A DNA stretch of 63,007 nucleotides, filler included, from Lenisia limosa (lineage: Eukaryota; Protista; Breviatea), in NCBI GenBank assembly GCA_001655205.1. It is 8 parts of 8 records of this genome, joined end to end, with 100 filler letters (N's around TTAATTAATTAA, not from the genome) between each part and the next. Parts side by side here need not be neighbours in the genome. Positions count along the whole stretch, not along the records: positions 6,106 to 22,267 come from LPNZ01000673.1; positions 22,368 to 31,066 come from LPNZ01009930.1; positions 31,167 to 49,356 come from LPNZ01009245.1; positions 49,457 to 50,941 come from LPNZ01010337.1; positions 51,042 to 60,264 come from LPNZ01010104.1; 3 more parts are not named here. One strand, given 5' to 3'. The position numbers and the translations under genes were made by a program. Shown piece after piece: positions 1 to 63,007 of the stretch (its first letter is position 1; each line of letters begins with the position of its first letter). A model generated the notes under the pieces. That model ran no database searches. It had not been told where the DNA came from and saw nothing but the letters and a program-made list of their open reading frames with translations.

Positions 1-96
1 TCTTTATCTAAATTCCTTCGTTTTATTCCTATTAAGGCTGAGGTAGTCATACTTCAATTACCCCCCACCCTCACTCAATACTAACTTGTATATACC

Positions 97-186
97 TTAA
101 GATTCACTTCGGTTCGGGAAAATATCGAGAGTTTTCGAGGATATATCGAGAAAATCAGTTTTTGTTGGAACCAAAGTGAAGCCCTA
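97..186. mobile_element. hAT-like MITE family A, copy 1
   Basis: Degenerate TIRs of consensus TAGGGCTTCACTTCGGTTCG...CGAACCGAAGTGAAGCCCTA. Flanked by TATATACC (89-96) and TATCTACC (187-194), a 7/8 match to an 8-bp TSD. Confidence 0.8.
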
Positions 187-489
187 TATCTACCTCCCCC
201 CCCCCCCAACATCAANNNNNNNNNNNNNNNNNNNNNNNNNNNNNNNNNNNNNNNNNNNNNNNNNNNNNNNNNNNNNNNNNNNNNNNNNNNNNNNNNNNNN
301 NNNNNNNNNNNNNNNNNNNNNNNNNNNNNNNNNNNAAGTTATAAAGTAAACAAAACCTAAATGAACCTGTTGTGGGGTAAAATCATTGAGGGAAAGCCGC
401 ACAACAAAAATCAAATTTTTCTTCAAAAACACACACACACACACAAAAAAAATGAAACAGAAAAAGATAGCGGTTTTCAATCTTGTTGG

Positions 490-760
490 AGGGGGGGGGG
501 GGCGATAAAGGAATATTCGCCACTGAAGCTGGGGAGACCAACCAAAGAGATCTTTAAGGAATCGAGGTTAGCAGCCACCTACATCAACAATTGTTCCTGT
601 CAGCCGAACAAGCACCACGATGGTCACGATGAAGATGAAGAGGAGTGACGTTAGGTACTTGATCAGGGCTGGCATTCCAAAGTTCCCCCACTCAAGGAGG
701 GAGGGTGAAACGCAAAGCGCTGAGCTATACTGCTGTCAACGTTCAATCGATCAATTGTCT
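490..760 (-). CDS. Exon(s) of a probable membrane protein, fragment
   Basis: Minus-strand reading YSSALCVSPSLLEWGNFGMPALIKYLTSLLFIFIVTIVVLV contains a hydrophobic TM-like run. No family recognised, and the contig is cut by gaps. Confidence 0.35.
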
Positions 761-1172
761 ATTCAAAGCGGGTACGGTGGAGTCCAGAAGCGCCTTTCGG
801 AGAGCGATGAGATAAATTGTTATTGTTGACTTCGGCAACACTCTCTATCCTGGGGTACAGTTGATTAATATAAGCTGAATAACAAAACAGAAAGTTAATA
901 TACTCTTTCCGTTCTTTTAAAGAGCTTAAAATTCCGTTTGGAGTCGTACTCCAGTCTATTAGAATATACGGATTTAGAATGATATTTAGCTGAATTTATT
1001 AATGAATTGATTGTGAAGGTGCTGTGCCGAACGCCCCTCTTAATCTCTATAGAATTTGGCAAAACTAGTAGAGACTAAATTGAATATTACTTGACATAAT
1101 CATGAAGAACCATTAAGGATTGACACTGATTTCAAATTACCACTGCCTGGCTACCTTTCCCCTAAAATTGCA

Positions 1173-1223
1173 ATGAAAGTCCTTATTACCGGCACTTCCA
1201 AGCTCGGCAAAAAGGCACGGAAA
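1173..1223 (+). CDS. Possible first exon MKVLITGTSKLGKKARK (Rossmann-like N-terminus), gene truncated by contig end
   Basis: ATG-initiated 17-codon exon followed by a GTGAGGGG donor. MKVLITG resembles the first strand of NAD(P)-binding folds. No downstream exons identified. Confidence 0.25.
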
Positions 1224-1810
1224 GTGAGGGGTGGTCTTTGCTCTCAACCTGATCTTCTATCTCTAATGAGGTTCATTCGCTTTTGCAAGGCTTCTGCGTG
1301 TTGTTGTTATTAGAAAATGTGTTTGATTTAGTGATGCATGGATACATCTCTTTGTTTTTTTTTTTGATTCACTTCTTGTTAAATCTCAATTGTCTTTCAT
1401 TACCTTTACGTTTTTGGTCGTTTTGATGGAACGCAAACTTTCTATGTGACTTGTTCCCCTGTTACTCTGGTTTTTGGTTTTATGAGAGGTTTATTGCATT
1501 TTGTTTTTTACGATCTTATATCCTTTTGCTTTTTTCTTGTAATTTTCATCAATCTTTCTGTTTTTCAATAACCTTTCTTTGGTCGTTCTCTGATTTCCCC
1601 CTCCCCCATCTGCAGCTGCAGGCAAATATATGTATAGAGTAATGATTTGACTGGTATGGGCATTGTTTATTTGAATTGAACCACTCTTGTGTTGTCAAAT
1701 AGTTGGATTATTGTTTTTTTGTTTAATGTTACTCTCCTCAATTTTTACCTTATGTCATTTGCTCGTCACTTGCTGCTTTTTGCACATTATCATAATTCCG
1801 TTTTTTTTTN

Positions 1811-1909
1811 NNNNNNNNNNNNNNNNNNNNNNNNNNNNNNNNNNNNNNNNNNNTTAATTAATTAANNNNNNNNNNNNNNNNNNNNNNNNNNNNNNNNNNN
1901 NNNNNNNNN
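1811..1909. other. Artificial contig linker N-TTAATTAATTAA-N (also ~6006-6107, 22268-22367, 31047-31146, 49357-49456, 50942-51040, 60265-60364)
   Basis: An identical 12-mer giving stops in all six frames, centred in N runs seven times. Confidence 0.95.
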
Positions 1910-2087
1910 CGAATAATCTGAAACTCCAAAAAAAAAACCCCAAGCGCAAAAACATACAGAGCAACCAATGCTACAACCAGATGACAAAACACAAAATTGG
2001 AAGGGGGTTGGACCTTTATGAAATTGGAGGGGGGGTGGACCTTTATGAAATAAAAAAATACACAGAATCACTCTGTTGGTTCACAAG

Positions 2088-2187
2088 TAGGGCTTCACTT
2101 CGGTTCGAAAAAAGACTGAAAATCTCGATAAATCCTCTAAAACTATCGATATTTTCCCGGTCTTTTTCAAACCGAAGTGAAGCCCAA
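2088..2187. mobile_element. hAT-like MITE family A, copy 2 (inserted into a family C repeat)
   Basis: TAGGGCTTCACTTCGGTTCG ... AACCGAAGTGAAGCCCAA. It interrupts AATCACTCTGTTGG|CACACAA of the intron-end repeat. Confidence 0.8.
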
Positions 2188-2311
2188 CACACAAACAACA
2201 AAAACAACAAATCTCAGGCCAGTCGCTTACGTCATCATTCCCGCCCGCGTACAACGGGGTACGGGGGATGGCAATTTTTGCCAAAGAAAGAAAGAAGATA
2301 TATATATGTAA

Positions 2312-2467
2312 AGCAATGAGAAATAAAAAAAAACAAGGTTGTGTCTGGCCGAAGCCATCCGCACCATCACGCTTATAAAAAATATTGGACTATAGTCATT
2401 TTAATTCACCCAATCATATGCCTTACAACTCTGTGCACACAGCTTTCTGCATGCCTCCGCAACATAC
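2312..2467 (-). repeat. Dispersed ~155-nt repeat family B, copy
   Basis: Shares AGCAATGAG..AAGGTTGTGTCTGGCCGAAGCC..CACCATCACG..CACCCAATCAT..GCCTTACAACTCTGTGCACACAGCTTTCTGC..CATAC with copies at 19308, 28730, 30043, 32935, 41251 and 61292. Confidence 0.85.
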
Positions 2468-2556
2468 CATAAATGATGTAATACTTGCTTCACTTAAAAC
2501 TATCGATATTTTACCGGTCTTTTTCAGACAGTATATTTATAAACAGCCCCACTCAC

Positions 2557-2607
2557 CTTGTAAGGAGGAGTGAGCTGCACGATGAGTACTGAATGTAGAG
2601 TCGAGAG
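2557..2607 (-). CDS. Isolated 51-nt internal exon, unknown gene
   Basis: Bounded by a C-rich acceptor CCCTCACAG (family C end) and a canonical AAG|GTGAGT donor. Open in all three frames. Confidence 0.5.
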
Positions 2608-2680
2608 CTGTGAGGGTGGGGGGTATAATTGGAAAATTCATGTAACAAAAAAAAGCCCAAAATCAACTCTGTTGGCTGAG
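2608..2680 (-). repeat. Intron-3'-end repeat family C (introner-like), copy
   Basis: Minus strand TCAGCCAACAGAGTTGATTTTGGGCTTTTTTTTGTTACATGAATTTTCCAATTATACCCCCCACCCTCACAG ends at an acceptor. Confidence 0.8.
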
Positions 2681-2729
2681 AGTGGGTGGGGCACATACAC
2701 ACCTGTATTAGGAAAGCCATATAGCTAAT

Positions 2730-2831
2730 TAGGGCTTCACTTCGGGTAAAAAAACCCCTCAGAAAATATCGATATTTATCAAAGATTTTTCGCGAATTTC
2801 AGTCTTTATTACGAACCGAAGTGAAGCCCTG
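2730..2831. mobile_element. hAT-like MITE family A, copy 3
   Basis: TAGGGCTTCACTTCGG ... CGAACCGAAGTGAAGCCCTG. No clear TSD. Confidence 0.75.
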
Positions 2832-3169
2832 CATATACCCCCACACACACACCTGTATAAGGAAAGCCGGGCAGTCTGAATGGGTCCACTCTAAATCGCA
2901 TCCTAAAGCAGAGTTAAGCGATTGGCTTTTTCAGCCCTCCGAATCTTAGAACAGTGTTAAGATTTTATCTTGTTTTTCATCCTCTTTTCCCGAATCATAG
3001 AACAAAGTATTTTATCTTGTTTTTCAACCTCATTCACCATCAAATTTTCCATTTGTTTACCCCCCCCCCTCTCGATTATTCGGTTCGTGATTAGTACCTT
3101 TCTCCATATTCTTCATCAAAAATCCCCCCCCTCTCCTTTCCCCCTCACCAACAACCATTCGCTCAAGGG

Positions 3170-4450
3170 GCCTGACATAGGTATTCAGCCAGTTCAAACA
3201 CTACACTTGATTACTCCTGTTTTTTCGATGACACGACGAGAAATGGGCGAGATGATCAAAAGATGAAAAGTCAAAAAAGAGAAGAAAATAAGAAAAAGAA
3301 AAGAAAAAGAAAAAGAAAAGAAGTAATAGTAAGAAATAACAAATATTAATAAATAGTAACAAAAGACAGTTTGCACAAAAAAATTTCAAAGTCAAAAATC
3401 ACCAAATTTTCGATATCGTTGATTGTTTGTGTTCTGACAGACTTTTACACCCACGCCTACCACCTTTTTCTATTACTTACTTATCTTTTAGTAGTGTTGG
3501 GCTTACCCCCCTCCCTCCTGACACACTTTTTCTGTTACTTATCTTTTAGAAGTGTTGGGAGATGAAGACCCCGTTGGCTCCGCCTATGAGCCACTCGCTA
3601 AAGTCGTAGCAGCGCAATATTTCGGTTTGAACTTTGTGGTTTGGTGTGTTCGTCGGTTTGAGTTACTACTCTATGTTCACAAGATTGCATGTGTGAACAA
3701 GACCTGAATGTACTATTTTTCGAGGATCTATTGTGAAATGAGAAAATCTGTCATTGTCCAATATTCCTATTGCCAAAGTTAAGTTTTTATCACTGTGGCA
3801 ACTTTTTAACGTTCATAGAACTAGGAGCAGCCGCCTACCGCCATCAGACTCCGAAGCCAAGTACACCTTAATTTAATTTTCGTTTTCATCAACCCATTAG
3901 ACGTGTCCCTGATTTTTGGCTCGAGGAGGAACGTTCCAGATACACTATGCCCCAGAAAGGTTTCGGTTATTTCTGTTTTAGTACGTAGTAAAATTAAAAT
4001 GACCTTTCGGGAAGTGTAATATACAGGGTTTGCTTTTATCATTCGGAGTAATACCTTAGGAAGGCCAAGTAGGGCGACAGATTGTGTGATTGAAGGAGAC
4101 AACAAACCAAGTCCAAATGGTGTGCACTTCGTTAAAGAAGGTAATAATCCTACTTGCATTCTCAGCAGCCAAAAACACTTTATAAGGCTTCGGGCGAAAG
4201 GTAATCTAAATTGAATGGTAAGCTTCTACAAGCAATTTTAACACTTTTCTTTGGCTTTGAAAGGTGAATGACTGTCTGAAATTCTGTAATTTTTTTGGGA
4301 ATTACTGGAACATCATGCCATCCATTAAATTCCTGTTCCGTGATGGAGCTGAGGGGGGTCAAAAAGACTCCTTGCCATGCGCAAGCATGAGCAATCAGTG
4401 TCTTCCCAGTGGAAACACCTGAGTGTATCACTTGGGTTTTTCCTCGGACA
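3170..4450 (+). CDS. Multi-exon gene of unknown function
   Basis: GT-AG bounded segments read EVLGDEDPVGSAYEPLAKVVAAQYF, GAAAYRHQTPKP, IRRVPDFWLEEERSRYTMPQK and GFAFIIRSNTLGRPSRATDCVIEGDNKPSPNGVHFVKE. Ends uncertain. Confidence 0.5.
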
Positions 4451-5364
4451 GTATTAACAATTGCGGTTTCTGGAACTCGCTCAGTTGCTCAAGTTTCAAA
4501 AACTTTTTGGGGTACTTGCGGTTGAGTTGTCCCAGATATTATGCTAGAAATTAAGAAAGGCCCCTCAACTTAAGCAAGAAAGGTCGAAAGACAAACAAAG
4601 TAAAGGTATAAGTGTGAAGTATGAAATTAGGAAAGTAATTGTTGACTGACTGAGTTGAGATCTCTAACTCCCTGTTCTCCAAGTTTACTTCAGGAAATTA
4701 TTATTTAACATTGTTTAATGCCGCTAAAGGGTAGGGATGTGAGTTTTCCCAGAGGCTTCGCATGCTCTGGTGGTTCAGAGTGGTGGAATTCATTTTTTGA
4801 GGAAATTAATTGATAAAATTTGAAAATACAGTATCTGAAATGAGGTTCCAATGAATATACATACGTCTCACTTCAAATTTTGCGATTAATTTCAATTATT
4901 ATTTTTCAATTAATTGCACAGAGCCCTGATAAATATATTGGCACGGTCAAGCATGTTACGCCCCTTGTCTTCCAACACATGATCAGTACACTTCGAGGAT
5001 AACGTCTCTTTTTCAAAAACTTGTTTTTTGTCAAATTCATTATTTGGTCACTTATCTTAAAATATAGTACATATATTATATGATATGACATAATTAAAAA
5101 AAAACAAGAAAATCCCTGCAATCCCACAGACAAGAAAAAGCCAATAAAAAAAATATACGATAGAAAAAATAATAATAATAATAAAAAATGTTAAAACAAA
5201 CAAACAAAAAAATAAATAATAATAATAATAAAAACCTTGTACCTCCCACATCCGCATGGGCTTGTTCAGGGCTTTCTTTGGAGCAACAAACTATTGTGAC
5301 GTTCGCCACACTATAAATCGTGAAGATCCGATGCTTATATATTTTAATGTCTATACATATGATA

Positions 5365-5443
5365 TATGGTGACCGGGAGAAGTCTTGACCAATTTTCCCA
5401 GGAAAATTGAGCAAATCGGCCAAGACTTATCCCGGTCACTGTA
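5365..5443. mobile_element. Tc1/mariner-like MITE family D, copy 1
   Basis: TIRs (TA)(C)AGTGACCGGGAGAAGTCTTGACC...GGCCAAGACTTATCCCGGTCACTG(TA). Second copy at 53243. Confidence 0.7.
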
Positions 5444-5532
5444 CGATATTACCCTCCTCCCCCACCGACACATACACGCAGTTTAATAATATCATATACT
5501 ATACAGAATGCATTGATGATATATATTATACT

Positions 5533-5627
5533 TAGAGCTTCACTTCGGTTCAAAAAAAACAAAATATCGATAGTTTTCGAGGATTTATCGAGACATTCAG
5601 TCTTTTTCGAACCGAAGTGAAGCCCAA
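5533..5627. mobile_element. hAT-like MITE family A, copy 4
   Basis: TAGAGCTTCACTTCGGTTC ... CGAACCGAAGTGAAGCCCAA. Flanks ATTATACT (5525-5532) and ATGATACT (5628-5635) match 7/8 as an 8-bp TSD. Confidence 0.85.
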
Positions 5628-5844
5628 ATGATACTCCACCAACAAACACTGATATGAGTAAATTACAGTAATAGTATTTTACCCTCACATACACATACAC
5701 AATACAAAAAATGATACAGATACATCATAGTCCCCACCCCCCACTCCTTAGTACAATGACCCTGATTCTTAAGAATTAAATGATATTTATATATATCAAA
5801 CATATTATAGTATTTAAGATGCATACAAAATGCTCTCCTACTCC

Positions 5845-5912
5845 AAGGCCTCCCGCACGCCCAGAGCCCAGATTTCTTCCGAGTCCTGCGCCATGGCCAA
5901 GGTCATTGTGGG
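5845..5912 (-). CDS. Internal exon PTMTLAMAQDSEEIWALGVREALE, unknown gene
   Basis: Preceded by the family C acceptor CCCACCCCCAG and followed by a GTAGG donor. Frame chosen by plausibility. Confidence 0.5.
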
Positions 5913-5985
5913 CTGGGGGTGGGGAGTAAAATTGGACAACTTATGAAACAAAAAAGCCCAAATCAACACAGTAAAATTGGAAAAC
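5913..5985 (-). repeat. Intron-3'-end repeat family C, copy
   Basis: GTTGATTTGGGCTTTTTTGTTTCATAAGTTGTCCAATTTTACTCCCCACCCCCAG ends at an acceptor. Confidence 0.75.
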
Positions 5986-6107
5986 TTTTTTTTTGGGGGG
6001 GGGGGNNNNNNNNNNNNNNNNNNNNNNNNNNNNNNNNNNNNNNNNNNNNTTAATTAATTAANNNNNNNNNNNNNNNNNNNNNNNNNNNNNNNNNNNNNNN
6101 NNNNNAA

Positions 6108-6698
6108 GATCGGCAGTTGTGCCGTCGGCCGTGATAGCCATGTTGGACATGGTCATGGTCAGTCCAACTGGAACTGTGGGTCCGGTCAAGAAGCACGTCA
6201 TTGCTAGGAGTGATGAGAATACAAAAAAGAAAAGAGATATTTCTCAGATTCCATACTGCCTTCATTTATCCTACAAAGAGCCCCCAACTTACTTCCTTCC
6301 AGTGTTTTTGTTCGAATCTGAAGAGTCAATTAACCAATGAGATCTCAGCTAACCAATGGAGTGGCATTATCGTCATCAATTGCTTCAGAAAGATGGAACT
6401 GGACCTTCCCAGTGGGGTCAACTCTGGGGAAACATTACCATGTGTTGTGAGTGGTAACTTAAAAACACGGTCAAAATTGCGAATGGTGCCTCCATGATCC
6501 CGGAATTAAATAATCAGAAAAATATATAACAATGATATTCCAACAATGTCATATCTGGAATGTTCTATTCAAATAGTGAAGTATTTCATTGGGTGAAAAC
6601 AGATTAAAAGCTTACACGGATGGTGCTGCCAAACAAAGACCACCAGCTGATATCATCAGTACTAAAACACAGGTGAAGAGCGGTAGAAAACTCTTCAT
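6108..6698 (-). CDS. 5' part of a secreted or membrane protein with signal peptide
   Basis: Exon 1 MKSFLPLFTCVLVLMISAGGLCLAAPS|GTAAG looks like a signal peptide. Further exons HGGTIRNFDRVFKLPLTTH, VDPTGKVQFHLSEAIDDDNATPL and MTCFLTGPTVPVGLTMTMSNMAITADG. Truncated at a linker. Divergent from the sirtuin gene. Confidence 0.6.
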
Positions 6699-6998
6699 TG
6701 TAGAGATCGGTGAAAACGTGCTGTTTAGTGTTTTTCTCATCCAGCTATGACATATAGATATATAATTATTATATTTTATGTTTTATTCTCCTTTCCTCCT
6801 TCTTCCTAACACTAGCAAAAATGTGACAACTATCCGCTTAAAACCTACTATTTATTTCTCCCCTTGTCTTGCAGATTTGCCTCAGTTCCTCAGTTGTCCT
6901 TTGCTCTCTTCTCCTTCCCATATTGACTCAATATTTTATAATATTTTTATTGGTGAAGGCTATCTGGGCAAAAGCGGATTTGTCTTTCCACTGGTCAT

Positions 6999-9900
6999 AT
7001 GTCCTCCCCCGATCTGAAGAGGGGTAGTGATGACCCAGACTTTGAGGGTGAAAAGCGGAAGAAGAGTAGAGACATCGTTGTTAAAAAGGCTGAAAATATC
7101 ATTGATTATGAGACAGAGTCTATCAAAAGCACGTCTCCAGAGGTTGGCTGGCACCTAATTAACGGAGGAAGTCTATTGTGATTTGTTCAGGTTTCACTCG
7201 TGACGACTTTATAGTTTTTCATTAATTACATCAGGATCAATCATTTGAAATCAGTGAGGCGAGCCCTCCCACATTCCCCCAGCAAATGAGCAATTCAGAG
7301 GACCGCATCGGCATCCCCCCGTCGTCACCTTCTTCCGAGCCCACGTCCTCACAACAGTCCTCAGCTTCTTCAGGTGGATTATGATGATCATTTCTATTGC
7401 CACTTAAAAACTTTTTAATAACTTAATTTACAATGGAAAGTTTTGCTGATGAAATACTATACGTGTATAATCATGTTGAATAATGAAATGCATTTATTTT
7501 GATAAGCTTGAATGGTTCTCTGATATAATTGTATTTTTTTTGTCAGATTCTGTTGTTAGTGTGATTAAGACTGTCAATCTTTTGTAGTGGTTAGATAGCC
7601 TTGGTCACTAAATGATTATAAGGTTGTATTACCTCCAGTCCTTTCAACTGTATTTCTATTGGTATTATACCAAGTAATGCCATATCTCATTGCTGGTACT
7701 GGGTTTATTTCCTAGTGTCCATCAGCCACCCGACAGACACCCTTCTGGACTTCTTTGCGCGCTCCGGCCGCCAGCCCTGCCCTGCCCATATCCCACATCC
7801 GTTGAGGTGAGGGCTCTTGCTTGTTAGTATTACTGCTTCCTTATTTTTTGGAGGAGATATTCATTACTCTGATGCGGTGCTGCAGAAGCGATTGGCCTTG
7901 GCTTTATGTTGTTGTCAACCCTTGTGTGTTGTCAGCGAACAGAGTTGATTTGGGCTTTTTTTTTTTTTAGTTCATAAATTTTCCAATTTACCCCTCCCCC
8001 CGCAGGAAAACAGCGGATATTCCTGGTTTGCCCCGAATGTTCCAGAGGATGCGTGATCAAGGCCAGTCACCCGTCCCAGCTCTCAACGATATCGGCATCA
8101 ACCTGGTATGAAATTGGCCTTAAAGCTAATCCAGAAACTGGTTCGGATCAACTCTATAGTAGCATATGATATGTACACGCATATACCGAGTGTGACCTAC
8201 GTTATTGTGTAGTGTAATAAAGCAGTTATTCTTTGACATAGTATGAGATCAAATGTTGTGAATAACTATTAACCAAAGTCTTTATTTGAGTAAAAAGTAG
8301 TTAAAATGATGATATTGCTGAAACATTTTACTTTACTTGTTTTTTCAGTGTTTGTTTCTCTGCAACTTACCTTCAGAACCCTATTTTCGAGTCCACCATG
8401 CCAGATGATGACCTTTGGAATATCTTGGCTATTGCACTCAAAAACCAGTGCCTTCGAAGTATGTTAGGTTGATATTAGTCAGACATTTTCCGGATTTGAT
8501 TTTGCATCTGCTGTGGCATCTCTACGTGAGAATTTTATAGTGGTATGGTGTATTGCTGCTATTTATCAAATGGGTTAAATTATATCAATGATGAAGGAAT
8601 GACTTTGCAGCTCTCCTTCGGCTCCCGCGGCTCCGTAATGAAAACTACGAGAGCTTTTTAGACGCTGTGGAGTTAGTTAGGACCGCCAAGCGAATTATTG
8701 TCCTTTCAGGCGCTGGAGTGGGGGGTGTAAGCGAAGGACATTTCTATGATAAATAGTGATGGTTATCTCAAGAACTTTTCTTTTCTGATCTCGTTATAGA
8801 TTTCGGTATCATGCGGAATTCCCGATTTCCGCTCTGAGAATGGTCTTTATAAAAGAATCAGAGAAGACTACCCCGATTTAGCTGAACCTGAAGAGAGTAT
8901 GATTTTGAAATATCTTCCGAATGGTGCAGGATGCATTCTTTCAACTCTGAAAACATTGTCTTTTGACCTTTCAGTGTTTGACATTCACTACTTCCGTCAG
9001 AATCCAAAGCCGTTTTTTGAGCTTGCCAAGGTAGGTGACTGTTTTCTCACTCAAAATTTTCAATTGCTTTGTTCAATCGTTCTTTGACAAGCAGTGATCA
9101 TTGGTAATTTGTCAGGAGCTCTTCCCTGGTAACTTCACCCCATCTTACTCCCACCGTTTCATAAAAGCGCTACAAAATAGGTCAAAACTCCTCAGAAACT
9201 AGTTGGGGGCGATCTTTGAGGTTCTATGTTGTGCATACCCATTTAAAGAAAGTACATATGATATAATATAGTGCATACCTATGATATTGAATTGTTTTAT
9301 TTGAAAGTAGTACAAGTCATCCAACCGATAACGACATCATCGGATTCACCTTTGAATCATTTTTTGGATATTTATAACCCTCGCAGTACACAAAATATTG
9401 ATACACTGGAGTCGGTGTGTGGTGTGACAAGAGCGATTCAGTGCCATGGGTCTTTTGCTACGGCAACATGTCTCCAGTGTGGCTACCAAGGTATTTGGGG
9501 GGTCTTTTGTGAAATGAAAGCAGGGTTCCATTTAATCCGAAAAGGGAAAGCAAAGTATGGATGTTCTTCAGGAATTCTTTTGTTTATCGTGGGGAAATCG
9601 GGACATCTTCCAATAGCATTGGGATATTCAATTAGCAGTACGTGTTGTTTAATTGAGAGATTTCACGATTTAGTCCCATGCGATACCATCAGAGAACAGG
9701 TGATGAACCAAGAGCTTCCTCTTTGTCCAAAATGCGAGGAATTGAAACCTGGTATTGCCCAAGCCCTCCAGCAGTTAATTAAAGAGCACCAGAACAATGA
9801 AGGGCTTCTTTCGAGTGGGAAATCGTTTCTTCATTGGCAACACAGTGTTCTCTATCGTAACATCTTGATTTATATTTGGCAGCAATTTTACGCTTTAGAA

Positions 9901-11537
9901 TCTGCCCCCCTTGCAGACATCGCTGAAATGGAGAATTTCCTCAGCTCCCAAGCCATTCTCAAACCGGACATTGTTGTAAGCAAAAGCCCTACTTTGTCGT
10001 GGCGAGTATTCAAATCTTTATTCCACAGTTCTTCCATGAATCACTTCCCAAGTCCTTTGATCAGATCATGCATGACGCACCAGAGGTATATTTGGATCAA
10101 ATTGCATTTGCTTCTGTATTGTGAAGTGTTCACCCCATTAGGCTGACCTTTTGATCGTGATGGGCTCTTCCTTAAAGGTCCAGCCTGTTTCCGAAGTTCC
10201 AAGTTTGTGCCTTGAGTATTTCTTTGTGTTTTAATGTCCGTTTCAGCGCTGATTCCCTCACACATTCCCCAAATTCTCATTAACCGTGAACCACTCCCGC
10301 ATATGACTTTCGACATTGAGTTGCTAGGTTTGGAAGCTGCAGCGTTTTGTAATGTTGTTCACATGTGGAGTAGTGATATTACAAACAACCATAAATTGAC
10401 TTATTCGATTTGACCGAATAGGAAATGCTGATGTCATTGTAAAGCACTTATTGGCGTCTTTGGAATGGGAGTTTCCCCCAGCCATGGCCAATGGAGGGCT
10501 CATTGAGAGCATTACAGACCCTACGCGGCCGATGTCATCAGTGCCGTCACCGCTTTCAAGCCCTGATAGTCTGCCGTCCAAGCTGCTGAGTCCAATTGCG
10601 TCACCTGACCTTGTCAAAGAAGAGAACAACGAAAATACTGAGGTTTTTGAGGTAATTAAAGAAGAATTGAAAGAGGAGGAGGACGTGAAAGATGAAGAGG
10701 TAAAAGATAACGAAGATGAGGTGAACAAAGAGTTGGATTCAGAACTATTCCTTGATGAAAGTGACCAAATAAATGAGAAATCGACAATGACCGTTGATGA
10801 TGGTGCAAGTGGCGATAGTGCGTCAGATTACTCGGAATCGGGAAGTATTGTGCCCGATGCTCCAATGGATGCGGAAACCTTCGTCTCCATTCCCCCTAAC
10901 CGCTGCCTGTTTCAGGTACAGTGTGCTTTTTTTTTTGACCAGTTTGGAGTGAGTGTTTTTGCAAACTCTTTGATGCCCTGAGTCCTGGCAACTTCTTTCG
11001 CGACCATTTTGACCTCGTAGGGTGGGCTCATTGACGGACACGATGCTTCCGATGACAGCTCTCAGTCCGATGATGAATTCGAGGACATGATGGATGTGGA
11101 TATCTCTGATCAGCTCCCCCAAGAAGCCGCACAACTGCCTCTGCCTAATAAAGATATTATCAAGACCATAGATTTAGCCATCACAGATAGTCGACCGGGG
11201 TTGAACTCCCCTAAGGGCTGTATGGCGTCACCGAAGGCCTCTCCTGAGGTTGGTTACTCAAATATGATAGGTCTTGAACTGAAGTGACACACAAGCTGAC
11301 TTTACAGACCTCTGGTAAAACTGAAGAAACAGCCCATTTCCTTCAGCCGTCGACACCCATCCGCCCGGAAGTATGTATTTTTGGTATTGTAATGAGTTAA
11401 CCTTTTAGAATCTGTGGATGGACAATGAGAAAATACATGCGGGAGAAAGCCCCGTTTCTGCGTCTTTAAGGCTACCGAAATCCGAGGTATACTCCGTTGT
11501 ATTCCACCACGTCCTTCGCCATCCTTCTCTTAACTGA
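6999..11537 (+). CDS. SIR2: NAD-dependent deacetylase sirtuin, class I (Sir2/SIRT1-like), ~18 exons
   Basis: Spliced core: IIVLSGAG|ISVSCGIPDFRSENGLY, MFDIHYFRQNPKPFFELAK, KLLRNYTQNIDTLE, QCHGSFATATCLQC...CPKC, KPDIVFFHESLP, DLLIVMGSSLKVQPV, PQILINREPL. Long acidic C-terminal tail. 3' end uncertain. Confidence 0.95.
7921..8005 (+). repeat. Intron-3'-end repeat family C, copy ending sirtuin intron 7807-8005
   Basis: TGTGTGTTGTCAGCGAACAGAGTTGATTTGGGCTTTTT..TTCATAAATTTTCCAATTTACCCCTCCCCCCGCAG|GAAAACAGCG. Splicing gives an open HPL-R-KTADIPG junction. Confidence 0.85.
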
Positions 11538-11883
11538 TTTCCAGCCCTTTTCGCCACGATCTGATCTTTTTGATCTTGGTAACGAGAAGTGGGCCTTTTC
11601 TCCTGCCTCACGATCAGCGCCTCCGTCCCCCTTGTCTCCCATGTCGCCTTCCTCAGAATCAATGCTCTTCTCATAGGTAATTTGGGATGAGATTTGTCGC
11701 ATGATGAACGTAAAAATGAGAACAATAAAAAAGGAGCATTATATCCTGGACATTATCTCATTAAAATAGGTGGATGAGCTCATGTATGTTAGTTCTGTTC
11801 TTTTCTTTCTTTTATGGTATTGTACAGTGGTAGATGCTTTGATATTTCCTGGCTCTTCTCCACCCTGAATGACCAAGAACAGT

Positions 11884-13821
11884 TCAGGCGTTGATAGATG
11901 CATAGTGCGCGGGAATAGCAACCCACTTCATCCCAATGTCGGGCATTACCTAAAACGTTAGAGGGGTAGTACATAAGGCTCATCCGCTCACATATCCAGC
12001 AGTATTTTGAGAAGACGCAACAAAGCCAGTTGATGAAGAAGACTCAATAGCTGAATGTTAATAGATCCCCGGTTGCCTTACATATTTGCCAGCCGTTACC
12101 AGTTGCGATAGACATCGCGAAGATCAGTGGAGGAGCATCAAAGGATTCATCAAACGTCACAGAATACGTAATATGACCCTTGAAGGTCAAACGTTTTTTT
12201 GTAATCAAACAAGACCCCACAAACAACTGTTGACAAGTCAGCTGTTCCAGTTTGGGTCTTTTCAGGTAAGTAGTTCTCCGTAAAGCACACAACAGTCACC
12301 TCTCCACTAAGTGCGTCAATAGGATATTTCCCAAAACAATTATTTCCAAAGTGTACAAAAGTCACACTCACTGGTTAGGGTACCTCCAGGGGGTAAACGC
12401 GGTGGTTGTGGAATATTCCTTGAACCGAACCTAAATAAAGAATCAAAAGACTATCATCACTGTATCATATGATATGATCCATACCCACTCTAATTGATTC
12501 CGTTATGAAGTCATCAAAGACAGGCGAAATGAGGCATGTTGGTGCAACAGGTAAGGCCGTAATTGAGTAAGTATTAGCCCCTAGAAATATATAAAAAATA
12601 AAAGAATTAATTGAAATTAATTGAAAGGACTACCAATTAAAGAGTAAGAAGGTGATAAATATTTACAATTCCTACAACTTCAACATCATGGGGTGTATAT
12701 CATAGACATACACTCTTATCCCGTATTAATCACCCACCAGTGAGCGTTTTTGACCAGTTCTACAATAGTGAGAACGAAACAAGAATTACACCATACTCTC
12801 ATTGATGGGCAAAAGTTTGCATTGCTTTTTTCAGGCACCACCATGATGTCGTAGTGGCTGGCAATGTCAGTCTCCTCCATGTTTTTGAGGACAGTCATAA
12901 TGAAGAAGCCATTAGCTGTGATGTTCACTGGAACACTGAAGACTGGTGTTGGTGTGTACGCAGTCACGTAAACCTGTGACGGTTATAACCAACATAGCAT
13001 ATCAGACGTATATAATATATCGATCATATCCAGTATACTATATATACATATTATACAATATAGTATGAAAATAAAATTGTGCTTCAATCCAGAAAAAAAC
13101 TGCATCAGAGCCATTCAAGAAGTAAGGCCGCCAAACACCATTCAAACCTGTGGAACTTCAGTGTAGCCTGTCAATGGAACATAGGTTCGCGACCCCGTGG
13201 ACACCTACAAATGAACCACAGGTACTGTCTTATAATAGGTAGGTTATTCGAAGGACACGAAAAGATCTTACACCCTCTCTCAGCTTACCACAGAAAGAAA
13301 CTCTGGTACAGGGCACGAAGCACTTCTTACACTCTGGTGGAAAGAATCCCGTTGGGACTCTTTGAGTACAGACTGTAACGTTAAATAGAGTGCAACTATT
13401 GTGAACTCACCGTTCGATAGAGAGCAAATTGTTCTTCAATGTATTTCTGCGTTGTGATTTTTCGTCTGAAAAAAAGGAAAAAAAAACCGTAGTAGTAGCC
13501 TACCAGGTTGACAAGATCATCATTTTCCGAGGGAGCAATTCCAGACCTTGCAAGTGAAAAAAACCAATCATCACTCTGTCATCCGACACCCCTAACCATA
13601 ATTTTACCACTGCATACCTCAGCAATAAATTAGCTGTTATAGCCTGATCTGTCACATGAAATGTTTGGCTAAATCATGAGTTTCAGCCAGGAGGCGTATA
13701 ATACTCTAGGTTTGCGGATATATATTTTCACCAAGTTCCATATCGGATACTCTTCTTACCTTTTTACAAATAATATGTTGCAAAAAGCAATCAGAGAGAA
13801 CAGCGTGAAGAGAAGAGGCAT
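11884..13821 (-). CDS. Putative secreted protein with C-terminal H-type-lectin-like motif
   Basis: Signal-like MPLLFTLFSLIAFCNILFVK. Exons YTPTPVFSVPVNITANGFFIMTV, YSVTFDESFDAPPLIFAMSIA, SSSTGFVASS and MKWVAIP* follow the V.F...F..PP / tGF / WVAI pattern. Phases are not fully reconciled. Confidence 0.4.
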
Positions 13822-14094
13822 TGTGTTTTAATTTGTAATGTATATATTACGTTAAATTAGATTTTAAGATTTTGTGATATATATTCTATAAATACTAGTT
13901 AACTATGGACATTTCTTAATGCAGCTGTAACATCTGCACAATTTTTTTGTCTAAAAGAAAGAGATTACATAATCAGCATCACTTAAAAATGGGGTGACTA
14001 TCACTGACCGACACTTCCTTTTAAGTTTTTTTTTTTTTGACTCTGCCTTTNNNNNNNNNNNNNNNNNNNNNNNNNNNNNNNNNNNNNNNNNNNT

Positions 14095-15919
<1,825 letters not shown>

Positions 15920-16245
15920 GTTGCTTCCTCTAAGTGTGTTGATTGACTCCCTCCCTCCCTTGGGAATGGTTGAGCTTTTCTTTCATATTTAATACATTTT
16001 TTTGACTAATGTTGGGCTCTTATTTGAGAGGTGGAAAAGAGGAAAAGAGAGTGAAGAAGCCAAGCTCGATAAACCAATCGCAATGCGCAAACAAAAACCA
16101 AAACAAATATAAAGGGACAAAAAATATTCTAGAGTGGGAAGATAGCAGGTAGCAAAGAAAATAAGTTCCGTAGTTGGTTTTATTAGTTATTATTATTACA
16201 ATTTAAAGCAAAGAGATACCAAGAAGACTCTAAGATTATGTGAAA

Positions 16246-18656
16246 ATGGGGAAAAGTGAGAAAAAACGGCATTCTGACAAGAAGCGGTCTGATAAGGACT
16301 CAAAGAGGCGTAAAAGAGATGATTTGGCGGGGGCAGATGAAGCAAAGATCGATTTAGGTCTCCCTGATGACGAGGTTTGTGGCGCACTCTTCCTCTTTCT
16401 CCACATATTTGCTCTAATTAGTTTGAATATTCTATTTTTGGATCTTGTAACTAAAGTAGGAGTCTTTTGGTGCATGTACCGATGTCACTCTTTTCGAAAA
16501 AATCGGGAGAGTTGGGGAAGGCACATATGGTGTTGTTTGTATGTGGGGATTTTAATTTAAATTTTCATAAGAGTACACCACAGGGCTTCCCTTAACAACC
16601 AGACAAAGCAAGGAACTCCGAGACTGGTGAGATTGTAGCACTCAAGAGAATGCGTGCTTATCATGACAAGGATGGCTTTGCCGTCACATCACTGAGAGGT
16701 TGGTGCTGGTGGAACATAAATTTAGGATAGATTTTCAAAAAATTTTAGGTCTGTTTCATAATTTTGATCTATTGTAGAGATCAAGCTTCTGGAGCAACTC
16801 CGACATCCCAACATTGTATCGCTTCTTGAAGTGGCAGTCACAAAAAAACTTGACTCGTTTGTGGATTGTTATCTTCAATAGTCCTTCCATTGTTTTTGAA
16901 ACATGTCTAACTCTTTTAGAATCTTCCTGGTATTTGAGTTTTGTAACTGTGACATGGCTGCCCTCCTCGATAAAATGCGACACTCCTTCACAGAAGCAGA
17001 GGTATCCGGGGTGATATATACTTGGACGGTAGGGGTGGATTTCATGCTGTGCCATGATTTTATTTTCCTAAATAAGGTTTTATATTTATTGTGTTGTTTT
17101 GTTTTCACTTTCCCCAGATTAAATGTCTGCTCATTCAGCTTCTCAGTGCTGTTGACTACCTTCACCAAAATTCTGTAGTGCACAGGTGAGGAGAACTCTG
17201 ACTATTTGTAAAAGCTCAACATGTGATATATTATTCCCAACCATATGTCATCTGTTAGGGATATCAAACTGAGTAATCTTCTCTACACCAACGCTGGAGA
17301 AGTGAAACTTGCCGACTTTGGACTAGCCCGGATTTTTGATGAAGATAAAAAAATGACCCCGACTGTGAGTTCAACATGATCATGTGGTATTTTCTTAGCA
17401 CGGAGCTCTGTCAAGCATGGCATTACTTCCACTCTCCTCTATGTCGTTATTGCCTCAGGTTGTGACTCTGTGGTATCGTGCACCCGAATTGCTGCTAGGA
17501 TCCAAGCACTATGACTCAGCAATCGATCTTTGGTTTGAGGGTGCTGTGAAAGCAGTATATTTGCAATGGTAACGTGTTGTGATGAATATTGGCTGGATGG
17601 TGCAATAAGAAAAAGATAATTTCTACCTTTCTTTTTAAAATGTCCTGATGGTGATACATGCATGTTCCTCACCAAGATGTAGCAGTTATGTTGGCAAGTT
17701 ACACGACTCTAATATGTTGATCTTTGTGTTTCTGGAGAAATGTTCACTAAACAGGGCTGTCGGATGCATCTTCGGAGAGTTTCTCTTAAGAAAGCCACTT
17801 TTGCCATCCAACTCCCCTATTGAGCAGCTTGATGTATACGGGCGTCACGTTGTTTATGACTCTTCTTGTGTGGATTTGACGTTCCTTTTTTTTCCTCTGT
17901 TGTTTTACGTATTTAGAAAATATTCCAGCTGCTTGGAACACCAAATCCATCAATATGGCCCGGACTTGACCGATTGCCCTTATGGGCAAACACAACCTTT
18001 AAAATTCATAAGTACGTCTTGACGCAGTAGTGTCCTTTTTCTAAGCGGGTCAATTATTCCTTTTTTTTTCTTCACCGCCGTAGATACAATGATCTTCGAA
18101 ACAAGTTCCCATTCCTCAGCGACCGAGGGTTTGACCTCCTTAACTCTTTTTTGACATACGACCCAACCAAGCGAATTACCGCAGCGGAGGTGCGATTGGA
18201 AGAGTTTAACAATACTAAGATGACGTTTTAACCGTTGATTTCTCACTTGAACTTGTCAAATCCATATCATATCTTTTAGACAAACAGCTATCCTTTCAGG
18301 TGTTTTCTCTGAATATGTGAACTAAACTTGTGCTTAAAGCTCATAGCATTTCTTTTGTATTATCCTTCACATTTCAATTGATGGGTTTGGGCTTTTGACT
18401 TCATATTGATGGTCATTCAGGCTCTACAACACCCATACTTGACGATGGAGAAGCCCTTGCCGAAACCTAAGCATTTAATGCCTTCTTTCCAGGACACGTT
18501 CCATAACTCTAAAGTGGTACGCTGGGGTGCATATGGAGTCCGCGTTGGTCTTTTCTTTCTCGCTTCCATTCATGGCAAGTTTTACTGACCTGCTTAGTCC
18601 CCCAAGCGACGACTAAACTTCGACTAAAATCGCGTGCTCCTGAAATTCAAGAATGA
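16246..18656 (+). CDS. CDK10: Cyclin-dependent kinase 10 (CDK10/11 family)
   Basis: Spliced: [98 protein letters not shown]. The SLRE motif and MTP.VVTLWY match CDK10. Confidence 0.9.
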
Positions 18657-18849
18657 GCATACTTGTTTTTTTCCTAAGGTCTGATTGTGGTAATTACATT
18701 GTGACTTGTATTTCTGAATAGAAGTGTCTTTGAGAAATGGGAGTCGTCATTTATCTGAGGAAGACAGGTATCATATACTATATGATCTAGGTTATATCAT
18801 ATACAATATTATATTAATATTATACAGTAACCATACTGCAAAGAAGTAC

Positions 18850-21018
18850 CTAGAGTTCAGAAAGAAGATCATGGTCGTCAGGGTGATAGTACTCGGCAAG
18901 AAGTCGATAAACGTAAGAAGGCGCGTGGGAACGGCTGAAATGGTCAAAAATGGCTAGATTGAGTCAACAGAAGAGCATTTGTAGCCTCAGACTCATTTGT
19001 GATATAGAGCTCCACACGTTCAGGCGGTACGAGGTCGAATCGTGGTGACAACACCTGAATGTCGGAACCAAGACGTTCAGCTGGAATATCAGGGCTGTTA
19101 CCGGAAAAATTATTTTAAAAATCCTCATGTCAAGTTTTCAGTGGGAGGAACAATTCGTTCCGGGTCTTTTACAGAAAGCAGGACCCCTTACCTTGAGCAA
19201 GAGGAAGGCTGGGGGAGGGGTCACAGGAAATGTTGTACGAGGCAGCGGGGGAAGGGAAGATGGGGGTCAATTTGAAAAGGGGGGTTGTCTAAAACCATCA
19301 GTCAGAGATGAGCAATAAAACAAGGTGGTATCTGGCCGAAGCCGTACACACCATCACGCTTATAAGATGGACTTATAAACGTGTAAAAAAAAATAAATAT
19401 AGAACAACGACATCATACCACAACAAGTGGCACAGCGTGGGCCTTGGCAACAACTGCCACAGTATCAGCTCCGGCATGACACAAAACGGCTCCGTTTGCC
19501 AGGACCGCCTGCGCCCCCAGCACAAGCTTATTCACTCGGGTCATAAGAGCTAAAATGTAAAACGAAACGATGGGATAAGCAGGTGCAAACCTGAGCAAGC
19601 TGAAGACGGAACAACAGTCACTTCAATGCCGGCAGCGGCAAGGCTTCTGGCCATTATCGCCGTTTCAATCACGTGACCAGCCTCAACAAGGAAGAGCTGG
19701 AATGATTGCTTCTTGCGTGCGCTTTTAAGGAACTGTTCAACTGTCGCAGAGACACCGTAGGTCATAATCACCTCCCTATATGTGTGAATAATGAAAAGCC
19801 CTATGAAGAATAAAGTATGATAATATAAACGTACCTGCGCAGTAATATTATTGCTTTAACCTAGCCAATGATTTATATTATTATTATTTCAATATTGAAA
19901 AGGAAATTCCTTGTCAGCTACTTGGAAAGAGGAATTATGCATTCATGATTAGGTAGAAAATGCCACGGTATTCGGCTCTGATACTTAGGAAGAGAGAAGT
20001 GCTGCATAATTTCTTTAATTCCAACCATGCTCTCCAAAAACGGAGACACCCTTATTCCCACTTGTTATGAATGTGGTCAACAGCCAGCTTGGAGATCATA
20101 CTGTCAGCAGACCGAACTTCCTCTTCAAACTCGTCAAGTGCCTATATTGTAAACCTCTACGTCCTCGAGAGTTCTCTTAGTTTTAGGGTTATTGTGCACC
20201 CTACCGACCTGTAAAACACCATCCTTCATTTGATTCACGGGTGCACCAGTAACCAAAAGAGAGGGCAGTACTTCGAGAAGGCTGAAGTGTGAGGTTAATA
20301 CCGAGTAAGACAATTAATGAAGTACAAGTACAAGTATTAATAATGTAGTCAAGATATCATTGATTGCTACATTCTCTCAAGTTTCAAGGCAACTTACTTT
20401 GAAAGGGAAGGTTGCGCAGAAAAGGTGGCTCCAGGTGAAAGAGGAGCAACATGATGGTCAACGTTAGCTGTGCCCTGTAGGGATTAACACAAGTTCCAGG
20501 AGAAACGACAGCAAAAGAATGAAGATTACCTCGCCGCTGTTGGTTTCGTCGCGAATCACAAAAAGAACCCTTCTGAAGATGTTTCCAACAACAAGTTCTG
20601 TCGGCACAGACTTTTGGAGTCTCACACCAAGCTCCCTTAGCATGCGCATCATTCCTTTTACTGTGGTGTAGCTGGGAACGTCAAATAATTGGCTCTCTTG
20701 AATATTGCCGAGGTAGTCCTAATAAAACTACAAACATACCGAGCACCACTAATCAGCTTTTTGATGATGTCCAAAGTCAACAGGGCAATTGTAACTGACC
20801 CACATATTTGACTAAATAGTCAACTAACTGTGACAGATCTGGAAAGAGGGATGAAGGGTGTTCAAACAATCATCTTATTAAACAAAGTTGTAACTAAAAA
20901 AGCGCATAGAACTACAGAAAGCAATGACAACGACCTACCCTCTTCTTAAGCGAGTCTCTAACTCAGCAATTTGGTGGGTGAGCTCATCATTTAATGAGTA
21001 CAATTCATTGGGTGACAT
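18850..21018 (-). CDS. EIF2B2: Translation initiation factor eIF2B subunit beta
   Basis: LRELGVRLQKSVPTELVVGNIFRRVLFVIRDE, MTRVNKLVLGAQAVLANGAV, SPRFDLVPPERVELYITN, HAPSYVYRLLAEYYHPDD. These are beta-subunit signatures. Confidence 0.92.
19308..19375 (-). repeat. Repeat family B, partial copy in an eIF2B-beta intron
   Basis: AAGGTGGTATCTGGCCGAAGCCGTACACACCATCACGCTTATAAG. Confidence 0.75.
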
Positions 21019-21293
21019 AATACCCGTTGTATGGAAGGAAACTACCCTTAAACAGCTTGTGAGCAGATGAAATTCTACCTTGTGGTTACTATTCTGCCTT
21101 TATGCTAACAATATATGTATAGATCAAGAATCTAAATTAACTTATCGTAAAATGGGGTTTCCAGGCGCACTGGCGCACTCCACAGAGCAAAAGAAAGAGA
21201 TATAAACCCCCCTTTATTCTTTTAGTGAAACTTTTCATTTTGAAAAGGTCTTTTTTGGGGCCTTCTCTGTTGTTTGTAGTAGACTTCGGCATC

Positions 21294-22267
21294 ATGAAGG
21301 GAAAGTTGGTTTTCGAAAAAAAAATAGTTCAGCATTGACAAATTTAGAGCGCCAAGGCAGCAAGCAAACGCTGCATTAGAAAAATTAGCAGGTTTGTTAC
21401 AATCTAAAGATGACTGGGACTTGTGTACATTGCTCAACTGACTTTCTCTTAGATAAGAACTGGCTTTCCGGCGATGATGTTACCTTTGGTAAGGATTCAC
21501 GCTCGTTAAAATGGTTTATCACTGACCCTTTAGACCCAAAGCTTGTTGAGCAGATTTACAGAGACTACTTAATCACCAATTCTGAATCAGATGCGAATAT
21601 TCTTGAGATTAAGCAGTATTTGGAAAGGTATGGATTGGAGGCGCTTTGCTCTTTTGACTGGATGAGTTCCCAATCCCTCCACCCTCATTCCTTCCCCACC
21701 GTTACATCCTGTTAGGTATCTGTGGGAGTTCTACAACCCCGCCACTGCATCAACCAACCATCTTATGTCGATCATCCTCATGACTCTTGTCAAGTCGTCT
21801 CAGCAAGTTGAGATTGATCCTTGGAGTTTGAGGGCTGCATCTATTGAAATACTCAATATTTTGCTATTAATTATCTTTGGTTGTTTTATTTAAAGAGAAG
21901 TACTTGTTTTGGGACCTGACGGCTTGAATAAAGTCCATTGGTATTCCTAACAGGTCAGGCTGTTTCAATGAAAAGCCTGAGCACTTTAAGGCCATGTTCA
22001 ACAGTGTCTGCTGCCTGATTCACAACAAAGCTTACAAGAATGTTGGTTTGGGCCTCTAATGTTCGAGTTGTTCTTGATTTCCATGGGTGCGCTCACCCCC
22101 ATGTAGCTCTCTACTGCACAGTTCCTCGCAATTATTCGTTTCCTTTCCCTCTGCTTCACATCGCTCAACGTACCCCTTGTCAGACGTGCGGCTCTCCCGT
22201 ATGAGGGCTTATGAGAGGGTTACGTAACTTGAACCAATTGACCCTACACAAGCGACCGGCCTGGGTT
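21294..22267 (+). CDS. AQR: Intron-binding spliceosomal helicase Aquarius, N-terminal part (truncated by contig end)
   Basis: Spliced: LEKLADKNW..FDPKLVEQIYRDYL..ILEIKQYLERYLWEFYNPATASTNHLMSIILM..PW..FNEKPEHFKAMFNSV..IIRFLSLCFTSLNVPLVR. Matches the remembered Aquarius N-terminal pattern (SQYLENYLW, CFNSLEVDLIR). Start approximate. Confidence 0.85.
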
Positions 22268-22507
22268 NNNNNNNNNNNNNNNNNNNNNNNNNNNNNNNNN
22301 NNNNNNNNNNNTTAATTAATTAANNNNNNNNNNNNNNNNNNNNNNNNNNNNNNNNNNNNNNNNNNNNGAGTGGGAATAGAGGAAATTACATTAAGCAAAA
22401 AAAACATGGAGGTGGGGTAAAACATGGAAAATTTATGTGAAAAAAAAGTGATCAATGGAGGAGGGGGGGGGGTGGGAGCAATGCACAGAAGACAGTTCCC
22501 CTCATAC

Positions 22508-23569
22508 TTTCGAGCGCGTTTTGCTGGATTTTAACTCCATCATTTTCATGGGGGATGGGTGCGAGGCCTAGTAGCTTTCTTCTTTCTTCAGCCGCGACTC
22601 GAAGTTGGTGAATACGGAACTCGGATTCGGCCTGATACGGTGATTTGGGGTAAAACTGAATAGCTATAAAAACACTATTAATCAGTGTTTTAATGATACA
22701 GCTAAAGCTACATTAATAATTAAACTTAAGAGAAGCAACATTTATATTGCTAGAATAATGTATAAATAAAGGCATGGCTATGGTATTGACATGAACAACG
22801 TAATATTAACTGTTCAGTCGTGTAAATGTCAAAAACATGTCATGTATGCCATATGTACATATAATATACAGCTCATTAACCGACTACAATAAGTCATGCA
22901 CAGGATACTACGCTTTATCTTTAGTCATTCGTGTCAGGACTTATCCCGGACAGTGTATAACCTAGGGGTAAGTCCTGACACGGATACTACGCTTTATCTT
23001 AAATAATTCGTGTCAGGACTTAACTAAAAGTGAAGCTCGAATTATTAATGGGCTAAACTAGGGTCCTTTTATCAGTCAAACAACTCAGAACTACCAACCA
23101 CAGTCACATAATAAGTTTTGGCATGCCATGTCACCATAAAAAGTACTTAAAATATATCATTTGTAGAAATGAGAAATAAAATTAGGTGAAACACATACAT
23201 AGTACATGATATATAAGATATTGCATCACCACCTTTAACCATTACATATAGAAAATGATGTTCATTCAATTCATAGTTCCTTTCAACATTTTGTATTACA
23301 AACAATCTTTTCTCTCATCATGTTCTAACAACAAATAGCGCCCCAAATTAATAATATATCACAAACAGCCAAAATGATGAAGAATATCCCACAACCAACA
23401 AACCTGAACACCATTAAAACATGATCTGGCAAACCTGTTCAACTCTGCGAAGCTTCTCTTCCTTCTCTTTCAGGTCCTTTTCCTCATCCTCGATGACCTT
23501 CTTCTTGTTGTCGCGTCCGAACGGATTCCATGTTTTGTGGACAGTGATCACAAGTCCTCCTCCAGCCAT
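22508..23569 (-). CDS. Cir_N-domain (LENG1-like) protein, first two exons
   Basis: MAGGGLVITVHKTWNPFGRDNKKKVIEDEEKDLKEKEEKLRRVEQ|AESEFRIHQLRVAAEERRKLLG resembles the CWC25/CIR1/LENG1 N-terminal motif. Truncated at a linker. Confidence 0.65.
22903..23022. repeat. Intronic direct repeat plus hairpin
   Basis: GGATACTACGCTTTATCTT..ATTCGTGTCAGGACTTA occurs twice. CGTGTCAGGACTTATCC pairs with GGGTAAGTCCTGACACG. Confidence 0.75.
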
Positions 23570-24029
23570 TGCGAGGTTTCTCGACTGACTAGACCCTTCT
23601 TCTTTTTTCCTTTCCTTCTATAGTTTACGTGTTCTTCTTACAGAGAGTTCTTATCTCTCACTCTCTCACTTATCTCTCACTTATCTCTTACTCTGCACCC
23701 AATCTCCAAACTCTGTTCCTCTTCTTCCTCTCAACCCACAAAATCAAAATCAAAATAGCTACATGGGATGAATGGCGGCCCGAGTAGGACGACTCCCGAA
23801 CATAACCCCGGCGGCGGGCCTGAACCGAATTGAACAACTGTGCTGAGCACCTTCTGCATTTGGTAATTATTACCTTTTCATCTTTCTTGACCTTTTACCT
23901 TTATTCTCCTAATACATAATAATTTTATTAGTTTCATATATCTGCACACTTACTATTTCCTATTTTCGGCCTCATCCATTACTCATACCTTGAGACAGTG
24001 ACACCGATGCCAACACACCCATCCCTACC

Positions 24030-27000
24030 ATGGCTAGTGGAGATGACACCAACAGCAGCCCCACATTCACCAAGGAAGAACATCATGGAGCTTTATTCGC
24101 TCAAATTGGTGACTACAGGGTACTCAAACCCGAAGGTATGATAATCCCGGAGAGATATATCAATGACGGCAAAGTCACTAATAATCTGTTTGCTTGCTCT
24201 ACTCTCCAAAATCCTAAACGAAAGTTGATCCCATTACAAATCTCACGTGGCCCCGTGGTCTCTTTGATCTGTCCTCTTCCTCTTTCCTAGTTGAGCTTTC
24301 ATCCTCGTCGAGGTTACCAAAAGTTTAGAACGCGACATAATTCTGCGAGAGAATATAGCCCAACAACAATCATGAAGGAGACAGGATAGTGAAAGTTTTC
24401 ATGGTCATCAAGCCCGCATACCTACCGTTTACAATGGGGTTTTGACAATCTGTGGGAAAGGTGTTAATAGAAGTGAATGAATGTCTTTGCAAACAAAAGA
24501 GCCAGACTTACCTCCAGAGTAATAAAGCTGACTTTCGTCTATCTTTAATTGTAAATCATTTTGTTTGTGACCTAATGCTGCTTCTATTATTATTAACAGT
24601 CATTCACATTCTCAGATGGTCTTAGGATACTTTTTTTAATAATGACTGCCTTGGCTTTAGTTGATACTCACCCTGTTTAGTTGGTATCAGATTGAACTTT
24701 TTCGAAGAAGCCACCTATTACTTTTCGATTCTTCCCGCTGCTGAAACGAAGGCGGTAGATTTTGAGGCCTTGAGCCCAAGAAGCACTCAGGCTTTTGAGG
24801 GTCTTGCCGTGGGCTTTGTGAAGTTCTTTTTGTAATGGAATGGATACGTGGACAAGAACAAGATAGTGCTTGGCGCACAGATTGATTGGGCCTTCACAAT
24901 ACAGGTCTTGTCCTGCTCCCCAAGCCCACATTCCATTCATGAAACCGTCCGCCTTTGAACAAGTGTACTATGATGGAAAACGTAGCCGTGGTTTAAGAGC
25001 CTTTCTTGCCCCTGTGTCCATCTTGCCTGTCCTTTTCGCATACTATCTAGAAAATATGATGTTTTTCTGCATCTCCTTCTTTTTTTAAATGTCAAATAGT
25101 CACAAATTTGACTTAATTGTCATGCTTTTGTCCTTGATGGATCACATACTTGAGTTGGAGTGGTCTTTTATCATGAGGAACGGGCGTACACTTTAAAAGT
25201 ATCACATTTTGGATCGTTCACCGATGTTAACTATCAACTATCATTTTTACGCAGTGATATGATACATCATATTCACTTGTATGGTAATTGTTGGACAAGT
25301 CACAATGATACTCTGATACATTCGGGCATTTCAACTTGAAAGTCGGTGGATATGGGTCACCATAAATCCTCCTATTATTCTATGTACCGATGACCAGCGT
25401 CATTAGTGAACTTGCTGTAGAACACATTTATGTTGTCCTTCTTTGTTACGCCTCCACAGGCGCAGCTATAAGAAAATGAGTGACCGCCTGACTAAATGCT
25501 GGTAACTTGGTGGGAGTTTTGAGATTACTCTGCCAGCAGAAGTACAATGGGACCACTATCTCTTATGATTATCCCTTTAGGCGAGTTTTTAGCAACAATC
25601 AACCTCCAAGTATCTGTCTTGCTACAATGACTGTTGGTTTTCTATTTCTGACCACTTTTCAACTAAGCGTAACCACTCACCTTCTCCACAATAGAACGCA
25701 TGGGCTGAGTCAGGTCCAACAGAAATTTACTCTCCACATTCTATTCGCCTTTCCACGGTATGCCTGTATAACATGCCAGACTTAACTTGACATGTCAGGA
25801 CTTCATGTCTCGGTGCACCGCACTCAGCAGTAACCAGTGGGCTTCAGGGCAGGTTACCCATTAGCACACTATGCCCTCCCCTTCTTTGACAACGCCCTTC
25901 TAGGAGTGTATATGCTGGTTAATACAATCGTACACGAGATGACCCATTACTATGTTCGCGAGATCCCAAGATTCCTCAAGAGTCTCCTTCAACACAAGGG
26001 AAATACAGCCAAACCAATCCGACCTTCATCCAAGCGGCACCGCCCTGATTCAGATATCCCCAAAACTATTATTACAATTTCCAGAGCAATCCTCCAGACT
26101 TTCGGTATGATGATAGCGTACCCTGTGGTTGGGACTGGTGGTACCCATATCACCACTTTAACCACCCGTAGAAGACCTCAAGACGAAAATTGTGAGCCAT
26201 ATCGAAGAACACTTCAGCCAGCCTGAATACTCGCTGTGCACCTACCCAGGCTGGGCCAAAAAACAAAGCACTCTACATGGACCATCACCCATCAAGCTTG
26301 TGAGTGATCTAACAAACCCACATAGTACTGGTTCTCATATATATAGCGCATGGGACATTTGAATCCTCCGCATTCTGGTTGGTGGTTTTGATTACTTGCT
26401 CCACCTTCCTCCACTCCAATATTCGTGTCAAATTTAATGTGAAACTACACGCCCTGTGACCCTGATTCAAGGCTACGCTTTTCAAGTTGTTGCGTTTGGA
26501 TATGCGGTGCTGTTCGCTGAAGAGTTTGAGGACTGTCTGGTTTCCTTGGTAGTCATATACAGTGTACCTATATGTGCTTAATATGCAAAAGCGACTTCTC
26601 AATGCAAGTAGAATATGATGGCAATATCCTATTTCCTCCTGTTGTGGCCAGAAAGTAGAGATTCGTTGGCATTTCTATTCTTCAATCAGCTTTTTGTCTC
26701 AAGTATTTAGTGATCAAGTGGAAGTCTTCTCTCCTTTCATTGCAAGAACAAAAATTGCTTCTGTTCAGGCACAGGTCTTCTTCCTCCACCGTATGATGGG
26801 TTAGGGTTTGTTGGAAGAGTAGTTCCATGGTGTGAAGAAGAGTTTCAATCGACTGTGTAACAATACACAATTAACCAAAATAAGCAGGAACAGACTTGAA
26901 ATAGGCTTTTACCAAGGGGTGAAATTCATTTTGTAATCTTGTCCCCCAATTGCCGATCAGATTACGCATGGTTTTAGTAGTAAGTCCACATTTAATACTG

Positions 27001-27330
27001 GTAATTAACTAATAAATTACCCATACGTCACTCAATCATTGGTGTTGTTGTTGTTGATTTGACCTCCACTACAGACCTGCCCGCTGCCAAGGACGACTTC
27101 CAGGTGAGCTATTAGCAAGCCAGACCTAATTCACTATCCCCTGACTCTCCTTCTAGGCACGACTAACAGCGTTTGTCGACTTAATTGCTGGCTATGGAGA
27201 CTATACGGCCTTGGATGAAAATCAGGTGGGCGTTCGAATTGTGACACATTTGTCACCAAATCTCACACAATACTTGAGTCAATTAGTACATCTGTTTTAC
27301 AGGATTTCCCAAACATTGTGACCCCGTAGA
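24030..27330 (+). CDS. One or two multi-exon genes of unknown function
   Basis: GT-AG bounded segments MASGDDT..RVLKPE, LNFFEEATYYFSILPAAETK..VKFFL|SCPAPQAHIPFMKPSAFEQ, DLKTKIVSHIEEHFSQPEY, PVTLIQGYAFQVVAFGY and ARLTAFVDLIAGYGDY. Model not fully phased. Confidence 0.5.
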
Positions 27331-28498
27331 CGGGCATAACCCGCGGTATTTGGCGAGGTTTTATGCACTCCCATGGGCACGGTGGGTGGGTGGTCTAGCT
27401 AACAAGTCTGTAACAATGTTGTGCGGTTAGCGTAGTGATTAAGTCGTTTGTTACACATTTGAAGCGTATTGTGACTCCACAGGAGTCCTGCCAGTCCTGT
27501 TGGGAGAACAACATCATATTCAAAGACGGCTTCAACGATATCTTAATATTTTTTGTGCACTGCTTTCAACACTCTAAAATTTACTACTTTGTTCGATGCC
27601 TATCTTTTTACAACGATTATTATTTTCCATGTCAAAATACTCCTATCCAGAACAAAAAGCCAGCCAAGTGATACTTCAAAACAGCGCTGTATAACACATT
27701 AAATAAATAACAGGATACTGGCGGCATCTTGGCTAACCCATCATGGTTCTAAGTGTGTTATAAGAAACCAATTGAGTGGATTTCTTAGGGAAGCATCAAA
27801 AAAATATTCAAATTTCAAAGAAACGCAGTCTATATCCTTTATTAATACAGATATCAAATCGTAATAAAGACAAGATTGTGAGGCATAGATGAAATGAAGA
27901 TGATTAGGGCATTACCTATATTTTCCTCCAAAAATCATATGGGATTTCGAGAAGACCCTATGTTTGATTTTGATGACAGACAAGATCATGATCTGTCTAC
28001 AACTGCAACTAACAATCGATTTCAGGAACAGTACCGAAGTAAACATCCCATAGCTTTTGAGCTTGGTTGGAAAACTTTGAACCGATGATTTAAAGCAGGA
28101 ATGTCTCCAAGCAACCTGGCTCGAATTATGTCAACTTTCAAGTAATTTCACCAAATTAAAAAAAATCAATAATGATACTGTTTAAATATCCTTTTCAGAA
28201 ATTGAAAAAATTGAAATATACACAAAATNNNNNNNNNNNNNNNNNNNNNNNNNNNNNNNNNNNNNNNNNNNNNNNNNNNNNNNNNNNNNNNNNNNNNNNN
28301 NNNNNNNNNNNNNNNNNNNNNNNNNNNNNNNNNNNNNNNNNNNNNNNNNNNNNNNNNNNNNNNNNNNNNNNNNNNNNNNNNNGTTTGCTTCCTTTGCGTG
28401 ATTCCCAAGTAAGAGTTGATAATGGGGGTTTATTAATATTTTATTTTTATTTGTTTTATTATATAAATTGTCCTCCGTTCACCAATTCTTACAGGAAT

Positions 28499-31047
28499 TC
28501 AGCGAGCAGGAATAGGACCAGACCAGAATGGCCCAAAACAGGAAGCGAGCCACCTCATCAACAAACATGACTGGTAATTCAACTATTAAACAACATAACA
28601 TAACAAGACCCAATTTACAACGGGGGATATAACATAGTACACTCTACATAGAGGGGACAGGAGTCAGCATTGCAACCCTAAAACGTCAGTAATTAATAGT
28701 ACATGTATCGATATGTACATATCATATAGAGATGAAAATTAAATTAGGTTGTATCTGGCCGAAGCCGTCNNNNNNNNNNNNNNNNNNNNNNNNNNNNNNN
28801 NNNNNNNNNNNNNNNNNNNNNNNNNNNNNNNNNNNNNNNNNNNNNNNNNNNNNNNNNNNNNNNNNNNNCTAGTATAAAGTATACTAAACAAAATATAACC
28901 CTAAGGAATCTAAAGGAATTTAAAGAAAATATAATACAAATTAATAATAAGGATTTCCTTCCAAGATGTAATCCAAAGAAATCTATAGGAACTTAAGGAG
29001 AATATAATCAAAAGGAATTATAAAACAAAATAGAATCCTAAGGAAATATGTATAGCAACCCTAGAACGTTGGTGGTTTGCTTTTTATAAAATAATATGAA
29101 CGTTTCTCTCTCTCCCCCTCTCTCTATCCCAATACCACCCCCCCCCCACTTCCCACCTATTCATATTCAATTCCGCCTCGAGAGAAGGCGATGTCCGGGG
29201 ACTTTGTCTGTCCTCCAGGAAATACGTGTTCTGGAGGGGGGGAGGGGATGTCAAAAAACAACAACAACACAAAAACAGACCAGTAAAAATGAACAAAATA
29301 AAGTTGAATAATAATAATGTCAACTATCATATGTGAATGATATGATAGTATAGAAAGAATATTGAATACACCCCCCACCATTTTGCCTTTACCCTTGATT
29401 TGGATAGGGCCGCGAGCAGAGAAACGGAAATACCCGGGTGCTGCAGGGATGAAAAGGGGCAGTTTTATGGAAAATTAAAGAAACATGTAGCCACCCAGCT
29501 AGCCCCCCACATGTCTGCTTCTCGGCATAGCTCTTGGCATTTTCAGACACGTTGATTTTGAGAGGTTCGGATGTGGTCTCCATGCGACTCGCAACATTGA
29601 CAGAATCGCCAACCAGACAGTAGCGTGCTCTTAGATCGCCTGGGGGAGGGATGGTAAAATGGCAAAATTGATGAAACAAAAAAAGCCCAAAATAATCTCT
29701 GTTGGCTGACAACATACGAGAGTTGATAATAACANNNNNNNNNNNNNNNNNNNNNNNNNNNNNNNNNNNNNNNNNNNNNNNNNNNNNNNNNNNNNNNNNN
29801 NNNNNNNNNNNNNNNNNNNNNNNNNNNNNNNNNNCTTATCACCCTCCCTACCAATGACACTAGCAACAACTGGACCCGAATGAATGCCGATTCGCACCTC
29901 AATTCCGTCCTGGAGGAGGGGGGTAAAAGGGAAAACTTATAAACAAAAAAAGAGACTCAACTCTGTAGGGGAATAGAACACCTCCACATTTTTCGGAAGC
30001 ATGGTAATTGTTTACTGCAACCCTATGTATTGGTTTGTTTAGGTATGCTGGGGAGGCACGCAGAAAGCTGTGTGTACAGAGTTGTAAGGCAAATGATTGN
30101 NNNNNNNNNNNNNNNNNNNNNNNNNNNNNNNNNNNNNNNNNNNNNNNNNNNNNNNNNNNNNNNNNNNNNNNNNNNNNNNNNNNNNNNNNNNNNNNNNNNN
30201 NNNNNNNNNNNNNNNNNNNNNNNNNNNNNNNNNNNNNNNNNNNNNNNNNNNNNNNNNNNNNNNNNNNNNNNNNNNNNNNNNNNNNNNNNNNNNNNNNNNN
30301 NNNNNNNNNNNNNNTCTGGATTTTTAATACAGTATAATATTATATCTTGTCCAAGAAAACCCACGTTTTTCCTTTGGTCGGTGTGGATGGTGAAGCTTTG
30401 TGTTTCTTCCACCATATCCAGGGCCATTTCAAAGATAGACGAAGCGTGGTTGAGGCTGGGAGGCACACGGCCATCTCTGCAGAGGTTACAATGAAAATTG
30501 AGTATTATGTAAAAATAGAGTAATATTGATAATTTTATAAATATTATGGGGGGGGGGGGCGAATTACAATGATAAATACGGGGAACTTCCCAAAACTTCA
30601 AACCCTACTGCGCATCGACTTGCGATTTCCTGTTATTATTTGGGAATCCCATAAATTTCTTCGAATTTCCATAAAATTACATGGGATTCCCATTAAAATA
30701 CTGGAATTCCAACGTTTTCACAAGACTCCCAAGTCGATGCGCCGTAGTAAAATAAGCCTTTCAAAACCCATCAAAATATCTTTCCAAAAACCTTACAGCC
30801 TTATTAAAAAATAACACTATAAAATCCTTCAGAAACCTACTCAAGAATGTCGTGCTCGGAGTACTCAATGCCACCCACGGCCATATAGGCATCTGAAATA
30901 CGTCAGTTCAGTTCAGTTCATTTTCAGTTCAATTTCTTCAACGCTGGTACACTATAATCAATATCCCTTAAAACTGCTATATCAATATCTTGATAAAGTA
31001 CTCCCCAGCCCACCCCCGATAGTTTCGACCTTAAAGGTGCCCCGTCT
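28499..31047 (-). CDS. Class III nucleotide cyclase, guanylyl-type, C-terminal catalytic part
   Basis: Spliced: FKVETIG|[40 protein letters not shown]|[32 protein letters not shown]|NTYFL. The 5' part is lost at a linker. Confidence 0.9.
29640..29730 (-). repeat. Intron-3'-end repeat family C, copy in cyclase intron 29640-29851
   Basis: TGTTGTCAGCCAACAGAGATTATTTTGGGCTTTTTTTGTTTCATCAATTTTGCCATTTTACCATCCCTCCCCCAG|GCGATCTA. Confidence 0.85.
29910..29970 (-). repeat. Intron-3'-end repeat family C, copy in cyclase intron
   Basis: ACAGAGTTGAGTCTCTTTTTTTGTTTATAAGTTTTCCCTTTTACCCCCCTCCTCCAG|GACGGAATT. Confidence 0.75.
30043..30099 (+). repeat. Repeat family B, inverted partial copy
   Basis: GTATGCTGGGGAGGCACGCAGAAAGCTGTGTGTACAGAGTTGTAAGGCAAATGATTG, then a gap. 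Confidence 0.8.
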
Positions 31048-31189
31048 CCTCGTAATTTCATCGTAANNNNNNNNNNNNNNNNNNNNNNNNNNNNNNNNNN
31101 NNNNNNNNNNTTAATTAATTAANNNNNNNNNNNNNNNNNNNNNNNNNNNNNNNNNNNNNNNNNNNNTATTTTGGCAAAAGTAGCAATTC

Positions 31190-34100
31190 TCAACAACAGA
31201 TAGAGCCTACCTTTCTGGGAGTCTGAGCGGAGCTTGAGCCGTCACCATGACTCTGGGATATTACAATCGGGGTGGATAATCCATAATATACAATCCAAGA
31301 AATTGCAAAATAATAATTGCACACAGTCGGAGTGCAAACTACAGCATTCAGAATAAATGATATGAAGGATCTATCGACACTCAGTTTTAGAAATCCCTGG
31401 TTCAATCAAGAGTGTATCCACATCAAACCCAATAGCAAAATGAGCAAATTAAGTACTCATGAACATCAGTCACCCCACCCCCACCACGAAACTCATGGAC
31501 TTGATAAGCATCTCAGCGAAGAACCAGAACTGAGACACAACGTTGTTGATACTCGGGTCGGACTTAGAGGACGTCACCTCCACCAGGTGCTTGGCGAGAA
31601 TCTCGTGGAACGGCTCGCGGGCTGTCGAGTGAGGGGAGAGGGGGAATAATGAAACAAAAAGCCCAAATCAACTCTATTGGCTAACAACACACAAGGATTG
31701 ACTGGTAAAAATGGGGAAATGATGAAACAAACAAAAAAAAACACAAAGTTTGAAAATAACAAAAAACAACCCAGGTAAGTCGCTTCTGTAGCACCGCATT
31801 TGATTTTCAGGAGACATGTGCAAATACAAAAAAAAACACAAAAAGAACTCATGGATTTGGAAAGAAGTGTATGAAAATAATGTTACACAATGGTGGCTCA
31901 CTTGAAGATGGGGGAGTGAAAACTCTCTTGAGGAAAGTGTAGAGGAAGTGGTTGCGCGTTTGGCCGTCAGAAACAGCAGAAACAATCCTGCAGAAAGTTA
32001 ACACTGTTGGTATGAAACAATCCTTTAGTGAACAATGTTGGTATGACATATGAGACGTACACGAGGAGGTAAGCAACTCCCTTCCTCAGCCTTAGCCTAC
32101 TTGTTGACGGTGTTGGCGAGGGACCTGAAAGCAGGAAGTGAAACCTCTTCGAGATCCACCATTTCCTTGCAGAGGTAGGGCAGGACCACGTGCATGTGTT
32201 GCGTCAGCGCCACTGGCGAAGCTGAGGTACCAACGTTGTTCAGGGCCTGGGATATGGGAATAAGGAATATGATATGAGATGATGAGTATCAACAAATTAG
32301 CCACCACCCTCCTTTTGAGACATCGATTAGCCACCACCCTCCTTTTGAAACATCGAATAGTATGGATGGTTCTATGATTGTAGGAGCTCATCTTCATGCT
32401 TTTGTGGCATGCTGGTAACGGTTGTAGACACACCATCACACATAAAGGATCTCAGTACCTCCCCACATTGGTGATTTTCTTTACATCTCTGCCCGAGTCT
32501 TCGGTCGTCATTTCAGAGAGGACGGTGATGCAGTGGTCAGTGGGGTACACCGAGGACATGAGACGCGACGNNNNNNNNNNNNNNNNNNNNNNNNNNNNNN
32601 NNNNNNNNNNNNNNNNNNNNNNNNNNNNNNNNNNNNNNNNNNNNNNNNNNNNNNNNNNNNNNNNNNNNNNNNNNNNNNNNNNNNNNNNNGGATGTGTGTG
32701 TGGGTATGTAGTTTCCTATTTGGCGTAACAAGTCCCCCATGCATAGCAGTTTATCTGAGTCCCCCATGCATACCAGCTTATCTGCATCAATGAATTTGAC
32801 ATCGTTGTTGACGAGATAGTACTCGGGTAGTTCGGAAGCCACATTGAGGTTCATGCTAAACAGGGATGATGGTTTTTATAATAAAAAAACAAATAAAAAA
32901 GATCAAGATTTTGATGAAATAGATTATTGAGGTGAAAAATAATAGGATATCTGGCAGAAGCCGTTCACACTATGATAAGATATATTGGAAAATAATATAA
33001 TAATAGTTTCACCCAGCCATTTGCCTTTCAACTCAGTGTACACAACTTTCTGCGTGCCTCCTCAGAATACCCAATCATACCAGTGATAAAGAAGAGGTCA
33101 ACAGTACCCACTACCCACTGTAAATCGCCGGTGATGCGGTCGCCCTTGTACACGGGAAGGAACGCGTAGCCAATCAGTGCCTCTGCTTTCTGGGAGAGTT
33201 AGCAACAAATGACACACAGTAACGTCTACTGTGAGAACACGATATTTTCATTTTCCCAATCATNNNNNNNNNNNNNNNNNNNNNNNNNNNNNNNNNNNNN
33301 NNNNNNNNNNNNNNNNNNNNNNNNNNNNNNNNNNNNNNNNNNNNNNNNNNNNNNNNNNNNNNNNNNNNNNNNNNNNNNNNNNNNNNNNNNNNNNNNNNNN
33401 NNNNNNNNNNNNNNNNNNNNNNNNNNNNNNNNNNNNNNNNNNNNNNNNNNNNNNNNNNNNNNNNNNNNNNNNNNNNNNNNNNNNNNGCAGGGAGAACTAT
33501 TTTGATTTCGTCACCAAACTGCAGTTGTAAGGAAATTGACTCATTTCGAAAACAATGCCCAAAAAGACTGAAAACTTGGTTCACATAATAAGCACGCAGG
33601 AAATAATAAGGCTAGCCAAGAATCATAAAAAGAGGAAGATGGAGATGTGAGAAATATCCCATTTCACGCACCATAGGGTTTCTGTTGTGATATGTGACAG
33701 TGGAGGTGACCGAAGTGACCAGGCTTTCGGTAGTGGAGTTTCCGTAGATAACCTGTTGGATGAGTTACAGTGTCAAAAGGTACAAACGCTATGACTCCGG
33801 GGAAATATCGAGAATTTGGAAGGATCTATTTGCACAAGAGGAACATAAGCAGCTATTTACAAACCTGGAGTGGCGGGGTGTCGACGTTGGAATCGTCATC
33901 CTTGAACTCGACCTTATACGCAATGTTACGCAACTAAACTGTCAGCCAACTGCTTAACAATCCAAAAATATCAACTCCATTAACATCTAAGAAAAACTTC
34001 CAACGTCCGAATGGATCACTACAGACAAACATAGCAATATGACCTTCAGGCGAATATAAACCGTACCTTCTTGTTCTTGCTGAGATTGATGCTCTCAGGG

Positions 34101-37100
34101 TAAAGGAAGAGATGGTTGATGTAGCTGAGAAGTTAACAATCAAAGCGAAGCTTCGGAGATCTTGATGATTCTTAAGTTATTCATTCAAATTCAACAACTT
34201 CATTGATGATACTCCACATCACAAAGAAACTGACCGAGTGAAGGGGTGAATAACAGGATTGGCAGGAAGGGGCTGAATTTCGCGAACAAGAGACCTATCA
34301 AATGATTGTGACTCTCCGCGGGCCAAGCTTGCTGCTCCTGTTGGGGTATATTATCGGGTAATGTGGTCAGCGCTGTGGTACTATGGATATAATAAATAAT
34401 ATTATGTATTTTGTACAGAACCATAAAAAAAAGTACATGTTTCCATCTGTACATCATATATGTAGGTTATTCTAACAAATGTGGCTCATACTGGCCGTGC
34501 TAGTCCCCTGTTCTCTAATACAAGTCCCCTGTTCTCTAATACAAGTCCCCTGTTCTCTAATACAAGTCCCCTGTTCTCTAATACAAGTCCCCTGTTCTCG
34601 ACCTGCATCCATCCTAGCAACTTTGCCTGGTTACACTTGGGCCCTCTCCTCTCATACCAGTCTCCTCGGATGCCTCATCCTCCTCCTGACGCACTTCAAT
34701 GAGAGAGGGGTCCAGAAGTTTCTGAAGACAGTGAAATGGTGCCGATGTTGCCAGAATTGCAGCAATAAATGAAAAAAGTAGAGTGGGGGAAAAGAAAAAA
34801 AAAAATGCTTCCACATAAGTCTGGCCATGAGAAGTACCCCACCGGAACAAACGCAGGAGACGTATCGAGATTCACAGTGACACTGACTGAACCTTGGAGT
34901 TGGGTGTGGTTCTTCTTACCCCCAGGTGTCTAAGGAATAAATACAAATTGAAATATAGTAAAGTTCCCCACACAAACGCAACATAACATGACCCCCCCCC
35001 CCNNNNNNNNNNNNNNNNNNNNNNNNNNNNNNNNNNNNNNNNNNNNNNNNNNNNNNNNNNNNNNNNNNNNNNNNNNNNNNNNNNNNNNNNNNNNNNNNNN
35101 NNNNNNNNNNNNNNNNNNNATCCGCCTTGAGTCGGAAGAGACATTTGAATTCCTCAGGGCCGCACAACGCAATCTTGGCGTGCTCGTCGAAGAGAGGAAG
35201 AGCCGACCATCCGAGGGGCATGCGATACGCCGACATGCGCGAACACGCCTCAATGGCGGCGTCCTGGGCCTTTTTCATGTCTTTTTCCTTCAGCTGAGGG
35301 GTGTGAGGGAAGGTCCCGTTTCTCCCACGTTCCAAATATATAAAACTATTATAGTATGTACTATATCTAATTTCTCGAGAGCTGAGCATGACCTGATTTG
35401 AGTCACTCTCCCACCTCCTTGACGTAGGGCTCGAGCGCGTTATCCGGGTTACCCGTCATCACTTTGTCCAGACGGAGAACAATGAAAACATCGCGTGAGT
35501 TCATTGCAACCCTGTGGCAGTCATGTTTAGAACTTACAGAATAAGTGCTTTGGAAGCACAAAGGCTCTAACAGACCGAGGGTCAGTTCCATGAAAAGAAA
35601 AAGCAAGTAACCTGCCGACAAAACAAATGCAACATGTATGACAATGTGGATATCCCAAAGACATGATAGAATATTAAAAAGTATATAGTCCTCTCATCCC
35701 AATCTTGAATAGGAAAGTAGCACCCCCCCCCCCCCCNNNNNNNNNNNNNNNNNNNNNNNNNNNNNNNNNNNNNNNNNNNNNNNNNNNNNNNNNNNNNNNN
35801 NNNNNNNNNNNNNNNNNNNNNNNNNNNNTTACTGACCATTTTGGCTGCTTTCTCTTCATTCAGATCAAAGCGGAACTCTTCACTGATCTACAAGGGTGAT
35901 CCAACAAAGCCCACTGCACTTGGTAAAAATCCAAATGTTTGTCGATATGGCCAATGCGTTGGAAATAAGCTCACAAAAAGGGTCCAATATAAGAATGTAT
36001 AATTTGTGAACTCGTTCTATATATTCACATGAAAAGCCTTACTATTTAAAATGAGACTTTTGCTAAGTGACTGAATAGAACTGTGGAAATTGCTGTTAAC
36101 ACCCACCCTCTTCTTCTTGGTAATGTCGACAAGGAACAACCTGCCGAAAATTGGCTCGTAGGTAGGTGCTGAGAGGTCGATGCTGTCCACATTGACAACA
36201 AATTTGGTCAGTTCAGGCTCTCTGGGGGGTAAAAGGAAATGTTGAAAAGATGACTGTCATGTTTTATTGCTACAACAGAAGCTGACATAATACACTGTCA
36301 AAAGAAAAAAGTGCATAGCTGTGGACGCTCGATTTATTTCATGATTTTGGTCAATATTTACTATCACGCAGCAATGTCAACACACTGGAAGGGCTTGGCA
36401 GTGGGACGTGCGTGTGTGTCAGAAATCCATTCTCCGTAGGGGTCGTAGAAGAGGTCCATGAGGGCGGTTTGTTCTTCATCCTGCAGATGTAAGGGGGGGG
36501 GGGTCATCCTGCAGANNNNNNNNNNNNNNNNNNNNNNNNNNNNNNNNNNNNNNNNNNNNNNNNNNNNNNNNNNNNNNGTACGATTACGCTTCACAAATAC
36601 ATCCACTACTGTTCGATACGCTGCCCAAGTTGCTGCTGAATTCAAAAAGAAATCAACCGTGTTTGAAAACTACTCTTTCGAACGTGTACGCATGAAAATT
36701 AAAGGCTACAGAAATGGACCAACCCACCAGTTTCTTGCGCGAATCCTCCTTCTGGGCCTCCGTAAGGCCGTAGAGCATGTCAGAGTGGAGGGTGTCATGC
36801 TCGGCAGCCACCACGGCCAGACCATTGCCATCTACTTGCTCCTCTTGGAGGAGTAAAATTGTGAATTTTTATGAGGGAAACAAAACCCAAAATCAACTCT
36901 GTTGGCATAACATTTGGGAAATACATGAGATTGAAAACAACAAACAAGACCGACCATAAAAGAAGAACAATCAGAGTAATCTAATTTCCCCTACATTTAG
37001 GAGATAAAACTAAAGCACGAAAAAACACTTAAAAAAAAAAACTCCAAATACATGACGCAAACCGGGATCATCAGCCTTGAACATGCTTTGAAGGCTTCCT

Positions 37101-37900
37101 GCTGTCTGTTTGCTCTCTGGAAGAAATAAAGGGAACTGACTTGACTTATGGAAATGATAATTGCCCTTATCCCTACCATTCTTTGGGTTATCTGCTTCCT
37201 CGCGCGCATCAACTTCGTTTCTCAGATGAACAAGGTTCTTCTCTTCGTACTTGCCAAGAGGCTTGATCTCACTCAGACTGCTGTAACACTGGTCAACTTC
37301 ATGAGTCGGTTCATCACAAGCTTTGATGCTGTCCTCTGCGAAAGGAGGCAAGGCACGATATTTTGAAGTTCCCTGAAGGCAAATGAGCGGAGAAGGCAAG
37401 CAGATGAGATACCTCAGGAACACTGGACTTCACAGTGCGGTACTCTCTTGGGGTTGATTTTACCACAATTGCATCTTTAGGTACTTCTACAAGCTCTTTT
37501 TCCTAAAATACCACAGATGAGTACAAATTAATATTCAAATACAAGCCGGTCCTGATATAATCGTGTCATTTCCCGGCAATAAATCAAAGAATATTAATCA
37601 TACCGTGATAGTGTTCAAAGAAAGCTTCTCCAACTGCTCCTCAAAAGATGGGACAAGCTCCAGGGCTGCCTTGAGGTTTTCCGCCTCTTCTTCTTGAAGT
37701 TGTTCAAGTTCTTGTTTCTATTGCAGTCATAAAATTTCGGGGAACAAGCCTAGTGCCAAATACCCACCCTTTTGTCTTCTTCTAAGATGCGCTTTGCTTC
37801 AATTGCTGCATTTTCACGAGTGCGGAGCATTTCTTCCTCCTGGTAATTTAGTGAATCCTCTCTTTTCATCAAACAAACAAACCTGTTTAGAAGGCGCCAT
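31190..37900 (-). CDS. DOCK-C/D (zizimin-type) Rho-family GEF, N-terminal half including DHR-1/C2, truncated at linker
   Basis: Spliced: ELVEVPKD..PREYRTVKSSVPE, YEPIFGRLFLVDITKKKR|ISEEFRFDLN, DVFIVLRLDKV..LEPYVKE, RMSAYRMPLGWSALPLF, YINHLFLYPESINLS, VTYHNRNP, FGDEIKIVLP, IGYAFLPVY, FWFFAEMLIKSM. No PH domain seen, which favours DOCK6/7/8-like. Confidence 0.9.
31622..31700 (-). repeat. Intron-3'-end repeat family C, copy in DOCK intron
   Basis: TGTGTGTTGTTAGCCAATAGAGTTGATTTGGGCTTTTTGTTTCATTATTCCCCCTCTCCCCTCACTCGACAG|CCCGCGAG. Confidence 0.8.
32935..33070 (-). repeat. Repeat family B, copy in DOCK intron
   Basis: TATCTGGCAGAAGCCGTTCACAC..CACCCAGCCATTTGCCTTTCAACTCAGTGTACACAACTTTCTGCGTGCCTCCTCAGAATAC. 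Confidence 0.8.
34502..34599. repeat. 21-bp minisatellite (AGTCCCCTGTTCTCTAATACA) x ~4.7 in DOCK intron
   Basis: Directly visible perfect tandem units. Confidence 0.9.
36844..36925 (-). repeat. Intron-3'-end repeat family C, copy in DOCK intron 36844-37176
   Basis: CCCAAATGTTATGCCAACAGAGTTGATTTTGGGTTTTGTTTCCCTCATAAAAATTCACAATTTTACTCCTCCAAG|AGGAGCAA. Confidence 0.8.
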
Positions 37901-38109
37901 ATTGGCTTCTTTTGGCTAGTATAATATACACCACAAGGATAAATAGATAATCGTGATTATGAAAAAATTGAAAAAATTACATATGACAACTCTGGGGGTT
38001 TACACTCTCCAGCTATTCCATAAGATAGATTTTTTTGTTTCAAAGGTCTCTTTTCATATATATAGTCAGTATGGTGTACGAAGTTTATAGTATAGACTAC
38101 ATATCCCAA

Positions 38110-39190
38110 ATGACAGTTTGGGAGTATCTGTATCCACTGGGCAACTTATCTCCGACACACCTTGACGTTATTGGCTATGGAGCCTTCTGTTTTGGATTAA
38201 TTTTCGCTCTGTCATATCTATTCTTCTCCAAATTCCAGTTTTACCAAAAACTGAGTGCAAATGACCAGATGGACTGGTGCTCACGGTAGTCAGGGATGTT
38301 CTAGGCCTTAATATTTGCTCATTGCAGTTGGAATATTTTTGGAGGCGAGGTTATTTTTGAAAACGCCGCTTCTGACACGCATAGAATTTGCTCAACGGTC
38401 CACTGCATTGTTGTTGTTCCGCTGATTGTCAACCTTCTTCTGCAAGATGACTACAACCCCCATCCCCTCTTCGACCAGGACATTCGCTCCGAAGTCATCA
38501 TGTGCATTTCAATTTCGTAGGCGGTACAATGTCAATGCTGATCCCTCTAGATACTTCTTGATAGACTTGCTTGTAATCCTTTGCTTCCGCATTGAACCGG
38601 TAGCTCTTATCGGCGTCCATCATATCATGTCTGGCCATGGCTTCATTTTGATTACCGTGAGAGAGGGGGGGGGGGGTTACAGCNNNNNNNNNNNNNNNNN
38701 NNNNNNNNNNNNNNNNNNNNNNNNNNNNNNNNNNNNNNNNNNNNNNNNNNNNNNNNNNNNNNNNNNNNNNNNNNNNNNNNNACTATTGAAATTTCAGCTA
38801 CATATGCTTCTAGCTTTTCAACTACCACCAAGCGATCACGGATTACCAAAGTTTTACAAGATAATTGCCTCCATTTTGACAGACGAATGCTGGCACGAAG
38901 GAGTATCTAATATGCAAAGAGCTTAACATGACACCCTTGTAAAAATAAAAAAGTCCTTGCTTTCACCAGCAGAAATAATACATTTGGTCCGTTTTGAGGT
39001 TTAGTCCACGTTATAAGCATCAACCACGTGGCGTCTTCAATGACTGAAAAATACAATTCATATCTACACAGAAACTATCCCCGTTTTATACTTACACTGT
39101 AGTCATACGGACAGCTCCAACAGTTCGCCGTCACTTTCCTTATTAGCGAGGCAACTGGTATGTTCGGTGATATCAAGGATCTTCTATATC
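38110..39190 (+). CDS. TLC (TRAM/LAG1/CLN8) domain membrane protein, 5' exons
   Basis: N-terminal TM segment VIGYGAFCFGLIFALSYLFF, then YFLIDLLVIL..ALIGVHHIMSG (D...HH motif) and FAVTFLISEATGMF (conserved E). 3' exons unresolved. Confidence 0.55.
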
Positions 39191-40039
39191 CGTGGAGGGG
39201 GGGTGAGCGATGACTTAAAACTATGGCTCTTTGAAATTATTATTTTTTACACTGTCACCACCATCACACATTTTAGACACATTCACTGTAAATGAGAATG
39301 AAATCATATAATTACGAAGTTTTGTCTGTGGATTTAACTCAACTTCATAATGGCCACACAAACTCAAACAATTGTGTTGTCTTTTTTTTGTATTTCTCCT
39401 GTACATCATCTAGTATATTGTATTTGATCAACTTAACCCAGTAAGAGTATTAAAGCCGGAGTCCACTTAAATACTGTATATAAAATAATACAATTATTAT
39501 TCTGAAGTGGACAAATGTATAATTTTAAGTTTAATCGTTTAATCGTTTCCGTGAGATTATTAGCTGAATTCCTTTATCGGGCACAATAATGTCTCTGTTT
39601 TACACCACTTTGTGAAATCATCTAAATGAATGGAATTTAGCAGTTTCTCTGGATGATTTTATGAAAACTATCTTGTTATATTATGCTAATACTCAGAAAA
39701 CGACAAAATATTAATGTTTTCCAATTCTCTTGGAGTTGACTCAGAAAAGTGCATATTTTATTCATGGAAAAGCGGGCTCAGATAAATGCCAAAGAGGCCC
39801 AAAGATATACTCCCAGCAACCTCAAAATAAGAGTATAGTTGAAGAGGCAAACCCAAGACAATGACATTGACTGATTCTGGTGTAATAAACGTCAACTCTC
39901 CGGATTGATATGAAAAGTTAAGAAAATGATATTTCTTTCCCCTAGATAGCAACGAGATTTCAAAAAAAATTGTTTTCGTAATTTAAGTGGACTCCCGCTT
40001 TAAGTTTAATATTTTTGTATTGGGAAACCAACCTTGTTG

Positions 40040-40390
40040 GATGCGGCAAACGAACGTATTATTTCTTCTGCTACGTCTATGACACCCCAGGCCCTCTTAC
40101 CAACTTGACATGGATGCTCAAAACGGCTGGTATGGAGTATTCCTTCATCAACCTAATCGCAAACTGGGTGTTTGTCGTGCTTTGGTACGGGGAATCTATC
40201 CAATTTTTGGTTTGGTGTATTCGATAATTATCTTGTTCCATTTCCTCTCTGGTAACTTTGGGTTTTATTATTATTCCATAGCCGTTTTACACTCCCAGGT
40301 TCTTCACACGAACGCTGCTTATGATTCCGGTCACACAACTGGCAATGAACGCGTGGCCTTATCTGGATGGCTCACACTTCCTTGCAAGAT
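40040..40390 (+). CDS. Second TLC-like segment (possible paralog fragment)
   Basis: YDTPGPLTNLTWMLKTAGMEYSFINLIANWVFVVLW|FFTRTLLMIP resembles the TLC E.STPF.N..W.L...G...N...FF..R stretch. Confidence 0.4.
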
Positions 40391-41250
40391 GTGGGGAGGG
40401 GGGTAAAAAGCCAAGCATAACCAAGTTTATTACGGGCTATTCTTTGCTAGTCATGAGCGCTTGAAAATATTCTTCGTGAAGCCTTATCTTCTTCTTATCG
40501 TGGATCTCATTTGACTGCACATGTTTCCCTTGATATACTAATATTCTAGATCAAATGATCGCCACCATCATCTTCCTTGGCGCTATTAATATTGTCAACT
40601 TCTTCCTTGTGTCTCTGGACTTGAGATCCCTCATCGTGCGGAGGAGGGAGTTGCTTTCTGGAAAGAAGAAACTCTGATTTAAATTTTACTGATTTGTGTT
40701 GTATTGTTCTAACTTTTTCCACTGTCATTTGCTATGGTATATATTTCTTTTTCCTTTATAGACTCTGTTCACTGTTTTTGAGGGATATGAGTTAAAGTCC
40801 ATTCAATTGCCGGTATTTCCTTGAATTTTCGAACTTCAACAGGTGAACACAATACCACAAAAGTAAAAGGGGGAAACAGAATAAATACGTATCAAAACGG
40901 AAACACTTACTATTACTAGTCCATTGCACCTCCCATCTGAAGAGATCACAATATAAGAACCGATTATTTTTGCAGTTTAGTTTAACTCGTTGTGCCAATA
41001 CACTTGTTCCCTCCAAACCATAATAGCGTCCAGTTCATGCTGGGGGATTGCCAAAGAGGGAATTCGGTCAGATCGCGTCACAGTCGTCACTATTCAGTAA
41101 ATGAAGGTATAAAACGATGTAGCCCTAATAGTGACCAAGATAAGATGTGGTACCCAAAGCAGCCACTTCCACATAACGTTGCCCTGGTTAGTTTATCATA
41201 TTGCACAGAATAATATATGATAGTATATATCTACATATGCTATTATGTAT

Positions 41251-41380
41251 AGCAATGAGAAATAAAATATAAGGTTGTGTCTGCCCGAAGCCGTCCGCAC
41301 CATTTCTAAGAGACATTGGATTACAGTATAATATATTCCCACGATCATTTGCCTTACAACTCAGTGCACACAGCTTTCTG
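41251..41380 (-). repeat. Repeat family B, copy
   Basis: AGCAATGAGAAATAAAATATAAGGTTGTGTCTGCCCGAAGCCGTCCGCACC..GATCATTTGCCTTACAACTCAGTGCACACAGCTTTCTG. Confidence 0.8.
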
Positions 41381-41939
41381 CTATTATAGTAGTAGATTAA
41401 ATGAAACATTATTCTACATTATAGCAAACCATCCCAACCGTTAACACCAAACGGCTTAGATGCTGGTGCTGGTGCTGCAGCAGTCTCTACCTGGACAGCC
41501 CTAGCAGGGTTTGAAAAAAAAANNNNNNNNNNNNNNNNNNNNNNNNNNNNNNNNNNNNNNNNNNNNNNNNNNNNNNNNNNNNNNNNNNNNNNNNNNNNNN
41601 NNNNNNNNNNNNNNNNNNNNNNNNNNNNNNNNNNNNNNNNNNNNNNNNNNNNNNAACAAAACTCTAACAGTATTTACACACTATAATATGGCGTATAATG
41701 AAATTATAACAAGTAGTATATGTATTACATGTAAGTTCATACATATATCATATTATGATTAACGATAAAATCGTGGGTCATTTTCACATGTGTGAAATCA
41801 CATTTCTCACAGTGATATAGATATGATAACCACTCATGTGGTAACTGACCGACGGAAACGTTGTTGTATTGCATTATAAACATTCTTGTAATGCTGATAT
41901 GTATCGAAATGATTTAACACGAGGGTCGATTTTGAGTGT

Positions 41940-44900
41940 TTCAGAGTTTAATTGAGACAGATCCATATTTGCCCCCAGACCCCAGAGAAGCGGCTACGGC
42001 CTTGCCAAATTGGATCAACGGAACGTGTTTAGTGGGAGCAGCCAGTGCTCGAAGGGGGAGAGTCATGAACCTGCGAGGGTCAGAGATCTGCATACTGCAT
42101 ATCACAGTATCTCTGCTTGATATCATGACTCGACATTATAATGCACACATGGTGGTTTGATAATTCCAAGGTAGTCAAACAGCGTAGTATGGGGGGAATT
42201 CTCCTGCTCCTGCTAAAATCCCCTCTTGTAATTATTAGTATGTGATTATATTCCATTGTATTTGGATTCGAGGTGTTATAACGTACCCTTGTGAAAATAG
42301 AGAGTAATTCTAGGCTCTGTGCCCAGAAGAAGAAAATTCGGTGTATAGGAGTAAATCCACCAATACTGTGAAAGGAGAAAACCAACAGTACAAATAGGTT
42401 GAATAATCCCTCTTCTAACATTTTTCTCTTCTTAGCTTGATAATAGAGGATCGCTTTGGCCGTGTAATGTTAATTGGTCGTGATGACGCGACCAAAAGTG
42501 GACACTTTCGGCTAGATTGGATGATTCTTATTTCCTCTTCCTATTACTTTATATTACTTCTGTGTTATTTTATTTCGTATGTTGGGCTTGGGTGGAAACG
42601 TTTTTGGGCTGCTGGAACTTGGAGAATATATATTAAGAATCCGGGAGAACTTTAGTCCACACAGAATATGGAATGTTTGGGATAGGGTGGACAGGAGAAA
42701 GTTGGGATAAAGACAGGATAAAGAACTCAATAATAATTATTAAATTATTATAATAGGGCTGTTCGAAGGCTGCTGCTAAAACAGAGAAACAGGAAAACAA
42801 AGGAAAAGGAATCAAGCCATTGGTCATATCATCGTCCACTCTGCCAACTAAAATCCATTAATTGAGGTATTCTAATGTGAATGAAAGTATCGTAGTATTG
42901 TATCAAAATTATGGTGGTTAATTTATCACCCCACACAATGCCCTTTGTCAGCATAACAATTCTTAGTCCCCCCCCCCCCCAANNNNNNNNNNNNNNNNNN
43001 NNNNNNNNNNNNNNNNNNNNNNNNNNNNNNNNNNNNNNNNNNNNNNNNNNNNNNNNNNNNNNNNNNNNNNNNNNNNNNNNNNNNNNNNNNNNNNNNNNNN
43101 NNNNNNNNNNNNNNNNNNNNNNNNNNNNNNNNNNNNNNNNNNNNNNNNNNNNNNNNNNNNNNNNNNNNGCTGTTTCGGCGATAGCCACGATTCTCGAAGA
43201 TGAAAACTGCCCAGTGGATGGCGGGAGGTATGACAAGGTCCCAGTAAACCCTCAAGAATGTTAATTTTATTTACTCTCAAATCGTCAGTAGCATTCTTAA
43301 ATCCTACACTGTATGTATATGTTAGGTATGTAGTATATCTAGTAAAATATAGATTGATATATGACGTAAAGCTATACCAATATAGCCTGTAATATACCAT
43401 GCAACCGCTATACTATAATATATATATGTAATATGATATGACATATTATCAAGTGGGGTCAATGCTAATCAATGACACACACTTTAGGCTCTCTATTCGA
43501 GTGGCAGAAATGTACAAATTCAACCCACGTACGCTGACCAAAGAGGAAGAGACCATTATGGAGAAAACCCTTGAAATTATCCAGGTATGTTGTATCTCAA
43601 TGATATAACACAATAAAAGTGTTTTCTTTCCGTTTCATTTGATAAGATCTTGTGACTGTTCTATTGATAACGAACTGTAGGACCTTTCTGGAAAGGAAGA
43701 AATTGCTCAGCTTCTGAAGGAGCTGAAGTTTGTCCCTTGGATGGCCAATTGGTGTGCAGTGACATTCCCCTCTGACACCGACAGGATTTTGGTTAGAGGA
43801 GTGGCTGATACTGAATGATAAATGACCTTGGGCAAGCAACACATCCTCTACTTTCTCAGGGTTCATTTTTTGGGATGCATGACTGAAACATGGGACCTGT
43901 CTCTAGTGACCATTTTAGGAGCTTCTCCTTGGGGTGACCTATAACCTGCGTCTCACATCACTTTGCGGTGAGTGCCGATGATATGATGCGACCAGCCATT
44001 TATTTTGATCGCTCACAATTATTATCTCAAACATGTTAGCTGTATCTTTGTGTGGCTTTTTATTTCATACTTAGCCACTTTCACATGCTCCCCATAGATT
44101 CGATTGATGAGCAAATGCCCATGACAATCTCCTCCAGTTTAGAGCTCTGTGAAGAGGAAATAACTTACCAGGCCTGGACAAGGTAAGAAGGTACAAAAGC
44201 CTGGACAATATAGAAGAAGGTACAAAAAATGAAAGTTTACATGTGCAAAGCTAGGTATTTATTTCAAGGATGGATACTGTGGACATGATTTGGTCCACGT
44301 CTCTGTTTTTTTTATTTGTCAGACTTGCAGCAGAGGGTGTTCGAACAGCAAAAGCACAGTGGTGTCCTGCTTTAGCCGAGTGTTATGCTCCAAGCTTGGT
44401 ATGTCGTCGTAGCTCACTTTTGACAGTAAAATCTATGAAATAATTTTTTGAAATTGAATGGACTAATTTTGATGGTTTTTGTTGAATTCCAAATGATTCT
44501 AGTTCGTCTTTTTGGCGAATTGCTCTGACGGACCGTCCATGGTGGATATCTTCAAGCTTCTAACCAGTTTAATCTGGTGAGCTGAGGGACTCTATTGATA
44601 ATGCTCCCGTAGATAACAGAATGCCATTTTCAGCATATCATGACAACTTTTCCCACGCAGGTTCACATTTGCCGAAGACAGTACCATAGGCTTGGAACAT
44701 GTCAGCGTATTCCTTGGCATACTTCTTTCGCAGAAGTCTTTGGAGGAGGAGGAAATGTTCAAGTGAGCCATAAATTATATAATACACACACACAATTATG
44801 GATTTCATTCTTTAGTCAGAGATTCATTTCGGCACTTGCAGACGTTTTAGAAATCTGTCTCATCATTGCAAACGAAGAGCAAAAGTGAGTTTATCTCAAT

Positions 44901-45220
44901 TCAAACGTTTATTTCGCTCATCATTTGTAGTTCAAAACTCAGTGACATGATATCCCAGCATATTGACAGCTTTGTCATGAAGGGAAGGAAATGTTTGCGG
45001 CTCTCTACGTGGAATTTGTGGATATAAATTATTGAAACTAATAATTGTAGATTTCACTCTTGAGTCAGAGTCATTATTCAGTAGGTGGTTTATAACAACT
45101 ACAAGATTTGAATTGCAATATACTATCCATAGTTTTTTTTTTCTCGTATATTCTTAAACTTTTCAGGTGAATTACTACAAATTCAGGCCGAAACTAGGTT
45201 GCATCGTATTTAAGTATTTA
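41940..45220 (+). CDS. Multi-exon gene of unknown function (helical-looking)
   Basis: Consecutive GT-AG exons RVAEMYKFNPRTLTKEEETIMEKTLEIIQ, DSIDEQMPMTISSSLELCEEE, LAAEGVRTAKAQWCPALAEC, FTFAEDSTIGLEHVSVFLGILL, RFISALADVLEICLIIANEEQK, SKLSDMISQHIDSF. 5' end uncertain. Confidence 0.6.
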
Positions 45221-45247
45221 TTTGTAAACTATCTTGTTGTGAAATAT

Positions 45248-48200
45248 TTAAACTGATCTCAGAATTGCCCAGGGAGGTTGTACAAACAACAATTGTAAAT
45301 ACCTTTCTTTGTACATTAACAACACACTGAATCTACCACCATGGCATCCACCCTTCGTACATAGTCTTGAGCTTTTCAGGGTCTTTGGCGCAGCAAATGA
45401 GATCGTAGACCTAGGGGTGCTTGTGACAAACAGTCTGTTTAAAGCATGAAATTGAGGGTAAATTTGATTGGTACTCACACTAAATATGGAAGATAATAGA
45501 CCTATTATTGGTGGTGGTATACCCCCCACATCATCAGCCACGGTTTCAGGATCAGCAGATCGTCTCAGGAAGTCGTCAATATGCTCCAGAGTCTCCATCA
45601 CAGACTTGAGTGCTACATTCATGAGGCATGGGCTATGTTGGCATGGTTTAAATACAAGACGATGCAAAAGTATCATGATATCAAGACCTTTGATTTTATG
45701 AAATGATGAGGATGAGAGGGCTCAGGAGCTTTTAGACTCACCTCCCTTGAGAATTGGCTTCGACGAATCTTCCTGTTCTTCAACAAACGCTTCGTCAGCA
45801 CATTCGATATCACTCACTAGGGGGAGGGGGGGAGTAAAATTGGAAAATTTATGAAAAAAAAAGAAGCCCAAAATCAACTCTGTTGGCTGACAACACAAAG
45901 GTGTGGGTGTACAGAATGTTCTGTGACGTATTAGATGTGGAGAGAGAGAGTCCTGTGAAAACATGAGTAGTACTGTTACAATGATGTGTAGAGAGAGGGT
46001 GAGTATATGATATATATATGGTGTTTCAGTGGAAGGCACTATATCCTGATTAATAAGCTCATGATTAATAAGCTCATGATGCCCCTGATTAATAAGCTCC
46101 TCATTGATACGGAAACGTGCCTGTCAAAGTCACCCAGCCCACAGTCATCCGAATCGTCATCGCTCATCGCAGCGGCGGTGGGAGTTTCAACTTCGTCATG
46201 GGAATTTTGGCCAAGACCGGCACGACCAAGAGATTCGACTGCGGAGAGGGTGGATGCTACCCGAGTTCTGGGGTGGTGAGGAGGATGCGTATGGGTGAAG
46301 GTTGGAGGAGTGTGTGTAATAGTTACAGCTAAAAGTCAAATATTAATCCTGTTGTCTCGACGCAAATGAAGTGCTTACCTGAACCCTCTGAGAAGCTTGG
46401 TGCCGGAGCCGGAAGGACCTTCAGAACTGTTTTGGTAAGAGACACTGCGACCTTTTATCAAAGATACGTGCGTTCATCAAGGATTATGGAGGAATTCAAA
46501 TTCTGCCAGTATGACGTGTCGTAGTCATTTTGATCTCCTTGAAATTCGCACCAGAAAACGTGAATTAGTCCTCTTTTATGGATTATGGGTAGTACCTTTA
46601 CGCCAATATTCTTCATTGGAATTTCCTGCGCCCCTTCCCACCCGCGAAGTCTCTTCAGGGCAGCCGCGATGTCGTCACAAGCCCCAGGCCGGGCAGACGC
46701 TTCGAAGTTCAGTCGCGCACTGGGGGGAACGCCGGCACTACAGAGGGTTCGGTCAAGGATGGCAGAGATTTGCTGACACGCTGTAGAGGCGGCTCGGGCT
46801 CTNNNNNNNNNNNNNNNNNNNNNNNNNNNNNNNNNNNNNNNNNNNNNNNNNNNNNNNNNNNNGGGGAGTTCAGCTTCAGCCCAAAAGGGAATGCAATACT
46901 GGTGTTGTCTGGAATGATGGAGCACTTTGGCTCGTAAGACACAAATTAACTGGTGATGTTTTGATTTATCGAGGTAGCTTGTCACTCAAGAACCGAAATG
47001 AAGCCCTATCAATGGAGAACCAACTTTTGCTAGTAAGAAGAGACGGTCGTCAGTTGGAGCGAGTTGCAGCTCCGCATCTCCCGAGTGGGCAATTCTATTG
47101 GGAATAAGCGAAGACTACAATGGAGTTTCAACAGGGATGGCAAAAGGAGCCACAAGACAATACCATCATCTGCTACACAGTCTGAAATAGTCCGCACGGG
47201 TTCCCACGATAGTTCAGCACAGACGGTGGTGAGATAGCTCATTTGCGACATCATGCCCCGGGCAATCCTGAGCACTGATATTGTGGAGGTAGCAATGGTG
47301 GTGGCGGCCGGGAGGGGAGCGCTGGGGGGGGGGGNNNNNNNNNNNNNNNNNNNNNNNNNNNNNNNNNNNNNNNNNNNNNNNNNNNNNNNNNNNNNNNNNN
47401 NNNNNNNNNNNNNNNNNNNNNTGGAACGGTCTGTATGAATGGGAACAAATGCAATACATATAACCCTACTAGACTAGTTTCTGAATGTTGCTGATCAGCT
47501 TACGAATCAAGGATGCTTTGGGCCTCTCTTTGTCTCCTTTTCAGCTCGTTCAATGCTCGTGTATTCTCTGAGTGGAGCAGCTTTTCATGCTGTTTGGCTG
47601 CGGGAATAAGTTGTTGAGAACAAGCTAATAGAGATTAAATAACATCAAGGGGTATGATGGTATTATGGCAGAGCCATCAAAGAGTCCCATTTCAGTATAA
47701 AAGTGACCAAAACTTAGATTTCATCAGAAATAATCATATAATTCGATGATGTCTTGTGAACCCATACCCTTTCTCAGTCCAAGCCCCTCTGTACCTTCAC
47801 GTAGGCCAGTTTCTGTATCTTCACTTTGGGCGTCCCTCATATCATCAAGAGCCTGGAGAGGGGGGGGGGGGGNNNNNNNNNNNNNNNNNNNNNNNNNNNN
47901 NNNNNNNNNNNNNNNNNNNNNNNNNNNNNNNNNNNNNNNNNNNNNNNNNNNNNNNNNNNNNNNNNNNNNNNNNNNNNNNNNNNNNNNNNNNNNNNNNNNN
48001 NTTCTGCAGCGCCGCATTCCGTAACTCGTGAAAACCGCTCATAGCATTATTAACGAGAGATTCAAAAAAGACAAGAAAAATATTAATGTTCTTGAGTTGA
48101 AGATAAATAAAAAATAAATAAGAAGGCCCCCCACCTGAACGAACTTGGTGATGACCGGAGTGGCTTTGGTTGAGAGGAGGTCGGAAGTGCTCAGAGTGTG

Positions 48201-49340
48201 GACAGTTGTCACGGATTCGCCTATCTTGACCAGAAATTGCAGCGAGCTGGGGGCGTAAATAATAGTAATAATAAAAACAAACAAACAAAAAAAAACAGAA
48301 TCTAATGAAAGCAGAACTCTTTTAGTTATATGTAAGTTTAAGACACAGTAAAACTCCACACCACCAATATCCTAATTATCCTGACATGTGCAGCTTTTTT
48401 TTACTATCATTTGAATGGAAAGAAGAGAAAATATATCCTTTAGACATGTTAGAATAATAACAAGGACCCGCACCTTTTGAGCTGTTCGAGACGCTGTTTG
48501 TTCATTCTGAGGGCCTTGCGCATGACATCTGAGGTGCGGCCCTTTCCGGCAAGTCGAAGCTCTTTCTGGACCTATTGGGGGGGGGGGGGGNNNNNNNNNN
48601 NNNNNNNNNNNNNNNNNNNNNNNNNNNNNNNNNNNNNNNNNNNNNNNTATTCGTTCAGCTTTCGATAACCTTTATTATCAGGTTATTAAGCTTTTCATAT
48701 CTGCAACACTTTAATCGTCATAAGCGCCATTTTAGAGCCCATTGAACCTACATTGACAAAAGCCTTGTCTAAGAGAGAGTTGAATACATCGATGTCTGCA
48801 ACAAGTGCCTTTGTAGGGGCTATCAGGCTGGGGGGGGGGGNNNNNNNNNNNNNNNNNNNNNNNNNNNNNNNCGTTCGCATCACTATGGAAAAAAACCTTA
48901 TACAAAAGTACCTTAAAAAGAGCATCCTCAGAGCTTCCAGAAACAAACCACAAAAATGACCAACAAACAACCTACTTCTGTATCCTTGAGACCTGTCGTG
49001 ACCAAATGGCGAGGTGACTTTGAACCCATTCAGGGAGCTGTGATGGTTGGTTAGTTGAGGGAATAGCTATTGGTCATGGTCACCAATGGTGAGAATGTCA
49101 AATGCATAATTATTAAGATTGAAAACCATTATTACTATACCCATATGAGAGGCTATTGACTGGAGTGAAGTCTGTTCACTGTAACATGGAGCTATTAAAA
49201 CAAAAGACTGAAATGTTTTGGTAGCATAAAGCCATGTTGATACTGAGTACCGCCGACCAAGTGGGCAATCGGAAGGAGAAGCGATGCTCTCGACCAAATC
49301 AGCGCCGAGACATCTGGCGTGTCCTATGCGGGTCAAAGCT
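45248..49340 (-). CDS. Large multi-exon gene, 3' part, unknown function (weak resemblance to FHIP/FAM160 C-terminus)
   Basis: Exons SLIAPTKALVADIDVFNSLLDKAF, VQKELRLAGKGRTSDVMRKAL, LQALDDMRDAQSEDTE, VSDIECADEAFVEE and GLDIMILLHRLVFKPCQHSPCLMNVALKSVMETLEH, most with poly-C acceptors. Coding status is good; family identity is weak. Confidence 0.55.
45817..45903 (-). repeat. Intron-3'-end repeat family C, copy in intron 45817-46110
   Basis: TTTGTGTTGTCAGCCAACAGAGTTGATTTTGGGCTTCTTTTTTTTCATAAATTTTCCAATTTTACTCCCCCCTCCCCCTAG|TGAGTGAT. Confidence 0.9.
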
Positions 49341-49456
49341 AATGGGGGGGGGGGGCNNNNNNNNNNNNNNNNNNNNNNNNNNNNNNNNNNNNNNNNNNNN
49401 TTAATTAATTAANNNNNNNNNNNNNNNNNNNNNNNNNNNNNNNNNNNNNNNNNNNN

Positions 49457-52400
49457 TAAACTTGGTCAACTATTCAAAGAAGCCGAACTTGCTCTGAAAA
49501 AGGTTAGTATTGCTTTTCAACATGGCCAGTTTACCATTCTAGCTGATCGAAGATGAAAAAATCAATAGGAAAGCATACGAAAATATCATTGAAACCATTG
49601 TGAAGCACCTCCATGACATTACACCTGAAGTGAAACTCAAGAGAGACCGGATTCTTTTCTTTGATGAAATCGCATGGATGAAATCAAAATGGGAAGGAGT
49701 CAAGGGTGAACCCTTGGTTTCGCCCATTCGCATTTGTAGTCTTTCTGGAGAAGTGGTCGAGTCAGCAATTGTGGCTGGAGGGCACAACTACTATGACAAA
49801 GCAGTGAAAGCCAATGAAATGACAATGAAGAAAAAGAAGAAACAATCAAAAAGGTCATCTGTTTCAACTGGTGATAAAATTTGTGATGGTTTTGCAAACT
49901 GGATGGCAGATCACCCCCCATCTGACACTGATAGAATGGAAGCTCCCTCTCAAAGCGCTATGAAGCACAATATGCATCATATTGGAGTTACAAAGAGCGC
50001 ATTCTTTTCAGTGGAGGGATTTCTCAAGACACTTTCAATTATTCAAAGTAACCATATTCGGATGGTTGGTGATTCTGCAAGGATTCACACTGCGGCAGAG
50101 GTAAGNNNNNNNNNNTTCTCAAAGAGCAGTTGAAAGTGCTATGAAGCACAATATGCATCATATTGGAGTTACAAAGAGCGCATTCTTTTCAGTGGAGGGA
50201 TTTCTCAAGACACTTTCAATTATTCAAGTCCAAGTAACCATATTCGGATGGTTGGTGATTCTGCAAGGATTCACACTGCGGCAGAGGTAAGAAGCTAACA
50301 CTTATTCGCCTTAACCAAGTTTTCTCAACTCGTTTTAGGTCGCAGCAAATGCGTTCACAACGTATGGTATTATTTTAACGACAGAACCCGCCTCAACATC
50401 CCATTTCCTCCAGGTTTGATAGTGATAATGAGGTGGATTATTGTGAATTATCTTCGCTCATTTTTAAGGTTGCGGACTCCTACTATCATGTCTTTGTTAA
50501 TCGTGAGCTGACTCGATTGATTAATGAATACCTTGTCTCCCAAAAAATACGTTTGCTGGGTTATGGTGACGACAATACAAGAAATGGCTCCAATATACTG
50601 CNNNNNNNNNNCCTCATTTTTTAAGGTTGCGGACTCCTACTATCATGTCTTTGTTAATCATGAGCTGACTCGATTGATTAATGAATACCTTGTCTCCCAA
50701 AAAAATACGTTTGCTGGGTTATGGTGACGACAATACAAGAAATGGCTCCAATATACTGCTCTGACAGTTCAGAGAAATGGATGTGTCGGTTGCAGTTGAA
50801 ATTGGTGCGAAAGCACTGAGATCTCCAAGCTACTCTATTGTATGTGCATCGCTTCTATCATGTGGATATACTCCTGATGGTTATGAACCACATAAAATCT
50901 CAAGTAGTGTTTATAACAAAGGAGCACTCTTCCGCCCCCTTNNNNNNNNNNNNNNNNNNNNNNNNNNNNNNNNNNNNNNNNNNNNTTAATTAATTAANNN
51001 NNNNNNNNNNNNNNNNNNNNNNNNNNNNNNNNNNNNNNNNNTTACTTATCTTGATGTCACCGTTATGAACCCGAGCTTTACCAATCATTGGAATCCTCCT
51101 CGATATTATCAAGGTACAAAATGACTTGGAGCCTCTAAGGTTTGCCGTCAGAAGCTTTCCTGACTTTGGCTCACTCGCTATTGAGGAGAAAATCTCGTCT
51201 TCATATTCTCTTGCTGAGGACAAAGGCGTTCTACGTTATCTTTCTGAGTCCACCGTAGCTTATGTTGTTAACGTAAGAAGGCAACTATTTGTATTCACTG
51301 TTGCTGAGTACCCTTTTTTGGCTTTTCATGTTCACTAATTGATTAGGTGAAACGTAAACAAGTTTCATAGTATAAGCATGGGGCTGTGAAGCGAAGACCT
51401 GGGTGTGCAACATACTCCATCCTGATATTGACGACCATTTTCTGCGACTTGTCTTGGAGCGTATTGTCCGTGGCGAGAACCCGAACACCACCGAGTTGAG
51501 AGAGATGGTGGGAGGGGGGGGGGGTAAATTTACATGTTCATTCTGTTTNNNNNNNNNNNNNNNNNNNNNNNNNNNNNNNNNNNNNNNNNNNNNNNNNNNN
51601 NNNNNNNNNNNNNNNNNNNNNNNNNNNNNNNNNNNNNNNNNNNNNNNNNNNNNNNNNNNNNNNNNNTTTATTACTGCACCAGCCCTGACATTGATTTAAT
51701 GAAAAACAGTAGTTTACAGCATATGTTGTGTAAATCATCAGAGAAAATATAATGAGACTAAAAAACAATCATAAAAAAACAAGAGCACACCAATATACAG
51801 AAATGCGAGAGGGGATCCCCTGTAAATACTCTCGGAGGGCATCTTCATCTATAAAATCGTAAGCTACGATAAAGAAGCGAAGGAGATGTTTTGATGGGAA
51901 CAGCTGGATTGTAGATGTGATGAAGGGAGACTCTAGTTTTGGAAACATTAAAGATACAGTTGGTATAACACTTTAAGATAACAAGAACACACTGAAAGAG
52001 GATAAGGGATTTCACCTAGAGCAAGGTAAAAATTACTACTTCTCTCTCTATGCCTGCATAAAGTAGATAAAGAAGTGTACTTTTAAAATCTGAAAGCCAT
52101 TTTCAAAACTGCATTTACTGTGACGACTTTTTGCCAAAAATCTCTCAAGGTGACTGAACCACCTTAAAAGGAGATTAGCTGCCTGCCTGTGCATTTTTAG
52201 CCTTTAAATATGAAGTTCACGCTCTTTTGAGACGTCAAGGACTTGCCAAGAACAGAAGCAGCAGCAATCTCCTGCTCCCACCTCCGAGCAGCGACTTCGC
52301 CCTGGCCCTCATCAAGTAGTTAAAAGTTCGCCAATATTGTCAGATAAGCAATGTACTCGATACACATCAATAATGCCGAAATCATTCTCACTTTCAGAAC

Positions 52401-52730
52401 AACTCTGAGCTCTGTGAGGTGCTTTACAAGACCTTTGACACCTCATCCTTGGGGACGCAGCTCCTGACTTGCGTTTCGGCCGGTAAGCTGAAGCGTGCCA
52501 ATGAGGTCACCCAGCCTATTCTGAGGTATGTTGCTGTAAGATATCATATATTTGATTTAAAGGGTATGAACAAGGTTAAGAAGCTAATCAACATGTTTTT
52601 TTCAATATTATGGTGGTTCAGTCCTTTTTTAATTTTGTGCGTTGTAACAATAGTCATTGCTCCGAGAGAAGTCCTCCACCTGAACAAGGTTAAGGATACG
52701 TCCTGGATGGTAAAACCCTCTCTTAGTATA
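49457..52730 (+). CDS. Fragmented coding segments of unknown gene(s) across gaps and a linker
   Basis: Long open exon 49555-50100 (KHLHDITPEVKLKRDRILFFDEIAW..), VADSYYHVFVNRELTRLINEY, LEPLRFAVRSFPDFGSLAIEE, ILHPDIDDHFLRLVLERIV and NNSELCEVLYKTF. Contiguity across the 50942-51040 linker is not guaranteed. Confidence 0.5.
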
Positions 52731-52774
52731 CTCCGGTGCCTCCTTCGGCCTCGATCAAACCACCCAGCTCTATA

Positions 52775-52915
52775 AGTAGCGCGCCACGCTTCTTAGCACT
52801 AGTATACGGGCACCACAGACTATTATGGGCAATGTAGTAGTGGTAGTGCCGACAATGGTTTCAGAGGTTTTCTGTATAAAGGGGGTTTCACTTAAATACA
52901 AGTGAACTGAACTTT
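52775..52915. repeat. Dispersed ~140-bp repeat E, copy 1
   Basis: CACGCTTCTTAGCACTA..TAGTGGTAGTGCCGACAATGG..GAGGTTTTCTGTA..TTTCACTTAAATACAAGTGAACTGAACTTT. Second copy at 58523. Confidence 0.75.
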
Positions 52916-53242
52916 GAAATAGTGCCTCTAATTCTTCATAGAATCCTGGTAGAATCTGGTAGAATTATTAGAGACTATGGTCAGCTGACCATTTCGTTTT
53001 TTGGACATAATTGTTCTTTGGTTGCGGGTGTCATTTTCTCCCCCCTTAGTAATAAGGAGGAGTTGAACAATTGACACTCTTGAGGTTGTTTGTTCAATAT
53101 TTGTTTTTCAATTTCTTGAAGAAAAGCGATGTTAACCTCACTTTAACTCTTTACAGCTAAATCGTGATTTATTTCACAGTATTTTTTCTCTAAAATGTCG
53201 CAAGCATTTGTGTATCTTCGTTCATATTGCAACATAGAGGTA

Positions 53243-53324
53243 TACAGTGACCGGGAGAAGTCTTGACCAATTTACTATGTGATTTCCCAAGGAAAATAGG
53301 TCAAGGCTTCTCCTGGTCACTGTA
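53243..53324. mobile_element. Tc1/mariner-like MITE family D, copy 2
   Basis: TA|CAGTGACCGGGAGAAGTCTTGACC...GGTCAAGGCTTCTCCTGGTCACTG|TA. About 24-bp TIRs starting CAGT and flanked by TA. Confidence 0.8.
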
Positions 53325-53749
53325 AGTATAGATGTAGTGTTTCGTATTTGACTATTTTTAGGCTGTTCTTGCTGGTTCATGGAGTGGTGGAATATCATGT
53401 TGGAACCTCAGTAATCGAGAAGACTTGTCCTCTATTAGTTTTGAAGGTTTTCATTGTAGAATAAACAGGACACCATGAGCGTGTACTTGATTTGACCTCA
53501 ATACCTTCATCAAATGTTTTTGCCAGTTCATGCTCTGATTCCTCAGTGTACCTTTGGAACATTGACAAGTTTTTTTTTTCTGAAACTGACTTTTTAGAAA
53601 GAGCAGTACCGGACAATTTGTTGGTCATGAGAAAAGAGTGAACTGTCTTACAACACACCCAACTGGTCGCTTTTTGGTGTCTGGGAGGTATGGTGTTTGT
53701 GAAATTAAGTATAGGATGAATACTACCATTACCTTGTTTTTTTTTCTCA

Positions 53750-53798
<49 letters not shown>

Positions 53799-53810
53799 CT
53801 CTCTCTCTTT
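53750..53810. repeat. (CT)n microsatellite
   Basis: Direct observation. Confidence 0.9.
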
Positions 53811-56129
53811 ATTTGAGATAGTCTACTTTTTCTCCGTTATTATTCATGAACACCTCATTAGTATCGTATTTCGGAATGTATTAAAACAGAAAGGTTGAAA
53901 AAATTTAGACTCAATTCTAATTATATACTTGAACAAAACATCTGCGATTTTGGCTTTCTTTTTCTTGAAGTTATCAGCAAGTTTTGCAGCTCCTCCGACG
54001 CGNNNNNNNNNNNNNNNNNNNNNNNNNNNNNNNNNNNNNNNNNNNNNNNNNNNNNNNNNNNNNNNNNNNNNNNNNNNNNNNNNNNNNNNNNNNNNNNNNN
54101 NNNNNNNNNNNNNNNNNNNNNNNNNNNNNNNNNNNNNNNNNNNNNNNNNNNNNNNNNNNNNNNNNNNNNNNNNNNNNNNNNNNNNNNNNNNNACCAAGGT
54201 TTTGTGTGGCTCAATGTGCACAAAGGACAACGGACGCTTTACCATTTCAGTTATTGGCCCATGCAGCAAAAGTACCACAGAAAATGGGAAAATCGAGTGC
54301 AATGTACCTTCTCTTTATTTCTTTCCAGATTAGTAAGGTTATGAAATAAAACAGTTAAAAAGGCCAGAAGTTAAAAACTCGGAAAAATATACATATAAAA
54401 AAAAAGGGTGATCAGTTTTTGCTGATCTTGTAAAAAATTTTTTTTTTGAAATTTTGAAGAAATATGAAGAATCTTTCTTTTTTCTAATTGTTTTTCTCTT
54501 TCTATCAAATATAGAAACAATTTATGCCTATTAATCATCTGTTTAGGAGCTTTTTAAAAAAATAAAATAGAATACAGAGTTTTGGAATAGAATAGGGAGT
54601 TTAGGTTGCCTAGCATATATACATGTAGTATATATATATATAGTATATGCATATGATATATAATATATAATACTATGCATATGATTATTTAATCATAATT
54701 ATATACTATACTGACATTATATATATTTATATGACTTCGGAAAGAACTAGCCTCTAATTAACACTATTTTCCAATTTTTTTGGGTACTTACTCAGGCCCT
54801 TTTTACTTACTTTTGTTTCCTGGGAGCGGAGGACCCTTGTACTTACTTTTGTTTTTTGATGCATTTGACCTTAACCCAATCGCTTTATTGCAGTTTTGAG
54901 AAAGCAAAGTTTGTGTTTTCCTCTTCAACTTGCGTTGAAGCGTGTTCTTCTCTCATAAAATCGACAAAGAGGCCCTTTAGAGGGGGGTTGGCAACACAAC
55001 TTACAGGCATAACGAGCATTAAAAATGAATCTAATAAAGGCAAATAGAAAGTCAACAGCTCAAACAAACTTTCGTCTTCAGAGCTGTTTTAAGATTTTAA
55101 AAAATGCGTCAAAACCTCTCTAGAATATACTGACAAGATGCATGTGAAGTAAATCACAATAAAGTTTCGGTCTTGGCAAGATTAGTTTCTGATGTAGGAA
55201 AATTTTTTATTGTGATTTTTGGCCATTTCCCTTGAAATATGACATTTCCCATTTTCCGTCCGGTATATGATGGCTCATATTCCCTCGTCGCAGGTTCCTG
55301 GGAAAATGGCATAACATACATGTATCCTCTGGAAAATGAGAAAGTCATATTTTTTCGTTTTTTGGTCATTATTCTCGAAAAATCATATTTTGTCGATCTG
55401 ATCGAACTATTAGAAGCATGGGAGATATGGGGTGACACGTTATCGGAATGTCATATGTATGTGTTCAGAGAATATGTTTAATACATATCGATATAATGTG
55501 TATATGAATGTAATACTAATATATGTATACTAAACATTCATACATATAATGTTAGCCCACGAGTGGATATAGCGGAGAGCGAGTGAGTCCCGAGGAACAT
55601 CCGCAAATAATCAATTAAAAATATTCACGACCATCCACGAGGGCTGCGACGAGTAGATATGAGCAATCATTTACACGAGGGGAATGATTGGAAACGGCTT
55701 TTTTACAGTGATTATATCATATTTCCCCTATTTTCAAAGGTTATCCGTTTGCTGTTTATATTATAAAACCAAAACAAAAAATCATTGAAATTATAAAATA
55801 TACCTGCAGTGTTGCAGGTTTGTTAGAACTTCTGTCGTTCTTTTTGACTCAATAAGGTAGCCTACTGACTTAAATGAGGAGTGGTTTGTCTATCTTCCGA
55901 CACCATGAACTGTGCCTTCTCTACTCTTCGCGCAAGCTGCTGAGAAGCTCGCTAAGCTGTATTTAAGTCTACGTGAAGCAAAATCGATAGATTTTGAAAG
56001 CCGTTCTTCAACTTGATGAAGTATGTTGATGCCTCTAACCTTCTTTATAATTGTATTAGGTTGATTACTGGCTAAAAATGACTTGCTGTTCGCCTAAATT
56101 CCTGATCTTCTGAAGGTTCTCGTTTTCTC

Positions 56130-56520
56130 TTCTTCTTGTTGCTCCCTACTCCAGCTCTGCCTGTGTTATGATCATTTAGAGCATTTTAAGAACTTCACCA
56201 ATGCATTCAAACAGGTTTTGCACCTTGCTGCTTCATTCATTGATCTGATCCCTGAACTTTCACCCCCCGATACTCTGCCTCTCTTGCTGCGCATTTTGAA
56301 GCTCTCTGGTGATTTCTTCATTTTTTTTTTTATCCAATTCCCCAAAGCCAACTACTCTCTTTTCCTTTTTATGGTTATCTTAAGAGTTTTTCTTTCAAAA
56401 GTGACCCAAATGGGAAAGAAAATATGATACAATCACAATAAAATCTTCAGATTTCCCGTGGATTGGATCATATTTCATCATATACCCTCGAGAGAATGAG
56501 AGTCACATTTTTTATTTTGG
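56130..56520. repeat. Dispersed ~390-bp repeat F, copy 1
   Basis: Colinear with 58760-59130, e.g. CTCTGCCTGTGTTATGATCA, CCTCTCTTGCTGCGCATTT and AAAGTGACCCAAATGGGAAAGAAAATATGATACAATCACAATAAAATCTTCA. Confidence 0.85.
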
Positions 56521-56562
56521 GGTGTTTTCATTTCTAGCCCCTTGATGCATTCCCATGTCCTC

Positions 56563-58180
56563 TCACGATATAGGGGGGAGTCTCTCACGCTTTTGTTGCT
56601 TGGGTGGTGCATGGATGGAGTAATCTGCCAGAGCCGGGTGGATGTAGGGGTCGTTGAATGTTGAAGCTCTTCGGGGGTTGTAATATTCTATTTGTCTTCT
56701 GACTTTAGATTTGCTTATGAGATCCCTATTCGGTGACAGATAATTTCGGTGTTTTTGCACACCTGGTGCACTCAGACTTTTGTTTGTGCAACTTAAATTA
56801 ATGTCGAAATAAATATATTTAACATACTTTTATGTTAAAACAAATTATCAAATCAAATAATGCCAACCTACCAGGAGTGGAGGCCGAGTCTTTGCCTTCC
56901 CAGCGTTCCCAGTTTTATTTTTTGTTCCCACTTTTCTTTTAGCTTCTAAGTCACTTCTAAGTTGTTATTATGTCTGAAAACCAGAGAGAGCGCGACTTCG
57001 ATGTCTCTGTTATTGATGATGTTGAGCCTCTACTCCAGGGGAGGATATATTGAATAATTGGAGGGGGAAAAACTGCTTTCTGTTTTTTGGACGATTTGAC
57101 ACTTTGGATTTCTTTGCTAGAGAAACTGAGCGCTCAAAGACAATTATTTCCTGAAATTAGAGTTATCTTGGATTCAATAGCATTTGTGATTTGCTGTGAC
57201 AGTCATTATGTTTCAGTATGAAAATCTTGACTTCTAAGATGATAACATCTGAATTCAGAATCACACCTGAGACTCTCTTTCTCTCCGGATGATATCCTGG
57301 GTTATTTGGAGAAGTTCCTTTGTGCCCTGAACTTGTGAAAGATATAATATTTGACTAACTTCCGAGTCAGATGATGAACGAAGATAACAGTTTCATGATG
57401 AGACCGAAAATCAAAGTCCACACATGTGAAAATGACCTTGATATTATATGCATATGACATCGTGTGTATCCGTCAGCTCATAGTATGTGTTATTATCAAA
57501 CTAAATCATTATTGCCTTGTATTAACTCTATTAGTATTTCAATTTTGTGCTCACATTAAAACATTGTTTTTATCCATCTTGCGTATAACCACTAACCTTT
57601 TCGGTAATATCTCTAATAGCATTAACCTTGAACCTCTTGTCCTTGGGCTTAGCATTTGCAACACCTATTCATTGTGATTGCAATAATATTTCGAAGACTC
57701 ATGAAAACACATTTTTTTGTCAACTGCAAACCAAGAGCAGCAGCCAATTCGGTTTTGGAACGGCTCACTTCAATCTCTTTCGCAGAAGAGTCTAAAATGT
57801 GAAAAGAATTAGAATTGTAAAAGTAATGAGGCCATAACTCCATATCCGACTCAAGTGACCAGTATTTGAGCTTGTTATTCAGTGCGCTCGAGTATTTCTC
57901 ATTTATTAGCTCCACAGTTTCCTCAGAAAGTTTAGCTATATGGTTGTCTGTGAACTAAACATGATTACAAGATAGGTCAAAGAAAGCTCGTCACCATCTT
58001 CGATCTTTTGTCCGAGAGGGGTTTTGGCGCGCGCAAGTTTGTCACAGAGGTTGACGACCAATATTTCCAAATACCTTGGTTTTTTCTGAATTGTTTGTGA
58101 GTGACAAAGACCCAAACTTGAGCAGCGTTAGGGGAGGTTTTGGATGAGAGAGTCCCTCCATAACTCGGTAATTCCAAACT
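56563..58180 (-). CDS. Multi-exon gene or pseudogene of unknown function
   Basis: AG/GT bounded exons VANAKPKDKRFKVNAIRDITEK, VDFDFRSHHETVIFVHHLTR, VQGTKELLQITQDIIRRERESQ, EIIVFERSVSLAKK and NEKYSSALNNKLKYWSLESD. Confidence 0.5.
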
Positions 58181-58522
58181 ATATTGTAAGTTGTAATAGT
58201 TTGTAAAATATCTTGATCCACAATTTTCGCGTTATTGGTCAGGCCCCTACCCTCTGTGACGCCAACATTTCCGCCTTCGGAGCCCTCATCGAGGAAGGCT
58301 TCGTTTCACAAGCAGCTCATAAGATCGAAGCCGCCCCCTCAGTCGACAACTCTTTCGAGGCCAGTCCCTTCTTTGCGGCCACCTCGGTTCTGGCGCCCAT
58401 CTCTTCAAGCACTAATACTCGCAAATATGTCGAAGCAAGCATGATCTTTTAGGGATCAAGTCCCAGATCGAAGTCGGGCTCAACATCTTCGACCTTCTTA
58501 TTGTAGAGAGGGGTCTTGGTGG

Positions 58523-58635
58523 TAGCGGCACGCTTCTTAACACTAAAACTGGAACTAGGGATCATTTTTGGAAATATAGTGGTAGTAGTTCGACAATGGG
58601 TTAAGAGGCTTTCTGTAAAAACGGGATTTCACTTA
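58523..58635. repeat. Dispersed repeat E, copy 2
   Basis: Colinear with 52775-52915. Confidence 0.75.
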
Positions 58636-58759
58636 AATGCAAGTGAACTGAACTTTTAATCTGGGATCATCAAATCTACAAAAAAAAATGGGATCATCAA
58701 ATCCACAGTAAATAATAACATTCCACAAATTCCCATGTTTATATGATCTCCTTTCCTCT

Positions 58760-59130
58760 TCTTCTGTTTGCTCGCTACTGCCACTCTGCCTGTGTTATGA
58801 TCAAATAGAGCATTTGAAGAACTTTACCACTGTAATCAAGCAGTTTTGCACCTCCCTGCTTCATTTGTTGATCTGATCACTGAATCGATCTTCATTCCCC
58901 GGTCCTCTTCCTCTCTTGCTGCGCATTTAGAGGTTCTCTGATGGTTGCTTCATTTTTTTTATATATCCCATTCCCCAAAGGCAACTATTCTCCTTTCCTT
59001 TTTTTGGTGATCTTTAGATAGATTGTCTTTCGAAAGTGACCCAAATGGGAAAGAAAATATGATACAATCACAATAAAATCTTCATATTTCCCTGTGGGTT
59101 GTATCATCTTTTATCATATTCACTAGTGAT
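58760..59130. repeat. Dispersed repeat F, copy 2
   Basis: Colinear with 56130-56520. Confidence 0.85.
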
Positions 59131-60639
59131 ACTACCATATTTCTTCCCCCCCCCCCCTTNNNNNNNNNNNNNNNNNNNNNNNNNNNNNNNNNNNNNNNNN
59201 NNNNNNNNNNNNNNNNNNNNNCTTGAGTTCTGAATTTTACTTTGACCAAATCCACAGTAAAAAATGACGCTCCAAAAATTCCCATGTGTACATATGTATG
59301 TATATGATTGGTGCTTCTAGTTATAATAGAAACTTTTAAGGATATTTTTTTGGTTTTTGGAACAATCGCTATTTTGGTTGTTCTGCCTGGCGGATTTTTT
59401 TTATTTTTATAATAATAGGGACATTTTTTTCTGACGTTAACCCTATACACTTTCACACAAGCTGTTGCTCAGTTGAATTGATGTGTTATTTTTACGTTGT
59501 AGTCATGACACTACCTGGCGCTTTTGGGATGTTGAAACGCAGTCTGAACTTTTGGTTCAGGAAGGTTTGTGTTTTTTGCAAAACCTTTTTTGGGGCTCTT
59601 AATCAATTCCTATTTCGTTATTTGTCCATTTTCAATTGACAAAGTCTCCAAAAAGCCAGGTTTTTTGGAAGAACTTCCTCTTAGAATGCTTGCATGGATT
59701 CCCCCTTGCTTTGGCTATGTAATGGTGAATTATGTGTGCTTTCTACAAGGTCAAACTTTCCCGGATAGTTGCCATTTATTCCTTGAATGTGGCCGATTAT
59801 AACGGTTTTGGTTATTTTTGGTAGTTTAAGGGCCGCAAACGGGTAGCCAAGTGACTTAATTTGGGTTTGAGCCAAGAATATGTAAAAACCGCATTCAATC
59901 CTGTGATTATGACTGAAATTACTTTCGAAAATAACATGAAAATGAAGTTTATAGTACTTTTATAGGGAAAATTCAAGCTGTCCGGGAGTTTTGATGTGTC
60001 CGGAGCTTTGACTATATTTATGATATATATATACTATATTATAGTATATGCGCCGGTTCAAAATTCCGTTTTTTTTGCCAATTCCGGTTTTTAGACAATC
60101 TTGATGTTGAATTCTCTCAAAAAGTGGTGGAAACCACAGAAGGATCTTGCAAGACAAAATTTGTTTTTTATTTTTTGAAAAAATTTGACCTTAAGGTCAA
60201 ATTTTCAAAATACTCCGTGACTAATCTTTAAAAAAATAATTTTTTTGTGTTTATGCCCGTTCCANNNNNNNNNNNNNNNNNNNNNNNNNNNNNNNNNNNN
60301 NNNNNNNNTTAATTAATTAANNNNNNNNNNNNNNNNNNNNNNNNNNNNNNNNNNNNNNNNNNNNTCGCTTCTGCAGCACGTAGAATTGCAGATTTGATGA
60401 AGCTTTTAATTATAAATATTAATTGGGAGGTGGGGGTGGAAAATAATCATACTTTAAAATATTATGATCAAACAGAGACCTAAAGACTACTATTATCATC
60501 AAAATCATAGACGCTATCATATCTTGGTATATTCTGGGTTTAACCGAAACCGAACCGAAATGAAGCACTACGCTATCATCAACATCCCAATCGCCCATAA
60601 ATTTTCAATTAAAAAAAGTTGAATATTTTGCTCGATAAA

Positions 60640-63007
60640 AATCACTCCAAGACATTGCAAAAAGCTGCTGTGATCCACTATTGTCCAAAGGGAAAAACAA
60701 TGGGACAATTATGAAATAAGTAATAATAATAAACCCAGAATCAACTCTGTTAGCTAGCATTTGGGAAACACACAACGGTTTAAAATAATGGCTTGTCTAA
60801 AAATGGGGTGGCTTTGAAAAAACGTCTGTAGTTGCAAAAATTAACCTTTAATTTTGTTATTTTGTTCATAAAAATACCACTTCTATCACTCTTTATTTTT
60901 TAACTACATGTTACCACCCCTTTTTAGATGAGCTATAATAACTCACTAATAAATCACTGAAACAAAGCCACTTGATACCAAGGTAGTTAATCACAGAAAC
61001 AAACAAAGCGCTGCTGTTTTGACCCACTTTTTTCCAAGGGGAGTACCGCATGGTGACACCTGAACTGACGGTGCTCTCGATTGTTGCGGGCTGCGGAGGG
61101 AGGTAAGGTACAATTATGAAAACAAAAAAAATCTGAACCGGGGGGTGGGTCAAAATTTCCAGGAAAAAGTTATAATATAATTTGTGCTTTTGAAATAAAA
61201 ATGAACACGAACCTGAAGATAGACAAAGCATAACATTATCCTGAAAATTTTAACCCCACACCCGGTGCAAACGCACCTGAAGATATATTATAGCAATGAG
61301 AAAAAAAATAAGGATGTATCTGACCGAAGCCGTCCACACCATCACGATAATAAGATATATTGGATTATAGTATAATAATAATTCACCCAATCATTTGCCT
61401 TACAGCTCTGTGTACACAGCTTTCTGCGTGCCTCCACAGCATACCTGAAGATGGACAGAGACTCAGGTCGGCTGCGCTCAGGCGTCAGGTTGGAACTCAC
61501 GGATTCTGAAGAATCAGAAAATCATATTGTTTATGATAGTATCATATGCTATTAGACAAGAGAAATAACATACATTAGAAATCTTGGGAAACAAATAAAT
61601 AATACCTTAAACATTACTACACTCTCGAGCCCACGCTCCTTGGAGCCCCCATATAACTGTAGCTCTCAAAACATATCATATATTATATTGTTTATGTTAT
61701 TCCTATGTTTAAGGCCATCATGTATTTTCCACATATTACGTACATTTTTCATGTGTTTTCTTACTCTTTCACAGTCCCACAAACGTTTGTAGAGCTCATC
61801 TTCATCATCATTGGTGCCTCGACAGATCATCGGGAGGTTCCTTAGACTAGAGCGGAAGTCGGCTATCTGCTTTTCCCTTGCGCCGTCCCTTTCTATAGAG
61901 GCCGCATCTAATCAGTAAGCCAATATGCATATACTCTTTATTAATAGGTTTATGATGATGGTAACTAAACTAATGTTCATATTATAATACAATGATTATC
62001 ATCAAGTTTAAGTTTGTGTTGACCAATATGTTAGAATAATTAAGTTTAAGATGACAATGGTACTTAAGCCAATTATGATTATTATGCTTATGATTATGGT
62101 TTATGAGTATGGTTAATATGGGAGATTCCCACTGGTCTCAAAAAAGACAAAGTTGATCGATGAAATATCGATAAATATCGATATTTATCCTTCTTTTTCG
62201 GACCATAATAAAATGTGATGATGGTAATATGTTAATATACTAGATATTATGACTGATTACTATTCTCATCCTTTTTGTTTTACATATTTCCCTACCTGTC
62301 CTCTCCGTCGTCCCGGGGCCCCGAGGCTCATGCGAATCCATAATTTTGAGCTTGGAGAGCTTGTGGAGCGGATCGGAGGATTTCGGTCGTCGGGGAATGG
62401 GGGAGATGGGGTGGGCATTGGTGGATGATGGCGGCTGAATTGGTTAGTGGTGTATCCCAAGGTAGAAGTAGAGCATTACTTCGGTTCGAAAAATACTGGT
62501 AAAATATCGATAATTTTCGAGGATTTATCGACATTTTACCGAACCGAAGTGAAGCCCTAGAAATATATTAGTAAATGAATTAATTTGTTCTCAACAAAGT
62601 CAGAGAATGGCACAATGTTGGGCCTGATTAATAACAAATACACCCACGAAGAAGAAAAAGACACATTTTCTTGCCAAACTAACAGTTTTGATAGATGGAG
62701 GGGAGTATTCGAAGTCTTCATTTATAGCGTGGAAGGCGACAGGCAGATTCTGTAAAGTGAGTTAAATCCCCACTAAATGGAGTTTATTATGATTATTATT
62801 ATTAATTTTTTCAAATATCATATGTATTGAATACAAGACTATAGAAACATGTAGACATGAGGACAATAATTTTTTCTTTTTATTATAATTTCTCAGCAAT
62901 ATCATTTTAATTATTTTTATTTCTGACCCCAACGCTCACCTCAATGGTGCATGAGGCGCCCCCGCGAATAAGGGTCTCGTACAGAGCCGCTCTCTCCCTT
63001 GAAACGG
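60640..63007 (-). CDS. Multi-exon gene of unknown function with low-complexity S/P-rich exons, continuing beyond the window
   Basis: Exons VSRERAALYETLIRGGASCTIE|GTGAG, NLPVAFHAINEDFEYSPPSIKT, PPSSTNAHPISPIPRRPKSSDPLHKLSKLK, DAASIERDGAREKQIADFRSSL, ESVSSNLTPERSRPESLSIF and SPQQSRAPSVQVSPCGTPLGK. Confidence 0.6.
61292..61444 (-). repeat. Repeat family B, full copy beginning exactly at a GT donor
   Basis: Minus strand ..CCATCTTCAG|GTATGCTGTGGAGGCACGCAGAAAG..CTCATTGCTATAATATATCTTCAG|GTGCG. Confidence 0.85.
62469..62559. mobile_element. hAT-like MITE family A, copy 5
   Basis: TAGAGCATTACTTCGGTTCG ... CGAACCGAAGTGAAGCCCTA, in an intron. No clear TSD. Confidence 0.75.

Follow-up and report, generated by a model that had tools for sequence, protein, structure and literature searches.

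Introns that are G-rich at their 5' flank and C-rich at their 3' flank are already known from vertebrates. The bridged introns of human, (GGG)m-(CCC)n, and of fish, (AC)m-(GT)n, have two repeats that co-occur above chance and stabilise the fold (Lin et al. 2016, PMC4691745), and G-triplets or G-runs downstream of vertebrate 5' splice sites are intronic enhancers associated with hnRNP F/H (PMC1326234). Earlier work also describes a constrained distance from branch point to AG in intron-poor lineages with a strong consensus (Irimia and Roy 2008, PMC2483917; Giardia and Trichomonas, PMC6679479), and a rule in the introner work by which cases like the repeat family C reported here would be filtered as secondary insertions (Gozashti et al. 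2025, PMC12130899; Roy et al., bioRxiv 10.1101/2020.10.14.339549). The stretch of DNA analysed here (the window, 63,007 nucleotides from Lenisia limosa) resembles the bridged introns of PMC4691745 in being G-rich after the 5' splice site and C-rich before the 3' splice site, and differs from them in that the two ends are independent, the runs are homopolymers and they abut the splice sites. Our preferred reading, which we regard as probable, is of two separate, polarised features of GT-AG introns that show no excess co-occurrence, with family C supplying about a quarter of the C-run acceptors. A general rule of end-pairing, or of introners with terminal inverted repeats, is not supported in this window; the leads that the window offers are an acceptor-anchored repeat and a fixed branch-point spacing.

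The analysis covers 106 modelled GT-AG introns from this one window, at about 9 introns per gene, with models based mostly on reading frame and homology and with direct RNA support for three joints and six DOCK exon ends. Weakly modelled stretches (336-6800, 11500-13700, 22368-23700 and 49450-52700) and DOCK introns having an end in a gap were excluded. Fourteen introns come from gene 45300-49356, which is rich in C-runs, was modelled from open frames alone and gave no homologue in a protein search. The cyclase domain was the sole pass among 16 exons searched against Pfam, and an Rfam search returned no match near the gathering score. P0121, an ORF call that reads through introns, was rejected as evidence of splicing. 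The individual sites are as follows.

8718-8727, plus strand: G-run donor of sirtuin intron 8718-8799; ancient position, acceptor without C-run.
9202-9209, plus strand: G-run donor of sirtuin intron 9202-9386.
14932-14946, plus strand: G11-run donor of SAHH intron 14932-15002; acceptor without C-run.
29231-29378, minus strand: intron of the cyclase gene, one of the four introns that have both a G-run at the donor and a C-run at the acceptor.
29640-29851, minus strand: cyclase-gene intron with G-rich donor, 100-N gap and family C 3' end at the acceptor.
38657-38676, plus strand: G-run donor of intron 38657-39102; acceptor without C-run.
39193-39203, plus strand: G-run that resembles a donor; the model puts it 35 nt into intron 39158-40090 and does not use it as a donor.
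40391-40408, plus strand: G-run+TAAAA donor of intron 40391-40549; acceptor without C-run.
47322-47334, minus strand: C-run acceptor adjoining a gap; donor 47503 without G-run.
47853-48134, minus strand: intron with G-run donor and C-run acceptor; family C motif upstream, seen by eye, before a gap.
48572-48590, minus strand: C-run acceptor adjoining a gap; donor 48751 without G-run.
48828-48840, minus strand: C-run acceptor adjoining a gap; donor without G-run.
49339-49355, minus strand: likely C-run acceptor; donor side in a gap.
51508-51531, plus strand: likely G-run+TAAATTT donor; acceptor side in a gap.

A sequence-only reading of this DNA had described introns bracketed by a G-run after GT and a C-run before AG. 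The motifs that it named are present, at most about 11 nt from where it placed them, and its donors at 8718, 9202, 14932, 29378, 29851, 38657 and 40391 do start introns in open-frame models; the one at 39193 does not, and the one near 51508 is a likely donor. What places donor 8718 is the contiguity of SIRT1 residues (34/35); for 14932 it is an SAHH alignment free of gaps, and for 29851 and 29378 the reading frame of the cyclase. The frame at intron 39158-40090 was chosen by what we take to be a TLC-domain motif, for which Pfam and representatives searches gave no match. The acceptors named in the sequence-only reading do carry C-runs, at coordinates that we correct to 47322, 47853, 48572, 48828 and, for a likely acceptor, 49339. 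The bracketing itself was not borne out: only four of the 106 introns carry both runs and 33 carry a single one, while a C-run acceptor accompanies just 2 of 7 scorable donors from that reading and a G-run donor just 2 of 6 scorable acceptors.

Each run taken singly is strongly tied to its own splice site. With a G-run defined as at least four G within 16 nt after GT, and a C-run sought within 16 nt before AG, G-runs occur in 19/106 introns as against 10/596 interior intron windows used as controls (p=3e-10), and C-runs in 22/106 as against 8/596 (p=2e-13). The reversed polarity is absent from the 106 introns, with neither C-runs at 5' ends nor G-runs at 3' ends. All ten sense G-runs of six or more in modelled introns begin within 39 nt of the donor, nine of them within 8 nt, and 11 of 13 sense C-runs terminate within 12 nt of the AG. 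Both G count (rho 0.41) and C count (rho 0.39; p about 1e-5) rise with intron length, and interior G and C do not. The runs may help to define splice sites in introns too long for simple intron definition, and their greater frequency in longer introns would be expected if they act in this way.

On the donor side the signal extends beyond the runs themselves. G makes up 30% of positions +6 to +14 downstream of donors versus 17.4% of the intron interior, and in the 87 introns without a run it still makes up 25% (p=5e-8), which argues for a graded feature and not a subset of insertions. The G-run likely grew from GTRGG donors by slippage and was likely retained as a putative 5' splice-site enhancer; the last of the alternatives in the sequence-only reading, putative G-run enhancers acting alone, fits the data. 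Compared with the enhancers of PMC1326234, the likeness lies in the G excess directly downstream of donors and its tie to longer introns, and the difference in the protist host, a run that begins within the donor hexamer and a 3' end without G excess. Measured against the U1 consensus, donors with a poorer match have more G downstream of them (rho -0.28, p=0.004), a confounded relation that for the exon-only part of the match gives rho -0.17 (p=0.085). A second GT following the G-run was considered as a rule and set aside, T following 10/19 runs and 110/277 window-wide, which is not distinct.

The acceptor side is organised around what seems from motif position to be a branch point held at a near-fixed distance from the AG. 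A branch-point-like TNAY motif with its A at -8 to -12 is found in 80/106 introns versus 19-28 of 77-94 in shifted windows, and TNAC peaks sharply, with 23 at -10, 21 at -9 and at most 6 at any other position. C-run introns have TNAY in this interval in 9/20 cases versus 71/84 for the others (p=5e-4), and in several of them TNAY is displaced to -14 to -21, directly ahead of the run. The C-run, lying between TNAY and AG, seems to be an expanded spacer, one that was likely lengthened by slippage within the near-fixed interval. The window shares a branch-point-like A at near-fixed distance from AG with the lineages of PMC2483917 and PMC6679479, and departs from them in its roughly 9 introns per gene, its weak TNAY and its C-lengthened spacer. 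A near-fixed spacing apparently stretched by C-runs alone is unusual for an intron-rich genome.

The two features are combined as chance would have it. G-runs alone occur in 15 introns, C-runs alone in 18, both in 4 and neither in 69; the expectation for both is 3.9 (Fisher p=1.0), giving an odds ratio of 1.02 with a 95% CI of 0.22-3.8, an interval that still admits a modest excess. The two ends are uncorrelated (rho 0.06, CI -0.13 to 0.24), and no co-occurrence was seen within genes, within length classes or among the 75 introns whose genes are conserved or touched by RNA. Triplet co-occurrence gives p=0.30 at a cut of at least two and p=0.035 at the loosest cut of at least one (GGG and CCC in 40 nt), the latter becoming p=0.11 when restricted to long introns. 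Against independence, four of the five introns in the cyclase gene are G-rich and C-rich at both ends. By the conditions that the sequence-only reading set for its own refutation, the chance-level co-occurrence and the lack of better complementarity within introns than between them count, in this window, against two of its three alternatives, the transposon relic and the end-pairing. The lack of pairing between runs suggests that they are likely separate splice-site signals and not transposon ends.

Repeat family C accounts for part of the acceptor signal; its copies, and those of a second family, D, are placed as follows.

7871-8005, plus strand: family C in its longest copy; end at acceptor 8005.
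45823-45910, minus strand: family C copy, end 6 nt from acceptor 45817.
31620-31803, minus strand: two family C pieces head-to-tail, ending at acceptor 31622.
36847-36940, minus strand: family C copy, end 3 nt from acceptor 36844.
29910-30017, minus strand: family C copy, diverged, whose end is at C-run acceptor 29910.
5914-5986, minus strand: family C copy ending in C-run+AG, candidate gene context.
2609-3148, minus strand: candidate intron, family D plus an inverted C-like piece at its 5' end, family C at its 3' end.
46560-46641, minus strand: family D copy starting at donor 46641, in an intron whose acceptor is without family C.

The window holds 11 profile matches to family C. In all six modelled host introns the copy lies in sense, 0-6 nt from the AG, an unusual case of a repeat that ends at working acceptors, of which 31622 is used by RNA contig 8. 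About a quarter of C-run acceptors are formed by the family C 3' end. Family C introns are alike in their last 50 nt (p=2e-16) and not in their first 50 nt (p=0.61). The copy number is probably high: family C at one site draws 7,046 DNA records and at least 123 contigs, figures that are not a true copy count, and summed DNA-contig depth reaches 185,986 at 45857 versus about 35 for unique sequence. DNA contigs show family C joints that are head-to-tail and stacked. A pattern scan of the metagenome_contigs and viral_contigs sets found family C in neither, and a 21-mer match in one actinomycete MAG was dismissed as chance, its flanks not matching. A Helitron reading was rejected, CTAG being present at only 1/8 ends. 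Family C would likely have entered pre-existing introns at the C-run, on the sense strand, and likely brought its own TTTTAC and C-run end. The sequence-only reading had connected the runs with family C; this holds for a subset of acceptors and not for donors 40391 and 51508, whose scores against the reverse complement of the family C end (12 and 14) fall within those of controls (90th percentile 15), so that beyond the run they match no better than control introns.

More tentatively, family C could be a mobile element with a C tail whose homing target is the C-run between branch point and AG, and could have installed its own branch-point and acceptor end on thousands of existing introns; intron ends would then be swapped and introns not made. 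Its spread possibly proceeded via copying of the 3' end of excised intron RNA. A sister unit, family D, would use that C-run too, on the other strand and at G-run donors, and this would be why some donors read as the inverse of an acceptor. If 3' splice sites are indeed the target of family C, intron sequences would turn over by a path that the design of introner screens excludes.

That families D (5', GT-G-run-TAAAA) and C (3', TTTTAC-C-run-AG) are instead the two ends of one introner with terminal inverted repeats, all other runs being decayed relics, is in our judgment improbable. The two repeat ends may bear a relation like that of terminal inverted repeats, since other copies of family D start at G-run+TAAAA donors: the loose-end consensus behind 46627 (39 DNA records, agreement 0.58) reads GT then G-run+TAAAA on the gene strand, inverting the end of family C. 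Copies of both families extend to intron boundaries, and in candidate intron 3148-2609 one end is D and the other C. That candidate is the only one with inverted terminal matches, of 7 nt, however, and in the D-C joints with the best support the two families lie on opposite strands, D beside inverted C. All six modelled family C introns lack D and have nothing in common at their 5' ends, and C is absent in turn from the modelled D intron (46641). Sequences after G-runs are not alike between introns, and the ends do not co-occur above chance. Target-site duplication is absent, mean junction repeats being 1.62 for family C (n=8), 1.37 for G-run introns and 1.77 for introns with neither. The age of one G-run intron, the only one for which it is established, also speaks against a transposon relic: position 8718 is common to L009, L072 and L074 (45-51% identity; their introns are genuine and contain in-frame stops), three of 80 compared loci, most of them intronless, and since these partners are distant eukaryotes it is not a recent gain. 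Sharing was not seen for G-run introns 9202 and 9491 in the compared loci, which are mostly intronless; seeming introns at P0124 residues 340-354 are alignment artefacts in a variable loop and were ignored. Relative to the introners of PMC12130899 and 10.1101/2020.10.14.339549, family C is similar in that a sense repeat, likely in thousands of copies, reaches an intron boundary, and dissimilar in its likeness at the 3' boundary only, its unrelated 5' parts and its absent target-site duplication.

Neutral homopolymer slippage from GGG and CCC seeds, common through the splice-site consensus, under weak deletion bias and without function, is likewise unlikely to suffice. It agrees with the independence of the ends, the tie of run frequency to intron length and the start of runs within the donor hexamer (GTGGG in 15/62 long introns), but interior seeds seldom lengthen as end seeds do. 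Runs of 5+ versus 3-4 number 12:37 at ends and 1:67 in the interior for G (p=1e-4), and 14:34 and 3:40 for C (p=0.007), which argues against neutral slippage alone, as does the graded G excess in introns without runs.

We consider it very unlikely that G:C pairing of the ends bridges the intron and brings the splice sites together, as proposed for introns of the (GGG)m-(CCC)n and (AC)m-(GT)n kinds, although the polarity of the runs is as pairing requires and PMC4691745 supplies a precedent. Complementarity within introns is no better than between them: duplex energy of own ends does not differ from permuted ends (p=0.39), and expected end-to-end pairs number 3.57 versus 3.70 for end-swapped controls (96 introns). 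Six folded introns gave z of -0.95 to +0.56, and in intron 29378-29231 the runs pair in the MFE fold but the centroid loses the end helix. Pairing would also be expected to mask the U1/U6 site and the branch-point-AG interval, because the runs overlap both. Pairing across exons, between a C-run acceptor and the G-run donor that follows it, was suggested by rho 0.23 (p=0.03, 90 exons) and rejected (within-gene p=0.19, partial p=0.15, run-level p=0.75).

A sequencing or assembly artefact of poly-G/C at contig ends is scarcely credible, since many runs are distant from gaps (8718, 14932, 29378, 40391, 45529) and runs are polarised by gene strand, even though 13/31 gaps adjoin G/C runs of six or more, versus 2% of random sites. 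This adjacency makes run lengths beside N unreliable and has cost some ends; the longest runs are removed by gaps.

Long G-runs after the intron GT and long C-runs before the intron AG work as polarised splice-site markers of this genome. G-runs (at least 4 G within 16 nt after GT) occur at the 5' end of 19 of 106 introns versus 10 of 596 interior windows (p=3e-10), and C-runs (at least 4 C within 16 nt before AG) at the 3' end of 22 of 106 versus 8 of 596 (p=2e-13); the reverse arrangement, a C-run at the 5' end and a G-run at the 3' end, is found in none of the 106. All 10 sense G-runs of at least 6 inside modelled introns begin no more than 39 nt from the donor, and 11 of 13 such C-runs finish no more than 12 nt from the AG. 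The strand polarity of the runs is thus real. The nine donors singled out by the sequence-only reading all carry the motif and seven are modelled intron starts, but in our model 39193 lies within intron 39158-40090 and is not its donor, and at 51508 a gap prevents pairing with an acceptor. Long runs are also lost to gaps, 13 of 31 gaps adjoining one. Further long runs stand at 35723-35736, 34992-35002, 42968-42980, 491-502 and 29138-29147, and these five probably mark more splice sites whose introns belong to unmodelled genes or are interrupted by gaps.

The intron set comprises 106 GT-AG introns of 12 genes (median 113 nt), modelled first by a small Viterbi parser and afterwards by hand, with frames kept open. 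The window is eukaryotic, with a G+C content of about 40% and 38 N stretches, or 31 gaps once linker pairs are merged. The modelled genes include a SIRT1-like sirtuin, SAHH, a nucleotide-cyclase domain gene and five unnamed genes; from the look of their translations we take others to be CDK, eIF2B-beta-like, DOCK-like and TLC-like membrane genes. The best SAHH relatives are 76-79% identical, so no close relative was found, and the SAHH model aligns with the homologous protein P0004 without gaps across 439 residues. Independent spliced alignment with protein P0124 recovered 9 of 10 sirtuin-core introns, the 9752 acceptor differing. Contigs of poly(A) RNA contain three CT..AC joints (40936/41019, 41089/41439 and 41499/41980), and the inner ends of their DOCK pieces agree with the model, including the acceptor at 31622 supplied by the family C repeat. 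Sirtuin introns 9491-9673 and 9752-9916 have lengths of 3n and lack stops, and the ORF call P0121 (9250-10140, +) is a 291-codon frame open across three modelled sirtuin introns. Near-identical duplicates (96-98%) flanking 10-N gaps at 49952-50291 and 50457-50759 are likely assembly artefacts, and the linker TTAATTAATTAA between 44-N blocks, at 1854-1865 and six more places, marks scaffold joins across which order is not guaranteed.

The proposal that introns are bracketed by both runs, as complementary ends, did not hold. Both runs co-occur in 4 introns against 3.9 expected (G only 15, C only 18, neither 69; Fisher p=1.0; OR 1.02, CI 0.22-3.8), and G counts do not correlate with C counts (rho 0.06; -0.12 once length is removed). 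Restriction to conserved or RNA-touched genes leaves 75 introns, with no co-occurrence either (both, G, C and neither 2/11/10/52; p=1.0). Own-end duplex energy is -7.76 versus -7.68 for permuted ends (p=0.39; 0.67 within genes and 0.66 within length classes). Folding of 96 whole gap-free introns gives 3.57 expected end-to-end pairs versus 3.70 in end-swapped controls (30 swaps), with z from -0.95 to +0.56 for six chosen introns, and in two DOCK-like introns with a G-run after a gap the likely acceptor has no C-run. Against this, a loose cut (one GGG and one CCC in 40 nt) gives p=0.035, though 0.11 among 62 long introns, and 4 of 5 cyclase-gene introns are rich at both ends. End-pairing and terminal-inverted-repeat relics are not supported in the window. 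The reading we find most persuasive, and rather probable, is of two independent, length-linked splice-site features together with an acceptor-anchored repeat. In the portions of PMC4691745 available, G-rich 5' and C-rich 3' flanks of human introns co-occur and stabilise a fold; the window introns work otherwise, their ends being independent. Our literature search found neither a protist whose introns end in homopolymer G/C runs nor an acceptor-targeting repeat; Dataset S2 (PMC12130899) and Supplemental Table 3 (PMC4691745) may bear on novelty.

At the 3' end, a TNAY motif with its A at -8 to -12, the putative branch point, is present in 80 of 106 introns, whereas shifted windows have it in 19-28 of 77-94. 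TNAC peaks at -10 (23 cases) and -9 (21), with at most 6 at other positions. The TNAY motif occupies the -8 to -12 interval in 9 of 20 C-run introns versus 71 of 84 others (p=5e-4), and in several C-run introns its A falls at -14 to -21, directly upstream of the run. Since the motif is displaced ahead of the run, the C-run seems to extend the spacer from putative branch point to AG. As far as the accessible text of PMC2483917 and PMC6679479 goes, fixed branch-point distances are reported in intron-poor lineages, and the intron-rich species studied all have variable 3' ends.

Family C, whose end (TTTTAC plus C-run) adjoins acceptors, has 11 matches at 10 places by self-comparison and profile. 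In each of the 6 modelled host introns it is in sense, its end 0-6 nt away from the AG; copies of families A and B, in contrast, are internal to introns, B in both orientations. The suggested link to acceptors stands for 5 of 22 C-run acceptors; acceptor 47853, with the family C upstream motif ahead of a gap, is a sixth case, and three more adjoin gaps able to conceal the repeat. As the inverse of TTTAC is GTAAA, every donor whose G-run is followed by GTAA will resemble an inverted acceptor even without shared ancestry; beyond the run, 40391 and 51508 match inverted family C no better than controls. A DNA run placed 7,046 records on 31167-49356; summed depth at 45857, which is not a copy number, reaches 185,986 versus about 35 in unique sequence, and at least 123 contigs cover this site. 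Copies likely number thousands. Among the best 15 of 262 joints are head-to-tail family C units, stepping back by 71 and by 35 nt, and, in three rows, 10 contigs joining inverted C to family D, which begins at donors 46641 and 3148 and which 39 records extend into a G-run+TAAAA end. We favour the reading that C-tailed units stack on C-runs of either strand. The rival, an intron-generating D...C introner, has one candidate, intron 3148-2609 in an unverified gene model. Introner calls, in the parts of PMC12130899 and 10.1101/2020.10.14.339549 consulted, require likeness up to both boundaries, which family C lacks: host introns are alike in their last 50 nt and not in their first 50. Junction repeats of family C introns are no longer than those of other introns. 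That a mobile element replaces intron 3' ends seems to us a doubtful, tentative proposal.

At the 5' end, G at +6..+14 exceeds the interior level also among the 87 run-free introns (25% vs 17.4%), and is higher after donors of long than of short introns (33% vs 25.5%) with flat interior composition; run lengthening is greater at intron ends than in the interior. In the sirtuin gene, donor 8718 is used despite an in-frame GTAAG 9 nt downstream, because at that junction residue 34 of SIRT1 (chain 4if6_A) is followed by residue 35. Its position and phase are common to true introns at three loci of distant eukaryotes (L009, L072 and L074; 45-51% identical) among 80 compared, most of them intronless. 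None of the three equivalent introns has a G-run, so the intron is old and acquired its run later. Two intron positions of the window sirtuin, 8718 and 10203, have equivalents in L009 (852-1838). We presume that the boundaries of mouse Sirt1 exon 4 themselves correspond to those of the exon between introns 8718 and 9031. This exon is 153 nt, or 51 codons, as is mouse exon 4 in the text of PMC5220393 available. By analogy with intronic G-runs in the part of PMC1326234 seen, the G-run may act as a splice enhancer; its link to poor U1 match is weak and confounded.

Other repeats of the window
61273-61448 (-), family B, about 165 nt
2299-2471, 32903-33074, 41245-41381, 19290-19380, 28708-28769, 30038-30100, further family B copies
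92-186, 2084-2187, 2726-2830, 5528-5626, 46922-47008, 62130-62205, 62464-62558, family A, at least 7 copies
5369-5443, 53241-53324; 30605-30747; 54617-54682, further palindromic MITE-like elements
56118-56483 and 58747-59119, longer dispersed repeats, 84% identical, gene-poor right end
52781-52918 and 58525-58659, longer dispersed repeats, 80% identical, gene-poor right end

The 61.4-kb family B copy has a canonical donor at its start, CAG at its end and a flanking 10-nt direct repeat containing AG|GT, and is either a recent arrival at a donor site or a genuine introner-like copy; DNA depth of the family is raised. Family A is a palindromic MITE-like repeat of about 100 nt with ends GGGCTTCAC, one copy of which mostly fills intron 47020-46909. 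The 53.2-kb palindromic element, with CAGTG ends and TA flanks, is presumably Tc1/mariner-like.
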